In this document: positions 1 to 64,000 of the stretch, in pieces
Numbering within the stretch: the first letter of the stretch is position 1
How the letters are laid out: every line of letters starts with the position of its first letter
Virus record (IMG/VR): IMGVR_UViG_3300030294_000020
Source of the DNA: an uncultured virus (IMG/VR IMGVR_UViG_3300030294_000020)
Taxonomy: Duplodnaviria > Heunggongvirae > Uroviricota > Caudoviricetes
Length of the DNA: 64,000 nucleotides
Reading direction: 5' to 3' (one strand)
Notes under the pieces: model-generated
Database searches by the model: none
What the model was told of the DNA's origin: nothing
What the model saw: the letters and a program-made list of their open reading frames with translations, nothing else
Made by a program: the position numbers and the translations under genes

Positions 1-14
1 TTTTTCTTTAACAT
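1..14 (-). CDS. 5' start of the next tail gene (probable tail assembly chaperone), truncated by window edge
   Basis: ATG TTA AAG AAA preceded by TTGAAAGGAG RBS, directly after the major tail gene. Confidence 0.4.
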
Positions 15-52
15 GTTAATAATCTCCTTTCAAGAGAAATTTTCAAATTTAA

Positions 53-96
53 TTAAAGGACTCAGCTACTACAGTCAAATAGGTTGAGCCCTTTAA
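53..96 (-). terminator. Hairpin downstream of major tail gene
   Basis: Imperfect inverted repeat TTAAAGGGCTCAACC / AGCTGAGTCCTTTAA on minus strand. Confidence 0.45.
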
Positions 97-218
97 AGTA
101 AGCTAATACATTAATTACTACATATAGTGTATTAGGAAGACTTCCTACCAATGCAGGTAAGCCTTTTAAAATTAATTAGTAACCTCAACTAATGTTGAAT
201 GGCCACCATTTTGAATTA

Positions 219-1175
219 TTAAGCAGTTGTGAATGTCCTAACTATAGGAGTAAGTAACTGATTGTAAATGTCAATAGTATTAAGAACTACTATCAAGTAA
301 GGTGTATCTGCTGTTAAGTTTGCAGTTGGTTTGAAGGTCAATATTTTTCCTGTAGCATCCCAAGTCTTAGTTCCTGCAATAACTACTCCAGCAGCAGATG
401 TAAGTAATACTCCATCATTAGCTATTTTATTATTGAATGTAAGAACTATACTAGATGAAGTAACTACAGTAGTAGCTGCATCAGCAGGAACACTAGTAGA
501 TAGTGCTAATTCATCTGGTACTTCTCCTGCAAAGATGGTTGCAATTTCATCTGGTAATGGCATACGAGCATTCACACCCGTTGTTCCATACAGAATTGCT
601 TCTAGTATTGCAAGGTTAGCAGATGTAACTTTTGTTGAATCAATGGTTAAAGATGCTGTTGGTTTAAAACCGGTTAATGCTACTGGGGTAGTTGTAATTT
701 CCCAAGAGAAAGTTATTGCCTCTGGAGAATCATTAACTGTCTTATACCCTTTCTCAGAAGGTGCTGCCATAGCTCCATATATTAAATGAAGTTTATATCC
801 ATGATCTGCTCCCTCTGTATCATTACCGATAGTTGTCTTATAACAAAGACCAAAAGCCTTACGATTCTGTTGACCAACAGATACTCCTGGAGTTACTAGT
901 CCTGATCCATCACATACACCAAACTCATTTGGATAAGTGTAAGCCTCAACAGTTGCACCAAATTCTTCTGCTGATACAAGACTTAAATATTTAATATCAT
1001 CTGCATATATAGGTGAAGCTTCTGCTCCAGAAGGGCTCTCTGTAACAGCTGTTAAACCATTCCATGCTACACCTACAGAATATAATCCACCTGCTTGAAG
1101 TGGATAAAGGACTGCTTGTTTTACGCCTGTTTCATAGGTTCTTTCTCCTAATTGATCCCAAACTAATTTTGACAT
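219..1175 (-). CDS. Major tail tube protein with C-terminal Ig-like domain
   Basis: N-terminal LVWDQLGERTYETGV..GVAWNGLT siphophage tube motif; C-terminal TSVPADAAT..IVLTFN..LTFKP..FTT Big-type domain; position in tail module. Confidence 0.85.
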   Translation of the reverse strand: MSKLVWDQLGERTYETGVKQAVLYPLQAGGLYSVGVAWNGLTAVTESPSGAEASPIYADDIKYLSLVSAEEFGATVEAYTYPNEFGVCDGSGLVTPGVSVGQQNRKAFGLCYKTTIGNDTEGADHGYKLHLIYGAMAAPSEKGYKTVNDSPEAITFSWEITTTPVALTGFKPTASLTIDSTKVTSANLAILEAILYGTTGVNARMPLPDEIATIFAGEVPDELALSTSVPADAATTVVTSSSIVLTFNNKIANDGVLLTSAAGVVIAGTKTWDATGKILTFKPTANLTADTPYLIVVLNTIDIYNQLLTPIVRTFTTA

Positions 1176-1194
1176 TATTATTCCTCCTTATTGT

Positions 1195-1311
1195 TTAAAT
1201 ATTTATTGTTTTCTTAAAAAAGCAAAAGCACTTTCCAAACACATTAATTTGAGTCCATGAGGTTGCTTTTCTAATACCATCTTCTTCATATTTTGTAATA
1301 TGATGTTGCAT
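1195..1311 (-). CDS. 38-aa hypothetical protein (MQHHITKYEEDGIRKATSWTQINVFGKCFCFFKKTINI)
   Basis: Hand-translated; GGAGGAG RBS; fills gap between tail terminator and tube genes. Confidence 0.6.
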   Translation of the reverse strand: MQHHITKYEEDGIRKATSWTQINVFGKCFCFFKKTINI

Positions 1312-1327
1312 AATTCACTCCTCCTTA

Positions 1328-1642
1328 TTAATAATATAATGTGAAAGCATCATGATTAAGATTATTCATAGTATAATTTTTAGTCCATCGACAATTAGGT
1401 AACAATGCAATTTTACCTATATATATACTATCTGGATCTTCATCGATTAATATTACTTCGTATGCAATTTTAATAGAATACACAGAGTCATTAGCATACG
1501 TAGTTTTAATTTGATCCCGTGAATAAACTATTGCTGGGTATTGCATATTTGTTGTAGAAGGGGGTTGGTAATATACGTTACCAGACCCTAAAAGATCTAA
1601 CAATAGTTTTTGGAGATCAAGCCTTTTTCCCATTGTAAACAT
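1328..1642 (-). CDS. Tail terminator / completion protein
   Basis: NVYYQPP..MQYPAIVY motif; position. Confidence 0.7.
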   Translation of the reverse strand: MFTMGKRLDLQKLLLDLLGSGNVYYQPPSTTNMQYPAIVYSRDQIKTTYANDSVYSIKIAYEVILIDEDPDSIYIGKIALLPNCRWTKNYTMNNLNHDAFTLYY

Positions 1643-1949
1643 CCCCCATTCCCAATATCAATCTAGGGTACTGAACCGAAACATTAAGAACTTTCCATAA
1701 AGTACCCATATATTCTATATATCTAATAGATTGAAAATTCTGATTGGCAAATGGAGTGGCTACAATACTTATTTCGTTTGACATCTTTATGTTATCATTT
1801 AATGTATTAGATGCACTAACCAAATTTCTACTATTTCTAAGAATTTCTCCCGAATAACTATGTTCAATTATTACATCTTTCCATACCCCAGATCCAACTG
1901 GAACTTCAGTATTTATTCCGTAGCCAACTTTCCCATAAAACTTTGCCAT
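1617..1949 (-). CDS. Head closure (stopper) protein
   Basis: MAKFYGKVGY..IRYIEYMGTLWKV..YPRLIL; position after capsid. Confidence 0.7.
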   Translation of the reverse strand: MAKFYGKVGYGINTEVPVGSGVWKDVIIEHSYSGEILRNSRNLVSASNTLNDNIKMSNEISIVATPFANQNFQSIRYIEYMGTLWKVLNVSVQYPRLILGMGDVYNGKKA

Positions 1950-1971
1950 TTTGAATTATTCCTCCTTAATA

Positions 1972-3798
1972 TTAAACAGTATGAAGTTTCTCAACAACTA
2001 TAGCAGAGTAAGGTTTTGTTAAAGCACCAGAGCATCTAGTTTCGATTAAGTATTTCTGTTGATTGTAGTCAATATCGAAATCATCGAACATATTGATTGC
2101 TCCACCTTTATCAGCACCAATTGTATAATCTTTAAGATTAACAATTATACCAACAAGGTCATGTTGAAGAGGTGTTGTTTCTGTACCCATACGAGATACA
2201 CCTTCCATAACTGGAACTTCTACAACTCCAGATACTCCAAGAGAAAGACAAAGTTCAGCTACGCTTGAGTAAATCTTTCTACCAGTTGTGTCTCTTACAA
2301 GCAACATTTCAATAAGGCTTGCTTGATTTGTATAGAACATAGGATTACCTGAGCCCTTATACTGAATTTTAGCCTTTAATATATCATCAACCATTTCATC
2401 AGGCTCACCACTAACAAGTACATGAGGAGCATATAAAACGTCATCAAGATAAATAGGTCTGATATTATCAGTATTAATCTTATCTGCATCAGCTTCTGAT
2501 CTACCATCACCAACTAATACTGCTCTTGCAATTTCTTCATTTAGCATTGTTCTCATCTCAGCCTTTAGCCAAACAACAACATCTAAATCTACAATATCTA
2601 CAATATCATCTCTGTCAAGCTTCTGTTTCTTGTAGATAGTTTGTGGAGAGGTTGTTCTTTTAAGAAGTTTAATAACTTCATCTTTCTTTAAACCACCTTT
2701 GATATAACCTTTAGCTCTTGCTTCATCAGCTGTAAGATCTACTGCTGTTGATTTGATTCTGCTAAAAGGAGTATGATTTGAAGCTGCTAAAACTGCTTCT
2801 ACCCAAACATCATCTCTCTTAATTACTTCAGGTACACCATTAACAACCCTTGCATCTGGGAATAAGAAATCTATATTCTCTACACCATAAGTTACTGCAT
2901 GAGCAAGAAATGATTCTTTTAAACTACCAGACTTTTTAGCATCAGTAAATATTGCATTTACCTCTGAATGGCTAAGAGTCACCTTTTCATCCTTGTTTTC
3001 TGTAGCTTTGTCAAATACGTTGTTTTTCATTATTTTTCCTCCTTCAGAATGTACGACAACTTTCTTGCCGTCATTAGTTTTTATTGGTTCTGTTTTAGCT
3101 GGTTCTGTTTTTGGAGTAGTTTCAGGTGTAGGAGTCTCTTCTAAAGCATCAGCAATCATAGCATAAACTACATTTTTCTGTTCATCATTAAGAGTATCAA
3201 ATACATCTTGTACTGTTTTCTCAGCCTCTGGTACAGTTACTTCTGGAACAGTTTTAGTTTCTGAGTGTTCTATTTCCTCTTCATCTAATATGGAATCTGA
3301 ATGTTCTATTTCTGTTGGGTCAAGGAAATCACCAGAATATATGATAACTTCATCTGCTATTGGTTCTACAGAATCTCCATGTTGGATACTAATATTATCA
3401 ATAAATGCTTCAGGATTTGCTCCAGCCATTACTAGACTTACTTCTCTTATAGCACCATGCAATACACTAGCTCCTTGTTGCTTTAATTTATTTGCATAGA
3501 TTGATAAAGAAGTAAGGTCCCCATGTTGAACTGCCATTTTGGTATTTTTACCAGCTTCAGTATCATTGAATGAGCAATAACAATATACACCATCTTCTCT
3601 ATTTTCAAGAAGAGCATGCCCTAATATATTAGTAGGGTTGTCATGTATATGCTGCCAAACCAATGGTACTATTGTCCCATTATTTTCTAAAAATGCATCT
3701 TTACGAATAACTCGTCCATCTGTGCAAGGTACATCATTCTTAGTGGCATATCCACTAAAGTCAAACTTTTTATTTGCCATTTTAATTTCCTCCTTCAT
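1972..3798 (-). CDS. Prohead protease - scaffold - major capsid protein fusion (HK97 fold); start probably 3780
   Basis: FSGYAT..LVWQH..LSI..EVSLV..GANP HK97 protease motifs, acidic linker, C-terminal capsid-like region. Confidence 0.85.
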   Translation of the reverse strand: MKEEIKMANKKFDFSGYATKNDVPCTDGRVIRKDAFLENNGTIVPLVWQHIHDNPTNILGHALLENREDGVYCYCSFNDTEAGKNTKMAVQHGDLTSLSIYANKLKQQGASVLHGAIREVSLVMAGANPEAFIDNISIQHGDSVEPIADEVIIYSGDFLDPTEIEHSDSILDEEEIEHSETKTVPEVTVPEAEKTVQDVFDTLNDEQKNVVYAMIADALEETPTPETTPKTEPAKTEPIKTNDGKKVVVHSEGGKIMKNNVFDKATENKDEKVTLSHSEVNAIFTDAKKSGSLKESFLAHAVTYGVENIDFLFPDARVVNGVPEVIKRDDVWVEAVLAASNHTPFSRIKSTAVDLTADEARAKGYIKGGLKKDEVIKLLKRTTSPQTIYKKQKLDRDDIVDIVDLDVVVWLKAEMRTMLNEEIARAVLVGDGRSEADADKINTDNIRPIYLDDVLYAPHVLVSGEPDEMVDDILKAKIQYKGSGNPMFYTNQASLIEMLLVRDTTGRKIYSSVAELCLSLGVSGVVEVPVMEGVSRMGTETTPLQHDLVGIIVNLKDYTIGADKGGAINMFDDFDIDYNQQKYLIETRCSGALTKPYSAIVVEKLHTV

Positions 3799-3808
3799 TA
3801 TTAACTAG

Positions 3809-4624
3809 TTAAGATTTTTTATTCGCTGCCATTTCAGCAGGGGTATAATAGATAATTCCTGAGTCACTAGTCTTAGCAGCTTTAGGGGTTTTGGCCTTAG
3901 CTGCAGTCTTAGTTTTAGCCTTAGCTGGAGTTTTAACCTTAGGGGCATTTCCTGCAACGGTATTAAGTACGTTCCTATATTCTTTAGCATATATAGTTTC
4001 ATACTTAGAATCAAGGGTTTCTTTTGCTTTAGCATAGTCATCCTTGGCTTTTGTAATTACTGATTTTAAATCAGTTCTGGCCTTATCTCTTTCATCAGAA
4101 GCAGAGTTGCTACCATTTTGTCTTGATGTTGTGGCATCAGTTGTTACATTACTTCTATCAGAACTAGCAGTATCACGTATGTCGGCTATCTCTTTCTTTC
4201 TTTTCTCCAAGAGTCTAGCTCGTTCTTCACCAGTTACCCCATCAGGTATTGGTTCGACATTCGCAATGTCAGATTTAACTTTGTTTGCTATGCTAGTTCG
4301 TTCAGCCTTAGAATCACTTGCAATCTTTTCAGCTAATGCTTTTAGTTTTTCAGTAATTCTAGCGCGAGTTGCATCGGCTTCTTGTTGGAACGCTTCAATC
4401 TTTTGGTCATTAGCAACCTTATTGGCATCAACAGATTGTTTCTTATCTGAATCTACACGAGATTTAGAATAGTCCCATGCTTCTTTTTGTAGTTGACTCA
4501 TACCAGAAGTTGTTCGTCCTTTAAGATCTCTATTCTTAAGATAATATTCATGGGCTTTTACTGGATCATATGGTTGTTCTACATAATGCTGTAAGAACTC
4601 TCCAATCTTATCCATTTTTCCCAC
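3809..4624 (-). CDS. Coiled-coil putative head/internal virion protein
   Basis: FLQHY..YDPVKAHEYY N-terminus, long charged helices, located between portal and capsid. Confidence 0.5.
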   Translation of the reverse strand: MGKMDKIGEFLQHYVEQPYDPVKAHEYYLKNRDLKGRTTSGMSQLQKEAWDYSKSRVDSDKKQSVDANKVANDQKIEAFQQEADATRARITEKLKALAEKIASDSKAERTSIANKVKSDIANVEPIPDGVTGEERARLLEKRKKEIADIRDTASSDRSNVTTDATTSRQNGSNSASDERDKARTDLKSVITKAKDDYAKAKETLDSKYETIYAKEYRNVLNTVAGNAPKVKTPAKAKTKTAAKAKTPKAAKTSDSGIIYYTPAEMAANKKS

Positions 4625-5963
4625 CGCCTAAGATTTCATCAATATCTGCTTCTACACCATTAAGTAAGTCTTGTAGTATTGTTCCTTGTGCATCAGTAAC
4701 AGCTGATAATGAATCCATTGTTACTGGGGCTTGATCGGTTGACTGTACTTGTGTTGGATCAGCAGTACCATTTTGATTTAATTGAGCATTAGGATTGGTT
4801 ACATTCTTATTACGTAACTCATCAGCTTTAGGATCTGCAGAAGGTTTATAACCAATGATTCCTCTGAACTCATTAGAAGACAGAATCTCATTACGTGTGA
4901 GTTTGTCTGCTATATTAGCTAACTCAGTAACAGGAACAAGTCTGAATGGATCTGAGAAGTACATGATACTCTGTTTCTGAGATCGAGCAGTTTTGGTTAA
5001 GAATTTACGTATCATTTCATCTGTTATTGAAGATAAGATTGGCCCAATAGTTCTATTAAAGTAATTAAGCATTGTCTTTGCATCGGCAGTTCCATCAAAA
5101 ACACTCTCAGTCAATCCTAACTGGTTATATAACATACTCGTTAGATATGTGATCTGAGCCATTAAGTTATTCTCGGTTGGTCTGTTTAACTGAGTAATCT
5201 TTTCAGTTCCATCAGTATAAGCAATACCATACTTTGACCCACTTAGTTGCATCTCTATGTCTTTTTTTCGAGTTTCTGCTTGTACACGACGAGCTTCAGT
5301 TCTTATTGTATATGGTAACTGAATAATTAAATCCAATTTACCAGATCCACTTTGTTCATCAATCGTATCTAATAGATTTAACTTTCTAATTAAACGTTTT
5401 AAGGTTGAATTAGGTTCATTCATAACTGCATATAAAGGATTTTCGATAATGGCAACTGACTTTTTATCAATAGTAATGTTTTCTTTATAACCAGTTTTTT
5501 GATTATAAAGTTCAACTTTTACCATTTCCGGATACCATTCAACAATTCTTCCAGCTCTTAAAGTTTGTATTTCATACGCATCAGTCACAGTTGGATCATA
5601 TGTAGTATCTACTGGAACTATTGCAACACAACCTTCATCAAACATAGACATCACTATATCTTGAATTAAAGCTCTTCCTGTTTGATCAATATTTGCTTCA
5701 ATTGTTAATGCCTCATTAAGTGATGAATCAATGTCCGCTAAATATCTTTTATTATCATCTAGTCTGACATGAGATATGGTAACAGACGCTACATCTATTG
5801 CTATTCTATTATACAAGGAAGATACTATTGACTGACTAGTACTAGAAGATAATCTAGTTTTATCAGGTCTTACATAATAACCTGGACCATTTCCTTGAAA
5901 GCTAGTTGGATCTTTATTAGTGAAAGCATTCCAAGCATGTTGTAGTCTATTATTAAAATTCAT
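4608..5963 (-). CDS. Portal protein (HK97-like)
   Basis: YNRIAIDVA, EANIDQTG, ILSSNEFRGIIGY motifs; size and position after TerL. Confidence 0.9.
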   Translation of the reverse strand: MNFNNRLQHAWNAFTNKDPTSFQGNGPGYYVRPDKTRLSSSTSQSIVSSLYNRIAIDVASVTISHVRLDDNKRYLADIDSSLNEALTIEANIDQTGRALIQDIVMSMFDEGCVAIVPVDTTYDPTVTDAYEIQTLRAGRIVEWYPEMVKVELYNQKTGYKENITIDKKSVAIIENPLYAVMNEPNSTLKRLIRKLNLLDTIDEQSGSGKLDLIIQLPYTIRTEARRVQAETRKKDIEMQLSGSKYGIAYTDGTEKITQLNRPTENNLMAQITYLTSMLYNQLGLTESVFDGTADAKTMLNYFNRTIGPILSSITDEMIRKFLTKTARSQKQSIMYFSDPFRLVPVTELANIADKLTRNEILSSNEFRGIIGYKPSADPKADELRNKNVTNPNAQLNQNGTADPTQVQSTDQAPVTMDSLSAVTDAQGTILQDLLNGVEADIDEILGGGKNG

Positions 5964-6039
5964 TTATTATTCTCCTTTTTAGGTTCTATTAGTCACCTTT
6001 TACATAGTGACTCACCTCCTTAATTAGACATTTTATTTG

Positions 6040-6471
6040 TTATTCACCAAACGCATTATTAACTATAGTTTTTCCAGTACTAAGTTCTTTCGCAGTTATA
6101 CTAGATGTTTTACTTGCTAATCTCTTAACAAAAGCAGCATCTTTGTAAATCGTTTGCTTGTATTTAGCAGATCTAACTTCAAGTTTTGCATTCTTTTTGG
6201 ATAAACTTTTTATTCTTTTAACTGTTCTTTTAGCCTTAGCCATCCCTCTATCAGTAAGTTCAAATGATAGATTTTTCATTTGAAAATCATTTAATCTACT
6301 CTGATTTATAGCCGTCTTACGACTAATTTTAGCGGATTTTACATCAATTCCAACTATTTTCTTATTAAGAGTTTCTGCTTTTTTAACTAAATGTTGCGGA
6401 TTTCGACTACGACCCCAACGCATACCCATAATTCCAATATGTGCTAGATAGTCATCTTCCTGAACTACCAT
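6040..6471 (-). CDS. Basic small virion protein with LxHxGxxGMxWG N-terminus
   Basis: YLAHIGIMGMRWG; Lys-rich. Confidence 0.6.
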   Translation of the reverse strand: MVVQEDDYLAHIGIMGMRWGRSRNPQHLVKKAETLNKKIVGIDVKSAKISRKTAINQSRLNDFQMKNLSFELTDRGMAKAKRTVKRIKSLSKKNAKLEVRSAKYKQTIYKDAAFVKRLASKTSSITAKELSTGKTIVNNAFGE

Positions 6472-6485
6472 TAATAAAAACCTCC

Positions 6486-8234
6486 TTATTCAAAAGAGTC
6501 TTTGTTTGCTTTATAAGCTACATAAGCATCTAGTAAAGCAGCAACGTTATCTATCTTTTCATCATAACGTTTTTTATATAGTTTTCTATTACCATTTGTG
6601 TCTTCAAGAGTTATACAGTTACCCATTGCAAAGGACATTAAATCTTGATCAAATAAAAGCATTCTCTCTTCGGATAATATCTTAAGTTCACCAAGAGGTA
6701 CCGATTCTGTTCGAGCTCCCTGAATAACTTTCTCAATTCCAAATGGACCATTCTCTTGTTCCCATCTAGTTACAAATTCTTTTGCATTATAAGGATCAAA
6801 GCCAAATGTTACAACATCAAACCTTGAAGTGGCAATGTATTGCTCTAGATCCTCATACACTTCCATCATATCAAGAACTTTACTGTCATCCATTATGATT
6901 AGACTACACTCATCAATAAACTCTTGATATTTATTTCTCATAGCACCAGGAAGTTTTCTTAATGTTAAACCAGTGATATAACTTCTTGTCTTAATTCCAA
7001 ATCTACCACGAGGTAGTGGGAATAAAAATGTAAAGGCACAGAAATCATCACCTTGAGATAAATCGGCTCCCATAGAACAAGCCATGTTCCAGAAATCTTT
7101 TTGAGTATGAGGACGTGTTTCTTCATATGTAAAGAAGTATGTATAACCTTCTTGTGGTATTCCGAAACGCTTTGCTAAAATATCATTCTTTGAAGCTGGA
7201 GCATTCTCTGCTCTTTCTACGTCACGTTGATACGTCTCATAAGTAACAGTCTTATCAAGATTTGGATTTGCTTTTAACCACATAGATGGATCACTAACTT
7301 CTTGTATGTCATCCAATTTATAATACCAGATAGATACATGAGGATTAACATAATCGCCTCTTAGTATATCTAGTAACTCCATTTTAATTGTATCTCCACT
7401 GCCATTACGAACAGTTCCTTCTGAACTCATAGCAATAATAAGATAATCATCTAACTTAGATGCACCTTGTTCAATTGCACCTATAACATCTTCTCTTATA
7501 TCACAAGAAAGCCATTCATCCACAGTAGAGATTTTAGGTCTTAGTCCTTGAAGTTTAGCAATAGCCATTGGACGTATTTCAAGTATTGAACCAGTTAAGA
7601 AATTCTGAATACCTTTTTTAGTAGGTGCAAGTTTTATTCTATTGGATTTTGAGCCAGTTGTATTTTGCATAGAACCTTCAGTTAAGAATTGGAATAGAGG
7701 TCCTTTAGCTCTTGTTATGGCTGTTCGTATAGGGGACATTACTTCTTCAGATTGTTTCATCGTCGGAGCCGTAGTTATCTGACTCGTAGTCGTTGTATCA
7801 ACATTTAGAAAGTAATTCTGAATACACGAAGCATACATAGATTTGGCTGCACCTCTGGCAACAATTAAAAATTGTTTATTTACTAACCGCTTCTTAATAT
7901 TTTTACGGACATAATGTCCACTATGATTGTCTTCATCTGGAACATAAATACTTTTCTCAACAAAGTGAAACCAACAGAATATTTGTTCTGCCCATAATTT
8001 AAAACTGTCAAGCAAGTGTAAATCTGAACCATCCGTTAATGTTAATTCTTGTTCACAATAATCTATAAAGCCTTCAACAGCTTGATCATCATAATATACT
8101 CCTGGATTATCTATTAGATCATCTATTCGATTCATCTCCATAGATACTTCTTTACAAACTGGCATAGTTCCTCTTAATACTGCATCCTTAAATTTCCCGT
8201 AATACTTTGGTGTCGCTTTATTATCTAAAGACAT
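6486..8234 (-). CDS. terL: Terminase large subunit
   Basis: Walker A-like VARGAAKS, Walker B STVDE, coupling SSEG, nuclease GADLS..DDF and KIDNVAALLD. Confidence 0.92.
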   Translation of the reverse strand: MSLDNKATPKYYGKFKDAVLRGTMPVCKEVSMEMNRIDDLIDNPGVYYDDQAVEGFIDYCEQELTLTDGSDLHLLDSFKLWAEQIFCWFHFVEKSIYVPDEDNHSGHYVRKNIKKRLVNKQFLIVARGAAKSMYASCIQNYFLNVDTTTTSQITTAPTMKQSEEVMSPIRTAITRAKGPLFQFLTEGSMQNTTGSKSNRIKLAPTKKGIQNFLTGSILEIRPMAIAKLQGLRPKISTVDEWLSCDIREDVIGAIEQGASKLDDYLIIAMSSEGTVRNGSGDTIKMELLDILRGDYVNPHVSIWYYKLDDIQEVSDPSMWLKANPNLDKTVTYETYQRDVERAENAPASKNDILAKRFGIPQEGYTYFFTYEETRPHTQKDFWNMACSMGADLSQGDDFCAFTFLFPLPRGRFGIKTRSYITGLTLRKLPGAMRNKYQEFIDECSLIIMDDSKVLDMMEVYEDLEQYIATSRFDVVTFGFDPYNAKEFVTRWEQENGPFGIEKVIQGARTESVPLGELKILSEERMLLFDQDLMSFAMGNCITLEDTNGNRKLYKKRYDEKIDNVAALLDAYVAYKANKDSFE

Positions 8235-8370
8235 ATTTTAGTGTCCTGGAAGTAATGATTGTGGGGGAGTATAAGGTCTAGTTGTGCCATATCTAGTACC
8301 ACTAGTATTTGAATTAGCCCCAGTATTAGAGGTTTGATTAGTCCTGTTATTAGAATTTGTATTATCCGCA

Positions 8371-8778
8371 TTAGGGAGGAACCGGAGCATCTGGGGCTTT
8401 TCCATTCATTAATTTTTCAACATTCTTACCCATCATTTTTGTTAAATATGTGGTTGCCGTTGTTTTAAAAGCATTTGTAAGAATGTCTGTAACCATTTTT
8501 CGTCCAGGCGATATTTTCTTCTTTGTTAATGTTGCATACTTCTGTTCCATTTCTATTCTATTTATTCTACTTTTAAGTTGAGCATCAGTTAGTCTTGGAC
8601 CAGTAGAAGTAGTGCTTGTCTTTTTCTCAGGTTTAACAAAAGGCTTAGCTATCTTTTTACCTGATTTTGCAACCTGTTGTTTTGCCGCTGTATTATCTTT
8701 AGGACTCCATCCCGATGCTTTCTTATGACCCCAATGCATTCCTATAACCCCTGTATGTGCTAATGTATCATTCTCCAT
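8371..8778 (-). CDS. Small virion protein with LxHxGxxGMxWG N-terminus; possible +1 extension to 8238
   Basis: TLAHTGVIGMHWG, LTDAQLKSRINRIEMEQKY; ends CCC TAA. Confidence 0.65.
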   Translation of the reverse strand: MENDTLAHTGVIGMHWGHKKASGWSPKDNTAAKQQVAKSGKKIAKPFVKPEKKTSTTSTGPRLTDAQLKSRINRIEMEQKYATLTKKKISPGRKMVTDILTNAFKTTATTYLTKMMGKNVEKLMNGKAPDAPVPP

Positions 8779-9142
8779 AATATATTACCTCCTCTACTAT
8801 TGGTTTTGGATCTACCGTTACCATTATTCTCCATTCAAGTTCTACTATTTGAGCTTTGATTACATCAATATTTGCATTGCTTAATGGTGGATCAAATAGT
8901 AATTTAACTTTTAAATAAATATATGATTTTATCGAGTTAAGATCCATGTTATCTTTTATATATTCATCCCAATTTTGGAGCTTGTCCTCAATTTCAAAAG
9001 GTAAGTCTGGGTTAACTCCTATTTGTTTTAGAACAAAGAATACTGTATTAATGTGTAATATAATATCTGAGTCAAAATTAATATCTTCTTCTTGTATACC
9101 TAATAAACTTTTTATTGAGGTCAGTATACTAGTACTAGCCAT
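8768..9142 (-). CDS. Head-tail connector protein
   Basis: SILTSIKSLLGI..FDSDIILHIN..VKLLFDPP..ELEWR. Confidence 0.7.
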   Translation of the reverse strand: MASTSILTSIKSLLGIQEEDINFDSDIILHINTVFFVLKQIGVNPDLPFEIEDKLQNWDEYIKDNMDLNSIKSYIYLKVKLLFDPPLSNANIDVIKAQIVELEWRIMVTVDPKPIVEEVIYYGE

Positions 9143-9163
9143 TTTACTTAGCCTCCTTTTTAA

Positions 9164-9595
9164 TTACTTCCAAGGACAAGTATCATTCCTTGTTCTTTCT
9201 ATTGGTTTGATATCTAATTTACTAATGTCACCATAGTGAATAGCATTATGTGTATTTAATTTTGTAGTTATTAAATTTTCTGGGTCAAATATTATTGATC
9301 TTCTTTCTATAACATCATCATAAGTTATTGGTATTATGTGATGGCATAACATTGGTCCATAAATTTCAAAGTCTGGTCCGCAAGCTAAGTCACATCCATT
9401 ATCTCTAAGAATAATAGTTCTTCTAAATCCTCGCCATTCGCCAGAAGTATATAGAACTTGATTAACCCATCTTGTAAATCCAAAAGTATCTTTTCCAACT
9501 ACACCATTTAATTTTAAATATTCAAATCGTTCTTCAAAGGTTGAGAGTTTAATTAAATCTGAATAATTTTTATTCTTCTTCATCTGAATCACCAT
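9164..9595 (-). CDS. HNH endonuclease (packaging-associated)
   Basis: RDNGCDLAC..HHIIP..NLIT..HNAIH; adjacent to TerS. Confidence 0.8.
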   Translation of the reverse strand: MVIQMKKNKNYSDLIKLSTFEERFEYLKLNGVVGKDTFGFTRWVNQVLYTSGEWRGFRRTIILRDNGCDLACGPDFEIYGPMLCHHIIPITYDDVIERRSIIFDPENLITTKLNTHNAIHYGDISKLDIKPIERTRNDTCPWK

Positions 9596-9887
9596 TACCT
9601 GAATAACGTTTCATAGCATTGATAGCATTCTTATAAAGTTCTTCAACATTCTTTTCAGATTCAAGAGCTTTAGTTTTTGCAGTTAGTAATTTTTTCTGTT
9701 CAACTAAAATTTCTTTCTCAAGTTGATCTTTTGTAGAACCAAGTTTTAAATAATGGGTTATAACTTGTGATGATGCAGTACCATCACGTAATTGTTTCTC
9801 CGCAAGATCAGTAGCATACGAAACCATTTGATTTTCTCTGAACTGAGGAGTTGTGGCTGGTTGACGTTTTCTGATAGGGTTTGTCAT
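9570..9887 (-). CDS. Probable terminase small subunit
   Basis: Small helical protein (AEKQLRDGTASSQVITHYLKLGS), first gene of packaging module. Confidence 0.55.
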   Translation of the reverse strand: MTNPIRKRQPATTPQFRENQMVSYATDLAEKQLRDGTASSQVITHYLKLGSTKDQLEKEILVEQKKLLTAKTKALESEKNVEELYKNAINAMKRYSGNGDSDEEE

Positions 9888-9949
9888 TGTGCATCACCTC
9901 CAAATCATAGTTAGATTGTGTATAGTTTTAATGTGTTTGTTAGTACTTT

Positions 9950-10090
9950 GTGGTAGTTTTCAGGCACTTTTGCTAATGTTGGAAGAGCTTTTACTTTATC
10001 TATAATACTCTTGAAAGGAGACTTTACTTCAGTAATAAAATAAGGGGACAGAGCCGTTCCAACATTAGAAAAAGTGCCTGAAAATACCAC
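9950..10090. ncRNA. Long hairpin (about 35-bp arms, 72-nt loop), candidate small RNA
   Basis: 9950-9984 is the near-perfect reverse complement of 10057-10090. Confidence 0.55.
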
Positions 10091-10160
10091 CCCCGGGGAA
10101 AAATGGGAGAGACCCGCGATTTGATAGGGGGGGACTAGGGTGCGAACACCCCCCTATGGT
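10091..10160. other. Candidate genome terminus (cos/packaging site)
   Basis: Isolated GC-rich patch with CCCCGGGG palindrome and ATAGGGGGG/CCCCCCTAT inverted repeat, flanked by an AT tract, just upstream of TerS/HNH. Confidence 0.45.
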
Positions 10161-10273
10161 CTGAAAATCATTTTATTTTATTTTATTTTTAGAATTAGAA
10201 TTATAAATTAGAATAAGAATCAGAAATTATTTTTATTTTTTTATTTTTTTAAATTTTTTATTTTATTTATTTA

Positions 10274-10543
10274 TTATTCAACCACATTTGCCTCATCCTG
10301 TTGTGATACCTTCTTGTATATACCTAAGATGTTCATTAATACTATCTCATCCATTGCATCTTCGACTGCAAGATCGTTGTCTTCTTCACTTAGGGTGGGA
10401 GAGGTCTTTGTGATCCTTGCTAGGTAACTCAGTGTGCCATAGCCATGCTGTGTATCATACCCATTCCATGAATCAAACTGAGTGAATGGATCATATGGAT
10501 TGTCAGTAGTAGTAAGCATTGATTGGTTGATTGGTTGGCTCAT
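10274..10543 (-). CDS. Conserved-looking acidic hypothetical protein next to RNAP
   Basis: MLTTTDNPYDPFTQFDSW..GYGTLSYLARI; good RBS. Confidence 0.6.
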   Translation of the reverse strand: MSQPINQSMLTTTDNPYDPFTQFDSWNGYDTQHGYGTLSYLARITKTSPTLSEEDNDLAVEDAMDEIVLMNILGIYKKVSQQDEANVVE

Positions 10544-10561
10544 GGTTGTTCTCCTTTCTTA

Positions 10562-13504
10562 TTATTGTAGTGCTTTTACTTGACTTAATGGTATGCCTAA
10601 GGCATCTGCTATGTCTCTCTGAGTGTTACCTGTTGCTAACATAGATCTAACACGTGCTTCTCTAGCAGGAGTTAGCCCTGATGCAGTGTTAGTTCTAGGC
10701 ATTGCTAATTGCTTTACTATGTCAGGCTGTGAGTTATCAAGGATCTGCCTTAGTATGTGATCACTTATAGCACCTGCTTGTATTGCTTCCCATTGTTTAT
10801 CACTTATCTCTATTGCTTGCTTCTTAGATCCTATCCTAAGACGGGCACTCATTAGGGCTTGTCCTCTAATTTTTTTGAGGTCTGCTTTATCCATATCAGG
10901 ATTGTCTGCTTTCTTAGCATCAACTGTTGCATTGGCTAATAGCATGGCCTGTCTTTCAAGGGGGGCATTCTTAAGGGCGGTGTTAAGACTACTAAGTAGG
11001 GAGGATCTTTCTTCAGCATACACTTTCTTGGCCGAAGGTGAATAAACTAGGGAGGGGGTTGAAATGAGTGCTTTTCTTGCATCATTACCAAGAGCCTTTA
11101 ATTTATTAGCGTGAGTTGCATACACTGTCTCTATTGGTTGACCTGATGATAATGCAAATGCATCTTCTTCTTCATACATCTTAGTAGACACTATAGTTTT
11201 AGGGGTAGGGGTAGTTGATAAGGCATAGACTTTCTTACCTGCTTTATACTTTACTAACTCAGCAGGAGTCATGTCTGCTACATCCTTCTCTACTTTAACC
11301 GTTGTACTACCAGGTTTATAAACTTTCTTACCTGCATTATACTTTACTAACTCAGCAGGTGTCATCTCAGATACAGTCTTTTCTACTCTAACTTTAGTAG
11401 TTAAAGGTTTAAAGTAAGACTCACCACTATACTCCCATACTTTCTTTCCTGCATTGTGATCCGCTAACTCTTTAGGAGTCATGTTAAGTATCTTCTTACC
11501 TTTATTATGATCTGCTAATTCAGAAGGAGTCATGTTCTTTGTAGCTTTATATACAGTCTTTTCTTTTCTAACACCTACTCTAGTATCCGAAGATGCTTTA
11601 GAGATAATAGTTTGAGCACCACCTGTAGCTGTTTGATATCGTTTCTTAAGTGCACCTATTTGGTTATCTCTATAAGATTTCTTATAATCAAGATTATGTT
11701 TCTCAGCATCTATTACAACCATTGAATGCTTAACTGCTCTACAAACTTCATCTGGTGGAGCTCCAGCAATTGTCATGTCTGTAATTAGATTAGAAATTTT
11801 ACCCATTTCCATACCTTTAGTATGAGATGTCATTTTAGGCATTCCATCGTATGGCGGATAACTTTCTTTAGCATCAAACCCTACTAATCCTTTTAGGGCG
11901 GGGGTTGATTTAATAGTATTACCATGAGCATTAGGAATTACAATTACATTATCACCATCAAAATCTGCCCCTGATAATCTCTCAGCAACTTTAGGACTAA
12001 TACCAACTGCGTCTTTTGTTGGCCCAAGAAGTTTCTTAGCTAATGGATGATTATTATTTACTGTTAATACTGGTATTTCAAATGTACCACCATGTGGATG
12101 TCTAACTAAAGCTACTGATTCTCCATTACGAAAATTAGGAGCATATATCTCTGTATCTTTCATAGTAGTAACTGGCAATATTACTTGGGCTGCTTGACGA
12201 GGCATTGCTGCTGCTTTTAAATGAACAGCATCTGAATCGCAACCATCTGCAAATTCTTCTAATAACTTTCTCTTTACTGTAGGATTAGTCAAAGACATAA
12301 TAGTATCATACTCTTCTTTTTTAGCATCATAGGTTAAACCTAATTGTTGTTTGGCTAAAGCTAATGGTTGTTTAGATAGAAATTGAGATGATAAATTTTT
12401 ATTCCATTTATCCCAATCTCCTTCATCATTAACTTTATTAATTGGAGATAATTGATCTTTTCCTTTACTATCTATGTAATGACGTTGTCCAGTAAAATCT
12501 TTAATCTTTGCTCCAAATGGATTATCTGGGTCAATAGTAGGATCATCTTTACTAATAGTTTTTAAAGGTTTTAATACTTTTAATTTAGGAGTATCCTTTC
12601 CTTTATTAGTATTAAACATTATGTCAGTTCCTGCTGGAAGATCATCAGAATACATAGCCATACCCTTTAAGTAATGTGATCCATCAACCATAATACGAAC
12701 TTGTGCATATGAAGTATTACCAAGAGATATTTCTTCCATACCCCTTCTTAATTCAATAACTCCATCTTTATCTGCACCACCATCTTCTTTATATCTGATG
12801 GCAACTCTCTTTGATGATACACTCTTAGGATACTCTATACCATATGCAGTTTTACCATCTTCTTCAACATGATGATCTATTACCATTTTAATCTCTGATT
12901 GTCTTTTATAGAGATCAGCATAAGGTATTCCAGGAGGGGATAATACAAGAATTGTAGTTTTCTTATTACCACCAATTCCTAATTGAAGAACATTTATATT
13001 ACGAGTTTCATAACCTTCTTCTTGTAATTTACTAACTGCTGTCATCATTTTAGTTCGGTTAACACCCAAGTATCTTTCTTGACCAATTCCTATATCAATA
13101 AGATTATTTTTTCCAACAGCATCTCTTAAGGCATCAGCAACTACTGCTGTTTTCTGACTTCTCTCATAAATATCTTTATTAAGTAATGAACGAACAGATG
13201 ATTCATTTGGCATACCAAGTTGCTTAGCAATTGCTGTATCACTAAGACCTTTACTTTTTAATTCAGTAGCTAATGAAAAGTTTGCTTTCTTTTCTTCCAT
13301 ACGAGCTAAGGATATCTTTTTTCTAAGTTCACTAGTTGTTTCTAATCCAGTTCCTTTAGCTATATCAATTGGTGAAAGACCTTTCTTTTTAAGATCGCTC
13401 ACCATATTAAGAAAAGTTTTATTTCTTTGATCTGGATCATCTCCAGAACCTCTTGGATATCTTCCTGAATAGCTAGTACCAATATGATATAATTCTTCAC
13501 TCAC
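10562..13504 (-). CDS. Single-subunit two-barrel DNA-dependent RNA polymerase with terminal HTH domains
   Basis: LSGADFDGD catalytic motif preceded by VRHPHGG; HTH-like segments at both ends. Confidence 0.8.
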   Translation of the reverse strand: MSEELYHIGTSYSGRYPRGSGDDPDQRNKTFLNMVSDLKKKGLSPIDIAKGTGLETTSELRKKISLARMEEKKANFSLATELKSKGLSDTAIAKQLGMPNESSVRSLLNKDIYERSQKTAVVADALRDAVGKNNLIDIGIGQERYLGVNRTKMMTAVSKLQEEGYETRNINVLQLGIGGNKKTTILVLSPPGIPYADLYKRQSEIKMVIDHHVEEDGKTAYGIEYPKSVSSKRVAIRYKEDGGADKDGVIELRRGMEEISLGNTSYAQVRIMVDGSHYLKGMAMYSDDLPAGTDIMFNTNKGKDTPKLKVLKPLKTISKDDPTIDPDNPFGAKIKDFTGQRHYIDSKGKDQLSPINKVNDEGDWDKWNKNLSSQFLSKQPLALAKQQLGLTYDAKKEEYDTIMSLTNPTVKRKLLEEFADGCDSDAVHLKAAAMPRQAAQVILPVTTMKDTEIYAPNFRNGESVALVRHPHGGTFEIPVLTVNNNHPLAKKLLGPTKDAVGISPKVAERLSGADFDGDNVIVIPNAHGNTIKSTPALKGLVGFDAKESYPPYDGMPKMTSHTKGMEMGKISNLITDMTIAGAPPDEVCRAVKHSMVVIDAEKHNLDYKKSYRDNQIGALKKRYQTATGGAQTIISKASSDTRVGVRKEKTVYKATKNMTPSELADHNKGKKILNMTPKELADHNAGKKVWEYSGESYFKPLTTKVRVEKTVSEMTPAELVKYNAGKKVYKPGSTTVKVEKDVADMTPAELVKYKAGKKVYALSTTPTPKTIVSTKMYEEEDAFALSSGQPIETVYATHANKLKALGNDARKALISTPSLVYSPSAKKVYAEERSSLLSSLNTALKNAPLERQAMLLANATVDAKKADNPDMDKADLKKIRGQALMSARLRIGSKKQAIEISDKQWEAIQAGAISDHILRQILDNSQPDIVKQLAMPRTNTASGLTPAREARVRSMLATGNTQRDIADALGIPLSQVKALQ
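11229..11533 (-). repeat. Four intragenic repeats encoding MTPxELxxxxxGKK in RNAP
   Basis: ~44-nt units at about 11229, 11322, 11439, 11490. Confidence 0.85.
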
Positions 13505-13508
13505 AGGT

Positions 13509-14063
13509 CTAACCCCCTATTTTTAATACTTCTATATTTTTATCGAACATTATAATTTTTCCCATAATTGCATGAATATATTCTGCGTCAGGTATGTTTA
13601 CAATTATCTCATCTGATTGATAAATACGCAATTCCATTTCAATTGTATTTGGATCTACTGCATACTCTAGACAAAATAATGCAGCATATATTTCTAATTG
13701 TTGCATATGGGCAGGTGTTCCACCAGTTTTAAGGTCATGTATTCTAAGAAAATTATTACGAAATTGAATAGCATCAACTGTTCCAAAACAATTATCTGAA
13801 TAATATAATGAGACCTCTGTATACATTTTAAAACCAATAGCATCATTTATGTATAAATTTAAAGTCTTTTTTGATTTTGGCAATTTTTGATTTAACTTAA
13901 CACATTCAGATGCAAAGGCATGTAGTCTTGTTCCTTTCTGAACTGCTAAGAATCTAATATATGCTAAATCTAATTTTTCATCATTATAGTTTAACCATGA
14001 AAATTTACTTGCTCCTAAGAAAGCGTGTTTACCTTCTAAATCTAAATGCGGTTTGAAGTTCAT
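13509..14063 (-). CDS. PD-(D/E)XK (Cas4/RecB-like) exonuclease
   Basis: GTRLH, E-x-L, GTVDAI, IHDLKTG, QLEIYA. Confidence 0.75.
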   Translation of the reverse strand: MNFKPHLDLEGKHAFLGASKFSWLNYNDEKLDLAYIRFLAVQKGTRLHAFASECVKLNQKLPKSKKTLNLYINDAIGFKMYTEVSLYYSDNCFGTVDAIQFRNNFLRIHDLKTGGTPAHMQQLEIYAALFCLEYAVDPNTIEMELRIYQSDEIIVNIPDAEYIHAIMGKIIMFDKNIEVLKIGG

Positions 14064-14328
14064 CTAATACCCTCCTTTTATTCTCTGGATAGATAAATGC
14101 GGCATAAGACATTCTATCCATTTTATCAACATAGTATCCTTGATTTGCTTGCTTGCTTGCATTCTCAAATTTTTTACATTCTAATGCTGCCCACCTATCT
14201 CTAAACAAAATTAATATGTCTGGTATACCTTGAATATAGTTTGCATCATTTTTTAGAATAATAGAATCTGGAAATATTAGTTGCAACTCTTTTATAAGTT
14301 TTCCTTGGAAGCTACTTTCTAAAGCCAT
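14029..14328 (-). CDS. VRR-NUC nuclease / resolvase
   Basis: ESSFQ..GIPDIL..LECK..NQ. Confidence 0.8.
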   Translation of the reverse strand: MALESSFQGKLIKELQLIFPDSIILKNDANYIQGIPDILILFRDRWAALECKKFENASKQANQGYYVDKMDRMSYAAFIYPENKRRVLDELQTAFRFRR

Positions 14329-14333
14329 TCATA

Positions 14334-15032
14334 TCACTTACCTTCCCCTTTAAGTTGATTAGAACGCGAAACAATTCCTAATGCATAAGATGAAATTTGA
14401 CCTTTAGCAAAAAGATTGTTTGCAGTTTTTATTGGCATGTTATATCTCATAAGATTATAATAAACATTATTCTTTTCTTTTTTAAGTTCATTCATAAAGT
14501 CAGCTGCAAGTAATATGTTTCCATATGGATCATATATATCGGTAACCCCTAATTGTTTCATTCTATCTCTGTGATAGTATGTATATATTTGCATTAGTCC
14601 TTTACAATTAATATTAGCACAATATACAAATCTATTACTTTCTCTTTCACACATAGCATAAAGTAATTCTGGATCTATTGAATATTTTGGTCCTACAATT
14701 TTACAAATACTTAATAATGATTCGGCAGTTATCTGACCATTTATTATTTTAATAAAATATGTTGGGGCTACTATAACTGGTACTACTTTAATTTCAGCAA
14801 CAGCTACCATTAGTTTTCGTTGGGGTTTAACAACTGGAGATATATTTTTTTCAGCGATAGCAGATAATAATTTTTTCTGAACAACCTCAGCTTCTATTAA
14901 TTTCTTTTGCTGAATGATTGTATCTTTCTGTAACCCATTTAATATTGGTGCAGTTTTTATTAGCATCCCTATTATCATAAGTATTAGAATTTCACAAAAT
15001 AATATAATATGTTTCTCTGTATTTATCTTCAT
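14334..15032 (-). CDS. Membrane-anchored lytic transglycosylase (SLT domain)
   Basis: N-terminal TM; AMCERES, GLMQI, DPYGNI, MRYN. Confidence 0.8.
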   Translation of the reverse strand: MKINTEKHIILFCEILILMIIGMLIKTAPILNGLQKDTIIQQKKLIEAEVVQKKLLSAIAEKNISPVVKPQRKLMVAVAEIKVVPVIVAPTYFIKIINGQITAESLLSICKIVGPKYSIDPELLYAMCERESNRFVYCANINCKGLMQIYTYYHRDRMKQLGVTDIYDPYGNILLAADFMNELKKEKNNVYYNLMRYNMPIKTANNLFAKGQISSYALGIVSRSNQLKGEGK

Positions 15033-15095
15033 ATTAATTTCCTTTCAAAAGCATATTTAAGCCTCAAGAAAAAAGGAAAAGTAGTTACACTCTCC

Positions 15096-15123
15096 TTCTA
15101 TTATAGGGTATGTTTTCTACGCG
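15096..15123 (-). promoter_or_regulatory. Phage promoter copy (CGCG..TATAAT type)
   Basis: CGCGTAGAAAACATACCCTATAATAGAA matches array consensus. Confidence 0.7.
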
Positions 15124-15252
15124 AAGCTTTTTTGTCATTATTTAGCTTACATCGCTTATTATTATCGGAATATGGTATTATACAGCCTGTTTTACTGCAT
15201 ACTGGCTCATTAGCAGCATTTGTTTCTCTATTACAACATACTTTGCATTTCA

Positions 15253-15888
15253 TCAAAATTCATCTCCTTTATTAATATCATCAAAGACTACTGGGATTAA
15301 AGTTTTAAGTTCTGCTAATAATGGAATTGTTACTTCTCTCATTTGAGGATGAGCTACATTTTCAGTTCTTAGTTTAAAAAAATGTCTCCATTCTCTAAGA
15401 TTCATAGTAACAACTATTTCAGTCTTCAAACTATTTGGCAATACTGTTCTTGCTTCTTTAGGAGTTGCTCCATAATCTAGTAGTTCAAAATAAGATTTTT
15501 CAGAATTTAAACAAGCCTCTTTCCAACGATCATAACCAAAGGTTCCTTTACCCCAAAAGGATGGTTCTATTACTGTAATTTCATTTCCAAATTTATCTCC
15601 ACTATAATTACAATATCTTGTAGACTCCTGTCCGAAGGATGCTAATCTATGTCTTACTAATTCATGACTAACTCCTCTATCACATGTAAATCTAACAGAT
15701 AAACTATTATGTTCAATCATCGCTTCATGACCTCTAGAGATTAAACTAGTTACAAATTTTATTGCTGAGTCATCAGTTATCTTATCCTCTGACTTATAAC
15801 AAGTTCTACCAACCTTTTCAATTTGCTTTAATATTTCCATTCCATTTATTTCACTTTCAATTTTATAAGATGCTTTAATAATTTTCAT
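15253..15888 (-). CDS. thyX: FAD-dependent thymidylate synthase
   Basis: RHRLASFGQESTRY signature, GHEAMIEH, EARTVLP. Confidence 0.93.
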   Translation of the reverse strand: MKIIKASYKIESEINGMEILKQIEKVGRTCYKSEDKITDDSAIKFVTSLISRGHEAMIEHNSLSVRFTCDRGVSHELVRHRLASFGQESTRYCNYSGDKFGNEITVIEPSFWGKGTFGYDRWKEACLNSEKSYFELLDYGATPKEARTVLPNSLKTEIVVTMNLREWRHFFKLRTENVAHPQMREVTIPLLAELKTLIPVVFDDINKGDEF

Positions 15889-15906
15889 TTTACATCGTCT
15901 CCTTTA

Positions 15907-17124
15907 TTATATTAATCTTTTCTTTTTACTAAAACTTAGTTCATTAAAATTTTGTTTATTTTTTAAGGTTTTCATTATACCTATATCGATTGGAGAATTA
16001 GATATTAATGTATAATAATATAAATCTTTGTATGGAGTATTCATTCTATCAATTCGTCCCTTTGCTTGTGTTTCAATCTTATAAGAATAATTCTGAGAAT
16101 AGAATAATATACTATTTGTTACTATGCAATTCCATCCCTCAGCTCCTGCTGTATACTGAACCAAATATACCCAAGTATCAGTTAAAGGAATAGGCTCATG
16201 TTTATGCCCATTCCATTCAGTTGTAGTTACTTTTAATTTTTTAGTTAATTCTCTTAGTAAATCTAATTCATAATTAAAGTTGTAGAATATAATTAGTTTT
16301 GGAGTTTCTTTTATTATTTTAGAAACAGCCTCTATTCTTCTTGGATCACTATTTGTTATCTTTCTCCATAAATAGAATAGTTCACTTATATCTTTTACTG
16401 GTTTATTAGTGTATATATTCCACCTTTCTTTAGTTGCTTTATCATAAGCAATATTATCATATTTAACAAATATATTTTTATCATGAAGAGTTGTTGGACT
16501 TTTGTATTTCATTCCAATAAGTATTTGCTTTTGAAACTTAATTAATTTACCTTGTTCAATGTAATGATCTATTTTTGGATATTTACAGAATCTGCTATAT
16601 ACTACATGCTCTCTCAAAAATTCTGTTCTATTTTTAAAGAAACCATTAGCAACAAATACTGGAACATAATCCATCCATGTATCACCAGGAGTAGCACTTA
16701 ATAATATCCATTTATTTTTTTTAGTTATTTTAAGAAAGGCTTTAACCCAACTCCCAGAACCAACAACTCTTTGTTCATCAAATATGAAGAATGCCCCAAA
16801 AACTTTATCATACTTTTTTATATTATTCCATGAATCAACTATAACATTTACATCACAAAGTTCTCTATGAGTAGATAGTAAAAAGTTAAGGCATTCTCCT
16901 TCCCATTCAAGAGTATCTCTCTTACGAGCTGTAGTAATTATATAAAGGTCTAGGGGTTTAACCATAGGTCTATATTCTGGATCTATGGATCCCCAACATA
17001 TATTTATAAAGTAGTAAGCTAAAGCAGTCATCGATTTACCTGATCCTACACTGCCACAAAGTATAGATCCAATTTTCAATGAGTCTAAAGCTTCTTTTTG
17101 GTAATCACGCAATTTAATTGCCAT
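15907..17124 (-). CDS. SF2 helicase
   Basis: LRDYQ, GSGKS, FDEQ, SATP, QAKGRIDR. Confidence 0.85.
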   Translation of the reverse strand: MAIKLRDYQKEALDSLKIGSILCGSVGSGKSMTALAYYFINICWGSIDPEYRPMVKPLDLYIITTARKRDTLEWEGECLNFLLSTHRELCDVNVIVDSWNNIKKYDKVFGAFFIFDEQRVVGSGSWVKAFLKITKKNKWILLSATPGDTWMDYVPVFVANGFFKNRTEFLREHVVYSRFCKYPKIDHYIEQGKLIKFQKQILIGMKYKSPTTLHDKNIFVKYDNIAYDKATKERWNIYTNKPVKDISELFYLWRKITNSDPRRIEAVSKIIKETPKLIIFYNFNYELDLLRELTKKLKVTTTEWNGHKHEPIPLTDTWVYLVQYTAGAEGWNCIVTNSILFYSQNYSYKIETQAKGRIDRMNTPYKDLYYYTLISNSPIDIGIMKTLKNKQNFNELSFSKKKRLI

Positions 17125-17263
17125 TTAAATCCTCCTATTTTTTTTCAGGTATAGGATCATTTAATATACCACCTAAAATTTTTGTGTACAACTGTTCTTT
17201 CTCTTCGGGATTTAAAACTGATATTATTCTTTCTAGTAGATCATTTTCTTTTTTCTTTGTCAT

Positions 17264-17779
17264 TTATCTTTCCTCAAATTCAGCATCAGTATAATCCTTT
17301 GGTGCAGCTATACCCATTAAAGCAGTATCTGGAATATCAAAATACTTTTGCTCAAATTCATCTTCTTTGATTGTTATATACATAGATTTTGCATAAGCCT
17401 TTACACCTGACTTACCATTAACGTCCCAATTGTATGGCCTAATTATAAGATCTATTGTTTTAATCTCAGCCCAATCTAAAAGTGAAACAGAATCCTCATC
17501 AAGTATTGTTTTACCATGACTAGTTATTAAAACTAATTTAGGATCAAAATTGCCATATGCAACTGATACTTGAAGATATGCTTGAGCCTCATCACCTTCC
17601 TCCCTTGGCTTTAAGTATTTCATATTCCATCCATCTCTCTCTAATATTTGTGCCATTTCTGGATCAAATAGTACACAGAAATTTCTACGACCTGCCGGAT
17701 TAAATTTTCCCTCTGCACCTGAAAAGTTTCTAAAGCATATTCTTGCGTCTTCCATTGATATATTATTTGTTACTTTCAT
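17264..17779 (-). CDS. Phage single-stranded DNA-binding protein
   Basis: FRNFSG..RNFC..DLIIRPYNW..GVKAY, acidic C-terminus, between polymerase and helicase. Confidence 0.65.
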   Translation of the reverse strand: MKVTNNISMEDARICFRNFSGAEGKFNPAGRRNFCVLFDPEMAQILERDGWNMKYLKPREEGDEAQAYLQVSVAYGNFDPKLVLITSHGKTILDEDSVSLLDWAEIKTIDLIIRPYNWDVNGKSGVKAYAKSMYITIKEDEFEQKYFDIPDTALMGIAAPKDYTDAEFEER

Positions 17780-17839
17780 TAATAATTCCTCCTAGAATTT
17801 TATTTATTTTTATTTTATAAATACTAATATATTTTATTA

Positions 17840-18034
17840 TTAAGAATCAAGTAATATTCCTAGATTTTTTATTACATTTTTAAATAGAGTATTCATTTTT
17901 TTTAATTCTTCATATTCTTTCATTAGTTTATAATACTCTGACTTATAATCAAGTGTTGCTTGCATGGATTCTGTTTTTATTTGTCCATCCGTTATTTGTG
18001 CATTTTTTACTATATCTGGTTTCATATTAATCAT
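17840..18034 (-). CDS. Hypothetical coiled-coil protein
   Basis: ORF with RBS. Confidence 0.5.
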   Translation of the reverse strand: MINMKPDIVKNAQITDGQIKTESMQATLDYKSEYYKLMKEYEELKKMNTLFKNVIKNLGILLDS

Positions 18035-18239
18035 CCTTTCCTAAATCAAATAAGTTCCATTTAGTTGTTATGGTACTATATCCATCCTCGCATTTTATTA
18101 GAGAATTATGATTAGTACCATTAGCAACTTTTAAAACTGTACATATTTGCCCACTATGGGGGTTATTACATTTTTTATTACTAAACTTATATTGCTGTCC
18201 AACTATTGGTTTAGGTTTTTTATACTTAGCCTTCTTTAG

Positions 18240-21200
18240 TCAGAATGGAATATCATCTGGGTTATCTGGTTCATCTAACTGAATAGGAAAGTTTTCTTTA
18301 ACATAAAGATCCCCTCTTACATATGGATCATTTGATCTGAACCATTCAAAATCACAATATCCAGATATGGCATCAATTGCTTCATCACACATTTTTGCAT
18401 AATATGATTGGTCAATATCCATTTCTCTATGCAATGAGTGAACCATTTCTGATTCTAGCCATCTATAACCCTTGCTTCCAGTTGCTGCATAGTATTTACC
18501 ATCTTTTTCGCGCATTAGAAGCCCACCACCGCATCCAGGTCTTATTGGGCAGAATGCTCCAACCTTACCTATAAAGTGATAGTCATGACCTTGTGAGATT
18601 AGATGTTGTATCTCATCTGCTCTATTGCATTTTCTTTTCATATTATCATCATGTGGAAGATTATCATTTGTTATATCTTTCCATAACTTATCATGTTCTT
18701 TTTCATAGCCAGTCACATCTGGAAGATCTTCATTCATATCTAAATATAAAGAACTAAGTACTGACTTTGTCTCACACATATCTTCAAATTTAATAGGCTC
18801 TTTGGTGAATAATGTCTTAAAGACATATGGCTGTTGAAATTGAGTACCAGTTGCAGTCCATTCATTTGCATGCTGTCCACCTTTAGTTCTTATGCCATAT
18901 TTATCATATTTTGCAATGTATACAGCATTGTTAACTAAACATAATTTATCATAGGTTGCTTCATGCTCAAAGTCATAACCATATTTCTTACCAAAAGCTG
19001 TAACGAAGTCTATTATTTCTTGAGTAGCTTCTGGGATCTTAATCGAGTCTGTCTTAATATGAGCTACAACAAAGCCTTTTTCTTTAACGGCATAATATAA
19101 ATCTATCATAAATAATGCTCCACGCTTAGCTACAATATTATCTACATTACGAGGATCTCTAAATGGATTTTCAAACCTAGCTGAGGTTAATCCATAAATG
19201 GAATTAATAACGGTCTTCAATGCATCTGACAAATCTCCTGCCTTATCCTTATCAGTTAAGAATTTAGCAAGTTTACCTTCTAGCATTTTCTTAGCTGCCT
19301 CATAGTCACCATGTTTAATTGCTAGTCTAGCATTCTTAATATCACTAAATATTCTAGTGTATTTTGTTCCGAATAAATTAAGTTGCTCTACACTTGTAGG
19401 ATGCATAGATGCAATATCAAGTAATGCTACAAGACCATAGGCCCCTATTTCAGAAAGGACAATACCACCTTCACCAACTTCTATACCTCTATATGTACTC
19501 TTACCCCCTTCAAATTTATATCCTGGGAACATAATACTAAGATCAGTATATACAAACTCACTTTGTGGATGTTTATTATTACCAAACATAATCTTTGTTG
19601 AATGCATATTTGTAGTATCATTAACTGTCAATCCACTAAGTTCAGCAAGTATCTGTCTAGCAGTCCAATCTGAAACTAAATAATCAAAAGTAGCTTCTGT
19701 AGCAGTAACATCATTACAACAATAGTCTGCGACTTTAACCCATAAGGACTCATCAACATCTTTGTCCCAAGGTAATCCTAACTCTTGATGATGAATACCT
19801 AATTGAATTTCAAACTTCTTAAGACTCTGTTTATTTCCTGCTGAAGCAAAGTCATATACATCAGTATAAGAAACACCATAAGCTTCTCCAAACAATCCAT
19901 TACGACTGTTATTAATAATCTTTTGAGATAATTCATATAGTTGTCTATTTGTATATCCTATTAATCTAGCATATAGAATATGGTTATCATACCTTCTACA
20001 ATTAAATCCAACAAGTTTCATCTTCATTAGATGCTCAACATCAGAAGAACTAGGATTAATCATTTCAACACAAGGTTTACCTTTTACTTTCCATACAATT
20101 ACAAATAGATTAGGAAATACTTCAACATCGAAGAATACTAGTTCATCATGTCTATCATGCATATCATCCAGCATCTCATCAACCATACTATTAACATCGG
20201 TGTTACCTTCTACTTCAGATTTAAATTTCATCTTGCTAACTATCTTAATACAAAGTAATGCTTGATGACTACTATTATTACCAAATGCTAATATCTGGGG
20301 TCTCATATCTGTTAAGTCATAACTTACTCCAGAATCATAAGCATCCTCCAATATTTTATTTATAAAATCGATACTTGACTTTGTTCCAGGATGTATCTCC
20401 TTATTAAGATTTCTCTTTACTAATGTCCTCAAAGCTTTCTCATTTTTAACGCCTTCAAAATTAATCATTTTTTCTCCTTTCAATGGCAACCCCGAATTTA
20501 TAGTTGCTATGGGTATATTATTACATTTTGTAAGCCTACGCCTAAGTGAACTATCCCCTACAAATACTTTTATTTCAATATCATTGTCATATATTCTACT
20601 AAGCCTAGATGCATCACCATCATATATATAATGCAAATGAACTCCGTTCCCACCTTTACTTACTTCAGCATAGGTAGAAGGCCAAAGACTAGCTGCTTCT
20701 ATATTCTTTTCATATGATTTATTACCTAACTCATCTTTAATATCAAAGTCTATAACTATATGATTTTCTGGTAATGCAACATAATGAATTTTACTTGTAT
20801 CTAAGTCTGCTAGAACACTACTAACTTCTTTCCATTTCTGCATTGGTATTTCTCTTTCACCACCTGCATATTGAGCAGGCTCCATAGCACAAGCAATTTC
20901 AAATAATGATTCTTCATAGTCAAGAGTCATGGTAGGAATTTTAGGTTCCATATTTTCAGTAGACCCTTCATTTTCTTCCTCTTCTTTGGCTTTTGTAAAC
21001 AATTCTGATTTAAATACTGAATAATAGCTTCTTATTTGTTTACCATCAACTCTTGTAACCTCATCAAATCTTTCAAAGTAATTTCTTAACTCTCCTCTAA
21101 ACTTATACATTGGTAATTTAAACTCAATCAGACTTTCATCGCAATATTGCTTATACATCTCAAATGCAACTTTTAGAGTAGTACTATCTTCTCTCTTGAA

Positions 21201-22277
21201 TACTAAATAACTATCTTCTATAAAATTAAAGAATAAGTCAGTGTCAAACATCATATCTAGTGGGGTATAATGAGCATAATAATTTTTTCCCATTTTTTTA
21301 TATGTCTCTAAACAATGAAAGGCAATAGCTCCTAATTCAAAATCTATTTTATTTACTAATATCTGATATCTAGAAGGAGTTAAATGTTCACCTGTAGGTT
21401 TAACATCAATAAGTCTTCTTATAATACCGGATTTAGCATCGGTTATCTTTACTGGTTTATTAGTACCCATAAATAAGAAGGCATTTGTTTTTGCAGTATA
21501 CGATGATTTAAATTTTTCATTCATAGTCATCTCTTCATGAGATATAATTGAATTAAGTTTTGAATTGTCTTCTATCTTGCTTAAATCACCATCATGTTGA
21601 ATTGCTATTAACGGATTACTTTTAAAAACATCAGTAGCAAAAGTATTATTATTTGAAGTTAATGCTTTTGCTTCAAAAGTTGTATAATATCCGTCAAATA
21701 AGTTTTGTATAATATTAAGTATAGTTGACTTACCAGATCCTTGTGTTCCATATAGAACAATAAATTTTTGAATTGATTTAGAGTCACCACAAATAATTGC
21801 ACCTATGGCCCATTCTAATTTAGCTCTTTCTTCTTTAGAATATAAAGTATCAAACAATTCATCATATGCTTCTATAGAACCTTCTTCAATTGCATAAGAT
21901 ACTCTTTTACTTACATAATCCTCTCTCTTAACTTTAGTATTTGTGAATGTTATTGTATTATCCAATTCTCTATAATAGTCTGGTTGAATTTTTATATAGT
22001 TTTTAAACTCTTGCCATTTACCAGATGTAAAATCAATAACTGATTTAACGGAGGTAGGACTTGTCTCTTTGCTACTACAATCATATAATTCTTTATCCAC
22101 CAAACGAGCCACGTCAAATTCATTAGTAGACCACATTTTAATATTATCGTCCCAGATAGCATAAAAGCTTTTACCTCTGACCATTAAGTCTTTGCATTCT
22201 GTAACTTTAAAATTTGGGTAAAATTCTGTTGTCATTGTTGTTTTATTGTATTTATTTTTGATCTCGACGAAATCCAT
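18240..22277 (-). CDS. SF3 helicase - AEP primase - 3'-5' exonuclease - family B-like DNA polymerase fusion
   Basis: GTQGSGKST Walker A; DFD and SKGGNGVHLHY primase motifs; FFDVE exo I; LDIASMHP, KTVINSIYG, KTDS polymerase motifs. Confidence 0.85.
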   Translation of the reverse strand: MDFVEIKNKYNKTTMTTEFYPNFKVTECKDLMVRGKSFYAIWDDNIKMWSTNEFDVARLVDKELYDCSSKETSPTSVKSVIDFTSGKWQEFKNYIKIQPDYYRELDNTITFTNTKVKREDYVSKRVSYAIEEGSIEAYDELFDTLYSKEERAKLEWAIGAIICGDSKSIQKFIVLYGTQGSGKSTILNIIQNLFDGYYTTFEAKALTSNNNTFATDVFKSNPLIAIQHDGDLSKIEDNSKLNSIISHEEMTMNEKFKSSYTAKTNAFLFMGTNKPVKITDAKSGIIRRLIDVKPTGEHLTPSRYQILVNKIDFELGAIAFHCLETYKKMGKNYYAHYTPLDMMFDTDLFFNFIEDSYLVFKREDSTTLKVAFEMYKQYCDESLIEFKLPMYKFRGELRNYFERFDEVTRVDGKQIRSYYSVFKSELFTKAKEEEENEGSTENMEPKIPTMTLDYEESLFEIACAMEPAQYAGGEREIPMQKWKEVSSVLADLDTSKIHYVALPENHIVIDFDIKDELGNKSYEKNIEAASLWPSTYAEVSKGGNGVHLHYIYDGDASRLSRIYDNDIEIKVFVGDSSLRRRLTKCNNIPIATINSGLPLKGEKMINFEGVKNEKALRTLVKRNLNKEIHPGTKSSIDFINKILEDAYDSGVSYDLTDMRPQILAFGNNSSHQALLCIKIVSKMKFKSEVEGNTDVNSMVDEMLDDMHDRHDELVFFDVEVFPNLFVIVWKVKGKPCVEMINPSSSDVEHLMKMKLVGFNCRRYDNHILYARLIGYTNRQLYELSQKIINNSRNGLFGEAYGVSYTDVYDFASAGNKQSLKKFEIQLGIHHQELGLPWDKDVDESLWVKVADYCCNDVTATEATFDYLVSDWTARQILAELSGLTVNDTTNMHSTKIMFGNNKHPQSEFVYTDLSIMFPGYKFEGGKSTYRGIEVGEGGIVLSEIGAYGLVALLDIASMHPTSVEQLNLFGTKYTRIFSDIKNARLAIKHGDYEAAKKMLEGKLAKFLTDKDKAGDLSDALKTVINSIYGLTSARFENPFRDPRNVDNIVAKRGALFMIDLYYAVKEKGFVVAHIKTDSIKIPEATQEIIDFVTAFGKKYGYDFEHEATYDKLCLVNNAVYIAKYDKYGIRTKGGQHANEWTATGTQFQQPYVFKTLFTKEPIKFEDMCETKSVLSSLYLDMNEDLPDVTGYEKEHDKLWKDITNDNLPHDDNMKRKCNRADEIQHLISQGHDYHFIGKVGAFCPIRPGCGGGLLMREKDGKYYAATGSKGYRWLESEMVHSLHREMDIDQSYYAKMCDEAIDAISGYCDFEWFRSNDPYVRGDLYVKENFPIQLDEPDNPDDIPF

Positions 22278-22299
22278 TAAATAACCCCTTTCCCCCTTG

Positions 22300-22598
22300 A
22301 TTTTCTATTGTGTTACGAAAACGAAAAAAAACGCTCTAAACTAGTTCTATATATATATATTATTATTATTATTATTAATATAAATAAAGTGTAACAAGTG
22401 TAACAATACCCTTCCAATCAAGTAATACCCTTTATCTACAAACTTAAAATTCTGTTTTTTTTTGCACTTTAGGTGTAACAATAAAACGCAACAAGCAATT
22501 TTTTCGCCTTTTTTCGCCTTTTTTTTTCGCTTTTACACTTCTGTGCACATTTCTGTGCAAAATAAACGTAACACTTTTGCACACCTTTTCCATAATTT
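22300..22598. other. Candidate replication origin
   Basis: Non-coding; TA run, repeated GTGTAACAA, TTTTCGCC x2-3, TTCTGTGCA x2, directly upstream of replication gene. Confidence 0.45.
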
Positions 22599-23144
22599 TT
22601 ACCCTAATTCGGGGTGTTCTTGAATATAAGTACCTAATTGATACCACAATTCAACATTTATTTGATTTTTACAAGGACCTCTCAATGGAAATAATCCACC
22701 AACTCCCTTGGAATTATACTCTCTATCCATGAATTTATCCACAATCTTAGTAACATTAGTGTAATTCCAAGCCTCTTCAAATGAGTTATCTCTGAACTTA
22801 TTAAGCCCTAAATTAGTCAACATCATCCAAAACCAATCAACACTTCTATTACCAAATCTAGGATTATACATCAAATCATCCTCACAACGTCTGGCTAAGG
22901 CTACCAACATTTCAAGCAAATTACAAGGTTCATCCTCATCCAACTCATCATTCTCCATATATTTCTCACGTAACATAACACCATCATTAGCTCTATTATC
23001 ATCATATTCTACTGACCATCTGAATGGTGTCATATATAATTGTGACATTAATTCAAAATAACAGCAATGTTCAACAGGTGTTTCAAGTCCTGCAAGTGTA
23101 CATAATGCTGTAAAATATGAATTATGATTCTTCGTTATTGTCAT
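22599..23144 (-). CDS. Hypothetical protein
   Basis: DDNRANDG..LEMLVALARR..WFWMMLTNLGL..GGLFPL..VELWYQ looks conserved. Confidence 0.65.
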   Translation of the reverse strand: MTITKNHNSYFTALCTLAGLETPVEHCCYFELMSQLYMTPFRWSVEYDDNRANDGVMLREKYMENDELDEDEPCNLLEMLVALARRCEDDLMYNPRFGNRSVDWFWMMLTNLGLNKFRDNSFEEAWNYTNVTKIVDKFMDREYNSKGVGGLFPLRGPCKNQINVELWYQLGTYIQEHPELG

Positions 23145-23488
23145 TTTTTTTTCACCTCTTTTTTCATTTTTCCCAACTCTAATTGTGTCTCATCGCAATC
23201 AATTATGTTCATTCCATGTTCACATGCCCATATATACTCAATCATACAATCTTCACTTTTGTTCCAACCTAATCCTAAAAGCAATATATCACAATCCTTC
23301 AATAGCTCAATACGATACTTCACCATATCAATACGCTCAATAACATCATATAAATAGCTAAATGTATGAACTGGAGATATAAATATATTATCCTTATGCA
23401 TACATATAAGCTTAATGATTAATTTTTCAACTTCTTTTTTATCCCCTTCTCCTCCATTATAAGGACAAGAAACATATACTTTATTCAT
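23141..23488 (-). CDS. Nucleoside deoxyribosyltransferase-like (DUF4406-type) protein
   Basis: VYVSCPY..ISPVH..LLKDCD..GWNKSEDCMIE. Confidence 0.6.
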   Translation of the reverse strand: MNKVYVSCPYNGGEGDKKEVEKLIIKLICMHKDNIFISPVHTFSYLYDVIERIDMVKYRIELLKDCDILLLGLGWNKSEDCMIEYIWACEHGMNIIDCDETQLELGKMKKEVKKK

Positions 23489-24266
23489 TTTTAATATTCT
23501 CCTTATCTAACTCTTCTAATAATTTCTTAATAGGAGGAAAAGATTCCATTTTCTTTGCCATAGTTTCTTCTAATTCTAGTCGAGCCTTATTAATCATATC
23601 TTCTTTTTCCTCAGACATAGGTACAAAATGATCTACATACGGATCCCATGGAGTTGCTGCATACATAAATTTAGAATTATTCTCTACAATTTTAGAATCA
23701 CCATCGAATATAGACCCAATAGGCTTTAATACAGCATCTTTATCAGCTGGACTAACCATATATGATTTATCAACTACCATCTCAAAAATAGGATTAGTTC
23801 CACAACAACCTGGCCAACAATTAACATCTTTATGAAGATTACTACAAACCATACAAGATAACTTTTGTATTTTATCACCAGTGTGTAAATCTTCTGGACA
23901 ATTAGCCCAACAACTAACTTCCTCTTTACGTAATCCATTACATTCAGAGCAAAGTATTCTAGCAACATCCTTAAACTTATCATCCCAAGTTCGTAAATAA
24001 TAAACAGGAATCCTATTGGTAAAGCAAAAGTCAATTTCAGCTTGACCATCCTCACCAATATATCCATCCACATTTAATACAAAAGCTCTATCACACATTT
24101 TTAATTTCTTTCTATGCAATTGCATTAATTCTCCATGATGTTCATTTCCTTCAAATTCTGAACATATAACTGGTGACAACACAATATGACCTTCAAGACT
24201 CAACTTTTTAGTTTGCTCTAGCAATTCTTCTTTAAATCTCATACTTGTAATTATTGTAATTATCAT
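23481..24266 (-). CDS. Deoxyribosyltransferase-like N-terminus plus duplicated Cys-rich motif
   Basis: SMRF..GHIVLSP..LHRKKL..CD..VLNVDGYIG..EI; two CSxC..CWxxC units. Confidence 0.55.
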   Translation of the reverse strand: MIITIITSMRFKEELLEQTKKLSLEGHIVLSPVICSEFEGNEHHGELMQLHRKKLKMCDRAFVLNVDGYIGEDGQAEIDFCFTNRIPVYYLRTWDDKFKDVARILCSECNGLRKEEVSCWANCPEDLHTGDKIQKLSCMVCSNLHKDVNCWPGCCGTNPIFEMVVDKSYMVSPADKDAVLKPIGSIFDGDSKIVENNSKFMYAATPWDPYVDHFVPMSEEKEDMINKARLELEETMAKKMESFPPIKKLLEELDKENIKNE

Positions 24267-24527
24267 TTATTTGCTCCTTTCAAAAGCATATTTAATAATC
24301 TCTTGATGGATAGTTCTTAGGATTCTTATTTAAATAATCCCATATTTTATCATTATCATAATAGACACCATATTTAACTTTATATTTTTCTTTTATGCTA
24401 ACTGTCTTATCTTCAATTTCTTTATTCATTTTTTTCTCCAAAATGCTCTTTTTGCAATCACAATCCTTCGTACCATAAAGTCTTTCAAGACAAAAAGCAC
24501 AATGAGTATCTAAGCCATTATTAAATT

Positions 24528-24905
24528 TCATTTATTTGCTCCTTCTATTTTACTAAAATCAACTGATTCAGAATACCAGCCATTAGAATTTCCATACCAT
24601 CTTATGGTTACATATCCTTTAACTGTTGCTAATTTATAAAATGTCCATGTGAATGACTCATCATATTTACTTTTAGGATTATCCTTATTGGATGATTCTT
24701 CAGCAAGTAATATAGGAACACCAATTAGATCATCTAAGGTACCACATATATCTTCTATGCTAACATCCTCACAGCAATCTTGATGATGGATCTAAATATA
24801 TAATGAATCATCATCGCAAACAAATATAACTTCTTTACTACAATGATCATCACTAATTATATTAGTTAAAGTTTTTCCAACAAGTACATTAAAATCAACA
24901 TTCAT
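24528..24905 (-). pseudogene. Conserved phage protein (Hx[14 protein letters not shown]..RWYGxSNG) interrupted by in-frame TAG at 24792-24794
   Basis: Hand translation: one frame of 126 codons with a single internal stop; good RBS; overlaps both neighbours by ATGA. Confidence 0.7.
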
Positions 24906-25405
24906 TTATTTGCTCCTTTCAATTCAATATCATATTCTTTCTTATAGTATTTTGCACCTCTCATATACATCCAATGTATTCCAAATATAACTAACATGGA
25001 TGGGAATGGAGCAGCATTATCACTATCTCCAAATCGTAACCGTCCTTTAATAAAATATATTTCGGCCGAGGTTCTGTATATATACTCATGAAACCATCTA
25101 GTATCCGTCCTAGCAGGTATCAGAACAACAACTATAGTCCCTGGCTTTTTTGATTCTTCAAAGCATTTCTTAATCCAATCTCCAGTACTCTTACGCCCAT
25201 ATGGAGGATTACAAAATACTTTTTCTCCACCCCAATCCTTAGTTAATCCATTTTCTTCCTTGGTATAATGTTTCTCACATTTAAAATTTGTCTCACCAGA
25301 ACAAGGGTCTAATGTAAAGTTAAACACATAATCAAGACTATTAAATAAGTCCTGAGGTGTAGCCCATGCTTCTTCTTCACTACTAAATAGTGCTTGACTA
25401 ATCAT
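24902..25405 (-). CDS. Phage DNA N6-adenine methyltransferase
   Basis: WATPQ, FTLDPC, FCNPPY, LIPARTDT, GRLRF, APFPS. Confidence 0.88.
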   Translation of the reverse strand: MISQALFSSEEEAWATPQDLFNSLDYVFNFTLDPCSGETNFKCEKHYTKEENGLTKDWGGEKVFCNPPYGRKSTGDWIKKCFEESKKPGTIVVVLIPARTDTRWFHEYIYRTSAEIYFIKGRLRFGDSDNAAPFPSMLVIFGIHWMYMRGAKYYKKEYDIELKGANK

Positions 25406-25691
25406 TTATTACACCCAACCTTTCAAACTATTAATATAAAGCACACATAGGATTTGGAAAAGTACCCTTAGGATTTTCAGCATATTTCTTTTTTATAGTA
25501 TCTCTTTGCTCATCTGAAAAACTTCCAAAAGCATCTATCTCACTATAAGTTATATGACCATATTCAATAATTTTCCAATCTATTTCATCCTCCATATTAT
25601 TAAAAGCTTCTCTCATAGCTAGTCGCATTAATACCTGTTGCTTAGCAGTACATTTTATTTCAATTTTCATAATATTTCACAACTCCTTCTA

Positions 25692-26492
25692 TTAATGATG
25701 TAAATCTTTCTCATCAAACTCCCAACTAAGGTCTTCTCTAATAACTTCATAATCTATCATCATTTTCTCATTACGCACATAGACTAAATTGTCAGGACTA
25801 CCCATTGTACCGAACTTACCTATACTAGCATCTCCTATAACAGCATCTATATCCTCTATAGGTTCTCCATCCTCATCTGCAAGAACATCATCTTTAGAAA
25901 AGTAAGTAATAGTTATCTGCTCAAAGTCCTGATCATTCTCAACAAATTGATCGGCAGATATTACATAGGGTCTATCAGCTTTCACTTCATCTACTTGTTC
26001 AGATGCATAATCCTCTTCTTTACTAAAATCAATTACCTCCTCCTCTTTGGGAGGTCTTGGTGCATCTGATAAAGGGTCATATTGTCTAATAACCTTATCA
26101 TAAGCCGTCCTCTCACTCTTTCTAAAAGGTACATCTTTTCTAGTTCTATTACTTAATTTGTCAACATCATCTTGCTTTTTTTGAGCTTTATCGATATCTG
26201 GGGCCTTAGTACGTCCTTTATTAACAACCCCATCTACAGCTTTCTCTGGTGTTGTGTCTTTTCCATACATGCTTTTAACATGCTGAGTATAAGGAATAGA
26301 TTTGTCATCATTATTATTAGCTAAAGTATCATTTCCAACAAATACTTTTTCTTTCTCTCTAACCTTTTGCTTAACAGACTCAATTTCCTCATTAGCAAAC
26401 CCTTCAAATTTATCATGAAAATATTTATACGTAGCTCCTACACCAATAACAGCTCCACCTACAACTAATCCAACATTTTTTAATATACTCAT
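25692..26492 (-). CDS. Hypothetical protein, N-terminal TM and acidic C-domain
   Basis: GGAVIGVG..; PYVIS..ITYF..DDVLAD..VYVRNE..DYEV. Confidence 0.65.
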   Translation of the reverse strand: MSILKNVGLVVGGAVIGVGATYKYFHDKFEGFANEEIESVKQKVREKEKVFVGNDTLANNNDDKSIPYTQHVKSMYGKDTTPEKAVDGVVNKGRTKAPDIDKAQKKQDDVDKLSNRTRKDVPFRKSERTAYDKVIRQYDPLSDAPRPPKEEEVIDFSKEEDYASEQVDEVKADRPYVISADQFVENDQDFEQITITYFSKDDVLADEDGEPIEDIDAVIGDASIGKFGTMGSPDNLVYVRNEKMMIDYEVIREDLSWEFDEKDLHH

Positions 26493-26628
26493 TATTTAAC
26501 CTCCTCCACATATTCATGGTTTAAATGTACATAATATTTTTTATCAAAGATACGTATTATATCCCCGTCAACATCTATATCAGTTTTACTAGCTCTTGTA
26601 AGTATCATTTCTTTTAATTTTTTTGTCA

Positions 26629-26940
26629 TTATTTTATCCTCCTTGATATTTTACTATTACCTTTATCGTCTGTCTCAACTTGTAATATAAGTGTTCTAGT
26701 CTCAGTAACAAGTTTGCAACTTATTACCGGCCCATTATAATCAATAAACTGTTCTATTACCTCACGCATTTTTTTATCTATAGATTTAGTTTTCTTTTTA
26801 TCTTGTTGATCCATTGAATTAAGAGCTTTACGCATTTCTCTTTCTTTCTTACTATTATATCTGTCAATATTTTGTTCCAAGTCCTGACTCATATTATATT
26901 CTTGTTCTCTTACTTCATTCCAATTTTTTAAATCACTCAT
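26629..26940 (-). CDS. Hypothetical protein
   Basis: ORF track, minus-strand context. Confidence 0.5.
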   Translation of the reverse strand: MSDLKNWNEVREQEYNMSQDLEQNIDRYNSKKEREMRKALNSMDQQDKKKTKSIDKKMREVIEQFIDYNGPVISCKLVTETRTLILQVETDDKGNSKISRRIK

Positions 26941-27109
26941 TTATATATCCTTCTTTCTATTATCTATTAGACATTTAACAATTGCATGAATACTTACTAC
27001 TAACGCTATTAAACTAACTATTATAACAAGCAAATCAGTCATAGCTAGTCCAACTAAAAACATTATAATATCCAAAGTAGCTAATATCTTCCAAAATCTT
27101 ATTTATTCT

Positions 27110-28732
27110 TTATACATCAGTAAACCCATAGTGTGCAGCTTGTTTCTTTACTTCTAGTTCTATATCTTCATTAGTTATACCAAATTGTCTAGCTACTAGA
27201 GCAGAACAGATAAACATGTTAACTATCTCCTGTTGAAGGTTATCAAATACACCAAGCTCATCTTTCTTAATATTGGAACAAGCATCGGTTAATCTTTCAC
27301 ATACCTCTTGTAATGAATCTAATTGATCTTCCTCACCAAACTTATCTTTACAGTAATTTAAGAATTTATCAGATATACTGAAATTTGACATAGGGGGCTT
27401 ATCCATAGGCTTTGCAGGAACTATACAATACTCTCCTCTACAAAATAGACAAGATATAACCTCTTTTTTATTGTCATATCCATTAACTTTTATATTACCA
27501 TTGTTATCAATTTCTGATACAATATATTCTTTAGTAAAATCAAAGCCTCTTGATATAAATTCACCAGCATTTAGAACTTTGTCTTTATCAATCTTAACTA
27601 CTATACAATTTCTTGATGGGTCTAATACTTTAAATTCTGGATCATCAATTGGAGTATTACTAATATGTGTTGAGGGATTTATTGTATCTTCAACAATAGT
27701 ATATTCATGTGGCATTAAATAAAACCAAACAGGTGTACCCCATTTGTCTAATATAGTACAACTTATAACCACATTATTATTTATATCCGATTTCTTAACT
27801 CTATATTCTAAATTAAAATCAAGGCCTCTTTTTTCTAATTCTTTAGGATTTGCCACGTAAACTCTTTTTATTTTAATCCTTATAATTTCATCTAATGGTT
27901 CTTCAACTATAGCATAATCATTCTTACCTAAATACCAGTTAATTGATTCACTATAAATATTAGAGGTAACAAATGCTAGATCACCATTTTTGTAAATATT
28001 TTTTTTGGGGATAATATATTCTTTTTTAAAGTCAAAACCATTTGCCTCATACCCCTCTGCATTAAGTACATTCTCTTTTATAATTCTAATCTTTACATTG
28101 TCATTTAAAGTATCTTCGCATATCATGTACTCGCCCTTATATAAATGAAATACCTTAGAAAACCTATCATTCTCCTGTTGTTTAATTAATACACTTCCAT
28201 CCTCAGACATCTCAGAAACAATATATTCTTCATCTGGATTCATCTCTTGATATAATGATGGTCCTAATGCTGCAACTAATTTCTCTTTTATTATTTTAAC
28301 TTTTATTTCTTTTTTAATACTCTCATTATTCATAATAATATATTCTCCTTTATAGAAATGAAAGACATTATTATTACCTTTTAAATCTTGAACACTAATT
28401 TTTATAGCACCATATTCATCCATAGAAGTAGCAATATATTCCGTATCAAAGTCTATCCCTAATTGATCTAACCCTGTTAAGTTCTCAAGTTTTGACTTAA
28501 CTAACTTAATCTTAATCTTAATAGGTGCTACACAAGAATCAACAACAGTATATTCACATTTATTAAAATTAGCATACCATTTAATACCAGACTCTTCAAA
28601 CTCAATTTTAACTGATCCAGAAGGATATTTTTTTTCAATATTGTATTCTTTATTAAAGTCGAATTTTCGTTCTATCAAAACCTGTAGTAAATAAGCATCC
28701 TCTATTTTATTTTTATCTATAATAACTTTCAT
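27110..28732 (-). CDS. Protein with six ~70-aa repeats and degenerate MazG-like C-terminus
   Basis: Repeated KIKIxK..GFDFxKEY..G.IKI..GEY; C-terminal FGEEDQL..QEVCERL..NLQQEIVN. Confidence 0.65.
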   Translation of the reverse strand: MKVIIDKNKIEDAYLLQVLIERKFDFNKEYNIEKKYPSGSVKIEFEESGIKWYANFNKCEYTVVDSCVAPIKIKIKLVKSKLENLTGLDQLGIDFDTEYIATSMDEYGAIKISVQDLKGNNNVFHFYKGEYIIMNNESIKKEIKVKIIKEKLVAALGPSLYQEMNPDEEYIVSEMSEDGSVLIKQQENDRFSKVFHLYKGEYMICEDTLNDNVKIRIIKENVLNAEGYEANGFDFKKEYIIPKKNIYKNGDLAFVTSNIYSESINWYLGKNDYAIVEEPLDEIIRIKIKRVYVANPKELEKRGLDFNLEYRVKKSDINNNVVISCTILDKWGTPVWFYLMPHEYTIVEDTINPSTHISNTPIDDPEFKVLDPSRNCIVVKIDKDKVLNAGEFISRGFDFTKEYIVSEIDNNGNIKVNGYDNKKEVISCLFCRGEYCIVPAKPMDKPPMSNFSISDKFLNYCKDKFGEEDQLDSLQEVCERLTDACSNIKKDELGVFDNLQQEIVNMFICSALVARQFGITNEDIELEVKKQAAHYGFTDV

Positions 28733-28754
28733 TAATAAAACCTTCTTTCAAATA

Positions 28755-29165
28755 TTATTTTTCATTAATAATCATACTTGATCCAGCATCCATTTGTGTT
28801 TTCAGAGACTTCATATCTTTATCACTTAATACATTTTTAATTATAAACTCATCCTTATGCATAAACCTATCAAAGTCTATAGTACCATCAGCATAGAATC
28901 TACCATCCTTAAAATCATAACTATCATCCATCATAGACCTAAGAAGTTGTAATTCAGCAATCATAGCATCAAGGCTTTCTACTTTTGTAAAAGTTAAAAT
29001 TACTTGTGCATCATCTGGATTCCAACCTTCACCATTAGGCACTCTCTCATTAATCTCATGAGGCTCCTGTGTAATACAACATAAAGCCCCAACCTTATCA
29101 CTTAAAACAGCAGTCATTAATATATCACCACTACCAAATTCCATTTTAGCAATACCTTTTATCAT
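28755..29165 (-). CDS. Hypothetical protein
   Basis: ORF track; overlaps neighbour. Confidence 0.55.
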   Translation of the reverse strand: MIKGIAKMEFGSGDILMTAVLSDKVGALCCITQEPHEINERVPNGEGWNPDDAQVILTFTKVESLDAMIAELQLLRSMMDDSYDFKDGRFYADGTIDFDRFMHKDEFIIKNVLSDKDMKSLKTQMDAGSSMIINEK

Positions 29166-29425
29166 ACTATCACTCCTCTAAATTCTACTTTAAATGAAAC
29201 AATATCATTCTCATAATCATCTTTAGTTTTAAGAGTAACATCATCTAATTCTATTTTAACTGCCTTATTTCCACCTTTACCTAATGGCATTGGTATATTA
29301 TTATCCTGAAAATTTTTAATGTAGTTATATATAAATTCTGCTTCAATTTTAGAATCACCAGTATATATTGTAGTTGATGTGTATTGTCCTTTTTTTAATA
29401 TTGGTGCAGTGATTTTTTCACTCAT
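29162..29425 (-). CDS. Hypothetical protein, paralog of C-terminus of 29422-29982
   Basis: Shared LKKG..TxxYxG and identical EFRGVIV end. Confidence 0.6.
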   Translation of the reverse strand: MSEKITAPILKKGQYTSTTIYTGDSKIEAEFIYNYIKNFQDNNIPMPLGKGGNKAVKIELDDVTLKTKDDYENDIVSFKVEFRGVIV

Positions 29426-29982
29426 ACTATCACTCCTCTAAATTCTATTCTATAAGTAGTACTCATGTCTCCAATATTTGGTTTATTCATATTTATAATC
29501 TCTTCTATAAGAACTTTAATATCAAGACCATTAATAGGCATTGGCTCTTTATCAGTATATAATCGATTGATATAATTATAGTTCCCTCTTGCTATATCCT
29601 CAGATTTACCTTGATATAAAATAGTATAAATCGTTTCTCCTTTTTTTAGGGTATTTGCTATTGTTAAGAACTTTTCAAATGTTATTGGACGATCATCTTC
29701 AATCTTCTCACCATAATTATCTGGTCCATCTACAACATCATGTACCTGTTGAGCAACTTTAGCCGGAACAACAATACCATAATCCATATCAAAGAAATAT
29801 AGTACATGAATATTCTTACCATCTATAGTAACCTCTATTAGTTGCATTATAGCATATTCTTTAGGTATAATATCTGCTCTAATCCAACATATAAATTTAT
29901 CCTTTTTAAACACCATAATATCTCTAATATATGGATTTGTAATAACCTTTCCCACTATTTCATTTGTTATATTGTCTCTCAA
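29422..29982 (-). CDS. Hypothetical protein
   Basis: ORF track; EFRGVIV end. Confidence 0.55.
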   Translation of the reverse strand: MRDNITNEIVGKVITNPYIRDIMVFKKDKFICWIRADIIPKEYAIMQLIEVTIDGKNIHVLYFFDMDYGIVVPAKVAQQVHDVVDGPDNYGEKIEDDRPITFEKFLTIANTLKKGETIYTILYQGKSEDIARGNYNYINRLYTDKEPMPINGLDIKVLIEEIINMNKPNIGDMSTTYRIEFRGVIV

Positions 29983-30283
29983 TTTAATAACCCCTTTTCT
30001 TTCTTTTTTGGATAGAATGCTTTAAAACACTCTCCTATACTAATACATTGCATTAATGTGCATTTAGGTTTTTCTGCAGTACAAGTTAAGCATTGTTCAG
30101 ATAATAAGGCTATATATTCTTTCATTTCATTACTTCCTTCTTAGGATAATATTCATTAAAACATTTAGGACATAGGTAATCATATATACTACCATCAAGA
30201 CAACAACTTTTTATTGTTACTTTCTTGCCACATAGTCTACATTTAAATTTATCTATATAAATTGGCATAACAACTACTCCTTC

Positions 30284-30559
30284 TTATAGAAATATATGAT
30301 CTCTCATCATTGTAGGAACATCTGTATTACTAACTTGTTTAAATTTATCATAAAGTTCTGCATTTGACCCATATTTACTATTTAATGCATCCTTTATATA
30401 ATCACAAGTTTTCTCTTTATCTGAGTTAAATTTTGTTTTACTAAATTCTATTATAGCATATATCAATTCTTTTACATCTTCTGATACTTCTTTATCTTCT
30501 GGAATAAAATCACTGTCAAAGTCCATACCAGGATTTACCATTAATATATCTTTTCCCAT
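30284..30559 (-). CDS. Hypothetical protein with GMDFDSD motif
   Basis: ORF with GGAG RBS; N-terminus resembles the 30610-30762 peptide. Confidence 0.6.
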   Translation of the reverse strand: MGKDILMVNPGMDFDSDFIPEDKEVSEDVKELIYAIIEFSKTKFNSDKEKTCDYIKDALNSKYGSNAELYDKFKQVSNTDVPTMMRDHIFL

Positions 30560-30609
30560 TAATAATCACTCCTTAATTTTAGTTATATATGTAAGACAAA
30601 AGAAAAAGC

Positions 30610-30762
30610 CTAAGCTTCTTCCTCTTTATTCTTTTCAAGTTCCTTTATCATTAAGTCTAACCCTTTTAGCATATCTTTTGTCATTCTCTGCCATGTTTCT
30701 TTATCTGGAGAATTATCCCCATCAAAATCCATACCAGCTAAACTTATTATTTTTCCTGCCAT
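30610..30762 (-). CDS. 50-aa cassette peptide containing LAGMDFDGDN
   Basis: Hand-translated MAGKIISLAGMDFDGDNSPDKETWQRMTKDMLKGLDLMIKELEKNKEEEA; GGAGG RBS; stop inside terminator repeat. Confidence 0.75.
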   Translation of the reverse strand: MAGKIISLAGMDFDGDNSPDKETWQRMTKDMLKGLDLMIKELEKNKEEEA

Positions 30763-30853
30763 AATTAGTCCTCCTTTAATTTCAAAAGTCCTTCTATTAA
30801 AGGGTATGTTTTTCCTGCGTACTTAGAAGTCCTAGGTAAACAAAAGAAAAAGC

Positions 30854-31009
30854 CTAAGCTTCTTCCTCTCTAATAATTTCAGTTATATCTCCATGATAGT
30901 CATAATATTTTTCTTTTTTATTCATAGCAATATGAGCTCCTATATTTGCACCGATAAGTGATCCTATAAAAGTTGATATTACAAATATTAATTTATATTT
31001 ATTTTTCAT
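30854..31009 (-). CDS. 51-aa single-TM cassette protein
   Basis: MKNKYKLIFVISTFIGSLIGANIG..REEEA; stop inside terminator repeat. Confidence 0.7.
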   Translation of the reverse strand: MKNKYKLIFVISTFIGSLIGANIGAHIAMNKKEKYYDYHGDITEIIREEEA

Positions 31010-31277
31010 GATAATAACCTTCTTTCATTATAAGCCATGTTTTTCCTGCGTACTTATAAGTAGTTGAAGTTCTCTCGTTGTTAAACCAGACTCTAGTATC
31101 ATGTCTAATGTAATTTTATCTACTAACTCGCCCATCTTCTCCTTTAATTTTTCACTCGAAATATCACTATTATCAAAAGTTTTCCCCATTAATATCTAGC
31201 CCCTTTCATACTTAGAAGTCCTAATAATACTACCAAAGCAATAATCCCTATAATTAATAAGGATATCCAAAGAATCT

Positions 31278-31661
31278 TCACAAATAATCTTCATTATATT
31301 TTCTCAAGTCTGGGAATATCTCTTTAATACCTTTAAGATGGCTCATCAAATATTCTCTATTAAAAGCATACCAAATAGCTCCGACTGGATATTTAGTTTC
31401 ATATAAGCCATAAGTATAAGGTCTATCTGGATATTCTTCAAGTAATTCTTTAGAGCTACTAATGTAAACCATTTCTTTCTTAGACTCCAACTCAACCAAT
31501 ATCTCTATAACAGAACCTTCATAATAATGAGCAACGGTCTCAAGATTATTAGAGAACCATATTAGTTCTCCACATTCCTTATTAAGTAAATCTTTACCTT
31601 TTTGTACATTTGTTCCTATCATTAGTTTAACTATATGATTTGGTGTTTTTCTTTTTTTCAT
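31278..31661 (-). CDS. Hypothetical protein
   Basis: ORF with RBS. Confidence 0.55.
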   Translation of the reverse strand: MKKRKTPNHIVKLMIGTNVQKGKDLLNKECGELIWFSNNLETVAHYYEGSVIEILVELESKKEMVYISSSKELLEEYPDRPYTYGLYETKYPVGAIWYAFNREYLMSHLKGIKEIFPDLRKYNEDYL

Positions 31662-31686
31662 TAATAAAACCCTCTTTCAAATATGA

Positions 31687-31941
31687 TTAATCAATTTCTT
31701 TAAAACCATAATATTTAATTCGGCTAGGGGATATATCTTCACAACAAATATATTCCCACATATTAATAGTCTTTTCAACCTTTATTCCATCAATATCTAC
31801 TATGAAACAAGTATTTCCATAACAATATTCTGGAGAAGCACCAAGAAATATAAAATCATAAACTTGTGACTTATCTATTTTTAAGCCTTTTTCTAGAATA
31901 ATGTTTTTAAGTGCTTCGTCTGTACAATGATATAATTTCAT
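31687..31941 (-). CDS. Small ADP-ribosyltransferase-fold (Tpt1/PARP-like) protein
   Basis: LYHCT..ILEKGL..IFL..YG..EY...ISPSRI. Confidence 0.45.
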   Translation of the reverse strand: MKLYHCTDEALKNIILEKGLKIDKSQVYDFIFLGASPEYCYGNTCFIVDIDGIKVEKTINMWEYICCEDISPSRIKYYGFKEID

Positions 31942-32373
31942 TTTCTTTTTCCCCTAATTAATTCTCCAATAGACATAATTATTATCAAAACTATTATAAA
32001 TATAACTAATACTTTCATTTTTTCTCCTATTCTCTATAAGAATCATATATTTCAAGTTCAACACCTGCATCTGTAATTTGTAATACTATATCTTCACCAG
32101 TAGACTTACACCAAGCTACTAAGTCTTCTACGGTATTAAAATGCTTAAACTCCTCAAACCTAGATTCACTTGTCTTTGTTATCTTAAATACCATTATTAA
32201 ATCACTCCTTAATATTTATTATAATACAAGCTATTAGCCCAAGTAATATTAAAATTGAAATTAACAAGCATACTATAGATATCTCAAGACTTATATTTCT
32301 TACTATTGTATTATATAACATCATTAATAATGTGGTTGCTATATAAATAACAATAGATTGTTTTGCAGTACTC

Positions 32374-33048
32374 TTATTCATCTTTATGCTCCCTCCATCT
32401 CATTAATTGTAGGGCTTTAGCATTACCCCATACATGATCTGCTAAGTAAAATCCAGTAGTACCATCAAAACTTCTCATTTCAAGATAAAATACTGATTGT
32501 TTTGTTAGTTCTGGGTAGTCATGTTGAAGTTTAACTAGTTCATAAGCCCATTTATTGAATTGTTTATCATCTACAAAGTTGGTATCATATTGATAATATA
32601 AAACACTATGAACTATTACTTGTCTTTGTCTATGATTTATTAACTCTAGAATACCATCCTTATGGTCATCAGCAGTATATATCAAATGAACCAATCCTCC
32701 TTGAATGCCATCAAGAACTACACTTTCCTTATTATACTTGAATAAATATAATTCATTTGGTGTTATGATACTGAATATATTAAATATTATCTCATTAAGC
32801 TCATCTCTCAAAGTATTGTCTTTTTCAAAGTATATTATTGTTCTATTTTCATCTCGTGGTTTAGGAAAATCTATCATATAACTTTCTCCTTCTATCCTAG
32901 TACAATAAGTTCCACCATTTTTTTTAAACTTAATTATATCGTTAGAAGACATAATACTTGATACACCATATTCAATATCATCATCATCTGTAAATAAATT
33001 AGTATTTGGGTCATAGTAAATAGCCATCACATTATTTTCCAAATTCAT
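32374..33048 (-). CDS. Paralog-family protein fused to NAD-ligase domain Ia-like segment
   Basis: Family repeat plus VHSVLYYQYDTNFVDDKQFNKWAYELVKLQHDYPE. Confidence 0.55.
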   Translation of the reverse strand: MNLENNVMAIYYDPNTNLFTDDDDIEYGVSSIMSSNDIIKFKKNGGTYCTRIEGESYMIDFPKPRDENRTIIYFEKDNTLRDELNEIIFNIFSIITPNELYLFKYNKESVVLDGIQGGLVHLIYTADDHKDGILELINHRQRQVIVHSVLYYQYDTNFVDDKQFNKWAYELVKLQHDYPELTKQSVFYLEMRSFDGTTGFYLADHVWGNAKALQLMRWREHKDE

Positions 33049-33427
33049 ACACCATTTTTACAACTCCACCTTTTAAATTATTAACAAATATGGTCTTTTT
33101 ATTCTGCTTAAATAGCAGTAAGTCATTAGGTGTTATAATGCTAAATATATTGAATACTAACTCCCCATACTCATCATCAAACATATTAGTAAACCTATCA
33201 TAATATATAGATCTTTCTAAGTCTCTAATAGGAAATGAGATTGCAAAAGTTTGTATATCATGTTCATCTCTAGATCCATCAGTATAATAAGTACCACCAT
33301 TTTTTTTAAAGAATAATATTTGATCAATGGGCATAATGTCAGATATATCATATTCAATTTGACCCATTTCATCTTCAAAAGTGTTATTATTATCGTTATA
33401 ACATATTAACATTGCTTCATCACCCAT
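33032..33427 (-). CDS. Paralog-family acidic protein
   Basis: YDISDIMPID..GGTYY..FPIRD..FNIFSIITPNDL. Confidence 0.65.
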   Translation of the reverse strand: MGDEAMLICYNDNNNTFEDEMGQIEYDISDIMPIDQILFFKKNGGTYYTDGSRDEHDIQTFAISFPIRDLERSIYYDRFTNMFDDEYGELVFNIFSIITPNDLLLFKQNKKTIFVNNLKGGVVKMVYEFGK

Positions 33428-33810
33428 TAATACTCAACTCCTTCTTCACAATAAATTAGTTCTACAATATCACCAGATGGCTTTGTAATAGTAATACTTT
33501 GTTTTTCTGTTTTAAACATATATAAATCATTAGGTGTTATAATACTAAACATATTAAATAATATATCTCCCTCTTCATCATACATGACATTAGTTAATGC
33601 ATCATAATTTAATGTTCGAATTGAATCTCTAATAGGAAACTCAATTTCAACACTTTCCCCATTTATGATATAATAATAAGTACCGCCAACTTTTTTGTAT
33701 TTTGCAATATCATCAATGGGCATAATGTCGGATATATCATAAAAAAATTCTCCTGAGTCATCTTCGAAACTATTATCACTATCATTATAATATATAGACA
33801 TTATACTCAA
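33427..33810 (-). CDS. Paralog-family acidic protein
   Basis: Same motifs as 33032-33427. Confidence 0.65.
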   Translation of the reverse strand: MSIMSIYYNDSDNSFEDDSGEFFYDISDIMPIDDIAKYKKVGGTYYYIINGESVEIEFPIRDSIRTLNYDALTNVMYDEEGDILFNMFSIITPNDLYMFKTEKQSITITKPSGDIVELIYCEEGVEY

Positions 33811-33816
33811 CTCCTT

Positions 33817-36504
33817 CTAAATTTTTATAGGTAATACATTATTTGTATCAAGAAATAATTCAAACTTATCTTTAACAAAATCATCTTCTAATTCTGATTT
33901 GCATATTGTGAATTTAAACATTAGATTCTGGGATGTACCAATTTGATAATATTCAACTCTAATAGCTAAAGTTTGATCACGATCAAAATACTCTACCCCA
34001 ACCACATGTATTTTATTAGCTAATTTTTCTTTGATAACATCATTGGTTATATTTATAAATTCCCACATTAACAATCATCTCCTATTTTTTAATAAAATCC
34101 TTACCATCACATTCACCACAAGGCCAAAGAAAACCTTTAACTTTTTTAGCAATATATCTTATTGAGACATTATGCTTAGTGCACATATGATTTACAAAAT
34201 TATCAAGACCTTCTTTTTCCATAATAAGTTTTAAGTTTTTGCATTCATTACAATTTGCCAAGATTAACATCTCCTATCAAGTCAAAGTCTTTACCATTGC
34301 ATGCCCAACAGGGTCTAACACTATCCTTGAATATTTTAGAAGTTATCTTTAATTCAGTTTTATGTTTTGTGCAGTTAAACTTTATATTTTTTAGTTCTCC
34401 TTTGCCAATTACAACAGATTCCATATTTTTGCATTTAGTACAACTTACCATTTTTATCCTTCTCTCATTCTAAATAAATTAGTGTAACCTTTTTACCTGG
34501 TTTTCCAACAATCATATTTGTTTGATTATGTTTGAATAAGAATAATTCATTAGGGGTTATAAAATGAAATATATCAAATATTGTATACTCATTCTCATCT
34601 CTCATAACATTATTTTCAACATCATAGTGTAATACAATATTAGCCTTTGGAACAAATTTTACTAAGTCTCCTATAATACTCACTCCTTAACCGATATAAT
34701 AAAAGACATACTTGGTGATTTAAATATACCAAAAAGAACTAATATCTTATATAACTTTGAATCTAAACTTCTTTTTCTCCAGTGGTTCCAAAGTTTTATA
34801 TGACTTATCATAATACTCACTCCTTAATAAGTAAGTTTAAAAACTTAATAGCAATCTCATTAGCTTTATCAAGTCCTATTTCTGAGTTGTCCATTATTGA
34901 ACAAGCTAAATTCGCCTGCCAAGAATAATAATAACTTCCTGGATCTTTATCAATTGCTAATTCATGAGTAATAATTTTCATAGCCTTAGCTACTGATACC
35001 TCTTCTTTTTTAATGCCCTCATCTAGAACATCAATAGCTACTTTAATAGCATTTATTCCATCATTACTTAATTGCCAATTACCAATAGTAGTTGAACCAT
35101 CTCTATTATAATTAATAGCCTGTTCTAATATACTTTTTGCTCTTTGTCTATCCATTATTAATCACTCCTTAATTTGTTTTTGTATACTTCTAATTTTTCT
35201 TTCCAATTAGGAACTCCAGCCCATTGTAAAACCATAGCATTTAACTCAATATCACATTCCAAACATATGGGTCTATATTGATTACCATCTGAACATATTT
35301 GCCATTGAAATACTGCTTGCTTACCACATCTAAAACATTTCTTTCTTTTTATTCCTATTTTAGTATAAGGCTTTAGTCTCATGATATCTTACCCATAAAT
35401 GATAGAATAATCATTGCAAATATAAGACCAATCAATAGTAATATAAATATACTGATTACTACTCTCATGAATCGTACTAATAACGTATACATATTATCTA
35501 CCAAAATACTCATCTTGAGTCTCACAATGTCCTCCATAGGGGCTATCTGTCTCATCAGTATTAGCATGATATTCTGATATTTTATTTAAACAACTTTTTT
35601 GAAAAGATTGGTCTTTCTTAAATGATTCATTAGATTCAAGTCTTTGTATAGCTGAAGCAGCAAGTTTTAGTAACTCACTCATTCGTCCTTGATATCGGTC
35701 AGCCGTTTCATATAATTCATCTATTAACTTTTCATTCATTTATTAATCACTCCTTATTTTCTTTCAATATCTCCAATTCTACTTCTTTATCTGTCTTGTG
35801 CCATCCTGTAACATATTTAATTACTGACTGCATTGCTTCTATAGTTGCAATAGCCATAAAAAATGTCATCCAAGGATGTGCCATATACCAATTATTCATT
35901 ATTAATCACTCCTTTACACTTTTGACATTGTGATAGCTGTTTCTATAGTATTTCTTAAATATTCAGCCTCGTCTTTTTTAATTGGAATGCAAGTTCCCTC
36001 ACTACCACAATAATGACAGAAGTTTATATCTTTTTCTACTGGTACAGCTGAATTAGCAAAGCACCTCATACAAAAGGCTACTGTATCTTTCTTTTTAATA
36101 CTTTCTAGTTCCTTTATTTTAACTAGAGTTTTATTTATCATATTGTTAGTAGCCAAATTCCATTTGTGCTTGTTTTCAAATACTTCTGACATAGTAGTAG
36201 AGTTTTCATCTATCAAATACTTCTGACCTTTTAACCATTCAATTAAATCTTCATTCAATACAAATCACTCCTCTTCTTCTATTTGGACTACTTGTAATTC
36301 ATCAACGTCAATAGTTTTTAACGCAAGTTCTTTACCCACTATACATACAGCCATTGTCTTTTGTTTAACTTCTGTAAAGGCTGGGTCTTGAAATACTACG
36401 AAGTCTACTATAAGTACATTAGTCTTAACCATTTCTTTATCACCTGTCAACTCATCAAATTCCTTAATCTCAAGTCTACTCCATACTGCCCCTATTTGTA
36501 TCAT
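33817..36504 (-). other. Cluster of about 10 small hypothetical genes, several with CxxC zinc-binding motifs
   Basis: ORFs 33817, 34082, 34248, 34465, 34817, 35158, 35494, 35914, 36265; tightly packed with GGAG RBSs. Confidence 0.55.
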
Positions 36505-36619
36505 TATTAATCACTCCTCATCTAAATATTAAAATAATATAAACCTCTATAATAATTCTATAAACATCCGGATATCTATGGAATCAATATAGAGGTCTAC
36601 CTAATTAAAAATTTATTTC

Positions 36620-37537
36620 TTAGATTTGATCAAAGATAACCCCATCAACATTAAAGTCAAGTAAGATAACTTTATCACGACCATTAGCTCCATCAATATT
36701 AAGAATCTCAGATACTCCAAAGTCTACATAGTTATCTCCATTTTCGCCTTTAACCCATCCAACAATAGTACCTGCTTTAGTTCTAGGTACACCTAACATA
36801 TCATACACTTCATTTAAGAATATATGTCCTCTAGATCCTAATATATCATTAGCAAACTGTTGATTAGATCTTAAGAACATTAGATTGTAATCATGTGTTG
36901 GCATCCAATTTTTAGATGATTCATCAAAGAGTACAGCATATTGACTTTGACCTGGGTCAACTAAAACCTCTGCATCTGTCTTAACATTCTTAGAAGTTCC
37001 ATCTTCAGCTATTACTTTTGTAGATATCTTTTCTTTTTTTATACCATATTTGTATTCCCTGTCCTTATCTACACCAGCATCTTCAACAACCCTTGCTCTA
37101 TATTTGCTGAAGGCTTCTTCTACACCTTTGTAAGCAACCATCAAAGCAACATTCCTCGTCTTAAGAATCTTATAAGAACAAAGAATTGATCCAATAGATA
37201 ATACACTAAGAGTTACAGCAGGTAAATATAACTTACCCATTTTTACTCCTGTCTGAACATACGTAATAAATAAGTCTTTGTTAACATCTTTTTCTGTATA
37301 CTTTTCATTACCTTGTGATCCTTCATCTTTGATTCTAGCTACTGTATCCTGAGCTTCGTCTACTATCTCTTCTAATTTAAGGGTAGCCTTACAAGCAAGA
37401 ACAGTTGATACTACTATACCTATAACCCCTCCAACAATTAATAGCTCTGGGGAGTATTTAGCAATCTTAAGACCTGTACGTCCTGTTAAGTTTGTAACCT
37501 TTGTTGATACCTTAGATAATATTGTTAGTTTTTTCAT
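36620..37537 (-). CDS. Membrane-associated protein (DUF6353-like), paralog of 48465-49256
   Basis: SPELL..ACKATLK..YLPAV..LNEVYDMLG..GW. Confidence 0.65.
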   Translation of the reverse strand: MKKLTILSKVSTKVTNLTGRTGLKIAKYSPELLIVGGVIGIVVSTVLACKATLKLEEIVDEAQDTVARIKDEGSQGNEKYTEKDVNKDLFITYVQTGVKMGKLYLPAVTLSVLSIGSILCSYKILKTRNVALMVAYKGVEEAFSKYRARVVEDAGVDKDREYKYGIKKEKISTKVIAEDGTSKNVKTDAEVLVDPGQSQYAVLFDESSKNWMPTHDYNLMFLRSNQQFANDILGSRGHIFLNEVYDMLGVPRTKAGTIVGWVKGENGDNYVDFGVSEILNIDGANGRDKVILLDFNVDGVIFDQI

Positions 37538-38605
37538 TATTTTTTGTCTCCTTCTTAATTTGAATTATTTTTGTTATTTTATTATTACTGTCAACTTCGA
37601 ACAGTTGGGTATTTAACTGAATGGCCTGCTTTTTATTTTTCATGACCATGTTCCACAATTTGTATCATTCATTTTACAAGTATTTTTAGGTTCTTCTATG
37701 TTTTCAAACAACTTATTAAAAGTTTCATCTGAATAAATATTAAATGCTTTTGTAATATATTCACCATGCTCAATCATTAGATTTTGTTCAGGATCATCTT
37801 TATTTTTCATAAGACAATATACTTCACTAAGATTATGGAAACCATCAGGCATTCCTACAAGTATTGGATGGAGTAAAATTATTATACCGGCATTAACTTG
37901 TTCTGTAAACCACTCTGGATTAGGATCTAGCCCTATCTTAAAAGCTTCAAAGTGTTTTGATATTTTTCTAAATGTTGTAGTACTATTTTCTATAAGTTCA
38001 TAGACCTTTTCAAAATGCTCAGCCTCATAAGAATAAATAGGCCGATTCTGATTATTTACAATATATTGCCCATGATTAACAAAACTTGATATTCCATTTT
38101 CATTTCTTAAAATACAATAAGTATCACTCCTATGCTCAAATGGTGAATGATTTCCTACAGTTGGAGATAATAAAATGGCCTTGTTATTAGTAACCTTATC
38201 CATAAACCAATCTGGGATAGGATCTATACCTATTCTAAAAGCTTCAATTAAATCTGACTTTTGTCTAAACATCATAATACTGTTTCCTCCTTTTTATCAA
38301 CTAAATCATATTCATCTAAAAAAGCTCTTTCTGGGCATACAATTAAACTTCGTGCAACATTACCAGATGTATCAAATATTAGCCAATCACCAAATTTACA
38401 TGTATAATAATCATTTGATATATCAGTAGGAATATTTAAACAAGGTACATTGTCTGATCCAGTGCCACTAATAGTAATACCCTTTTGTATCTTACTAGCC
38501 CAATAATAAACAGCCTCCTTTGTTTCATTAGTAAATTGCATTGCTTCAATCGCTTTAGGTTTTCTTGTAACTTTCATTTAATCTTTCCTCCTTTTATTTT
38601 ATTTT

Positions 38606-38663
38606 AGATAAAGATAAATAATAAAGTCTAAGCTTTACTATAATTTGAACTTAAATTAGTCTG
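38606..38663 (-). ncRNA. Short non-coding cassette transcript
   Basis: Follows promoter 38664-38691; ATAGTAAAG-CTTAGA-CTTTATTAT hairpin; no ORF. Confidence 0.4.
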
Positions 38664-38693
38664 TTCTATTAAAGAGTATGTTTTTTACGCGTG

Positions 38694-39077
38694 TTATTTT
38701 CTATGCATATTATTTAGTTTATAAAACTTATCTATTTCTTTATCACTGTTTCTTATATTAATATCCGCATTACAGCCCTTGGTAGTTGCCATTACAACAT
38801 TGCACCCAAATAGTTTATTAAGTATAATGTCTAAATCATCGATAATAACATTTCTAGTTTCTAGTCCTCCATATCTTCTATGTCTATTAAACTCATCACT
38901 TTTAAAATAACTATTAGCACTAACAACTGATATTGGGCATTTCATAGCTACTGATTGATCAAATGTTGCTTTAACTGAAGTATCATTAGCAACTATTAAA
39001 AGACTATCTGTTGAATATGCTAACTCGATAGCCTTGGTTGTTTTAGCTGATCTTCTATTACCTGCATATATAATCAT
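38694..39077 (-). CDS. Small P-loop-like protein
   Basis: GNRRSAKTT, VIIDD. Confidence 0.5.
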   Translation of the reverse strand: MIIYAGNRRSAKTTKAIELAYSTDSLLIVANDTSVKATFDQSVAMKCPISVVSANSYFKSDEFNRHRRYGGLETRNVIIDDLDIILNKLFGCNVVMATTKGCNADINIRNSDKEIDKFYKLNNMHRK

Positions 39078-41758
39078 ATTTTCTATCCTCTCTTTAGCTC
39101 AACTGTATCATACTCGTCTAAGAACTCATACTTTTCTAAGAATATATGATTTTCACATGATTTAGATTCACAATTAGCTTCTTTAATAATCCAACCATTA
39201 ATATATACTTGTACTTCTCCTTTAGATGTCTTAAGCATTAGGTTACCAACTCTACAACCACCATTAACTAAATCAATTCTAAAAGTAGATTCTTCAGTTG
39301 TTATTTGTTTATTTTTAGTGTTAGTTAGGAAATCAAATACTTCTCTTTCATTTTTGCCATTCCATTGTACAGCTTTCATATCTTTTCTCCTTCCTCAACT
39401 ATCTCATAGTCTTCCTTAAATATAGAGTCTCTGCATACTCTTATCTTTCTCCAATCTGTAGGATATGGTTCAGCTATTAACCAATCACCAAAATGACAAA
39501 CAATTTTACCAGATAAGCTTGGAACAATCAAACAAGGTATATCTGTTATGATAGCATCACCTGTTTTTTCATCTGCTTGTATTTCACAACTAGGATATAT
39601 ATTTATTTGTTTTTCAACAGCCCAATTGAATACCTCAAGTTTAGTTTTATCAGTAAACTGCATTGCTTCCACTGCTAATGATTTTTTTCTGTATTTCATT
39701 TACTCATCCCCTCCAAATAGTTTTTAACTGTCTCAAACTTCCATTCTAATGGACCACTACATGTAAATATAAATTCCTCATGACTCTCAGAAAGTCTAAG
39801 TCTAACAGAGTTTTTACCATTTGGAAACCACTCTTCTATTACATTAGAATATGTAGGAAATAGCTTTCCAAATTCTGTAAGTATATTTTTATGTGTCATT
39901 TTATAACCTCTTTCTTTAGTTCATATTATCTTTCCATTTACTGTAGTAAAGTCCTCACCAGATGCCCAATCTACCCCTGTAACAAGCCACTGGCTGGCTT
40001 CTAGGGTATAAAAGGCATTATCCTTAGTCTTAACAATCCAATCATTAGGCTTAAGATATAGAGGACCTTTAGGGGTTGCTACTACTACTTTATCGTCTAC
40101 AAAATTAGCATCTCCCCCACAAAAGTCTTCAATCTCTGTAAAATTACCCTTGAATTGTATAGCTTTATCATTGTTAAAAGCAACAAAAGCTTCTACTATT
40201 CCCATTATATTATCTGATCTTATTGATGGTGCATCATATAATGCATTTGTGTTTCTTCTGATACCTCTTTTTATAGACTCTTCGCCAAATTCACTCTCCA
40301 ATTTATTTCTGATATTCTCCTTTCTTATTCGTTCTTCTGTTGCTTCTACACCTATTGGGCTATCAATAATTCCTCTTAAAAGAGATTCACCAATTTCTTT
40401 CGAAGATATAGAAGTACTTATAATTCCGTCATCTAAATTATTTTTCATTTTATCTTCCTCCATACAATTATTAAAAGATATAGCATCATGTTCTTGTAAC
40501 CTAATATAACTATCTATAGGTGTCTCAGATTTTAAGTCTTTTATGCATCCTGGTTTATAGAACATGCTATATCATCTCCTTTTTCTGATATACTCATATA
40601 TGCTGTGCCATAAGGCCATTCAATAGTACAATCTAAAAACTTACTTAATAAACCACTAGTAATAAGTTTCTTATGCTCATCATAGAAGAATGCTTGAGCA
40701 TTTTTATCCTTGTTGTTGATATTGGTTAATCCCTTCATTATATTTTTGTTAGCCATTTTTAATCCTCCTTATTTAACTTCAATAGAAAATGATTGTCTAA
40801 GTGGTGCTTGTAATGGTATTGGTAACTTTACATCCATAGTTAACTCAAAACCATCTTTTACTTCTCTAACTGCAATTATCTTTCCAATAGTCTCACCTAA
40901 ACCATTGTTAACAGGCTTATCAAGTTGATCATTAACTGTCATATTACCCTCTTTTGGAACTGTTGTTTTCATTATCATTTGTTATCCCCCTTATTTTTTC
41001 TGATATTACCACCACGTACTAATAAGTACCAAAATGTCCACGCTGCAAATATAAATGCTAATATCTTAATCATATTAGATCCTTCAAGCATCTTTTACAA
41101 TACTTTTTATAATGTCCACTCTTCCATGAAAATGATACATGTGACTCATGCCCAAGAAACAAACAACATATCTTTCCCCATAGTTTTTTCATTATATTCT
41201 CCTTTCTAAAATGAATCAGTTATAAATAAAAATCCAATAAAGTATATAAAATATCCAAGTTCGCTATACCATTTAATATTCTTAGCAGGAATACCTTCTT
41301 TAACTGCTACAACAATGCATATAGTCATAATACAGAGTAATGTACTTATTCCTTTATTCATTATATTCTCCTTTCTAATGTAGTGCTATATAAGAAAAAG
41401 TACAAAGGAGAAATATATAAATAACCCAATCTCCTTTAGTAAATTTGACAGGAACTCCTTTTTCAGCTATTATCATTAGGGTAACACAAATAATAGCCAA
41501 TATTATTTTAATTCCATCAGTCATAATTCTCTCCTATCTAACGCCTTTTAATAATATGTTCAATATATACTGTTCTATCTGCCACATAGTATGATCTTGC
41601 AAATCAGCATTAACTAGCGAATTAACAAGAGTCATATTACCTTTCAATTGAACACTAGCCAATGTACATATATAATCAACATCTAAACTTATTAATTTTG
41701 TTCGATCTTCATTGTAATTAAATACTATTTTTTCTATTTCTATACCCATAATATCCTC

Positions 41759-42262
41759 CTAATAATAGAATCTTTTCTTTTCCCAAGGTTTACTCTTTTC
41801 AGAATAGTCTAATTTCTTGTAGTATTCTTTTTCTTGAACTATTGGTATTAGTATATTACATAATTCCTGAAGTGACTTACCAACTGGCTTCATGATTTGT
41901 ACTAATGCATCTGATAATTCTTTATATGCTATTCCCATACGAGATCCCATTTCCCATATAGCATTTTTTTGGTCTTCAGTAATGCAAATACAAGCTCTTT
42001 CAAATTTATCCAATGCAATAGGTTCAATAACTGGAATAGTATATTGAATATCTTTGAAAGTGTAAAAAGCATCTTGGCAAGCTTTTAGTCTTCTCATTTG
42101 GTCACTCATTTCAAAAATAGATAGTTCACTAGTTGACATCATTGGAAAAAGGAAATCACTTTCTAAACTATAAAAAGTATCTTGCCAGCCTAATAATATT
42201 TTCATTCTTTCTTCCATCATTTTTGTTTTACCGCATTGTCTACCACCAAACATATATATCAT
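41759..42262 (-). CDS. Hypothetical protein with N-terminal Walker A-like motif
   Basis: GGRQCGKT. Confidence 0.5.
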   Translation of the reverse strand: MIYMFGGRQCGKTKMMEERMKILLGWQDTFYSLESDFLFPMMSTSELSIFEMSDQMRRLKACQDAFYTFKDIQYTIPVIEPIALDKFERACICITEDQKNAIWEMGSRMGIAYKELSDALVQIMKPVGKSLQELCNILIPIVQEKEYYKKLDYSEKSKPWEKKRFYY

Positions 42263-42383
42263 ACTCCATCCCCTCCAAAATATTGTTCAACAGCTTCTAT
42301 AAAACTTAAAATAAACAAATGATAAACCTAATATTTTAAGACCCTGAATAATAGATTTATCATCTAATCTAATCATATTCTAT

Positions 42384-42728
42384 CTATTCCAATACTATAG
42401 TTTTAGGTAAAGTTAATATATAACCGTGTCTAACTCGTTTAACATATAAATTATTAAATTCTACCCAACCATATTTATTTTCTTCAAAAGAACCTGATTC
42501 TCCAATCATATCTTTAAAGTCAGCAACACTTACAGACTTAAAGTTTTCCATAACATCTTTTAATTGTCCAAGTACATTCTCAGCATCGTCTCTTGTATCA
42601 AATACAACTACATCTAGATTAGGATCTTTTTCCTCATTTTTCTGTTTAATAGCCTTTACAACGCAAACTCCAAATTTAATAGTTATTACCCCTGTTAATA
42701 CCAATCCAACCATTGTTAATTTTTTCAT
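42384..42728 (-). CDS. TM protein, paralog of C-domain of 43693-44439
   Basis: RDDAENVL..SVADF..YGW..LTLPK. Confidence 0.65.
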   Translation of the reverse strand: MKKLTMVGLVLTGVITIKFGVCVVKAIKQKNEEKDPNLDVVVFDTRDDAENVLGQLKDVMENFKSVSVADFKDMIGESGSFEENKYGWVEFNNLYVKRVRHGYILTLPKTIVLE

Positions 42729-42938
42729 AATTATTTGCTCCTTTCAAAAGCATAATTTATTTCTTTTTACTAAAACCTTTATTTTCCCAGCATTTTAAAG
42801 TCTTTCCTTTTTTATTTTTCTTTGGTTTACTGTCTACGAAATAACAAATATCACCATCAAAAATATCACTACTTCTATGATCATATATACTTGGATTCAT
42901 TAATAAAACCTCCTAATTTATTGTATTATGAACTTTAC

Positions 42939-43250
42939 TTAAACTATTCCTTTATCCTTGTAATACCTAGCCATAAAATCAGCTTTATTCATTATTTCAC
43001 CCCTAGGGAGGGGCTGTTTAGAACCATTTCCGTAATAATATCTTTTGGATTGAATAGAACTAACTGATCTAGATATTATAATTGCTAATTCCATATCTGT
43101 CATTTTTGATTCTAATATTAATTTAATCTCTTCATCTGTCCAAAGCCTGGACTCGTTTCCCTGAGTTTTTTTATAATACCTTTTACGTTGTTCGTTCCTG
43201 GTTATACGTAGCTTATCTTTATCTTTATACTGTTTACTTCTTAAAACCAT
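42939..43250 (-). CDS. HTH/Myb-like DNA-binding protein
   Basis: WTDEEIKLI..TDMELAIIISRSVSSIQSKR. Confidence 0.55.
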   Translation of the reverse strand: MVLRSKQYKDKDKLRITRNEQRKRYYKKTQGNESRLWTDEEIKLILESKMTDMELAIIISRSVSSIQSKRYYYGNGSKQPLPRGEIMNKADFMARYYKDKGIV

Positions 43251-43259
43251 CTCTACCTC

Positions 43260-43679
43260 CTATTCTATAACATTATTTAAATTTACTTTACAAGTATCAT
43301 CTAGTCCATCACCATATCTAATTTTCCTACAGTGTCTACATTGTTGTATACTTCTAGCTCCTCCAAAATTAATAATAGCATCCCCATAAATATTAGCAAC
43401 TGTTCTATAGTCATGCTTACAGAATAGTCTTTTCAGAAAATTTGTTTTATAACTAATAGATTCTAATTTAGTTATTGGAATTGTCACTAGAACTTTTGGA
43501 TTAACGTAATACATAAGTGCTCCATATCCATTATTATCATAAATAGTCTTAGCCTCTTCAACACTACCATTAATAGCAATGTTTGTTACTAGAGAAGCAG
43601 CCTCAGCATAGCTTAAGACCGTCTCTAGTGCTAATTGATCTATAAAATATTTAGTTAATCGTTCTTTTGATACTATCAT
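43260..43679 (-). CDS. Hypothetical protein with FCKHDY..CRHC zinc motif
   Basis: ORF track. Confidence 0.55.
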   Translation of the reverse strand: MIVSKERLTKYFIDQLALETVLSYAEAASLVTNIAINGSVEEAKTIYDNNGYGALMYYVNPKVLVTIPITKLESISYKTNFLKRLFCKHDYRTVANIYGDAIINFGGARSIQQCRHCRKIRYGDGLDDTCKVNLNNVIE

Positions 43680-43692
43680 TGATATCCTCCTT

Positions 43693-44439
43693 CTAATCTA
43701 TTGCCTTAGGCTTAGGTAAAATTAATATAAAGCCATCTCGTCCTCTTTTAGCATAAGCATTACGAGGGGTTAAGTCTTCCCAACCAAATTTATTATCGGT
43801 AAAGGAACTAGGAATACCTAACATCTCATACAAGTCTGCAACACTAGCAACACCATAACTAGAATCTACAAGTTCTATAAGTTGATCTATTACTTCTTCT
43901 GCATCTCCTCTATCTTTTATAACTATGTCATCGAAGTTATGCCTTGCTCTATTACGTTCTGCATTAGCTTTTCGATCATCATCATCTCTATCTCTGTCTC
44001 GTCCTCTATTTCTGCCGCTAGATATTGAGTCATAAGAAGTATATGTCTTACCACTACTCCCATCTCTACTACGAGAACTTCTACTTCTCTTACCTGAAGA
44101 TGTTCCAAATAACTTCATCTCAACTCCACCTGTTATAATATCATATACTAAGGCTTTAGCTGATGGAAGTAATATATCTTGTATTACATATGATACAACA
44201 CTATTCATATCACTACCCTCATCGTGAGTTAACATCTCGGCAAGTTTTTTAGAGAATGATTTCTTCTTCTCTATTACCTTACCGGTTACTACTTTTTTAA
44301 CATGTCTCTCATTGATAGGCTCCTCTGGCTCTTTACTTGCTTTAGAGTTTGATGGAAAATTAACTTTTATAGTACTATCTCCAGATTTCTCCAGATTATC
44401 ATTTTTAGTTTCATCTGACATTTTTATTTCCCCTTTCAA
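43693..44439 (-). CDS. Conserved-looking phage hypothetical protein
   Basis: FPSNS, DILLP, RGDAEEVI..ASVADLYE..FGW. Confidence 0.65.
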   Translation of the reverse strand: MKGEIKMSDETKNDNLEKSGDSTIKVNFPSNSKASKEPEEPINERHVKKVVTGKVIEKKKSFSKKLAEMLTHDEGSDMNSVVSYVIQDILLPSAKALVYDIITGGVEMKLFGTSSGKRSRSSRSRDGSSGKTYTSYDSISSGRNRGRDRDRDDDDRKANAERNRARHNFDDIVIKDRGDAEEVIDQLIELVDSSYGVASVADLYEMLGIPSSFTDNKFGWEDLTPRNAYAKRGRDGFILILPKPKAID

Positions 44440-44451
44440 ATTTGGTGATTA

Positions 44452-44994
44452 TTATAGACTCATCTTAAAAACTGTTTCTTGTGGTTTTTTCATCATATTA
44501 TCAGATATGGACTCGTATATCTTAGAAACATTTGTTAGATTCTGGTTGAAATCGTTAAGTAATGAATCTAAATTATTATTAAATTTGCTAACAACAATCT
44601 CCTTAGCTTCTTCTTTAATTTGAGTTTTCAATAAATCTAAGTCTAGATTAGAAATATCCCTTGCTACTTCCTTTGATACATCCTTTTTAATATTAGAATA
44701 AGACTCATCAACAGATGCTTTTACCTTATTTTTTATCTCTCTTTTAATATTTTCTTTTACATTATATAAGGTACTTCTTACTGCATCATTAACCTCTCGT
44801 TCTACTGCCTTATCAATAGCCTCATTAATAATAACCTCAGAAATATCAACTTGTACATCTTTAGATACATTATCAATTGATGTGTTAATTAGTTCATTCA
44901 TTTTATATATCTTGCGATGTACAAAACATGCATACCCTATAGCTAATATCCCAGTAGCAACCCCTATAATTCCTAAGTTTGAATTATTTATCAT
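44452..44994 (-). CDS. TM plus coiled-coil hypothetical protein
   Basis: N-terminal hydrophobic helix; TTGAAAGGAG RBS. Confidence 0.6.
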   Translation of the reverse strand: MINNSNLGIIGVATGILAIGYACFVHRKIYKMNELINTSIDNVSKDVQVDISEVIINEAIDKAVEREVNDAVRSTLYNVKENIKREIKNKVKASVDESYSNIKKDVSKEVARDISNLDLDLLKTQIKEEAKEIVVSKFNNNLDSLLNDFNQNLTNVSKIYESISDNMMKKPQETVFKMSL

Positions 44995-45016
44995 TGTATT
45001 TCTCCTTTCAAATATG

Positions 45017-45667
45017 AGACAAAATCAGATGCTAAGTTTTCCTTAACATCCGTTTCTAATAATTACTTTAAATCTTCTTTAACCCGATTTATTTGTTGTC
45101 CAATATATTCCGTCGCAGCACTAATCTTCGGTTCCATAAAGTCACAAACCTTGCTTACAATAATATAACTGATAGCAGCTCCACCGATCCAAGTAATGAC
45201 TTTTGTAAGTCCTTTACTATCCTCTGGTGTAGCATCATCTGATACATTTTGTACAACATTGTTCACTCCCATACCAACTATTCCAATTGCTACTGTTTTG
45301 AATATCTCTTTTTTATCCATAATAATCGCTCCCTTCAAAGCAAAATAATTCTTCATTATAGAAGATGTTTTTAACGCGAAATTACAGAAGAGAAAAGAAA
45401 AAGCCTAAGCTTCTTCAGTTGAAGTTTCTTCAATTTGTTCTTCATTATTTAATTCCTCATTATCAACTGATTCATCAATAAGTAGATTCTCTTCGGGTTT
45501 CAGTTTAGTATACACCAATACGCTGGTTGCTATTGCAACTGCTCCTACTAGTACTACTGTACCTGCCTTCTTTAAATTCTTCTTATTAATTATCTCTTTA
45601 ATGTTTTTCATTAATAATCACTCCTCAAATTTTATTTATCTTCATTATAGTGCGTGTTTTCTACGCG
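45017..45667 (-). repeat. Two outlying cassettes (genes 45063-45320 and 45405-45611)
   Basis: Promoters 45352-45378 and 45641-45667; terminator repeat ~45390-45416 and a different hairpin at 45017-45052 ending TTTTGTCTC. Confidence 0.8.
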
Positions 45668-45669
45668 AA

Positions 45670-48449
45670 CTATTGTATATCTGAATCTTTTATACTCTCA
45701 GCACATTTCTTAAATATATTAAGTATTTGTAATTGATCTAGCTCCTGGTTCATATAAGAGTCTCTAAAAGCAGAGGTATACCAACTAATTCCAAAACCAG
45801 TAGGTTTGTATATGAACTTAAGTAATAGTGCTTCTTTTTTATCTGCACCAAAATAATGTAGTCTCATTGTGAATATCTCATTATCAAACTCATCAGATTC
45901 TAGAACTAGCCAAGATAATTTTTGCCATTCCTCTGATTTAACTAACTCTCTATCTGGGAAAGCAAATTCACCTCTTGAATTTCCAAAGAATGTATTGCCT
46001 AATTCCATATTAATCTCCTCCTAGTAATTTATTTTTTGTCTATTTGTTCTAATTGAAATACTTGATAATTATTATCTTCAAATATCATGCCTACTGTATT
46101 ATTTATTCCCTGATATTCCTTGAATTTATTAGCAGCCTCATCAAAAGTATTAAAATTATAATCTGGATCATCTGCCATTTCATTAGTAATAGATCTCGAT
46201 AAGATTAAATCAGGCGTAAATTCATATTTGTCTATTATTCTTTTAGTTTTTAATGCTTCTGTAAGCCCATAGACAACTAGTCCGCCTATAACTACACAAG
46301 CACCATTTATAAATTTGCTCTTATTCGCTACAACAAAATTCTTGATATCTTTTATTTTCATTACTAATCTCCTCCTACCAAATTTCAGTTAGTATTCCTG
46401 GTAAAGTTAATTTACTTGTATTAGCAAGTCTATAACTCTTATTAAATTGATGCTTCAGATTATTTATCGCTTTTTTTCTAGATTTAGCATGAGTCTCCGC
46501 AAACCAGTTTTCTTTAATACATTTACCAAAAGCATTAAGGACAGAACCTTTATACCTGTATTCTTTATATCCTATCCATGTTCTAGAAGGTTTTACTTTA
46601 GTCATTTCTATAGATTCCATATCTACAATTCTCATAATGTTTCCTCTGATCTCTTATTACAGCCTATACCAGCACTGAACTTATCAAGTATCCTTTGCTT
46701 TCTTTCTTTGCTTATTTTCTCCCCATCAAAAGAATCATCAGCAATCTTTAATATTTTCTCATCTAATTCTTCACATCTTTTTAAAAATCCATCATCCAAC
46801 TTTGCAGCATACCTCAGTGCTAATTCTCCAGCTAAGTCAACTGCTACGTTTGCAATAGTATTTTTAGACATCATTATATACCATCCCCCGTTTATTTTAT
46901 TTATTTGTTAATCATTATTCTCTCTTCTATTTCTTTTTTAAACTCTTCTAAAAGTATACTCCTTGCCTTAAAAACACTGTTACTTTGAGCCCATAGATCC
47001 CAAGAACCATATTTATGTTCTATATTTGACAACTCACCTATAACACTGTATACTTTTTCAAATATTTCTTTATCTGCCTTGGCTAGATTTTCTACATATT
47101 CATCAAATTTATCCATACTCAAACTCCTCCTATTTTACTAGTTTTAAATATGCATCTGGAACTATAAGAGCTCTTAATGCTCTATTTTCCATTTCTATTC
47201 TATATTTCTGTAAAGAATCAAACTCAAAATTCTCATTAATAGCCATTTGAGTAGCAATTCTATCAATATGTAATACGTTACCTTGTTTATAATATCTTTT
47301 ATTTACCATTTTTAATCTCTCCTTTTTCTTTATATATTTCAAAAAGTTCATTAGCCATTATTTCTTGATATTCTAATAATGGTTCTGGTGAAAAGGCATT
47401 ACAAAAATTAATAAAATCTTTGTTTGATGTACTGTTTTGACTCTCTCCTTTTTTCCGTACTAAGAAGTTCCCGTATATTTCATGCATAAGTTGTGCTTGA
47501 TATTCGGCCAATGGTGGAGCTTTATAGTCAATAGTAGGAACAACAGAAGGAACAACAGAAGTCATACCAATACCATCATATGATAAATTAGCCTCAACCC
47601 CATCAGAATATGGATGCCATAATCTTGTAGGAGCATGGTAATGTCTACCATCATGAGTAAGTACCTTTGTTTGCTCTTCACAAGAGGTGGGGGCATAAAA
47701 ACTTAATACCGTTCCTATAACCCCTGTTTCTAAGCATATTACTTTATCACCTTTTTTAATCAATCTATCTTTCATGATAGTCCTCACAACTTTTAATAAA
47801 ATATGGGTCTGGTGATGATGTTTCATCTGGATATATACAATGACTAGTTACATCTTTCGGATGTATACCATATGTGCCAAGTCTCTCCATATCAACTATA
47901 ATAGTACCCTCTATTCCTGGTGATAATATAAGATTTTTCTCATTAAAGTCAGGTAATTTAATTAACCCATCATATATATCTTGACTAGAAGTAACTACAA
48001 TTTGCTTAGGTTTTAATGCCTCAATAAGATTATCCATATCGTCCTTAGTAAAGGCTTTATTCTGTATTTCTGATACTGGATCGTATGTGCCTTTTAATGA
48101 GTCTAAAATACTTTTTGATATCTCATCTTGCATTGATCTTTTTATTGCTTCTGTAAGCATATTTATATTAATACAACTCCTTATCTATAAGTTTTATTGA
48201 TTCTTCTTGAGATAATCCACTTTCCACTAGACATTCTATAGCTTCATCTCTTGTATGATTCAATTTTATAGCAAAACAAGCATCATCCATAGATTTTGTA
48301 TTAGATTCAATTGGGCTAAAATGTTTTCCATATTCTAACCCCATCCATAACTCATAGCCTTTTTTATCCATAAATTTCGTTACAAATGAATCTACTATAC
48401 TTGAAAAACTAGCATATTTACCTTTATATTCTACTGTACGTCTTCCCAT
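45670..48449 (-). other. Run of about 9 small hypothetical genes
   Basis: ORFs 45670, 46029, 46375, 46632, 46901, 47130, 47299, 47765, 48168 with RBSs. Confidence 0.55.
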
Positions 48450-48464
48450 TAATAATACAACTCC

Positions 48465-49256
48465 TTAATTTCTAAAATTAGGTTTAGCACGAAAGCTAAT
48501 AGTAATACAAGGGTCATCATTTTCACTCATACAAGTACTGATATCAAACTCTAATTGTCCATCTCTATTTCTATCCCAACCAAGTTCACCACCATTAATA
48601 ACATGATCTAAACCAAGACAATCATAAATCTCATTAAGACTCATGATAGTATCATCTAGTAATTGATAATTAATATCATTCTGAGCTTTCTTAATCTTAT
48701 CTACAGATGACCTAAAATATCGTCCAGTTGTTAAGTCTAAGCATAGAGTGTCACCATTACCTGTAATGATTATTGATTTATCACCTTTCTTAGTTTTATT
48801 TACATGATCTTGAGCAATTTCGTCCTTAATTAGTTGTGCTTTCTTCTCACCTATTGTTTTAATTACTTTAGTCTGATATTCCTTTAAGGCTGTCTCAGAT
48901 AGGTAATAAGCACTCGTTAGAGCCGCACTACGCTTTACACTGATAGTATGTGCGCCTATGATACATGCAATAGTTGCAGCACCCATAGCTATTGTAGGGA
49001 TGTAATATGTCCATGACAATTTGAATATATCATATTTTGACAATATAACTTCTGGTTCAACTGTAACATCAGAGTCAATTTCTATTTGTCTTTCTCTAGC
49101 CCATTTTTCATCTTCTAATAGCCTAGTAACTTTAGGGGTTGCATGTACTGCCATAACAGTAGTCATTATTAAACCTCCTATACTAATAACTGTAAGAAGT
49201 GTTGGACTGTTTTTACCAACCATATTTTTGATAACTTTAAAGTTTGGTTTTATCAT
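48465..49256 (-). CDS. Membrane-associated protein (DUF6353-like), paralog of 36620-37537
   Basis: NSPTLL..AVHATPK..YIPT..GRYF..SLNEIYDCLGL..LGW. Confidence 0.65.
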   Translation of the reverse strand: MIKPNFKVIKNMVGKNSPTLLTVISIGGLIMTTVMAVHATPKVTRLLEDEKWARERQIEIDSDVTVEPEVILSKYDIFKLSWTYYIPTIAMGAATIACIIGAHTISVKRSAALTSAYYLSETALKEYQTKVIKTIGEKKAQLIKDEIAQDHVNKTKKGDKSIIITGNGDTLCLDLTTGRYFRSSVDKIKKAQNDINYQLLDDTIMSLNEIYDCLGLDHVINGGELGWDRNRDGQLEFDISTCMSENDDPCITISFRAKPNFRN

Positions 49257-49300
49257 TATTATTTTCTCCTTTCAAGATATAATTTTATTTTTAATACAGA

Positions 49301-49378
49301 GACAAAGTGAAAGAATATGTAAATTCAACATCTACTAATTATATCTCGCTTTGCTGTTCGACATAATTTATTCTTTCA
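49301..49378 (-). ncRNA. Structured non-coding cassette RNA (three-way junction)
   Basis: Promoter 49375-49401; ends pair (TGAAAGAATA/TATTCTTTCA); two internal hairpins; TTTGTCTC tail. Confidence 0.6.
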
Positions 49379-49404
49379 TTATACTGTATGTTTTCTACGC
49401 GAAG

Positions 49405-51965
49405 TTATATTAGAGTACCTTCTACTATTGGATAAATACAGTGTAATAATGGTGCTCTCATATTTTTATCTTGGTATTTCTTAGACCAATCAGTCATTAG
49501 AATTTTAAGTGCATCTTCTTCATTATAACTTATAACACTAATATATTTAGTAGAATAATAATCGATGTCTGCACAAAATTGATATATTTGTAACTTTGGT
49601 TTAACCGCTTTTACTTTTCGTATTTTATTTTCTACCCTTAAAGCATAGTGACTATAGCAAGGGTTCTCTCTTTTTGTAAGTTTATCTCGATCTTTAATGA
49701 TTACAAACTCACATTCTAAGGGTTTTATTACTATATTTGCTCTATAATTAAATCTAAGTATGTCAATAACTGTTCCTCGTTTTCCAAAATTTCTACTCTG
49801 CTTAGATGATACCACAACAATATCACCTATTCTAAGATCTCTAACTTCTTCTTTATTCATAATTATTTGCTCCTTTCAAAAGCATATTTTTAAAAAGTTG
49901 TTGTTTTAATAGGATTTTCTCCTGAATAGTCAAATGATTCAGTTAATATCCAAGGATTCTCTAAGCTTTCTTTAAGTTCTTTAAGTTCTTTATGCTCTTT
50001 AATTAATAAGAAAGTTAAAGATACTATAGCGATGCTTAAAATAGTAATAGAGGCATTTTTAATTTTATCTTTATTTATTTTCATTGTTATTTGCTCCTTT
50101 CAAAAGCATAATTTACCAGTTAAATCTTTTATCTCTTGGTGCATTAAGCCATACTGTTAGTTCTTTAGTTCTCATTTCACTTAATAATTTCTTAAAAAAT
50201 CTACATTCAGGTCTAGGATGATTGTCATATGTCAGTAGCATAATTGTATCACATAGTAAATTAGATTCAAAGAAATGCTCTTTATTAGTCTCTACATGCT
50301 CTTCTGTTTTATTTTCCATAATATTTGTTCCTTCCTAATTATCTGCATAAGCCATAGCCATTTTTTTACAATCATCTAATGTCTTAGCTTTAAATCCAAC
50401 AGGTATCCCGTACTTAGCTTTTATCTTATAGCATTTTTTCATGACTGTACCAATACCAAAACTATGTAATCGCCCATCAGCTCTCCAGCCGTGCCAAGTT
50501 TGGTTCTCTTCGCAAAAACCTATACAATATTCATTCTCTGTAAGTTTTATACTTCCTGGTTTAATACCTCTGTTAGTAATATTGTTGTTGTTCATAATAC
50601 TTGCTCCTTTCAAAAGCATATTATATATAGAGACAAATAAAAGGTAAGTCTCGCAACTACTTTCATATAGATAATTGGATTTTCACCAACTTCCTAAATA
50701 TCATCATGTGATATCCTATGGAACCTTAAGGTTGTCTATATTTACCTTTCATTATAATACATGTTATTTACGCGAGATTATACTACTTATCAACTTTAAA
50801 TGATAAAGCATGATGGGTAAATCCATATAGATATACTCCAGTATACAAGACTGGTGTGGCTATACCAACCATAAACTCACAATTATAAGGTTCTAAATAT
50901 ATATCACCTATACCTGAAGTTGTTACTCCTATAGCTATAGTTATAGCTCTAACTATACCAATTTTACCATAGTTTTTATTCCTTGGACCAGATACTTCAA
51001 CTATATCTCCAATTTTCAAAGTTTTAACTTCAACCTTATCCATAATTATTTGCTCCTTTCAAAAGCATAATTTATTCTAGACTTTTACCATACTCATTTA
51101 CTGATCCATCTTCATTGTGTGTCATGTAATAGAACTCTTTATCATCATACATATCGATAGTATCTGGCACTTCTCCTGTATATGGTGTTGGTTTAGTGAT
51201 AACTATTTCTCGTACAAATAAACCTACATATAATCCAATTATTAGTAATCCTCCAAGTGCAAGTGCTTTTTTGATTTTAGTCTTTTTATTCATTATTAAT
51301 TTCTCCTTTCAAAATATATCATCCTCGTCTAATATAGAAATGCCATTAAATTGTATACCTGATGCCTTTTCATTAAGATCCTTTATGAATCTTTTAAGGG
51401 TCACAAGTTCTTTAGGTGTATAATTATTTGCAGGCCACGTAATTGGTTTATTACCTAACATGGGGGTCATATAAAATTCTTTTATTGGTTCATCTATTGA
51501 TGGTATTAATTGAAATGTTTGATGTGCAAATGCATAAAATCCATGTTTATTTTTACGTCGAGTTTTAGGATTATAAAATGTAAACTCACCATCTAAAGGT
51601 TGTAAATATACATTAGACTCACCCCACATATCTCTTAGTATTTCTGTAACCATTCCTCTTTTTCCTTGATTACCACCATGAGTTGTTATAACAACAATAT
51701 TACCTACTTTAAGATTTTTAAGTTCTTTTTGATTCATATTTAACTTTCTCCTTTCAATTCGTGATTATTTATTTTCTAAATCATATATAAATTTTAAATG
51801 TCTCCAACTATACCTTCTAATTTTATCAGGGTCAATGGTTACAACAACTTTACCAGCGACAAATCCCCGAACTACTGCACAGCAACCTTTGTCTTTGGAA
51901 TTAGCATTTCCTTCAATAAGCACAACATCTTTTATTTTTAAATTACTGTATTCTTCTGGAGTCAT
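49405..51965 (-). other. Gene run including four KOW/SH3-like paralogs (49405-49860, 50783-51043, 51309-51737, 51765-51965) and small TM proteins
   Basis: Shared LKIGDIVxV..GKxGxV motif; TTGAAAGGAG RBSs. Confidence 0.6.
50632..50751 (-). ncRNA. Structured non-coding cassette RNA (~115 nt, multibranch)
   Basis: Promoter 50748-50774; AAAGGTAA/TTACCTTT closing stem; ATATCA/TGATAT and GTTGG-TGAAAAT-CCAAT hairpins. Confidence 0.6.
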
Positions 51966-52009
51966 ATTAATTTCTCCTTTCAAGAAAAATTTAATACTTT
52001 GATATATGA

Positions 52010-52088
52010 GACAAATAATGAAAGAGTTGTAATATAGATTGACTCTATACTGCACCGTGTCCTTAGACACTACAACTTCTTTCATTAT
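52010..52088 (-). ncRNA. Structured non-coding cassette RNA (three-way junction)
   Basis: Promoter 52081-52107; ~17-bp closing stem; GTGTC-TAAG-GACAC and TATAGA-GTCAA-TCTATA hairpins. Confidence 0.65.
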
Positions 52089-52540
52089 ACAGCGTGTTTT
52101 CTACGCGAGAAAGAAAAAGCCTAAGCTTCCTTAATAACCTCTTCTTTGGCGTAATAAACACCATTGATAAAATCTTTCTTGACGTTTGATTCTCATAATT
52201 TTCATTTTTTCTTGTACCTTTATTTCTACCATTATTGATATTGCTACCAATATAGATATTCCAAATAGTACAATTTCTAAATTTCTAATCATAATAATTC
52301 CTCCTCAAAATATAATTTCTTTCATTATAGAGTAAGTTTTATACGCGAATCAATCACCTGTGTAGTTCCACAAATGTCCGTAGAAGTCCCTAGCAGACTC
52401 ATACATTTCTTTTGTCACTATTTTGTCCTTAAAACTACAACTCCATAAACTGCATTTACTACCATAACAAGATTCTATTGGATATATGTGAGATAGTTCA
52501 ATAGTACTCCTTTCAAGAAAAATTTAATAGAGAGAAAAAA

Positions 52541-52613
52541 GAAATGTGTATGATCTGAACATACGTACTAAGTATTTCTACCCTTGCTCTCCCCAATCTG
52601 AGCTAATCATTTC
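52541..52613 (-). ncRNA. tRNA-like RNA lacking an anticodon loop
   Basis: D arm TAGCTCAGATTGGGGAGAGCA, T arm GTATG-TTCAGAT-CATAC, acceptor GAAATG/CATTTC, GGGTA-GAAA-TACTT in place of anticodon arm; own promoter 52615-52641. Confidence 0.7.
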
Positions 52614-52649
52614 TTTCATTATACAGTGTGTAATACACGCGAGAGACAA

Positions 52650-52790
52650 AAGGAAAGCGTTAAGCCTTCTTATTAGTTTTAGATATAGATAACTATTCTA
52701 ACCCCCAATTTTAATAGTGACTTAATCTATCTTTACTTTTTTCTTCTCACTATTATATTATTTAGTTTCGTCTTTTAAACTCCTTCTAAA
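52650..52790 (-). pseudogene. Decayed cassette
   Basis: RBS GGAG followed by ACG instead of ATG and an early TAA; degenerate terminator. Confidence 0.4.
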
Positions 52791-52847
52791 ATATAATTTA
52801 TTCTTTCATTATAAGATAAGTTATTCACGCGAGATAAAAAGAAAGCA

Positions 52848-53006
52848 CTAAGCTTCCTTATCAATTGTAGATTTGTTTTTTAATGCATTAGCATCTAATA
52901 CTAACATATTAACCATAACTAAACCTACTATCAATATAGCAGTTAATTTCTTTCTTCTTTGTTTTTGTTCATATTTTCTTACAACTTCGTTAAATGTTGT
53001 TTTCAT
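52848..53006 (-). CDS. 52-aa single-TM cassette protein
   Basis: Hand-translated MKTTFNEVV..IDKEA; stop in terminator. Confidence 0.7.
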   Translation of the reverse strand: MKTTFNEVVRKYEQKQRRKKLTAILIVGLVMVNMLVLDANALKNKSTIDKEA

Positions 53007-53078
53007 TTTAACTCCACCTTTCAAAATATAATTCTTTCATTATAGAGTATGTTATTTTTACGAGACAAAGAAAGAAGC

Positions 53079-53279
53079 CTAAGCTTCCTCCTCTTTTGAA
53101 TTTTCTTCTTCAGGTTTCTTTTTCATTAATTTCTTGTGAACTCCAATCGCAAGTTTCTTTCCTCCAGACATTATTTTATTTCCAGTAGCAACTATGCCTA
53201 TAAGCATTAATGTTGTTGCCAGAATTGTATATTTAATATCTGTTGGTTCTTCTTTTACTATTGTTTCGTTCTCTTCCAT
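53079..53279 (-). CDS. Small TM cassette protein
   Basis: Ends KEEEA in terminator repeat; start reset to RBS-preceded ATG. Confidence 0.7.
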   Translation of the reverse strand: MEENETIVKEEPTDIKYTILATTLMLIGIVATGNKIMSGGKKLAIGVHKKLMKKKPEEENSKEEEA

Positions 53280-53350
53280 AATAAACATCTCCTAAATTTT
53301 TATTCTTTCATTATAGTGCATGTTTTTTACGCGAGAAAGAAAAACGAAGT

Positions 53351-53542
53351 TTATTTAACTTCATCATCTTCTTCAATTACTTCAATTTTGTTATTTATTG
53401 CATATTTTAATATCTCTAAATTTTCATATATTTGTTCTATTTCTAATAGTTCCTGTTTACGTGCCTTTCTATAAATTACTTCATTGCACCCTAATTTAAC
53501 AACTATTAAAACTTCAATTCCTATAATTATATTCATCGTCAT
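53351..53542 (-). CDS. Small cassette protein
   Basis: Between promoter 53577 and degenerate terminator. Confidence 0.6.
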   Translation of the reverse strand: MTMNIIIGIEVLIVVKLGCNEVIYRKARKQELLEIEQIYENLEILKYAINNKIEVIEEDDEVK

Positions 53543-54072
53543 TTTAATATTAATAATAACATCCCCTTAAAGTTATTTCATTAAAGAGTATGTTTTTTAT
53601 ACGATAGACAAAGAAAAAGCCTAAGCTTTATCTCTTTTTCAAAGTATCAAATATTGTACAAGTCTTCTTATCAAATTTATGTGTACCTTCATTCTTTATT
53701 CTTAGTTCCATAATATCAAATTTCCTCAATATGATAATTGTAATAAGTAACATTCCTATCAATAACATTAACATTAATAATCTCCTCCTTCAATTTTAAC
53801 CTTCATTATAGACAGTGTTTTCTACGCGAAATATAGAAAGAAAAAGCCTAAGCTAATTCTTTTAAGAAATATCATAATTTATTAACCCACTTATTCATTT
53901 GTTTATTTCTTCTTGATAATGATATTTCACCATCTACTGCTAATAGCAGAAATAGTATAAATGTCAATCCAAATATAATAAATATTAAATTCATAATTAA
54001 TAATCCCTTCTTTCTTCATTAAAGGCAGTGTTTTTAATGCGTACTAAGAATTTTATAAGACAAAGAAAAAGC

Positions 54073-54276
54073 CTAAGCTTTCTCTATTGAAATTCTACCA
54101 AGTTCTATTGTTAAAACAGTTATTTCTCTTTCAATATTAACCTTTTCCATCTCCTGATCATTTAACTGTGTGCAATACATATCAATCATTTTTTTAATTT
54201 CCTTTATTTTATCGCACGTAGTCTTAAGTTCTATCGAGTTAAGTTTTAATTCTATAAATATTTTTGTTTCGTCCAT
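54073..54276 (-). CDS. Coiled-coil cassette protein
   Basis: Ends IEKA in terminator repeat. Confidence 0.7.
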   Translation of the reverse strand: MDETKIFIELKLNSIELKTTCDKIKEIKKMIDMYCTQLNDQEMEKVNIEREITVLTIELGRISIEKA

Positions 54277-54357
54277 AATAATCACTCCTCTAAATTTCTT
54301 TCATTATAGGGAATGTTTTTTACGCGTACTAAGAATTTTATAAGACAAAGAAAAAGC

Positions 54358-54534
54358 CTAAGCTTTAACTCTTGATTTAATTTTATTTCTATGTCGTTTA
54401 ATATGTTCAATCCCATTAGCGATCTTATAATAACATTTCTCTGTAGTCTTAACAACTGCCCCAACTAATATTGGCGTAACTGCTAAAGCCACTAATCCTG
54501 TTAATGTATTATCTTTAATTTCTTTTCTATCCAT
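54358..54534 (-). CDS. 58-aa TM cassette protein
   Basis: Hand-translated MDRKEIKDNTLTGLVALAV..RVKA. Confidence 0.7.
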   Translation of the reverse strand: MDRKEIKDNTLTGLVALAVTPILVGAVVKTTEKCYYKIANGIEHIKRHRNKIKSRVKA

Positions 54535-54606
54535 AATAAATTCCTCCTAAAAATATATTTATTTCATTATAGGGAGTGTTTTTTACGCGAGAGACAAAGA
54601 GAAAGC

Positions 54607-54870
54607 CTAAGCCTTCTTCCTTTTTAAATAATTTTTGAATCTCTGTAAATCATCCTTGTCTAATAGATTAAATACTACTACAGCCCAACTTCCATCTTTA
54701 TTTTTGGTACATATACTCCCATATTCTTTACTACAAAACATCAAACCTATCTTACATTCCTTCTCTATGAATTTATCGCTAAGCCCTTTGTTTACTCGTG
54801 TTGAATGGTCATATCTTATCATCTCTTCTGTGTATCGTGCATTGTAATCTTTTTTAATCCTATATAACAT
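54607..54870 (-). CDS. Cassette protein, paralog of 55203-55460
   Basis: Shared KDY..TxExIR..EKECKIGLxF..EY. Confidence 0.75.
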   Translation of the reverse strand: MLYRIKKDYNARYTEEMIRYDHSTRVNKGLSDKFIEKECKIGLMFCSKEYGSICTKNKDGSWAVVVFNLLDKDDLQRFKNYLKRKKA

Positions 54871-55202
54871 AATAATTCCCTCTTTCAAATTTATTTCATT
54901 ATATAGAGTGTTTTACACGCGTAGCACCATTTTGAATTATTAGTGACAAAAGAAAAAGCCTAAGCTTTAACTTATCCAAATATTATTTTTAGCTAAGTAT
55001 TTACGTAATTTAAACATTTCTAATTGTGCTTTTCTAATCCTATGATTCCTTATAATTCTCCCAATTATAAAACTTACTATCATAGATAACACTATCAATA
55101 ACATTATCATTAATAATCACTCCTTCAAAATTCTTCTATTATATAGAGTGTTTTTTACGCGTACTAAGAATCTTAGAAGTCCTTAAGAGTCAAAGAAAAA
55201 GC

Positions 55203-55460
55203 CTAAGCTTCTTCCTTTAAAATCTTTTCTAAACTCTCCATATCATTCTTATCATCAATTTCGAATATCAGTTTATCTCTACTGGTGTCTTCATTTTTAA
55301 TAATCAATACAACATACTCATCATTCGCGAACTCTAAACCAATCTTACATTCTTTCTCGTAATATTTGTTTTCTTTTCGTTCGTTTAAACGATTATATTG
55401 TTCTCTTATATCTTCATCTGTCCAACCAATATCATAATCTTTAATTCCTCTTTTAACCAT
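55203..55460 (-). CDS. Cassette protein, paralog of 54607-54870
   Basis: As above; ends KEEA. Confidence 0.75.
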   Translation of the reverse strand: MVKRGIKDYDIGWTDEDIREQYNRLNERKENKYYEKECKIGLEFANDEYVVLIIKNEDTSRDKLIFEIDDKNDMESLEKILKEEA

Positions 55461-55534
55461 AATAACTCCTTCTTTCAAGTTTTTTATTTCATTATAGGAG
55501 ATGTTTCATACGCGATAAAGACAAAAGGAAAAGC

Positions 55535-55708
55535 CTAAGCTTTCCACTTTCCATTTAAAATAAGTGCTAATTTATTATTTGAAATAGCTAACTTTCGAAC
55601 TGCTTTTCGTCCACCAATGGCATATACAAATATACTTACCATACACCTAAGTATACAATAAGTCCTATCTGCAATTTCCTTCACTGCATTTACAACAATT
55701 TTGTTCAT
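55535..55708 (-). CDS. Small cassette protein
   Basis: GGAGG RBS before MNKIVV; ends WKA in terminator. Confidence 0.65.
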   Translation of the reverse strand: MNKIVVNAVKEIADRTYCILRCMVSIFVYAIGGRKAVRKLAISNNKLALILNGKWKA

Positions 55709-55765
55709 ATTTATTCCTCCTAAATTAAATTTATTTCTATTATAGTATAAGTTTCTTATGCGAAA

Positions 55766-55975
55766 GACAAAAATTAAAAGCTGTGTTTTGGTGACGACCC
55801 ATCGAAAATCGTCCATTAAGCTAATATCTATAGCCACCTGTAGGTAAGGGAAATGCCCCTACGCCTTCGTGTCTTACATAACACATTCTTTTAATTAAGG
55901 TATCTCATTATACCACTCCTTTTACAGAGGGAGATAGTGCTCTCGCCTATCCGATTAAATTGCTTCTTACCTTCA
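55766..55975 (-). ncRNA. ~210-nt highly structured non-coding cassette RNA
   Basis: Promoter 55972-55998; GC-richer than surroundings; at least seven hairpins; TTTTTGTC tail. Confidence 0.65.
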
Positions 55976-56027
55976 TTATATGATATGTATTCTACGCGTA
56001 AGACAAAGAGAAAGCCTAAGCTTTAAC

Positions 56028-56282
56028 TTACTCAAATGACTCGACTATTTGCCAAGTATCATCCGGTTGTTGTTGTAACTTAATATTTGCTCCCGCTTTA
56101 AATTCCAAATCTGGAAATCTATTCTTAAACTCTTCTTCACTAATTTCCATTGAACAAGTTTCATCTTCTAGCTTTTTACCATAGTGAACCAATGCCGCTG
56201 TTGCAACAACTGCTCCTCCTATAGCTACTGCTAAATAACTTAAACCCTTCTTCAAATTCTTTTTATTAAATATCTTTTTCAT
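56028..56282 (-). CDS. Single-TM cassette protein
   Basis: Basic N-terminus plus hydrophobic helix; GGAGG RBS. Confidence 0.7.
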   Translation of the reverse strand: MKKIFNKKNLKKGLSYLAVAIGGAVVATAALVHYGKKLEDETCSMEISEEEFKNRFPDLEFKAGANIKLQQQPDDTWQIVESFE

Positions 56283-56380
56283 AATAAAACCTCCTAATAA
56301 TTTTTCTTTCATTATAGTGGATGTTATTTACGCGTACTACCATTTTGAATTATTAGAGAGAAAAAAGAAAAGACTTAGAT

Positions 56381-56614
56381 CTATGCGATCTTTATCTTTA
56401 CTTCTGTTCCTAATTTAATAGCTAGATTTACGTCATGTAATAAAGCTTCTCTTCTATAACTTCTGCACTCAAATGTTATTCTAATACTTTTGTCTTTTTT
56501 ACTTTCTATTGATACATAATCCATTGGATATATACCTTCGAAAATACTACAAACCTTAAAATAATCCTTTTCAGTTACATCGATTATAACAAATCTTCTT
56601 AATAATTTTTTCAT
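56381..56614 (-). CDS. Cassette protein
   Basis: GGAG RBS before MKKLL. Confidence 0.65.
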   Translation of the reverse strand: MKKLLRRFVIIDVTEKDYFKVCSIFEGIYPMDYVSIESKKDKSIRITFECRSYRREALLHDVNLAIKLGTEVKIKIA

Positions 56615-56870
56615 AATATCACTCCTATTTTTAATTAGTTCTTTCATTATAGAGAGTGTTTCATACGCGATAAAGACAAAAGGAAAAGCCTATGCTTTCA
56701 TCCTTTCAAAAATCTTATTTCTTAATTAAAAATGCTACTAATAATACCACTAACCATAACCCTCCTGTAATGAATGTCATGAATACGTGAAATAATAATT
56801 TCATACTAATCTCCTCCTTTAAATTTCTTCTATTATAATGCATGTTTTTTACGCGAGACAAAAAGAAAGC

Positions 56871-57011
56871 CTAAGCTTCCTTCTTTTTTTGAATACTCTC
56901 ATTATATCCTTTCTTGAAACCTCCTACAAAACCTTTCCAATAACTATATACATAACTTGTAAGTGGTACCCCCACTACAACAATTGCAAACTTTGTTAAT
57001 TTTTTGTTCAT
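56871..57011 (-). CDS. 46-aa TM cassette protein
   Basis: Hand-translated MNKKLTKFAIVVVG..KKKEA. Confidence 0.65.
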   Translation of the reverse strand: MNKKLTKFAIVVVGVPLTSYVYSYWKGFVGGFKKGYNESIQKKKEA

Positions 57012-57110
57012 AATAATCTCTCCTCTTTTTTAATGATTTCTTTCATTATAAGGTATGTTTTATACGCGTACTTAGAACCTTAGAAGTCTTGATAAGACAA
57101 AAGAAAAAGC

Positions 57111-57278
57111 CTAAGCTTCTTCCTCTCCTTTGTTTGAAATCTCTTCAACTTTTGTGGATTCTACTTTCTTCATCCAATTCTGTAACCATACCTGGCTTCC
57201 AACCATACTTCCGATTATACCTCCAACCATGCTTATAGCATATCCGCCAACTAATATAATTACTGTTTGTTTCCTCAT
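57111..57278 (-). CDS. 55-aa TM cassette protein
   Basis: Hand-translated MRKQTVIILVGG..GEEEA. Confidence 0.7.
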   Translation of the reverse strand: MRKQTVIILVGGYAISMVGGIIGSMVGSQVWLQNWMKKVESTKVEEISNKGEEEA

Positions 57279-57350
57279 AGTAACATCCTCCTAAATTTCT
57301 TTATTTCATTATAGAGCATGTTCTATATGCGAGGAGACAAAAGAAAAAGC

Positions 57351-57584
57351 CTAAGCTTCTTCCTCTTTAATAATCTTCTTTCGATAGTTTTTTACTTTAT
57401 ACTCAAAGCATTCTATATTTGTATTTGTGCTTGCATATTGTTCCATTAGTAATGCAATTAAGGCTTTAGAATCCTTGTCCAAAACTTCTTGTTTTTGAAT
57501 AATTTCTATTTCCTTCATTGTAAAATCTAAATGGGCATTTAATAAGTCCAAATTTTCTTCATATATTTTCATTAAGTTTTTCAT
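57351..57584 (-). CDS. Coiled-coil cassette protein
   Basis: Ends IIKEEEA. Confidence 0.7.
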   Translation of the reverse strand: MKNLMKIYEENLDLLNAHLDFTMKEIEIIQKQEVLDKDSKALIALLMEQYASTNTNIECFEYKVKNYRKKIIKEEEA

Positions 57585-57655
57585 AATAAAACCCTCTTCC
57601 AAATTTATTTCTATTATAGAGTATGTTTTATACGCGTAAGAGACAAAGAAAAAGC

Positions 57656-57979
57656 CTAAGCTTCTTCAGATTTTTCTGTAATAAGACCATCACTTAACGA
57701 TATACAAGAATATTCGTCTGTATTGACTCCTTCCTTAAATATTGCATATGACTCCGAATTATTTGCATTCAAATCTATTATCTCTTTAACTCTTTCTAAA
57801 TTCATAAATTTATCTTCAGGTGTCCAACTGATTACATCTTTTCCTGCATAGGGATTAACAACCTCTTCTTTATCCGTTTTAGTATATATAACTGCACCTA
57901 TAATGGCAACACCTACAATACATCCAACGGATATAAGTTTGTTTTTATTCTCTTTGCAAAATGTTTTAATATCTTTCAT
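57656..57979 (-). CDS. Single-TM cassette protein (related to 46029-46361)
   Basis: MKDIKTFCKENKNKLISVGCIVG; ends SEEA. Confidence 0.7.
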   Translation of the reverse strand: MKDIKTFCKENKNKLISVGCIVGVAIIGAVIYTKTDKEEVVNPYAGKDVISWTPEDKFMNLERVKEIIDLNANNSESYAIFKEGVNTDEYSCISLSDGLITEKSEEA

Positions 57980-58066
57980 ATCAACATCTCCTAATAATTT
58001 ATTTCTATTATAGAGTATGTTTCTAACGCGACTACCATTTTGAATCTTTTAAGACAAAGAAAAAGC

Positions 58067-58327
58067 CTAAGCTTCTTCTTTAAATTTCTTTATGTTATCA
58101 TTTAGTCGGTCTATCCATTTGTCTATTTGGATAAGTTCCTTATTAATATCATGATAATCAATATTTAACAAATCTATATAATCCATCCAAATCAGTTTAT
58201 AATAATCTTCATTTATACTATGCTCATTTAGCTCTTTTATAATCCATTTTTGTCGTTCTTGTCTATCAATCTTATACTGTTTAAGATAACTTAATTCCTC
58301 ATAATCCTTTTCTATCCATTCATCCAT
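58067..58327 (-). CDS. Coiled-coil cassette protein
   Basis: Ends KEEA. Confidence 0.7.
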   Translation of the reverse strand: MDEWIEKDYEELSYLKQYKIDRQERQKWIIKELNEHSINEDYYKLIWMDYIDLLNIDYHDINKELIQIDKWIDRLNDNIKKFKEEA

Positions 58328-58389
58328 AATAACCCTTCTTTCATTAAAGGATATGTTTTTAACGCGTACTTAGAAGACAAAGAAAAAGC

Positions 58390-58593
58390 CTAAGCTTTCT
58401 CATTAGATTTATCCTTAAGTATCATATAACTTTTCATTCCTATTGTCAATATAGCCCAATTAAGTGCAAGCAATGCAAGTACTGGTATTAAAAATCTATT
58501 ACTCTTTTCCTCAAGTGATGATCCTTTATACGCTTCTACTCCTATGTATATGCCCATAACTATGTATATTGCTAAAATTAGTGAATTTGTCAT
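58390..58593 (-). CDS. Two-TM cassette protein
   Basis: Two hydrophobic helices; ends NEKA. Confidence 0.7.
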   Translation of the reverse strand: MTNSLILAIYIVMGIYIGVEAYKGSSLEEKSNRFLIPVLALLALNWAILTIGMKSYMILKDKSNEKA

Positions 58594-58633
58594 TTATAAC
58601 ATCTCCTTAAAATTTCTTCTATTATAGGATGTG

Positions 58634-59386
58634 TTATTCCTGCGTACTTAGAAGTTTTGATTTAATCTTTTCATATTCTTTATTTGCTAATTCTTCTCTT
58701 CTTTTATTTTCTGAAATTCTTTCTTGCAAGGTGCTTATTACTACCTGGGCTTGCCACATTGTTGATTCTAAACTCTCTTCTCTTAACTCTTTACTCTTAC
58801 TAAATCTATGTCGTGCTTCTGCCATCATAGCACTAAGACTATTGCATACTTTATTTATCTTGTCATCAGTAAGTTCTACAGTTTCAATTGAATATTCTTT
58901 TTTCTTATCTAAAGTTACTTGCATAAGTTTAATGGAACCTTCTGTTGCTCCTTTGTTCTTAGAAGTCTCTACAACCTCTCTAGGAATAACATTATTAAAA
59001 CCATCATAGTAAGTAACTTCTTCACCCTCGTCCTTAGAAGTCTTAGAAGTCTCCTCAACCTTAAAAATATGATCATTCAAGTCAGGACGTCTTTGCATCA
59101 TTGTTATAGCTGCAGCTGCATTCCACATTACTGCTGCTAAATGATCTTCGTCTGTCCAACCATTACCAGCCTTAAGAGAATGACGTATCATACGATTAAT
59201 ACAGTCCTTTACGCTCATCCCTTTTTCCCAGTTACGTTCAGGATATTTATTAGTAGCATCCTCGTACCATTTAGCTAATGCTTCGATTGCTTCATATGGT
59301 AATAAGTCAAATCTACCTCGTCCTTCATTTGATTCTCTATTAACACCAGTTTCTGTTGTCTCCATAACACCTTGTCCCTTTATCAT
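58634..59386 (-). CDS. dATP/dGTP diphosphohydrolase-like (DUF5664) protein with coiled-coil tail
   Basis: GRFDLLP..KYPERNWEKG..IRH..EDHLAAVMWNA. Confidence 0.7.
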   Translation of the reverse strand: MIKGQGVMETTETGVNRESNEGRGRFDLLPYEAIEALAKWYEDATNKYPERNWEKGMSVKDCINRMIRHSLKAGNGWTDEDHLAAVMWNAAAAITMMQRRPDLNDHIFKVEETSKTSKDEGEEVTYYDGFNNVIPREVVETSKNKGATEGSIKLMQVTLDKKKEYSIETVELTDDKINKVCNSLSAMMAEARHRFSKSKELREESLESTMWQAQVVISTLQERISENKRREELANKEYEKIKSKLLSTQE

Positions 59387-59883
59387 TATAATACCTCCTT
59401 CATAAATATTTGTGCTTGTTCTTTTAAATTATTTAAATCTCCATCGTTATTAATAGTATAGTCGTACTTATAATTCTCAACATTTGCATCAGCCATATTG
59501 GACATAATTTTAGGTTTGTTTATATTTTTTATAAGTAAAGTAGAACACTCAAAAGCCCTTTTAACCTTATCAATCTCAAGTGGTTCTCGAATATGTATAA
59601 ACATTACTCGTAATGGTGCTTGGCCTTTCCTAAATTCAATTATAGACTCTTTAATATATTCGTACGGATTATTATTATAACCTGTAGATAATATCTTTAA
59701 GTTAGATAAAAATAGTCTATCTTCTTCCTCTTTTGTCCATCTCCATCCCAATATATTAGCAGCTTCTTTTATTTTATCAACGGATGATACATTAGTAACA
59801 GATACAAACTCACGACAAAAATCTATAAAACAATCTTTTCCAACACTTCCTGAACCGTTTATTATGATTACATTAGATACCAT
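59386..59883 (-). CDS. P-loop nucleotide (dNMP) kinase-like protein
   Basis: IINGSGSVGKD..HIRE..YDYTINNDG. Confidence 0.65.
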   Translation of the reverse strand: MVSNVIIINGSGSVGKDCFIDFCREFVSVTNVSSVDKIKEAANILGWRWTKEEEDRLFLSNLKILSTGYNNNPYEYIKESIIEFRKGQAPLRVMFIHIREPLEIDKVKRAFECSTLLIKNINKPKIMSNMADANVENYKYDYTINNDGDLNNLKEQAQIFMKEVL

Positions 59884-60051
59884 TAATATCGCCCCCCTAA
59901 TTTTATATTATCCTAATATTGTTAATACTATCAAGCAAATTGGCATTACTATGAATACTGATATAAAAACTCTCCACATAAACCGTAAGCCCTTATATGC
60001 ATCTGTCTCACTCCACTTTTGAATGTCCTCCTCAAACATTAGTTCACCATC

Positions 60052-60342
60052 CTATTTATTTAATACTACCATGTCTAATATCTTAATTTTATATTTTTTT
60101 AATACATTCATTATTCTACCTCGTGTATACATCTGGCCGTTGTGTATCTCTTCGTTAACTATGCCTATCTTAAGCGAACATTCATTACAAATACTCATGC
60201 TTAAACCATTACATTCACCTGCTCCACCTTTTTGACATGGAACATCTATCCTTATGCTAATTCTTGTTGCACCATCATACTCATCTTCTGTCATTTCAGT
60301 ATTACAATAATCGCATGTACATTTTGTTACTGTATCTTTCAT
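60052..60342 (-). CDS. Zinc-binding hypothetical protein
   Basis: CDYC..CNEC; start reset to RBS-preceded ATG. Confidence 0.6.
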   Translation of the reverse strand: MKDTVTKCTCDYCNTEMTEDEYDGATRISIRIDVPCQKGGAGECNGLSMSICNECSLKIGIVNEEIHNGQMYTRGRIMNVLKKYKIKILDMVVLNK

Positions 60343-60402
60343 ACTAATCCTCCTACCATTTTGAATTATTTTAGACAAAAGAAAAAGCCTAAGCTTCTTC
60401 CG

Positions 60403-60645
60403 TTATTTCATCTTATCCGGATTTGTTTCTGCGTACTCATTATAACGTTCTCTTAAATTAAGATCTTCAAATTCTCCATCAAACCAATTTATTGTTTCGT
60501 GAAATCCAATTCTACCTCCTGCTATAAAAGCTTGTTTTTGTATAGCTCTTATTACAAAGTATGATATGACTAAACCTCCACTAATAATAATTGTTTTGTG
60601 TTTCTTTATAAATCCATTTACTTTTCCTGTTACTTTATTTTCCAT
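60403..60645 (-). CDS. Single-TM cassette protein
   Basis: Cassette-flanked; GGAG RBS. Confidence 0.7.
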   Translation of the reverse strand: MENKVTGKVNGFIKKHKTIIISGGLVISYFVIRAIQKQAFIAGGRIGFHETINWFDGEFEDLNLRERYNEYAETNPDKMK

Positions 60646-60708
60646 AATAACATCTCCTTCTTTCATTATAGAGTGTGTTTTATATGTGAATAAGACAAAA
60701 GAAAAAGC

Positions 60709-60912
60709 CTAAGCTTCTTCCGTTGAAGTTTCAATTTTTGATTCATTATCTATCAAATTGTCGTCATGTATATTTATATGTAAATGGTGATGACTCATTG
60801 AATAATCAATACCCATATATGCTCCAGCAAATGCTGTTGCTCCTATAAGTACTACTACACCAATTGTCTTCACTGGTTTACTTTGTATAAACTTCTTTAA
60901 TTTCTCTTTCAT
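60709..60912 (-). CDS. Single-TM cassette protein with His-rich patch (paralog of 45405-45611)
   Basis: SHHHLHINIH; both end ETSTEEA. Confidence 0.7.
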   Translation of the reverse strand: MKEKLKKFIQSKPVKTIGVVVLIGATAFAGAYMGIDYSMSHHHLHINIHDDNLIDNESKIETSTEEA

Positions 60913-61162
60913 TAATAATTCCTCCTAAAATTTATTCTTCTATTATAGAGTATGTTCTTAACGCGACAAAAGAAAAAGCCTAAGCTTAATCTTTCTTAGA
61001 AGTATCTTCTATAAATCTTTTAAAATTTCTAGTTTCTAATGGATCTGGAATATAACTTTTTGTTAAACCCTTATCCTTTTTAGTATTCACTTTAATATTT
61101 TTCTTATTCATTTTAATACCTTCTTTCATTATACAGTATGTTTTTTACGCGAAAGAAAAAGC

Positions 61163-61333
61163 CTAAGCTTCATCTTTTATAAATTGTATTAATTCAAGTT
61201 TTATTGATGCATGGTGTAAATGCTTTTGTGCTTCTTCAAATTGTCTATTTAATAATGATTCTTTAAACTTCGTTGTCTCAACGATTGACTCATCAATTAA
61301 TTTTTCAATTTCTAGCATAGTATTTTTATCCAT
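61163..61333 (-). CDS. Helical cassette protein
   Basis: Ends KDEA. Confidence 0.65.
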   Translation of the reverse strand: MDKNTMLEIEKLIDESIVETTKFKESLLNRQFEEAQKHLHHASIKLELIQFIKDEA

Positions 61334-61403
61334 ACTAACATCCTCCTTGACATAATATTCTTTCATTATAGAAGATGTTCTTAGTACGAGACAAAAGGAA
61401 AGC

Positions 61404-61604
61404 CTAAGCTTCCTCTTTTAATTGATTCTTTAAGTCTTTATTTTCTGACTTTAATCTGTCATTATCTTTAATCACTATACCGACCATGTTGTCCCAAATT
61501 CTTTGTTGTCTATTATTGAAATTTTCTTTCGCTAATAAACCCATCATCATTCCGAATAACATTAATCCAGTACCAGTTATTACAACTTTAACATCATCAT
61601 TCAT
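61404..61604 (-). CDS. Single-TM cassette protein
   Basis: Ends KEEA. Confidence 0.7.
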   Translation of the reverse strand: MNDDVKVVITGTGLMLFGMMMGLLAKENFNNRQQRIWDNMVGIVIKDNDRLKSENKDLKNQLKEEA

Positions 61605-61684
61605 TGTTAATACCTCCTTAAATTATCTTTCACTATAGGGGATGTTATATACGCGTAACAGAGACAAAAGGAAAGCCTAAGCTT

Positions 61685-61906
61685 TCAATCTTTACTATAG
61701 TTCTTATTTGGTATATAAGATCTATCTTTCAAGACTTCTACTCTATCTTTCCTATTCTTATCCATTCCAACGAAGACATCTGTTACAACTTTATTAGCAA
61801 TACCTGTTAACGCTCCATCTGTAATGTAAACAACACCTCTTATAACTTTTGGTGCTACTTTCACTACTACATAGATTGTTAATATGTTTTTTAATAATTT
61901 ATTCAT
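61685..61906 (-). CDS. Cassette protein
   Basis: Cassette-flanked; GGAGG RBS. Confidence 0.65.
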   Translation of the reverse strand: MNKLLKNILTIYVVVKVAPKVIRGVVYITDGALTGIANKVVTDVFVGMDKNRKDRVEVLKDRSYIPNKNYSKD

Positions 61907-62446
61907 ACTAATCTCCTCCTTTAAATTTCTTCTATTATAAGGGATGTTTTATACGCGTATGACAAAGAAAAAGCCTAAGCTTCTTCCTACAATTGATTAA
62001 TTTAACTTATTGCATACTCCACTAATGATCTAACATAATTATCGGTACTAATATTTCCAAGTTCATGCAATTTGTTCAAACATGCTATTGCATTATTTGT
62101 CTCTTCTTCTGTAATTGGATTTTCTTTTTTACCGTTAATCCATATTTCATAGTGTTCATTGTCATTCATTATAATTAACCCTCTTTCATTATAGGAGGTG
62201 TTTTTAGTGCGTACTTAGAATCTTAGAAGACAAAGAAAAAGCCTAAGCTAATTCCTCTGATTGTGATGCCTTTATCAAATAATCTTGTTCTTCGTTAAAG
62301 CATGATAATGAACAATGATTCAGTTCTGTATTTTCTGATTCAAATTCTTTACCACACCAAGTACAAATATTTTTATATTTCATAATAATCTCCTTCTTTC
62401 ATTATAGGGAGTGTTTTAAATACGAGACAAAGAAAAAGCCTAAGCT

Positions 62447-62692
62447 TTAACTTTTTAAGTCTTCAATTGTTAATTTAAATCCTGAATCATTAAGTATTTT
62501 ACATAATAATTGTGTATAGTTTTCTTTAGTAACCTCTCCTATTGCATATAGTTCTTTTAAACATTCTACTGAATTTGCATTTCTTGCAATTACATTAGCA
62601 TTATTTAAATGTCTATCTATCTCAATAAGTGACCTTGCTCCTTTAATCCATAACTCATCATGTAAACCATTAGTTAATTTTTCATCGTACAT
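62447..62692 (-). CDS. Cassette protein
   Basis: Cassette-flanked; GGAG RBS. Confidence 0.7.
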   Translation of the reverse strand: MYDEKLTNGLHDELWIKGARSLIEIDRHLNNANVIARNANSVECLKELYAIGEVTKENYTQLLCKILNDSGFKLTIEDLKS

Positions 62693-62757
62693 AATAATCT
62701 CCTTCTTTCATTATAGGAGATGTTTTCTACGCGATTAAGACAAAGAAAAAGCCTAAG

Positions 62758-62898
62758 CTAATTCCATAAAGTTCCATTTATTTTTTGCATCATTAATTCT
62801 GATTGTTGTTCCTTTGTAAGTTTATTCCATAATCTATCACGATTTCTTGCGTGTAGTATTTTTCTATAACTTTTCATTGTATTTATCAATTTTCTCAT
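62758..62898 (-). CDS. Small cassette protein
   Basis: GGAG RBS before MRKLINT. Confidence 0.6.
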   Translation of the reverse strand: MRKLINTMKSYRKILHARNRDRLWNKLTKEQQSELMMQKINGTLWN

Positions 62899-62998
62899 AA
62901 TAATCACTCCTAATAATTTTATTTCATTAAAGAGTGTGTTTTCTACGCGTACTACCATTTTGAATCGTTTAGGACAAAAAGAAAGCCTAAGCTCTCTT

Positions 62999-63256
62999 CT
63001 ATAGTAATGTTCTAAATCCTTCGTAATTCATCTCTTCAAATTTATGCTTTTCTTTAAAGTAATCAAACCTCTCACCCGTTCCTTTACAACATAAGACATA
63101 TATCGGTTGTATCTTAAATCCATCTGAACTTTTGATTATATCTGACTCTCTCAAATCATATATCTCAAAGCCTTCTTTCTTAAGTAAATCTTTAATACTT
63201 ACTGCTGCTTCTTCTGTATGGTTAGTTATAACCCTAAATTTCATTTTTTCAAACAT
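62999..63256 (-). CDS. Cassette protein
   Basis: Cassette-flanked; GGAG RBS. Confidence 0.7.
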   Translation of the reverse strand: MFEKMKFRVITNHTEEAAVSIKDLLKKEGFEIYDLRESDIIKSSDGFKIQPIYVLCCKGTGERFDYFKEKHKFEEMNYEGFRTLL

Positions 63257-63343
63257 ATTAATTCCTCCTATAATAAAACATTATTTTCATTATAGTATGT
63301 GTTTTTAATGCGTACTTAGAATTTTATAAGACAAAGAAAAAGC

Positions 63344-63601
63344 CTAAGCTTCTTCCTCTTTAATAATTTCAGATTTCTTATTGTTCTTTAAAAATGCCTT
63401 TGCAGACGTTTCTAACTCTAGTTTTCCACTACGAGCAATCTCGACAATGATATCAATTTCATTTTCATCTAAGTCTAATGATTTTAACCATTCGTTAAAT
63501 TCACTATACCCAAACCTCCAATTAATTTTACCATTCATTCTTACCCAACTCATAATATATCTAGATGCATGTGTACCTCTAATAATTACATTTTCAAACA
63601 T
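63344..63601 (-). CDS. Cassette protein (IRGTHASRYIMSW..GKLELE)
   Basis: Ends IIKEEEA; GGAGG RBS. Confidence 0.75.
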   Translation of the reverse strand: MFENVIIRGTHASRYIMSWVRMNGKINWRFGYSEFNEWLKSLDLDENEIDIIVEIARSGKLELETSAKAFLKNNKKSEIIKEEEA

Positions 63602-63682
63602 AATAATACCTCCTAATTTTTTATTTCATTATAAGGTATGTTTTATACGCGTACTTAGAAGCTTATAAGACAAAGAAAAAGC

Positions 63683-64000
63683 CTAAGCCCTTTCTATAAT
63701 TGTAAATCCTTCATCTAAGGCATCTTGTTTTGAATAACCGTCTGCTAAAGCATCTGAATAGATAGCACAATACGTATCATCCGCAAATACTGGTAATCCA
63801 TTGTTGTACATTAAATTCTCGTTATTACATTTTTGCTTCCACTCCTTAGCCCATTCTGGTAGAACTTCAATGTTTGTTACATCATGAATTTCTACTTTTT
63901 CTGGCTTTAAAATGCTAGCAATAATTATACCTCCGACAATCAAACCACCTGCAATAATTTCCAATCTACGTTTTACGTAAAATTCTTTTATTTTCTGCTT
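63683..64000 (-). CDS. Single-TM cassette protein, 5' end beyond window
   Basis: Frame open to the window edge; ends ERA in terminator repeat. Confidence 0.65.
   Translation of the reverse strand, partial: KQKIKEFYVKRRLEIIAGGLIVGGIIIASILKPEKVEIHDVTNIEVLPEWAKEWKQKCNNENLMYNNGLPVFADDTYCAIYSDALADGYSKQDALDEGFTIIERA

Follow-up and report, generated by a model that had tools for sequence, protein, structure and literature searches.

A conserved stem-loop before the late genes of phages with a YonO-like RNA polymerase looks like a control element for late gene expression

What is the role of a long inverted repeat that separates the polymerase gene from the packaging genes of an uncultured tailed phage? 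The repeat lies in the stretch of DNA analysed here (64,000 nucleotides, hereafter the window), in a gap of 386 bp (9888-10273) between two minus-strand genes. All sizeable genes of the window are located on the minus strand, and its G+C content is 30.7%. An earlier note on this DNA had proposed that the repeat is transcribed on the minus strand into a hairpin RNA, which displays the complement of the phage's own ribosome-binding site in its loop and regulates phage genes in trans at the start of the late region. To us, the hairpin has the look of a late-expression control element that has not been described before, and it offers a short, mutable target for experiments in harmless model systems.

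The stem-loop and the joined genome ends

The hairpin with arms of about 35 bp that the earlier note had described at 9950-10090 was borne out. An inverted-repeat search gave core arms of 33 nt (9957-9989 and 10052-10084; 91% complementary, with 62 nt between them), which reach 9950-10090 in RNA folds when one bulge is allowed. No inverted repeat of the 64-kb window is stronger; it ranks first of the 14 pairs listed, all with arms of 18 nt or more within 200 nt. An ungapped scan of the hairpin gave 27 matches, whereas 300 dinucleotide shuffles of the 450-nt region averaged 7.1 and never exceeded 20. The predicted RNA fold has an energy of -58.1 kcal/mol on the minus strand and -61.2 kcal/mol on the plus strand (z-scores -7.2 and -7.4, respectively), and none of 200 shuffles folded equally well. 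Coordinates of the hairpin and its surroundings are summarized in Table 1.

A search of the whole window against Rfam 15 at gathering scores returned no matches, and an E-value search of positions 9850-10300 returned rows at chance level, the best of them a plant miRNA precursor (20.7 bits, against a threshold of 122). At the DNA level, GenBank phages gave only weak coding matches to positions 9500-10700. We did not find the hairpin described in the literature on YonO and promoters, on actinophage RdRP and inverted repeats, on phage anti-Shine-Dalgarno sequences and small RNAs, or on phage 1706 and cos; Garneau et al. (2008) on phage 1706, which may cover the cos region, was outside the scope of this search. 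As a structured element, the hairpin is new and widely conserved; its general kind is known.

Table 1. Features at and around the hairpin, in window coordinates
Feature	Position	Strand	Remarks
HNH endonuclease gene	9164-9595	-	after the first late gene
First late gene, 105 aa, phrog_4259	9570..9887	-	highly conserved protein
Long stem-loop	9950..10090	-	sense order: 5' arm 10090-10052, loop 10051-9990, 3' arm 9989-9950
Sigma-70-like TTGGAA-16-TATAAT	9979..10006	+	antisense strand, inside 3' arm and loop
Loop motif TCTCCTTTCAAGAG	10008..10021	-	core CTCCTTTC at 10013-10020; anti-Shine-Dalgarno-like
Conserved left-end motif	10077..10109	-	overlap with the outer 5' arm; contigs of relatives start there
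Cos cleavage/overhang region, conserved ATCGCG..GTCT	10110..10122	-	approximate, cut positions not exact
Short G7/C6 hairpin, right genome end	10124..10157		kept in relatives; several contigs end just past it
AT-rich stretch	10165..10273		short tandem repeats (ATTTT, TTAGAA, T-rich 8-9-mers)
Conserved 89-aa ORF, phrog_4303	10274..10543	-	after the polymerase gene
YonO/QDE-1-like two-barrel RNA polymerase, 980 aa, phrog_4291	10562..13504	-	

The 980-aa protein encoded upstream of the hairpin matches phrog_4291 with E = 0 (annotation 'RNA-dependent RNA polymerase'). As described in those parts of the literature that deal with this YonO/QDE-1-like group, its polymerases occur in Lactococcus phage 1706, in Faecalibacterium phages and in an actinophage supercluster (PMC2919709; bioRxiv 10.1101/842583). 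Downstream of the hairpin in the sense direction, the 105-aa gene and the HNH endonuclease gene are followed by those for the connector, the large terminase, the portal, a protease-capsid fusion and the major tail protein. In linear relatives, the polymerase gene is located at the extreme right end of the genome and the 105-aa gene at or near the left end; therefore, the window spans a joined cos site. We place the physical left end of the packaged genome at 10109, where a contig of the window phage (L085) begins. Many contigs of relatives begin at one conserved sequence, which in three of them is directly preceded by bases that are presumably remnants of sequencing adaptors. The conserved ATCGCG..GTCT stretch and the G7/C6 hairpin are located on the right-end side, and the big hairpin starts approximately 19 nt inside the left cos end. 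The AT-rich stretch, located between the 89-aa ORF and the G7/C6 hairpin, is variable or absent in relatives. For annotation, the hairpin can serve as a marker of the start of the late unit and of the cos junction in this group of phages.

The 105-aa and 89-aa proteins had no match in Pfam (89-aa protein: E up to 0.01) or in a sequence search of the PDB, and Foldseek searches with their models returned no match with E ≤ 0.001. AlphaFold predicts the first late protein to consist of two helices, a short one and one of 58 residues, and the 89-aa protein to adopt a small alpha/beta fold. The first late gene may encode the small terminase. Its product is highly conserved (61-73% identity over 22 lineages). 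In SPbeta, the position of the 89-aa ORF is taken by the HU-like yonN.

Conservation, base pairing and strand of the hairpin

We compared 80 IMG/VR loci found via the polymerase gene and 80 found via the 105-aa gene (gene 1). With an ungapped repeat finder, most loci have a hairpin with arms of 21-44 nt and loops of 32-126 nt, and the arm sequences vary between lineages yet remain complementary. A gapped test, in which a CTCCTTTC-like site (at most one mismatch) had to be accompanied by 150-nt flanks forming a duplex of -25 kcal/mol or lower, was positive in 73 of the 80 gene-1 loci and in 32 of the 33 polymerase-side loci with at least 900 nt downstream (-60 to -93 kcal/mol), at a threshold that is lenient, with controls positive in 26/80 cases on the antisense strand and in 9/80 cases in coding sequence. 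In four of the seven gene-1 loci that were missed, fewer than 200 nt of sequence lie upstream.

The hairpin is also present in Lactococcus phage 1706 (32-179), Faecalibacterium phage FP_oengus and MT835495, as well as in the Arthrobacter phages Gordon, LilHuddy and Correa, the Microbacterium phage DizzyRudy and the Bifidobacterium phage BitterVaud1. The Streptomyces phages Bing and Scap1 have a short hairpin only, which in Bing is followed by a C/T-rich tract. The structure is deeply conserved and accompanies the YonO-like polymerase in phages that infect Firmicutes and Actinobacteria, among them culturable ones from dairy, gut and soil. Its place relative to the neighbouring genes differs among these phages. 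In DizzyRudy (L176), the hairpin (2103-2240) is found 2.1 kb in from the genome end, between a lysis cassette and the gene-1 homologue, which it immediately precedes; its 5' arm begins 9 nt past the stop codon of gene 5, and the end motif is located at 1-35. In phage 1706, the hairpin lies ahead of orf1-3, and the gene-1 homologue is orf4. The common denominator of these positions is the boundary where the late unit begins.

Base pairing was analysed in an alignment of a 15-sequence subfamily (A1), for which RNAalifold predicted 33 pairs, nine of them with compensatory changes. Paired cells amount to 98.4% in the alignment versus 92.7% in shuffles, with none of 500 shuffles reaching the observed value, and controls with slid partners pair at 34-52%. 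The pair table contains 74 G.U cells and eight non-standard cells, of which six are A.C. Over 48 non-redundant hairpins, G.U pairs number 286 in the sense folds versus 135 in the antisense folds. The sense fold is the more stable one in 42 of these 48 hairpins (mean -9.3 kcal/mol, Wilcoxon p = 2e-8); the window hairpin is one of the six exceptions, its antisense fold being slightly better (-61.0 against -57.9 kcal/mol). In a separate set of eight named phages, for which the segments were over-extended, the sense strand is more stable in six. A double-stranded protein site or a symmetric cruciform would be expected to lack such a strand bias. The bias therefore points to selection of the structure on the sense single strand, most simply as an RNA made on the minus strand, and the minus-strand (gene-sense) orientation claimed by the earlier note is in agreement with it.

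The hairpin is non-coding. A 59-aa ORF at 9911-10090 was considered as a protein-coding gene and rejected, because the sense frame through the hairpin is open in only 13 of the 48 representatives; the antisense frame is open in 11. The earlier note had also named a case that would speak against its proposal, namely that the + strand TATAAT and GGAG simply drive a gene on that strand. This case failed, as no start codon follows the + strand GGAG, no open frame is conserved on either strand, and the TTGGAA-16-TATAAT promoter is confined to the window phage (the window and L085) and its closest relative L086, with TATAATGC in its place in L087. Among relatives, no conserved promoter belonging to the hairpin was seen. 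We found no terminator-like site (a G+C-rich stem followed by a U tract) in 9500-10700, and T runs were not seen in the downstream flanks of the hairpins in A1.

The loop motif and the ribosome-binding sites

The loop of the hairpin is conserved, the opposite of which the earlier note had listed as grounds for abandoning its proposal. CTCCTTTC is present exactly in 42 of 48 loops, and with at most one mismatch in 46; T runs precede it, and A-rich sequence follows. In a tally of 12 loci, the sense CTCCTTTC occurs once in eight and is absent from the other four, of which L010, L012 and L044 carry variants with one mismatch. The motif has a mean predicted probability of being unpaired of 0.73, compared with 0.46 for the loop average, and the value is higher for the motif in 41 of 46 cases. 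The claimed display of an anti-Shine-Dalgarno sequence holds in that an accessible motif is predicted in nearly all relatives. The four Arthrobacter and Microbacterium phages carry CTCCTTTCAAGA(G), which equals the 12-13-mer of the window, despite a G+C content of 48-56% in their leader regions.

In RNA letters the invariant core of the loop is CUCCUUUC, which equals the anti-Shine-Dalgarno tail of 16S rRNA. The loops contain 185 anti-Shine-Dalgarno-like pentamers versus eight Shine-Dalgarno-like ones, and CCTCC is found in 18 of 48 loops versus a single loop with GGAGG. The frequency of CCTCC is approximately nine-fold above expectation (18 loops, against an estimate of about two sites from composition), and larger loops often have a second CCUCC. 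Because two different 16S-like motifs are thus found in the loops, we argue that complementarity to the Shine-Dalgarno sequence is the selected property. All eight positions of the loop motif are equally invariant, and the base before CUCC is U in 36 of 46 loops, while the 3' tail of 16S rRNA has a C at this position. The equal invariance and this U fit one fixed partner better than loose pairing with Shine-Dalgarno sequences.

In the window phage, the match of the loop to ribosome-binding sites is more extended. The 10-mer CTCCTTTCAA occurs 16 times in the window, against 0.35 expected. Fifteen copies are located on the + strand, with count and positions exactly as given in the earlier note (24, 20474, 24274, 24913, 42738, 45002, 49266, 49870, 50094, 50604, 51053, 51303, 51748, 51974 and 52507). 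These copies are real ribosome-binding sites, because each of them lies 6-10 nt ahead of the ATG of a minus-strand gene. The lone minus-strand copy (10011-10020) is found in the loop of the hairpin, as had been noticed before, and on the + strand no ATG, GTG or TTG follows it at a usable distance. The reported 14-nt perfect match between loop and leader is equally correct, with an identical 14-mer at 23-36 (+) and 10008-10021 (-). Of the 19 sense GAAAGGAG sites in the window, 15 carry TT directly before them.

Relatives differ in this respect. MT835495 has three sense GAAAGGAG sites, none of which fits the flank of its own loop, and phage 1706 has five, with no window-type cassette of ribosome-binding sites seen there; the match of 10-14 nt between the loop and the phage's own cassette was not seen in either of these two relatives, which were the two checked. 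The loop motif is older than the cassette of the window phage, because the actinophages carry the same CTCCTTTCAAGA(G). We also compared the pairing of loops with the gene-1 ribosome site of their own phage and with those of other phages. The own site paired better in 24 of 39 cases, which gives no signal (p = 0.31), and no conserved target emerged at the 89-aa ORF or the polymerase gene, whose ribosome sites vary. For covariation between loop and ribosome-binding sites, which had been suggested as a check, the observations are that the loop core is kept, the cassette is missing from the two relatives and the gene-1 sites give no own-versus-other signal.

Pairing of the loop with the leaders of the window had been suggested as a further check. 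It is predicted at -20 kcal/mol or lower for 12 translation-initiation regions (-20.1 to -23.2 kcal/mol), of which ten belong to early genes (starts above 30,000) and most bear the ..TTGAAAGGAG.. cassette; the strongest late gene reaches -16.9 kcal/mol. Of the earlier proposal of an anti-Shine-Dalgarno RNA, the minus strand, the lack of a coding function, the location at the start of the late region and the displayed motif stand; the extended match to ribosome-binding sites is not general, as it was not seen in MT835495 or 1706. Judged by sequence complementarity, regulation of a phage regulon in trans is possible in the window phage; conservation across the family does not point there.

Explanations for the hairpin

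We hypothesize that the hairpin is a non-coding minus-strand RNA stem-loop at the boundary of the late unit, displaying an anti-Shine-Dalgarno sequence that pairs with Shine-Dalgarno sequences. We hold this explanation tentatively, at somewhat less than an even chance. The RNA would mark the boundary between the transcription unit of the polymerase and right arm and that of the packaging and structural (late) genes, and we infer that transcription would proceed through the hairpin on the gene-sense strand. The long stem, 25-44 bp in relatives, would hold out the pyrimidine-rich loop, and the loop would pair with the Shine-Dalgarno sequence of the first late cistron in cis, with early or host mRNAs led by such sequences in trans, or with both. 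Such pairing would tune translation at the onset of late transcription. Host RNase III would cut the long, perfectly double-stranded stem and separate the two units, and the cut could set the upper stem-loop free as a small RNA. Perfect double-stranded RNA of such length is expected to be a substrate of RNase III, and the stems of the hairpins do contain the roughly 20 bp or more of near-perfect duplex that characterizes RNase III sites. If the explanation is correct, the phage would make a mimic of the tail with which the ribosome docks on mRNA, re-programming translation at the switch from early to late expression.

Small RNAs with C/U-rich loops that pair with Shine-Dalgarno sequences include RNAIII and RsaE of S. 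aureus and RoxS of B. subtilis. The element shares with them a stable hairpin and an accessible pyrimidine motif complementary to the Shine-Dalgarno sequence, with more than one motif per RNA in some lineages. It differs in being encoded by a phage and located in an operon leader or boundary, and in having neither a terminator (sought in 9500-10700) nor a conserved promoter of its own. Moreover, its stems are far longer, its motif copies eight nucleotides of the 16S tail exactly, where theirs is UCCC, and its targets are predicted ones. A functional analogue of the proposed role is found in the T4 endoribonuclease RegB, which attacks GGAG in ribosome sites and thereby shuts off early mRNAs; unlike the proposed pairing RNA, RegB is a protein nuclease.

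The main rival explanation, which we consider fairly unlikely, sees in the hairpin the initiation structure (promoter) that the YonO-like polymerase uses; the enzyme would recognise the single-stranded loop and start the late transcript there, either upon extrusion of the inverted repeat or upon folding of the non-template strand. A precedent for a single-subunit phage polymerase with a DNA hairpin promoter is the virion RNA polymerase of N4, the promoters of which have stems of 5-7 bp and loops of 3 nt on the template strand. The present hairpin does not have the features of this type, as its arms measure 25-44 nt and its loops 32-126 nt, and its wobble bias favours the non-template (sense) strand, opposite to the template-strand hairpins of N4. 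Spacers of 32-126 nt would also make extrusion of a cruciform hard. Co-occurrence of hairpin and polymerase in phages infecting Firmicutes and Actinobacteria speaks for a promoter, as do the first rank of the hairpin among the inverted repeats of the window, the invariance of all eight motif positions, which is as expected for a protein recognition site, and the arrangement in DizzyRudy, where the 9 nt between the stop codon of gene 5 and the 5' arm leave no room for an upstream promoter. On the other hand, a promoter would leave both the identity of the motif to the 16S tail and the second motif, CCTCC, in 18 of 48 loops to coincidence.

What is published on YonO bears on the same explanation. 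In the sections of that study on transcription by YonO, the enzyme has one late start site and its promoter is unknown (PMC5467207); the single copy of the hairpin in each genome stretch examined matches this single start. According to the same sections, YonO did not form an open complex on duplex DNA, and the authors suspected a special DNA structure (PMC5467207). A hairpin used for initiation would answer both the question of the YonO promoter and the lack of an open complex on linear DNA. In its most specific form, which we regard as unlikely, the hairpin is the missing promoter structure of YonO-type two-barrel polymerases: the enzyme would load on the single-stranded loop and recognise CTCCTTTC with no need to melt a duplex, and the late operon would be switched on only if the DNA is supercoiled or replicating.

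The late leader of SPbeta, as far as it is described in the YonO study (PMC5467207), resembles the window in the order of a polymerase gene, a small ORF, a long non-coding leader and the late operon. The published start site corresponds to position 2225998 of the 168 genome, and on SPbeta it is bounded only by two primers. The strongest repeat between yonN and yonK lies within the 216-nt interval between these primer-extension primers, which must hold the start; it is an inverted repeat with 23-nt arms and a sense bias of two G.U pairs (10373-10462 in L166). The start itself is not exactly mapped, and the loop of this hairpin has no anti-Shine-Dalgarno motif, which weakens the case for a promoter. 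SPbeta differs from the window also in that its polymerase family is only distantly related to the 980-aa polymerase, in that its small ORF yonN encodes an HU protein, whereas the 89-aa ORF has no Pfam match, and in that its pac site is located elsewhere. A second SPbeta repeat, with 16-nt arms, is found just before yonK (9186-9304), and its loop holds CTCCTTT.

Alternatively, the hairpin may be a processing or stability element only, either an RNase III site or an insulator between the upstream and the late unit, with the loop motif bound by a conserved phage or host protein; we think this quite unlikely. Processing hairpins cut by RNase III are known from the R sites of T7, the N leader of lambda and B. 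subtilis phage SP82, and in phages a cut of this kind should set the ends of an mRNA and affect translation of the following gene. The likeness consists of a long double-stranded stem between units of a phage genome read from one strand. Near-perfect stems of 25-44 bp, the constant location at a unit boundary, which is tied neither to cos (DizzyRudy) nor to gene 1 (1706), the invariance of the motif over 8 nt and the lack of an own-versus-other signal at ribosome sites are all in agreement with such a role. It leaves the anti-Shine-Dalgarno identity of the motif and the roughly nine-fold excess of CCTCC in loops without explanation, however, and no binding protein was found; the predicted structures of the 105-aa and 89-aa proteins had no informative match. 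In contrast to the hairpin, the sites of T7, lambda and SP82 have no conserved anti-Shine-Dalgarno loop and are not conserved across phyla, and cleavage of the hairpin is putative.

A free small RNA acting in trans, which would repress those genes of the window phage that bear a UUGAAAGGAG ribosome site, is in our opinion distinctly unlikely. The complementarity of 10-14 nt to 15 sites, the TT before most GAAAGGAG sites, the concentration of the 12 strongest predicted duplexes on early genes and the predicted accessibility of the motif all speak for it. Against these, the loop is ancestral, as actinophages share its 12-13-mer, and so was not shaped by the cassette of the window phage; MT835495 and 1706 have no such cassette, the hairpin lacks a promoter-plus-terminator pair, and the cassette may merely be a repeated sequence at module boundaries.

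Finally, it is highly improbable that the hairpin is a packaging site on DNA (a cosB-like terminase site), which would account for its adjoining cos in most members but was rejected as a site fixed beside the cos cut because in DizzyRudy the end motif stays terminal and the hairpin is 2.1 kb away from the genome end, and which as a double-stranded protein site would not be expected to show strand-asymmetric wobble, or that it is a promoter and ribosome-binding site for a + strand gene, for which the TTGGAA-16-TATAAT and following GGAG in the window are countered by the lack of a start codon, of a conserved frame and of conservation beyond L086.

Two repeated sequences of the window were noticed in the course of this analysis. 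A near-identical leader cassette, ..ATGCTTTTGAAAGGAGCAAATAA.., precedes at least six unrelated small genes between 24266 and 51043 (gene starts, for example, at 51043, 50595, 50084, 49860, 42728 and 24266), and this repeated cassette could mark recombination boundaries. The octamer TTTGTCTC has 13 copies on the sense strand before small early genes between 45016 and 62431, and both strands together hold 17 copies, where 3.1 would be expected; this octamer is a candidate early promoter or module-boundary motif.

Follow-up and report, generated by a model that had tools for sequence, protein, structure and literature searches.

The closest known system to the locus described here is the PeSL-mediated modular shuffling of T4-type phages, and no integron. 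In the extracts of the PeSL papers used here (PMC2839356, PMC4122927), many copies of a composite element, terminator plus promoter and roughly 60-100 bp long, lie on either side of small ORFan genes in the hyperplastic early region. Insertions, deletions and replacements distinguish close relatives, and their crossovers fall within the element; a dedicated recombinase is not described, and suspicion rests on the recombination system of the phage itself. All of this has its like in the 64,000-nt stretch of uncultured-virus DNA that we analysed (the window), for which the original prediction, made from the same DNA, had proposed a T4 analogue; the analogue is close, and PeSL is the precise match. 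PeSLs belong to T4-type myoviruses, whereas the source phage here is siphovirus-like and lies within a known supercluster of Actinobacteria and Firmicutes phages (its TerL is 77% identical to that of Gordonia and Streptomyces phages). PeSL promoters, as those extracts present them, are sigma-70-type early promoters, whereas the promoter here has no -35 box, is conserved among phages from two phyla and probably has a phage polymerase as its reader. Unlike PeSLs, about 50 units here follow one another in a single run, and the stop codon usually lies in the terminator loop. Mini-circles are demonstrated for PeSLs in the extract of PMC2839356.

Thermus phage P23-45 resembles this phage in its transcription. 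The extract of PMC10770324 describes phage two-barrel polymerases (virion and non-virion), a private, strongly conserved promoter motif at many early starts that co-occurs with the enzyme among relatives, and a conserved terminator motif at seven termination sites, all with counterparts here. The P23-45 polymerases are of a different family (gp64 and gp62 are matched by fold at E about 1e-5 to 1e-6, gp96 at 2e-3) and the motif sequence differs; that extract reports experimental start-site and ChIP data for P23-45 and describes no cassette shuffling. Nearer to hand is a 50-bp intergenic motif of Gordonia phage Vardy, of cluster DJ in the same supercluster, whose TATAAT core precedes small genes, many with membrane segments (PMC9671010). 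Gordonia DJ records carry the motif studied here, and the DJ genome paper, counting five copies in Vardy, reads it as a sigma-70 promoter, with no phage-polymerase link, clade-wide comparison, array or shuffling (PMC9671010). Finally, the protein that we take up below as candidate reader is the "putative RNA polymerase" signature protein of the actinobacteriophage supercluster and of Lactococcus 1706-type and Faecalibacterium phages, with HTH modules at both ends, a DxDGD loop and the same gene neighbourhood, as far as the preprint extract goes; the words "promoter" and "terminator" occur 0 times in its main text (10.1101/842583).

What is the array made of? A predicted promoter motif of 24-28 nt, CGCGTAnAAAACA-N5-TATAAT, without a -35 box, is present in 44 copies in the window, all on the minus strand. 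A search for CGCGTAAAAAACA-N5-TATAAT with ≤3 mismatches finds 39 sites, none of them on the plus strand, versus 0.04 expected (100 shuffles); with ≤4 mismatches it finds 44 minus-strand sites and one plus-strand site, so that 44 of 45 lie on the gene strand. Thirty-six copies belong to the array and outliers lie at 15.1, 30.8, 31.0, 38.7, 45.4, 45.7, 49.4 and 50.8 kb, matching the positions listed earlier.

52084..64000, minus strand: near-continuous array of 36 motif-headed units, from motif and terminator searches, running off the window edge
53310..53333, minus strand: perfect promoter copy CGCGTAAAAAACATGCACTATAAT, 0 mismatches, followed by GAAAGAA, an RBS and an ORF at 53279-53079
57336..57366, minus strand: example terminator hairpin, GAGGAAGAAGC-UUAG-GCUUUUUCUUUU, then GUCU, with the cargo stop TAG in the loop

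The 36 array promoters span 52,084-63,651; immediately before the first unit, on its upstream side, are the endolysin and holin-like ORFs. Metagenome contig L134, 100% identical to window positions 57,011-64,000, continues the array 3.6 kb past the edge and adds 13 promoters, giving 49 motif-headed units in the extended array, or 49-50 in all with one degenerate promoter at about 61,388-61,365. The median unit length is 278 nt, and promoter-to-promoter spacing is 167-504 nt with the single exception of a 2,044-nt unit. The in-window count is ~38 cassettes (36 in the array, ~2 at 30.6-31.0 kb, 1-2 at 45.4-45.7 kb) instead of the about 45 autonomous cassettes first put forward. The region would be the early end of the phage genome, beginning directly after the lysis genes and built of about 50 self-contained transcription units; its early timing, like the function of its cargo, is something that we infer.

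The 24-nt terminator string has 13 matches at ≤3 mismatches versus 0 expected, and the terminator core AAGCTTAGGCTTT has 35 minus-strand matches at ≤2 mismatches, its 11 plus-strand matches being the same near-palindromic sites; 16 terminator-like sites were found versus 2.3 expected. The core is present in 40 of the 49 extended-array units, 15-49 nt before the next promoter, and the stop codon lies within the loop for 22 of 43 ORFs. The hairpin measures 22-28 nt, and six examples have predicted free energies of -12 to -14.3 kcal/mol and folding z-scores of -0.96 to -3.0. By bacterial rules the predicted terminator is weak, with 2-3 G-C pairs in its stem and a 3' arm formed by the U-run. Each unit would end in this conserved hairpin as a putative terminator, the loop usually containing the stop codon. 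Motif counts and unit layout bear out the strictly repeated minus-strand grammar of promoter, RBS, one small gene and terminator that had been predicted, and by their anatomy the units look like the autonomous cassettes envisaged.

An RBS-led ORF of 25-110 aa is found in 43 of the 49 extended-array units, with six units lacking an ORF, and 19 of the 43 cargo ORFs have a predicted membrane helix. The cargo is mostly unrelated, as had been claimed: only four related pairs occur among 39 proteins (E<0.01), 35 of the 39 have no mutual similarity, and pairwise identity is 32% for cargo versus 75% for promoters and terminators. As to the putative part in host takeover and anti-defence first proposed for the cargo, two of 52 cargo proteins score above the Pfam cut-off, 11 of 52 match PHROGs, most of those families lacking an assigned function, and PADLOC matched 0 of 52. 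Between relatives, shared cargo has dN/dS of 0.38-0.66, and these are therefore real genes. Just outside the window, at L134:7793-8011, lies a free-standing sigma-region-4-like HTH (Pfam Sigma70_r4_2, 26.7 bits versus a 25.7-bit cut-off). Per unit, the cargo would be one small, fast-evolving gene, often for a single-pass membrane protein, and sometimes a small RNA. Some stretches of the array depart from this pattern.

58634..60378, minus strand: polycistronic insert with ORFs of 108 aa, 43 aa, 165 aa (dNMP-kinase-like) and 250 aa (dATP/dGTP diphosphohydrolase-like)
55763..55974, minus strand: ORF-less unit with a predicted 212-nt structured RNA (MFE -55.2, z -2.1)
52348..52807, minus strand: two more ORF-less units, promoters at 52831 and 52641 (folding z -1.2 and 0.0)

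The insert lies in the 2,044-nt unit and matches PF18909 (E 1.9e-18) and phrog_139. The closing helix of the predicted 212-nt RNA is built from the bases directly after TATAAT; about 100 nt of it are kept in contig L130, with one hairpin altered on both sides, and an Rfam search gave no match. The other two ORF-less units have no support for structure because of their z-scores.

How do relatives differ? The comparisons cover one related contig (L140), some short fragments and one other lineage, none a complete genome. Homologues of 10 of the 22 units of L140 are found among the 49 units here. Relative to the array, L140 has the adjacent pair W12/W13 swapped, W19 transposed and the block W15-W20 absent, and there are block gains as well as losses. 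The K14|K15 junction matches W14 on its left and W21 on its right, and the switch falls between terminator and -10 box. Fragments L129 and L131 have still other unit orders. In the independent lineage, five contigs that are otherwise collinear differ in having or lacking units E, K and L, and an insertion of 488 nt extends exactly from one promoter to another. Cassette gain, loss and reordering with boundary breakpoints, as the original prediction implied, are thus seen in L140 and in a second lineage. The dS of shared cargo, 0.31-1.31, spans a four-fold range between units of one genome pair, and this fits a mosaic history.

The terminator-promoter boundaries are 58-89 nt long, and the longest exact run common to two of them has a median of 18 nt and a maximum of 43 nt. 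Because boundaries are about 75% identical to one another, units may be shuffled by homologous recombination between them, for which the window encodes two candidate proteins.

17264..17779, minus strand: single-strand annealing protein (phrog_4787, E 1.4e-62)
13509..14063, minus strand: exonuclease (phrog_3953, E 7.5e-74)

These are probably the candidate machinery for recombination between the short boundary repeats. Through them whole units would be deleted, inserted, swapped and moved, the expression of their neighbours remaining unbroken, and this would be the PeSL mechanism known from T4-type phages at work in a different lineage. We think it probable, though well short of certain, that the array consists of self-contained units shuffled in a PeSL-like way by boundary recombination, with a phage polymerase as likely reader. 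The breakpoints at boundaries could mark the survival of viable recombinants only, instead of preferred crossover sites.

Could the array instead have grown by tandem duplication of one cassette, the cargo then diverging, selection for strong signals alone keeping the boundaries alike, and plain deletion accounting for how relatives differ? The four paralogous cargo pairs speak for this, as do N5 spacers and hairpins that are uniform within a genome and differ between lineages, and small deletions inside cargo ORFs, 35 and 41 nt long, in the variant contigs L138 and L136. We nonetheless judge it unlikely, given the 35 of 39 cargo proteins without mutual similarity, relatives that differ by replacement, swap and transposition beyond mere loss, and the four-fold dS difference within one genome pair. 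Far more improbable still is a true integron-like platform, in which the hairpins would serve a site-specific recombinase as attC-like sites and cassettes would be excised or inserted as circles. Integron cassettes too form arrays of small, mostly unrelated genes between conserved structured repeats, and the PeSL authors themselves, in the extract of PMC2839356, likened their system to integrons and reported mini-circles from T4-type phages. In the mechanistic sense the label "integron-like" fails: as was already noted for the window, the 24 largest ORFs and the 52 cargo proteins include no integrase or recombinase family, there is no attC-like site or architecture, and each unit, unlike an integron cassette, has its own promoter and terminator. 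The hairpin is moreover just 22-28 nt, crossovers fall in the promoter or between terminator and -10 with no single fixed point, and other lineages pair the same promoter with different hairpin sequences.

What reads the promoter? The window encodes a phage RNA polymerase, as had been supposed.

10562..13504, minus strand: single-chain two-barrel RNA polymerase, 980 aa, with N- and C-terminal HTH modules (phrog_4291, E 0)

It is 45% identical to Gordonia phage Rickmore gp91, its ADFDGD at 513-518 is invariant in 39 sequences, and its best fold matches are QDE-1 (E 1.7e-7) and the phage polymerases P74 gp62 and P23-45 gp64. Scanned for the exact pattern, 2.9 million viral contigs yielded 46 motif loci, 41 of them with supercluster hallmark genes within 10 kb. 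In five whole records the motif is one-stranded (12, 8, 10, 11 and 3 copies), with 0 matches in a control using the reversed pattern, and the polymerase is found in four, the fifth record being a 25%-complete fragment. Contigs of 30-56% GC keep this motif, and so do Gordonia phage records; it is a hallmark private to this phage clade. A purine directly follows TATAAT in 400 of 401 contexts, a Shine-Dalgarno core begins ≤6 nt after it in 85 of 332, and hairpins and RNA closing helices start 0-2 nt after it, a geometry that suggests an RNA start right after TATAAT. The array shows no excess of sigma-70-type sites (69 versus 67.5 expected), and among the 60 such sites listed, the terminator tail supplies a -35-like hexamer to only 5 of the 36 array promoters. 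Since there is no -35 box and the geometry points to this start, the motif would most likely be the phage polymerase's own promoter, and on balance we favour reading by the HTH-flanked two-barrel enzyme with RNA beginning at the purine. If the polymerase reads the first genes, it needs to be injected with the DNA or made earlier from another promoter. Counting against this reading, TATAAT is a perfect sigma-A -10 box, and the polymerase gene is far downstream, behind a promoter-proximal hairpin.

A host sigma-A promoter aided by a phage factor is a possible, if rather doubtful, alternative. TATAAT would be a true -10 hexamer, and CGCGTA, 12 nt upstream, an activator or sigma-remodelling site; the spacing resembles the MotA-box geometry of T4 middle promoters. 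The sigma-region-4-like HTH cargo gene of L134 could be the factor, the problem of first-gene expression would disappear, and the Vardy paper takes the motif for a sigma-70 -10 box (PMC9671010). Yet phages of 30-56% GC share this 24-nt motif, the hosts of the wider supercluster belong to two phyla by the account of the preprint extract (10.1101/842583), and host promoter rules differ over such a range. A start 6-8 nt downstream would also cut off the Shine-Dalgarno cores of the 85 contexts and the conserved hairpins at 0-2 nt, and there is no MotA or AsiA family among the 80 proteins, part of the ORF set, scanned with Pfam. Reading by the phage polymerase is the account that we prefer.

The motif copies outside the array are of several kinds.

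30595..31050, minus strand: two outlying cassettes, promoters at 31050-31027 and 30819-30796, terminators at 30861 and 30617
45355..45667, minus strand: two outlying promoters and one cassette, terminator at 45412
49378..49401, minus strand: motif heading a leader hairpin (z -2.4), then the DUF6353 gene (48465-49256); no small cassette
50751..50774, minus strand: motif heading a unit without an RBS-led ORF directly behind, from motif and ORF layout
38668..38691, minus strand: motif, degenerate terminator core, then a 101-aa ORF (38577-38272), from motif and terminator search
15056..15123, minus strand: motif with an immediate hairpin and T-run, upstream of an SLT-domain protein, the exonuclease and the RNA polymerase

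All had been counted as cassettes; those at 30.6-31.0 and 45.4-45.7 kb are, the former with ORFs of 51 and 50 aa that both end in EEEA, whereas those at 15.1, 38.7, 49.4 and 50.8 kb stand at the head of longer units or of leaders. The site at 15056..15123 looks like a promoter-proximal terminator at the boundary of replication and late genes. RNAalifold on a MAFFT alignment of the late-promoter hairpins found no consensus. The layout itself recurs in 24 of 29 hand-picked lineages versus 9 of 363 other promoter contexts, the former not an unbiased rate because the 29 late-promoter hairpins were picked by eye.

The array is assembled from a repeated unit in which the motif, a ribosome-binding site, one small ORF and a hairpin terminator follow one another. 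In the window the motif, CGCGTAAAAAACA-N5-TATAAT, has 39 matches at three or fewer mismatches, all on the minus strand, against 0.04 expected; at four or fewer mismatches there are 44 matches on the minus strand and one on the plus strand. A 24-nt terminator string is found 13 times against an expectation of 0, and these counts bear out the promoter-gene-terminator grammar of the original prediction. The terminator core, AAGCTTAGGCTTT, has 35 minus-strand matches at two or fewer mismatches, and every ORF of any size in the window lies on the minus strand. Between 52,084 and 63,651 there are 36 motifs, spaced 167-504 nt apart save for one unit of 2,044 nt; an ORF led by a ribosome-binding site begins 11-34 nt after the motif, and a terminator core usually comes next, 15-49 nt ahead of the following motif. 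The outlying motifs of the prediction are all present, though no small cassette follows those at 15.1, 38.7, 49.4 and 50.8 kb, which stand in front of leaders or longer units.

Where does the array begin? Metagenome contig L134 matches window 57,011-64,000 at 100% identity and runs on another 5 kb, contributing 13 further motif-headed units. Past the last of these come the C-terminal part of an endolysin, peptidoglycan-binding in appearance, and two holin-like ORFs, so that the array starts immediately after the lysis genes. Window and extension together make 69,019 nt; of the 57 motifs in this stretch, 49 belong to the contiguous array. The median unit is 278 nt; 43 of the 49 units have an ORF led by a ribosome-binding site (25-110 aa, median 67), 40 have the terminator core, and a degenerate fiftieth promoter is found at about 61,388-61,365. 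No close relative among cultured phages came up when window 52-64 kb was compared by megablast with 50,697 phage records.

The boundaries are conserved and the contents are not. Over 39 terminator-promoter boundaries of 58-89 nt each, mean pairwise identity is 75% in the promoter and terminator segments versus 32% in the cargo at the same offset, and the longest exact runs common to boundaries have a median of 18 nt and a maximum of 43 nt. The terminator hairpin, of 22-28 nt, has a stem with 2-3 G-C pairs and a U-run that makes up its 3' arm, with a predicted free energy of -12 to -14.3 kcal/mol and a folding z of -0.96 to -3.0; terminator-like sites number 16 against 2.3 expected. A TAG in the terminator loop is the stop codon of 22 of the 43 ORFs, which means that the 5' arm of the hairpin is translated, and 12 cargo proteins end in EEA. 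The exact 23-nt terminator string was found at 0 loci in viral contigs, and loci were found in metagenome contigs. Between terminator and promoter, 26 boundaries are direct, 12 carry a (c)ttctaag(a)ttct(a/t)agta module, five carry a attcaaaatggtagta module and six fit none of these types (examples are at window 63313-63338 and 62950-62980). The modules could serve as additional sites for regulators, or could mark sub-classes of promoter.

The cargo was predicted to be mostly unrelated, and only four related pairs were found among 39 cargo proteins. The features of the array that need individual mention are as follows.

Window 55763-55974, minus strand: ORF-less cassette with a predicted 212-nt structured RNA (predicted fold)
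Window 58634-59883, minus strand: dATP/dGTP diphosphohydrolase-like gene (PF18909) and dNMP-kinase-like gene, part of a 2-kb polycistronic unit inside the array
L134 7793-8011, minus strand, about 0.8-1.0 kb past the window edge: 72-aa free-standing HTH cargo, matching phrog_4291 positions 48-114 (E 7e-11)
L134 about 10,492-10,577, minus strand, and 7013-7098 of the related phage contig L140: 86-nt ORF-less RNA, the array's first unit, conserved in both phages

Of 52 cargo proteins, two exceed the Pfam cut-off (Sigma70_r4_2 in the HTH cargo, and the dATP/dGTP diphosphohydrolase N-domain), 11 match PHROGs, most of them families without function, and none matches PADLOC. A role for the cargo in host takeover or anti-defence is a guess. 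The 43 small cargo proteins, 19 of them with a predicted membrane helix and almost all without known relatives, make a compact library for host-takeover or counter-defence screens in laboratory strains. The 72-aa HTH protein (Sigma70_r4_2 at 26.7 bits) shares 39% identity with residues 40-108 of the window polymerase; it is a copy of the polymerase's N-terminal HTH module, with a homologue in unit 9 of L140. From its sequence, it may act as a regulator or competitor at the array promoters. As for the ORF-less units, about 100 nt of the 212-nt RNA are conserved in fragment L130, with one hairpin changed on both sides, and the L130 version carries two T-arm-like GGTTCAATTCC hairpins. The 212-nt RNA has no Rfam match; no Rfam family reached the gathering score anywhere in the window, a search of 49.0-56.1 kb had no hit even at E<=1, and no tRNA was found in the window. 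The 86-nt RNA has the same predicted fold in the window phage and in L140, with compensatory differences in the inner helix, and its 5' end is paired in the predicted closing helix.

If cassettes are exchanged at their boundaries, relatives should differ by whole units, and the comparison that the original prediction called for found just such gain, loss and reordering, with crossovers in the boundary elements, both in L140 and in an independent lineage. The lysis region of L140 is 75-77% identical to that of the window phage, and the contig has 22 motif-headed units, 10 of which have homologues among the 49 units of the window phage. With K for L140 units and W for window-phage units, the pairs are K3-W4, K7-W19, K9-W9, K10-W10, K11-W13, K12-W12, K14-W14, K15-W21 and K17-W23, and K19 pairs with the diphosphohydrolase unit. 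The two arrays are collinear save that W12 and W13 are swapped, W19 has moved and the W15-W20 block is missing; other units occupy the place of W5-W8. The K14/K15 junction is W14-like up to the terminator and W21-like from the -10 box onward. Short fragments give further orders: W23-like, W10-like and W30-like units follow one another in L131, and a W31-like unit adjoins a W38-like one in L129. In the separate lineage, five otherwise collinear contigs differ in whether they carry individual units of 199-289 nt, and there is a 488-nt insertion exactly from promoter to promoter, with flanks about 97% identical.

Cargo common to the window phage and L140 has dN/dS of 0.38-0.66 and dS of 0.31-1.31, values which point to real genes under relaxed constraint and with uneven histories. 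In two variant contigs of the same phage, deletions of 35 nt (L138, versus window 58,390-58,593) and 41 nt (L136, versus 52,848-53,006) truncate two cargo ORFs, which fits with dispensable cargo genes. Contigs of four DNA runs on 44-64 kb contain many skipping joints and one that goes back 1005, all with sides of 20-39 nt and at boundary repeats; we set these population joints aside as evidence of shuffling, as they are indistinguishable from assembly-graph ambiguity or co-occurring relatives. The phage encodes an annealing protein and an exonuclease, and the available text of a study of T4-type phages cites less than 50 bp as sufficient for T4 recombination (PMC2839356).

What known system does the array resemble? 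The integron-like label of the original prediction is not supported in a mechanistic sense, since no IntI-type tyrosine recombinase or other recombinase family was found among the 24 largest ORFs and 52 cargo proteins of window and L134, and every unit has its own promoter. Integron cassettes are promoterless, attC-bounded and served by a common promoter, whereas 49 of 49 units here carry their own motif and the hairpin spans only 22-28 nt. The closest concept is the PeSL (promoter-early stem-loop) cassette of T4-type phages, described in the accessible text of two reports as a strong early promoter plus stem-loop of about 100 bp that flanks ORFans and contains the crossovers, with mini-circles demonstrated by inverse PCR (PMC2839356; PMC4122927). 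As in PeSL, a conserved stem-loop terminator adjoins the promoter and is repeated within one genome, the elements flank small ORFan genes with few database matches in a variable region, and the insertions, deletions and replacements of relatives cross over in the elements. In PeSL the promoter is a strong early one of the sigma-70 type, used by the host polymerase, whereas the array motif, judged by its sequence, would be a promoter without a -35 box and with a start directly after TATAAT. The two systems differ also in phage lineage, probable promoter reader, unit density and the placing of the stop codon in the loop. PeSL-type modular shuffling, so far described for T4-type phages, is thereby extended to an unrelated and very widespread phage group spanning two bacterial phyla, and the array suggests how these phages could maintain a big, rapidly changing stock of small early genes.

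That group is the supercluster of 10.1101/842583, to which the window phage belongs. The accessible part of the preprint assigns to it actinobacteriophage clusters AM, AU, AW, DJ, CC, EL and BI, the Lactococcus 1706-type phages and Faecalibacterium phages, with a putative RNA polymerase carrying HTH modules at both ends as signature (10.1101/842583). Genes identified in the window include those for a large terminase, portal and protease-capsid fusion, as well as primase-polymerase, helicase, ThyX, annealing protein and exonuclease. TerL shares 77% identity with TerL of Gordonia and Streptomyces phages, and the primase-polymerase 53-55% with its Arthrobacter and Gordonia phage counterparts. An exact motif scan of viral contigs gave 46 loci, with supercluster hallmark genes within 10 kb in 41. 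Motif copies are one-stranded in contigs of 30% to 56% GC and in Gordonia phage records. Five whole records hold 12, 8, 10, 11 and 3 copies, on one strand per record, against 0 for a reversed-pattern control; four of the five encode the polymerase, the exception being a fragment rated 25% complete. The motif is thus a property of the phage clade, not of a host. Upstream of CGCG there is a lineage-specific hairpin and T-run, and a GCTTAGGC centre recurs in several lineages. The motif has been printed once, for Gordonia phage Vardy, where five copies of a 50-bp element were read as a sigma-70 promoter (PMC9671010).

The signature polymerase is present in the window:

Window 10562-13504, minus strand: putative single-chain two-barrel RNA polymerase (YonO/QDE-1-like) of 980 aa, matching phrog_4291 (E 0)

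It is 45% identical to Rickmore gp91, and its catalytic DxDGD loop, ADFDGD (A513-D518), is invariant in a 39-sequence alignment. The structure model (mean pLDDT 77.6) found as best Foldseek matches QDE-1 (E 1.7e-7), P74 gp62 (1.9e-6) and the P23-45-type gp64 (8e-6), then, in order, RDR2, gp96 and the large subunits of cellular RNA polymerases; the low global TM, about 0.25, is what one would expect of a multi-domain model. As modelled, the enzyme has the fold of solved two-barrel polymerases, although a phmmer search against PDB sequences, unlike the fold search, gave no meaningful match. Among polymerase systems that have been studied, that of Thermus phage P23-45 comes nearest: according to the accessible text of the report, its two two-barrel polymerases are accompanied by private promoter motifs and by a conserved terminator motif (PMC10770324). 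Our literature search found no experiment on DNA-dependent, promoter-specific transcription by the present family and no report of mapped promoters for HTH-flanked two-barrel phage polymerases. The roughly 50 near-identical sites of the array, with their clear consensus, could serve directly as template for in vitro transcription and for the mapping of start sites.

Which polymerase, then, reads the motif? Neither the array (69 sites versus 67.5 expected) nor the neighbourhood of the polymerase gene (37 versus 32.9 expected) is enriched in sigma-70-type sites. The array promoters lack the TTGACA-like -35 hexamer 16-18 bp upstream of TATAAT that sigma-A would use; a -35-like hexamer matching at four of six positions (TTGTCT and similar) occurs at only five of 36 array promoters, among 60 sites listed, and these hexamers come from the terminator tail. 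TATAAT is followed directly by G or A in 400 of 401 distinct motif contexts. Of the 332 contexts in which both a Shine-Dalgarno core and a start codon are present, 85 have a core starting six or fewer nt after TATAAT, and in 53 of those it starts three or fewer nt after. At the late-boundary motif (window 15123), a hairpin begins 0-2 nt after the hexamer and is followed by a T-run in 24 of 29 lineages, a rate biased upward by the picking of the lineages by eye, versus nine of 363 other motif contexts. These hairpins were judged from per-sequence folds; RNAalifold gave no consensus structure for the 29, whose stems vary in length and so fall out of register in the alignment. At sigma-70-type promoters RNA starts 6-8 nt further on from TATAAT. 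The purine, the close Shine-Dalgarno cores and the RNA structures in the first bases argue that the RNA here would begin at the purine directly after TATAAT, and we think it probable, if by no means certain, that the motif is read by the phage's own polymerase. The timing of first expression would be a difficulty, as the polymerase gene lies far downstream of the array.

Reading by host sigma-A with the help of a phage factor would avoid that difficulty. T4 middle promoters have a -10 box and an activator box about 12 bp upstream, and need MotA and AsiA; the 12-nt spacing of the conserved box upstream of the -10 matches this geometry; no MotA or AsiA Pfam match was found among the 80 proteins scanned. 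We regard a host-sigma reading as rather unlikely. Reading by the phage polymerase, which we favor, leads to a wider proposal, put forward more tentatively still: promoter and terminator would be the signals of a polymerase that the phage brings with it, perhaps packed in the head, so that cassettes could be expressed in any supercluster member, with the boundaries as a host-independent currency of exchange and the HTH cargo tuning or shutting off the array. If so, a cassette would be ready for expression whatever the host phylum, and phages of Actinobacteria and Firmicutes would trade small early genes by short-homology recombination.

Several further observations deserve mention. The motif that lies where replication genes give way to late genes, with its hairpin and T-run, is found at window 15056-15123 (minus strand), in L082, L083, L098 and L099 and at about 20 other loci, and the stems differ in sequence between lineages. 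With the SLT protein, exonuclease, polymerase and packaging genes downstream of it, the hairpin has the appearance of a promoter-proximal terminator; such an arrangement would call for antitermination, as in the analogous pR'-tR' of phage lambda. Leu-x-His sites are seen at the polymerase N-terminus (ELYH-IG), in a 135-aa ORF (8371-8778, TLAH-TG) and in a 271-aa ORF (3809-4624, FLQH-YV), all on the minus strand, the latter two being only looser likenesses. They resemble EIEHS (twice), VVHS and LSHS in the spacer of the protease-capsid fusion (1972-3798, minus strand), a likeness of sequence only. A regular-expression search of the window for the polymerase's GRYPxGSG-type N-terminal tag gave one occurrence only. 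Two DUF6353 paralogues lie on the minus strand at window 36620-37537 (E 1e-73) and 48465-49256 (E 2e-77), and DUF6353 homologues are found near the motif in most related loci. Finally, ThyX (15253-15888), a methyltransferase-like ORF (24902-25405) and the diphosphohydrolase and kinase genes of the array hint at an altered nucleotide metabolism.

What the first reader, a model, noticed from the sequence alone, without database searches (positions are those of the whole stretch)
55766..55975. ~210-nt GC-enriched multi-hairpin RNA occupying a cassette
Seen (minus strand): GATAG-GCGAGAGCA-CTATC, CTCC/GGAG and GGTAT/ATACC hairpins, then a domain closed by AATTAAAAG/CTTTTAATT containing GTGTT/GACAC, GTAGG/CCTAC, GCTA/TAGC and GACGATTT/GGGTCGTC stems. 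No RBS-led ORF. Inference: an unrecognised structured ncRNA (scaffold, sponge or ribozyme).
Basis: partly seen in the sequence, partly recalled or inferred. Interest (0 to 1): 0.72.

Follow-up and report, generated by a model that had tools for sequence, protein, structure and literature searches.

The report
New structured RNA family in phages
This stretch is a gene for a compactly folded small RNA rather than a protein, and it belongs to a previously undescribed RNA family shared by a widespread group of phages, some of them lab-grown, whose job is still unknown.

Summary
Window 55975-55766 (minus strand) is an ORF-less cassette between two copies of the phage's repeated promoter. It is GC-enriched (39.5% against 29.4%) and folds well.

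The real unit is the 3' two-thirds. It has a 94-nt core (55881-55788) closed by a long-range stem (55896-55888 with 55780-55772) that is followed by a U-run.

A covariance model built from the window and two metagenomic homologs found the core in 12 of 80 related IMG/VR phage records. It also found it in Arthrobacter phage Qui. blastn found it in 17 distinct Gordonia cluster DJ phages, always in unannotated gaps.

Across 16 distinct sequences, 96.6% of cells pair and 23 of 28 pairs show double changes (0 of 500 shuffles reach this). The pairs include a pseudoknot. No Rfam 15 family and no tRNA model matches.

In every member the RNA starts at the conserved phage promoter, and its two ends pair just before a U-run. 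It is therefore a self-contained RNA gene.

The window's first ~80 nt (three hairpins) are not conserved and not significant alone.

Function is not shown. I favour a trans-acting, partner-binding small RNA. A ligand- or factor-dependent terminator (riboswitch-like leader) is the main rival.

The parts
56011..56023 (-). Terminator hairpin motif of the preceding small gene (56282-56028)
   Evidence: One of the repeated AAGCTTAGGCTTT copies. There are 67 matches on both strands against 3.9 expected and 35 minus-strand copies.
55975..55998 (-). Repeated phage promoter in front of the RNA (CGCG..ACA..TATAAT, with TATAAT at 55980-55975)
   Evidence: It aligns with the other cassette promoters. A promoter-like regex hits 46 times on the minus strand and once on the plus strand. 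The same motif precedes every homolog.
55897..55974 (-). Window-specific 5' extension with three hairpins (GAUAG/CUAUC, CUCC/GGAG, GGUAU/AUACC)
   Evidence: The hairpins are present, but z = -1.39 and no homolog has this part. Whether it belongs to the mature RNA is open.
55907..55915 (-). Internal TGnTATAAT (extended -10-like box) inside the third hairpin; a possible alternative start of the RNA
   Evidence: Read from the sequence. It lacks the CGCG/ACA upstream parts of the phage promoter. Inference only.
55888..55896 (-). P1 closing stem, 5' strand (AAUUAAAAG)
   Evidence: It pairs with 55780-55772 in the MFE. A closing stem joining both ends appears in the MFE of all 16 confident members.
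55880..55885 (-). P1b, 5' strand (UGUGUU), which pairs with 55787-55782
   Evidence: MFE.
55788..55881 (-). Conserved core of the RNA family (models R1 and R2)
   Evidence: R1 scores 105.9 bits and R2 90.4 bits. It is the only hit in the window.
55839..55878 (-). P2 arm. Basal helix 55878-75 with 55842-39; conserved internal loop AGACACGAAGGC at 55874-63; distal helix 55864-57 with 55849-43; loop 55856-50
   Evidence: The basal helix is 100% paired with all 4 pairs covarying. The distal helix is 95.5% paired.
55819..55835 (-). P3 hairpin (5 bp, variable loop)
   Evidence: All 5 pairs have double changes and 94.3% of cells pair. Two strain variants fall in its loop.
55793..55813 (-). P4 hairpin with the conserved loop UUUUCGAUGGG
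   Evidence: It is 100% paired and 6 of 7 pairs have double changes.
55866..55870 (-). Pseudoknot, 5' side (ACGAA of the P2 internal loop), pairing with 55806-55801 in the P4 loop
   Evidence: 92.5% of cells pair, and 3 of 5 pairs have double changes: G-C to U-A in 3 sequences, A-U to C-G in 1, A-U to G-C in 1.
55772..55780 (-). P1 closing stem, 3' strand (CUUUUAAUU)
55763..55771 (-). U-rich tail (UUUGUCUUU), the same tail that follows the ordinary cassette terminators
55739..55762 (-). Next promoter copy, serving the 57-aa gene at 55708-55535

Best explanation
Shown: this is a self-contained RNA gene. A copy of the phage's own repeated promoter launches a transcript whose conserved 94-nt core folds into three arms, P2, P3 and P4. 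P2 is a long arm with a conserved asymmetric internal loop. A pseudoknot ties that loop to the P4 loop. The first nucleotides of the transcript pair with the last ones (P1) just before a U-run, so P1 closes the RNA and also stands where the ordinary cassettes have their terminator hairpin.

Inferred: the RNA is released as an abundant, end-protected particle of about 130 nt (or about 200 nt if the window-specific 5' extension is kept). It acts in trans by binding one conserved partner, a host or phage protein or a small ligand, as a decoy, sponge or scaffold. It is an accessory function, like the small genes in the neighbouring cassettes. Where no promoter follows it, in about half of the relatives, the P1 stop also limits read-through into the next small membrane-protein gene.
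For: - Own promoter and end-pairing in every confident member, 16 of 16 (flanks).
- Covariation: 96.6% of cells pair and 23 of 28 pairs have double changes, with 0 of 500 shuffles reaching this. Slid controls give 29-47%. The 15-sequence run gave 95.2% and 19 of 23 pairs.
- Independent single-sequence MFE folds of the window, L145 and L082 give the same arms.
- No Rfam or tRNA match.
- A promoter stands between the RNA and the next gene in 8 of 16 members, including the window. There the RNA cannot be the only control of that gene.
- The genes directly downstream are not one family.
- Patchy spread, like an accessory gene: 12 of 80 related IMG/VR records, 5 of 17 records at least 90% complete, and 1 of 17 sampled isolates.
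- Unpaired nucleotides are nearly invariant between phages of high-GC actinobacteria and low-GC peat phages: AGACAC, GGU, UAAU, UUGG and ACC. This fits one common partner.
- In one relative a tRNA gene lies just upstream of the RNA's promoter.
- Strain variants in peat metagenomes spare the fold: 2 in the P3 loop, 1 in the P2 loop, 1 G-U to G-C, and 1 in UAAU that another member also carries.
Against: - No expression data were obtained, so the ends, abundance and stability are all inferred.
- No partner is identified.
- In 7 of 16 members an RBS and start codon follow the U-run directly with no promoter. That is the layout of a cis-acting leader.
- The RNA keeps a rough place in the genome: after a Dp-1-type holin and a phrog_5818 protein, and before a tiny 'WLIW' membrane protein and a DUF6353 protein. 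That could mean local regulation.
- In several relatives the U-run lies 5-9 nt after P1, which is not a textbook intrinsic terminator.
- The alignments used for counting were fitted to the model, which favours the structure.
Confidence: 0.5

Rival explanations
1. Cis-acting conditional terminator (riboswitch-like leader). The conserved pseudoknotted core is an aptamer for a universal metabolite, ion or factor. Only when the core is folded or bound are the two P1 strands brought together to form the stop signal, which sets how much transcription runs on into the small membrane-protein genes next to the lysis genes.
For: - P1 is both the closing helix and the stop hairpin in all members.
- 7 of 16 members have an RBS and ATG right after the U-run with no promoter.
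- Near-invariant junction nucleotides plus a pseudoknot are typical of aptamers.
- Loose synteny with a holin upstream and 'WLIW' and DUF6353 membrane proteins downstream.
- A second, unrelated element in the window (52083-52020) has the same plan: P1 from +1, a U-run, then RBS and gene. It gives z = -4.65.
Against: - 8 of 16 members, including the window, have a full promoter between the RNA and the next gene.
- The directly downstream genes differ.
- In the window the DUF6353 gene is 6.5 kb away.
- No alternative anti-terminator pairing was found or looked for.
- No ligand is suggested by gene context.
Confidence: 0.25
2. tRNA-shaped decoy. The four-helix layout mimics a tRNA to distract a tRNA-binding enzyme or a tRNA-cutting defence nuclease. 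The mimicry would be end-pairing stem, arm, 5-bp arm, 4-5-nt linker, and a hairpin whose loop is tied to the first arm.
For: - The order of helices and the loop-to-arm pseudoknot recall the D-loop/T-loop elbow.
- The window's P4 loop reads UUCGAUG, like a T-loop.
- A tRNA gene is adjacent in one relative.
- Two T-arm-like hairpins follow the RNA in L145.
- ACC follows P4 in nearly all members.
Against: - ARAGORN and the Rfam tRNA model find nothing.
- The T-loop letters are not kept in other members: UUCGUUG, GUCAUUG, UUUAGUU.
- The P3 loop varies in length and sequence and is a tetraloop in Avazak.
- ACC is internal, not a 3' end.
Confidence: 0.1
3. Self-cleaving or processing ribozyme that trims the transcript.
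For: Its size, pseudoknot and invariant junction nucleotides are ribozyme-like. Optional peripheral hairpins with GNRA loops occur in L082 and L243.
Against: No known ribozyme family matches at E up to 10 in the window or up to 0.1 in 15 member loci. No conserved cleavage-site context is evident. A separate promoter and stop make processing unnecessary.
Confidence: 0.05
4. Polymerase-modifying leader (like the put RNAs of phage HK022), which makes the transcribing polymerase ignore the many downstream terminators.
For: It lies directly after a promoter in a region full of terminators. In actinophage members it lies near the start of the block of small genes after the holin.
Against: It ends in its own stop signal. 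In the window it sits mid-array with promoters before every gene. It is absent from most relatives that have the same terminator-rich layout.
Confidence: 0.04
5. No function of its own: an ordinary terminator whose loop was expanded by junk, or a chance fold.
For: The 3' half of P1 plus the tail resembles the 3' half of the standard terminator. The 5' extension is not significant.
Against: Core sequence and pairs are conserved, with compensatory changes, across phages whose DNA polymerases are only 53-64% identical and whose hosts span two phyla.
Confidence: 0.02

Closest known systems
ORF-less promoter-to-terminator RNA cassettes of actinophages, and the abundant early non-coding RNAs of cluster A mycobacteriophages (L5, D29, StarStuff; PMC5712189, passages read)
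   Same: A phage promoter drives a short, stable-looking, non-coding transcript of unknown function among early or small genes. The cluster A RNAs are the most abundant transcripts and have no assigned role.
   Different: No sequence or structure relation was tested or is expected. The cluster A RNA region is about 500 nt at a genome end. This family is a ~95-nt pseudoknotted core with strong covariation, and it occurs across phages of several host genera.
Riboswitch aptamers whose closing helix P1 governs an intrinsic terminator
   Same: A compact multi-helix core with a pseudoknot and near-invariant junction nucleotides. P1 joins the ends and is followed by a U-run. About half of the members sit directly before an RBS.
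   Different: No Rfam riboswitch matches. There is no consistent downstream gene family. Half of the members are cut off from the next gene by a promoter. No ligand is known.
tRNA (L-shape held by the D-loop/T-loop contact)
   Same: An end-pairing stem, three further arms in the same order, a short linker before the last arm, and a tertiary pairing between the first arm and the last loop.
   Different: It fails tRNA models. There is no anticodon-like loop, no conserved T-loop letters and no 3' CCA end. The first arm is long with a 12-nt internal loop.
put RNAs of phage HK022
   Same: A structured RNA encoded immediately downstream of a phage promoter.
   Different: put is two simple hairpins, carries no stop signal and acts on the host polymerase. 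Here the fold is four-armed and ends in its own stop.

Membership tests
Any Rfam 15 family (4227 models) | Score at or above the family's gathering threshold | tested here: not met
   There were 0 matches in the whole window at gathering thresholds. The best local match at E up to 10 is Enterococcus-1 at 17.8 bits against a threshold of 71.4, and it is displaced onto the next gene. In 15 member loci only an unrelated tRNA matched.
tRNA / tRNA-like | Cloverleaf recognised by a tRNA finder | tested here: not met
   ARAGORN found 0 genes in the window and in L145, L082, L212 and L213. The Rfam tRNA model does not hit the RNA.
tRNA / tRNA-like | Conserved T-loop letters (U-U-C-R-A) in the last hairpin loop | tested here: not met
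   The window, L145 and L082 have UUCGA. Eight members have UUCGU, and others have GUCAU, UUAGU, UUAGA or UUAAA.
Riboswitch (as a kind) | Conserved structured core supported by covariation | tested here: met
   96.6% of cells pair, 23 of 28 pairs have double changes, and 0 of 500 shuffles reach this.
Riboswitch (as a kind) | Sits in the 5' leader of genes of a consistent function | tested here: inconclusive
   7 of 16 members are directly before an RBS and 8 of 16 are separated from the next gene by a promoter. The genes are mostly small membrane proteins of several families.
Riboswitch (as a kind) | Binds a ligand that changes termination or translation | not testable with these tools
   Needs in-line probing and transcription assays.
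phi29-type packaging RNA (pRNA) | Match to the pRNA model, and a phi29-like genome without a terminase small/large pair of the usual kind | tested here: not met
   No Rfam match. The phage has an ordinary large terminase and portal.
Known self-cleaving ribozyme classes | Match to a class model | tested here: not met
   No match at E up to 10 in the window, or up to 0.1 in the member loci. Cleavage itself was not testable.
6S RNA | Long rod with a central open-promoter-like bubble | tested here: not met
   The fold is a multi-arm junction, not a rod. No Rfam match.

The most novel reading that the evidence does not exclude
The core is a new aptamer class carried by phages. It binds a universal small molecule, either a metabolite or a nucleotide signal of the host's stress or immune response. 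Binding snaps P1 shut. The phage thereby either times the genes next to its lysis module according to the cell's state, or makes many copies of an RNA that soaks the molecule up. This would be an RNA counterpart of the protein 'sponges' that phages use against signalling-based defences.
Probability: 0.2. Interest if true: 0.88.

Novelty: new variant of a known kind. Interest (0 to 1): 0.64.

Why it matters
Structured RNAs with this much covariation and a pseudoknot almost always have a specific molecular job, and few such families are known from phages.

This one is shared by phages of Gordonia, Arthrobacter and probably Rhodococcus, and by uncultured low-GC phages from peat and other metagenomes. 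All of them belong to the supercluster that carries an unusual RdRP-like RNA polymerase.

It lies unannotated in the genomes of 17 cultured Gordonia phages and of Arthrobacter phage Qui. Its expression, its partners and the phenotype of a deletion can therefore be tested at once in harmless hosts.

It also shows that the 'one promoter, one small gene, one terminator' arrays of these phages carry RNA cargo as well as protein genes.

Tried and rejected
Searches that came up empty:
- blastn of the cassette and of the core against 50,697 phage records. The cassette gave no match and the core gave only a 22-nt chance match.
- Exact-pattern scans of IMG/VR with an RNA stretch, the terminator motif and a three-box core pattern: 0 loci each.
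- The P4-box pattern in IMG/VR gave two loci, L212 and L213. They share only a P4-like hairpin used as a gene-end terminator: R1 19.2 bits, R2 13.6 bits. They are not counted as members.
- The same pattern in 185,579 species genomes gave 12 loci, none scoring above 9 bits.
- No whole genome is held for the window.
- No RNA holder was listed among the sequencing runs.
- The search of earlier findings by sequence found nothing for the core or for L234. For the Avazak stretch it returned one finding, e1-4039145, sharing 3 of 36 short words; that note is about the micro-gene array, not this RNA.

Hits dropped from the family:
- L233 (13.4 bits) and L240 (11.1 bits) lie inside ORFs.
- L232 (18.6 bits with R1, not recovered by R2 at E up to 0.1) is a doubtful 'mini' version.
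- These were judged.

Structural ideas dropped or left open:
- The pair at columns 18-44 was replaced by 7-44, which pairs in 16 of 16 sequences against 9 of 16.
- A GGU/ACC helix is possible, but both sides are invariant and the register shifts, so it has no support.
- The T-loop reading of P4 was dropped.
- A small peptide was dropped. The window's 21-codon frame and L145's 20-codon frame read the conserved block in different frames.

Weak observation:
- Contigs that skip the cassette (55749 to 56000 and 55753 to 56005) have sides of only 23-24 letters at repeated promoters. They may be assembly jumps, so they are not used as evidence.

Literature:
- Full-text searches for Gordonia cluster DJ, YonO plus actinobacteriophage, phage structured-RNA motifs, Arthrobacter cluster AM, ReqiPepy6 plus promoter, and actinobacteriophage non-coding RNA found no description of this RNA.
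- Passages read in 10.1101/842583, PMC7302621 and PMC13313380 describe the supercluster, its putative RNA polymerase and its central block of small membrane-protein genes. They do not mention an RNA gene.
- Supplements were not opened.

Full report
**Setting.** The window is part of a large tailed phage with all genes on the minus strand and about 30% GC.
- It encodes a large terminase, a portal, a fused primase/DNA polymerase (18240-22277) and a 980-aa RdRP-like polymerase (10562-13504).
- These place it in the known supercluster of actinophages (Gordonia DJ, Arthrobacter AM/AU, Streptomyces BI, Rhodococcus CC, Microbacterium EL) plus Lactococcus and Faecalibacterium phages (passages in 10.1101/842583 and PMC7302621).
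- All matches to named phages are below 60% protein identity.
- Near-identical DNA is held in peat-metagenome runs.
- From about 52 to 64 kb the phage consists of one-gene cassettes: a terminator hairpin (AAGCTTAGGCTTT) with the tail TTTGTCTT, a promoter (CGCG..AAAACA..TATAAT followed by purines), an RBS and a small ORF.
- The hairpin motif occurs 67 times counting both strands, against 3.9 expected, with 35 minus-strand copies.
- A promoter-like regex hits 46 times on the minus strand and once on the plus strand.

**The observation.**
- Between the promoter whose TATAAT is at 55980-55975 and the next one at 55744-55739 there is no RBS-led ORF.
- The stretch is GC-enriched: 39.5% against 29.4%, in the top 1.1% of 210-nt windows of that region.
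- It folds better than shuffles, with z = -2.20.
- Rfam finds nothing at gathering thresholds in the whole window, and nothing credible at E up to 10 locally. ARAGORN finds no tRNA.

**Homologs.**
- DNA searches of phage records and exact-pattern scans of IMG/VR failed.
- A metagenome scan with the terminator motif returned 132 stretches. The scan stopped after 25 of 64 parts.
- blastn of the cassette against those stretches found two homologs of its 3' part. L145 is 80% identical over 106 nt and L082 is 70% identical over 84 nt.
- Both lie right behind the same promoter in their own cassettes.
- Single-sequence folds of all three give the same arms.
- A covariance model of the 94-nt core (R1) was run over whole records of relatives found through the DNA polymerase. 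It hit 5 of 30 strongly.
- A second model, R2, built from 8 sequences, hit 6 of the other 50 records and 6 of the first 30. That makes 12 of 80 records, and 5 of the 17 that are at least 90% complete.
- Two hits coincide with Gordonia phages Avazak (29903-29989, between gp36 and gp37) and Secretariat (31543-31629, between gp37 and gp38). Both places are unannotated gaps.
- blastn with the Avazak copy matched 23 records. Twenty of them (17 distinct Gordonia phages) cover the RNA, all with 'annotated features: none'. The other three match only about 25 nt of promoter.
- Of 17 further isolates sampled across the supercluster, only Arthrobacter phage Qui has it: 72.2 bits at 48017-48113, in the gap before gp80.
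- R2 found no second copy in the window and none in the other metagenome loci.
- None of 15 member loci matches an Rfam family, apart from an unrelated tRNA beside one of them.

**Structure.**
- On 16 distinct sequences (alignment A6, fitted to the model) 96.6% of cells pair and 23 of 28 pairs show changes on both sides. None of 500 shuffles reaches any measure, and sliding the partners by 1-3 columns drops pairing to 29-47%. The 15-sequence version gave 95.2% and 19 of 23 pairs.
- P1 is a closing stem of variable sequence.
- P2 has a 4-bp basal helix (every pair covaries, 100% paired), a conserved 12-nt internal loop (AGACACGAA..G.) and a distal hairpin.
- GGU follows P2. Next comes P3, which is 5 bp with a variable loop, then the linker UAAU.
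- P4 has 5-7 bp and the loop UUUUCG.UGG. It is followed by A(A)CC and then the 3' strand of P1.
- A pseudoknot joins (A)CGAA of the P2 internal loop to UUCG(.U) of the P4 loop. It is supported by G-C to U-A in three sequences, A-U to C-G in one and A-U to G-C in one, with 92.5% of cells paired.
- In the window these parts lie at the coordinates given under 'parts'. Core plus P1 (55896-55769) gives z = -3.60 with 0 of 200 shuffles as good.
GTGTT extends the closing stem by pairing with AACAC, and the second hairpin is UAGGGG/CCCUUA.

**A whole transcription unit.**
- In the MFE fold of all 16 confident members, a helix joins the 5' end to the stretch just before a U-run.
- By script, its 5' strand starts within three nucleotides of the -10-like box in 10 of 16 members. 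By eye the same is true in three more, where my regex missed the box.
- Its sequence is the conserved initial transcribed sequence of the promoter: GAGAAG in actinophage members and GAAAG or GAAGG in the window's group. The 3' strand is its complement.
- The RNA therefore runs from +1 to its own stop, and P1 stands where the ordinary cassettes have their terminator hairpin.
- The same promoter motif precedes the RNA in phages of high-GC and low-GC hosts. This suggests, by inference only, that the phage's own polymerase reads it.

**The window's extra 5' part.**
- The 78 nt between the promoter and P1 (55974-55897) hold three hairpins, but they are not significant alone: z = -1.39, with 19 of 200 shuffles as good.
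- No homolog has them, although some have one optional hairpin at that place (L082, L228, L243, L244).
- The third hairpin contains TGGTATAAT (55915-55907), an extended -10-like box that could start a ~135-nt RNA.
- Alternatively, the true 5' end (GAAGGUAAGAAGC) can pair with the U-rich 3' end, as in the 210-nt MFE.
- Which form exists cannot be told without RNA data.

**Context and function.**
- In 8 of 16 members, including the window, a promoter stands between the RNA and the next gene.
- In 7 of 16 members an RBS and ATG follow the U-run directly.
- L145 has two extra hairpins with T-arm-like loops instead.
- The next genes are mostly small membrane proteins of several families.
- Within 1.5 kb there is loose synteny across the 16 loci:
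  - a Dp-1-type holin upstream in 5 loci (PF16938, E = 1e-21 for L234);
  - a phrog_5818 membrane protein upstream in 9 loci;
  - a 36-56-aa 'WLIW..VREMR' protein nearby in 7 loci, counting a weak, more distant window copy, and directly downstream in L234, L237 and L229 (with a promoter between in L229);
  - a DUF6353/phrog_2152 protein downstream in 8 loci.
- In the window the DUF6353 gene lies 6.5 kb further on (49256-48465), with a paralog at 37537-36620.
- The window's own flanking proteins match no Pfam or PHROG family.
- Strain variants in peat metagenomes leave the fold intact. Two are in the P3 loop, one is in the P2 loop, one turns G-U into G-C, and one is in UAAU and is also seen in member L243.

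**Weighing.**
- These points fit an independent, trans-acting accessory RNA that binds one conserved partner:
  - its own promoter and stop;
  - the paired ends;
  - the promoter that follows it in half of the members;
  - the lack of one downstream gene family;
  - the patchy spread;
  - the near-invariant unpaired nucleotides across host phyla.
- I give this reading about 0.5.
- These points keep a ligand- or factor-dependent terminator alive, at about 0.25:
  - the direct RBS in the other half;
  - the use of P1 as the stop;
  - the aptamer-like core;
  - the place next to lysis-associated membrane proteins.
- A tRNA-shaped decoy (0.1), a ribozyme (0.05) and a put-like polymerase modifier (0.04) are possible but have features tested and not met.
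- Chance or junk is excluded by the covariation.

**Novelty.**
- No Rfam family matches, and the full-text searches listed under 'tried and rejected' found no description.
- Earlier notes of this scan (e1-6089231, e1-5958041) describe ORF-less RNA cassettes in soil actinophages of the same supercluster. They record no sequence related to this one.
- The nearest published analogy read here is the abundant early non-coding RNAs of cluster A mycobacteriophages, whose function is also unknown (PMC5712189, passages).

Noticed in passing
window 52-64 kb, minus strand; also L226-L239, L262: The promoter motif (CGC..A..ACA..TATAAT followed by GAGAAG or GAAAGAA) keeps its form in phages of Gordonia, Arthrobacter and low-GC uncultured hosts that share the RdRP-like polymerase. 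This points to recognition by the phage's own enzyme rather than by host sigma factors.
   Followed up: partly
window 52083-52020 (minus): A second, unrelated small structured element is built on the same plan. A 12-bp stem starts at +1 of a promoter copy and encloses two hairpins, followed by a U-rich tail and then directly an RBS and the gene starting at 51963. It gives z = -4.65 with 0 of 200 shuffles as good. The family models do not detect it.
   Followed up: partly
L145 830-715 (minus): Behind the RNA of this relative lie two copies of a ~35-nt unit, each with a hairpin that has a canonical T-arm look (4-bp G/C stem, loop UUCAAUU). ARAGORN calls no tRNA there.
   Followed up: partly
L212 and L213 1491-1540 (minus): Unrelated IMG/VR phages use a hairpin with the same flank and loop letters as P4 (UUAAUGG, stem, UUUUCGAUGGG) as a gene-end terminator. 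This may be chance or a shared module.
   Followed up: partly
L228, L229, L234, L237, L239, L244 (3' of P1): In several actinophage members the U-run is separated from P1 by 5-9 nt of the form ..YUAUA... This does not fit a textbook intrinsic terminator and may be a stop signal specific to the phage polymerase.
   Followed up: no
L234 1638-1745, L237, L229, L243, L235, L228; weak copy at window ~56800-56720: A family of 36-56-aa membrane proteins ending in WLIW.FVREMR(R/K) has no Pfam match (L234 member) and only weak PHROG matches (L234 member). It recurs next to the RNA.
   Followed up: partly
window 49256-48465 and 37537-36620 (minus): There are two paralogous DUF6353 / phrog_2152 membrane proteins. 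In relatives the single copy lies within 1 kb downstream of the RNA.
   Followed up: partly
Arthrobacter phage Qui MN183282.1 48017-48113: The annotated start of gp80 (48099) overlaps the last 15 nt of the RNA core, so the start is probably called too far upstream.
   Followed up: no
window 55749-56005: Some contigs of peat runs join the two promoters and skip the RNA cassette. The sides are only 23-24 letters, so this may be an assembly jump at the repeat rather than a strain without the cassette.
   Followed up: no
L234 1385-1470: Just upstream of the RNA's promoter there is another promoter copy, followed by only a ~40-nt hairpin and a U-run. This looks like a tiny transcription unit with no cargo.
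   Followed up: no
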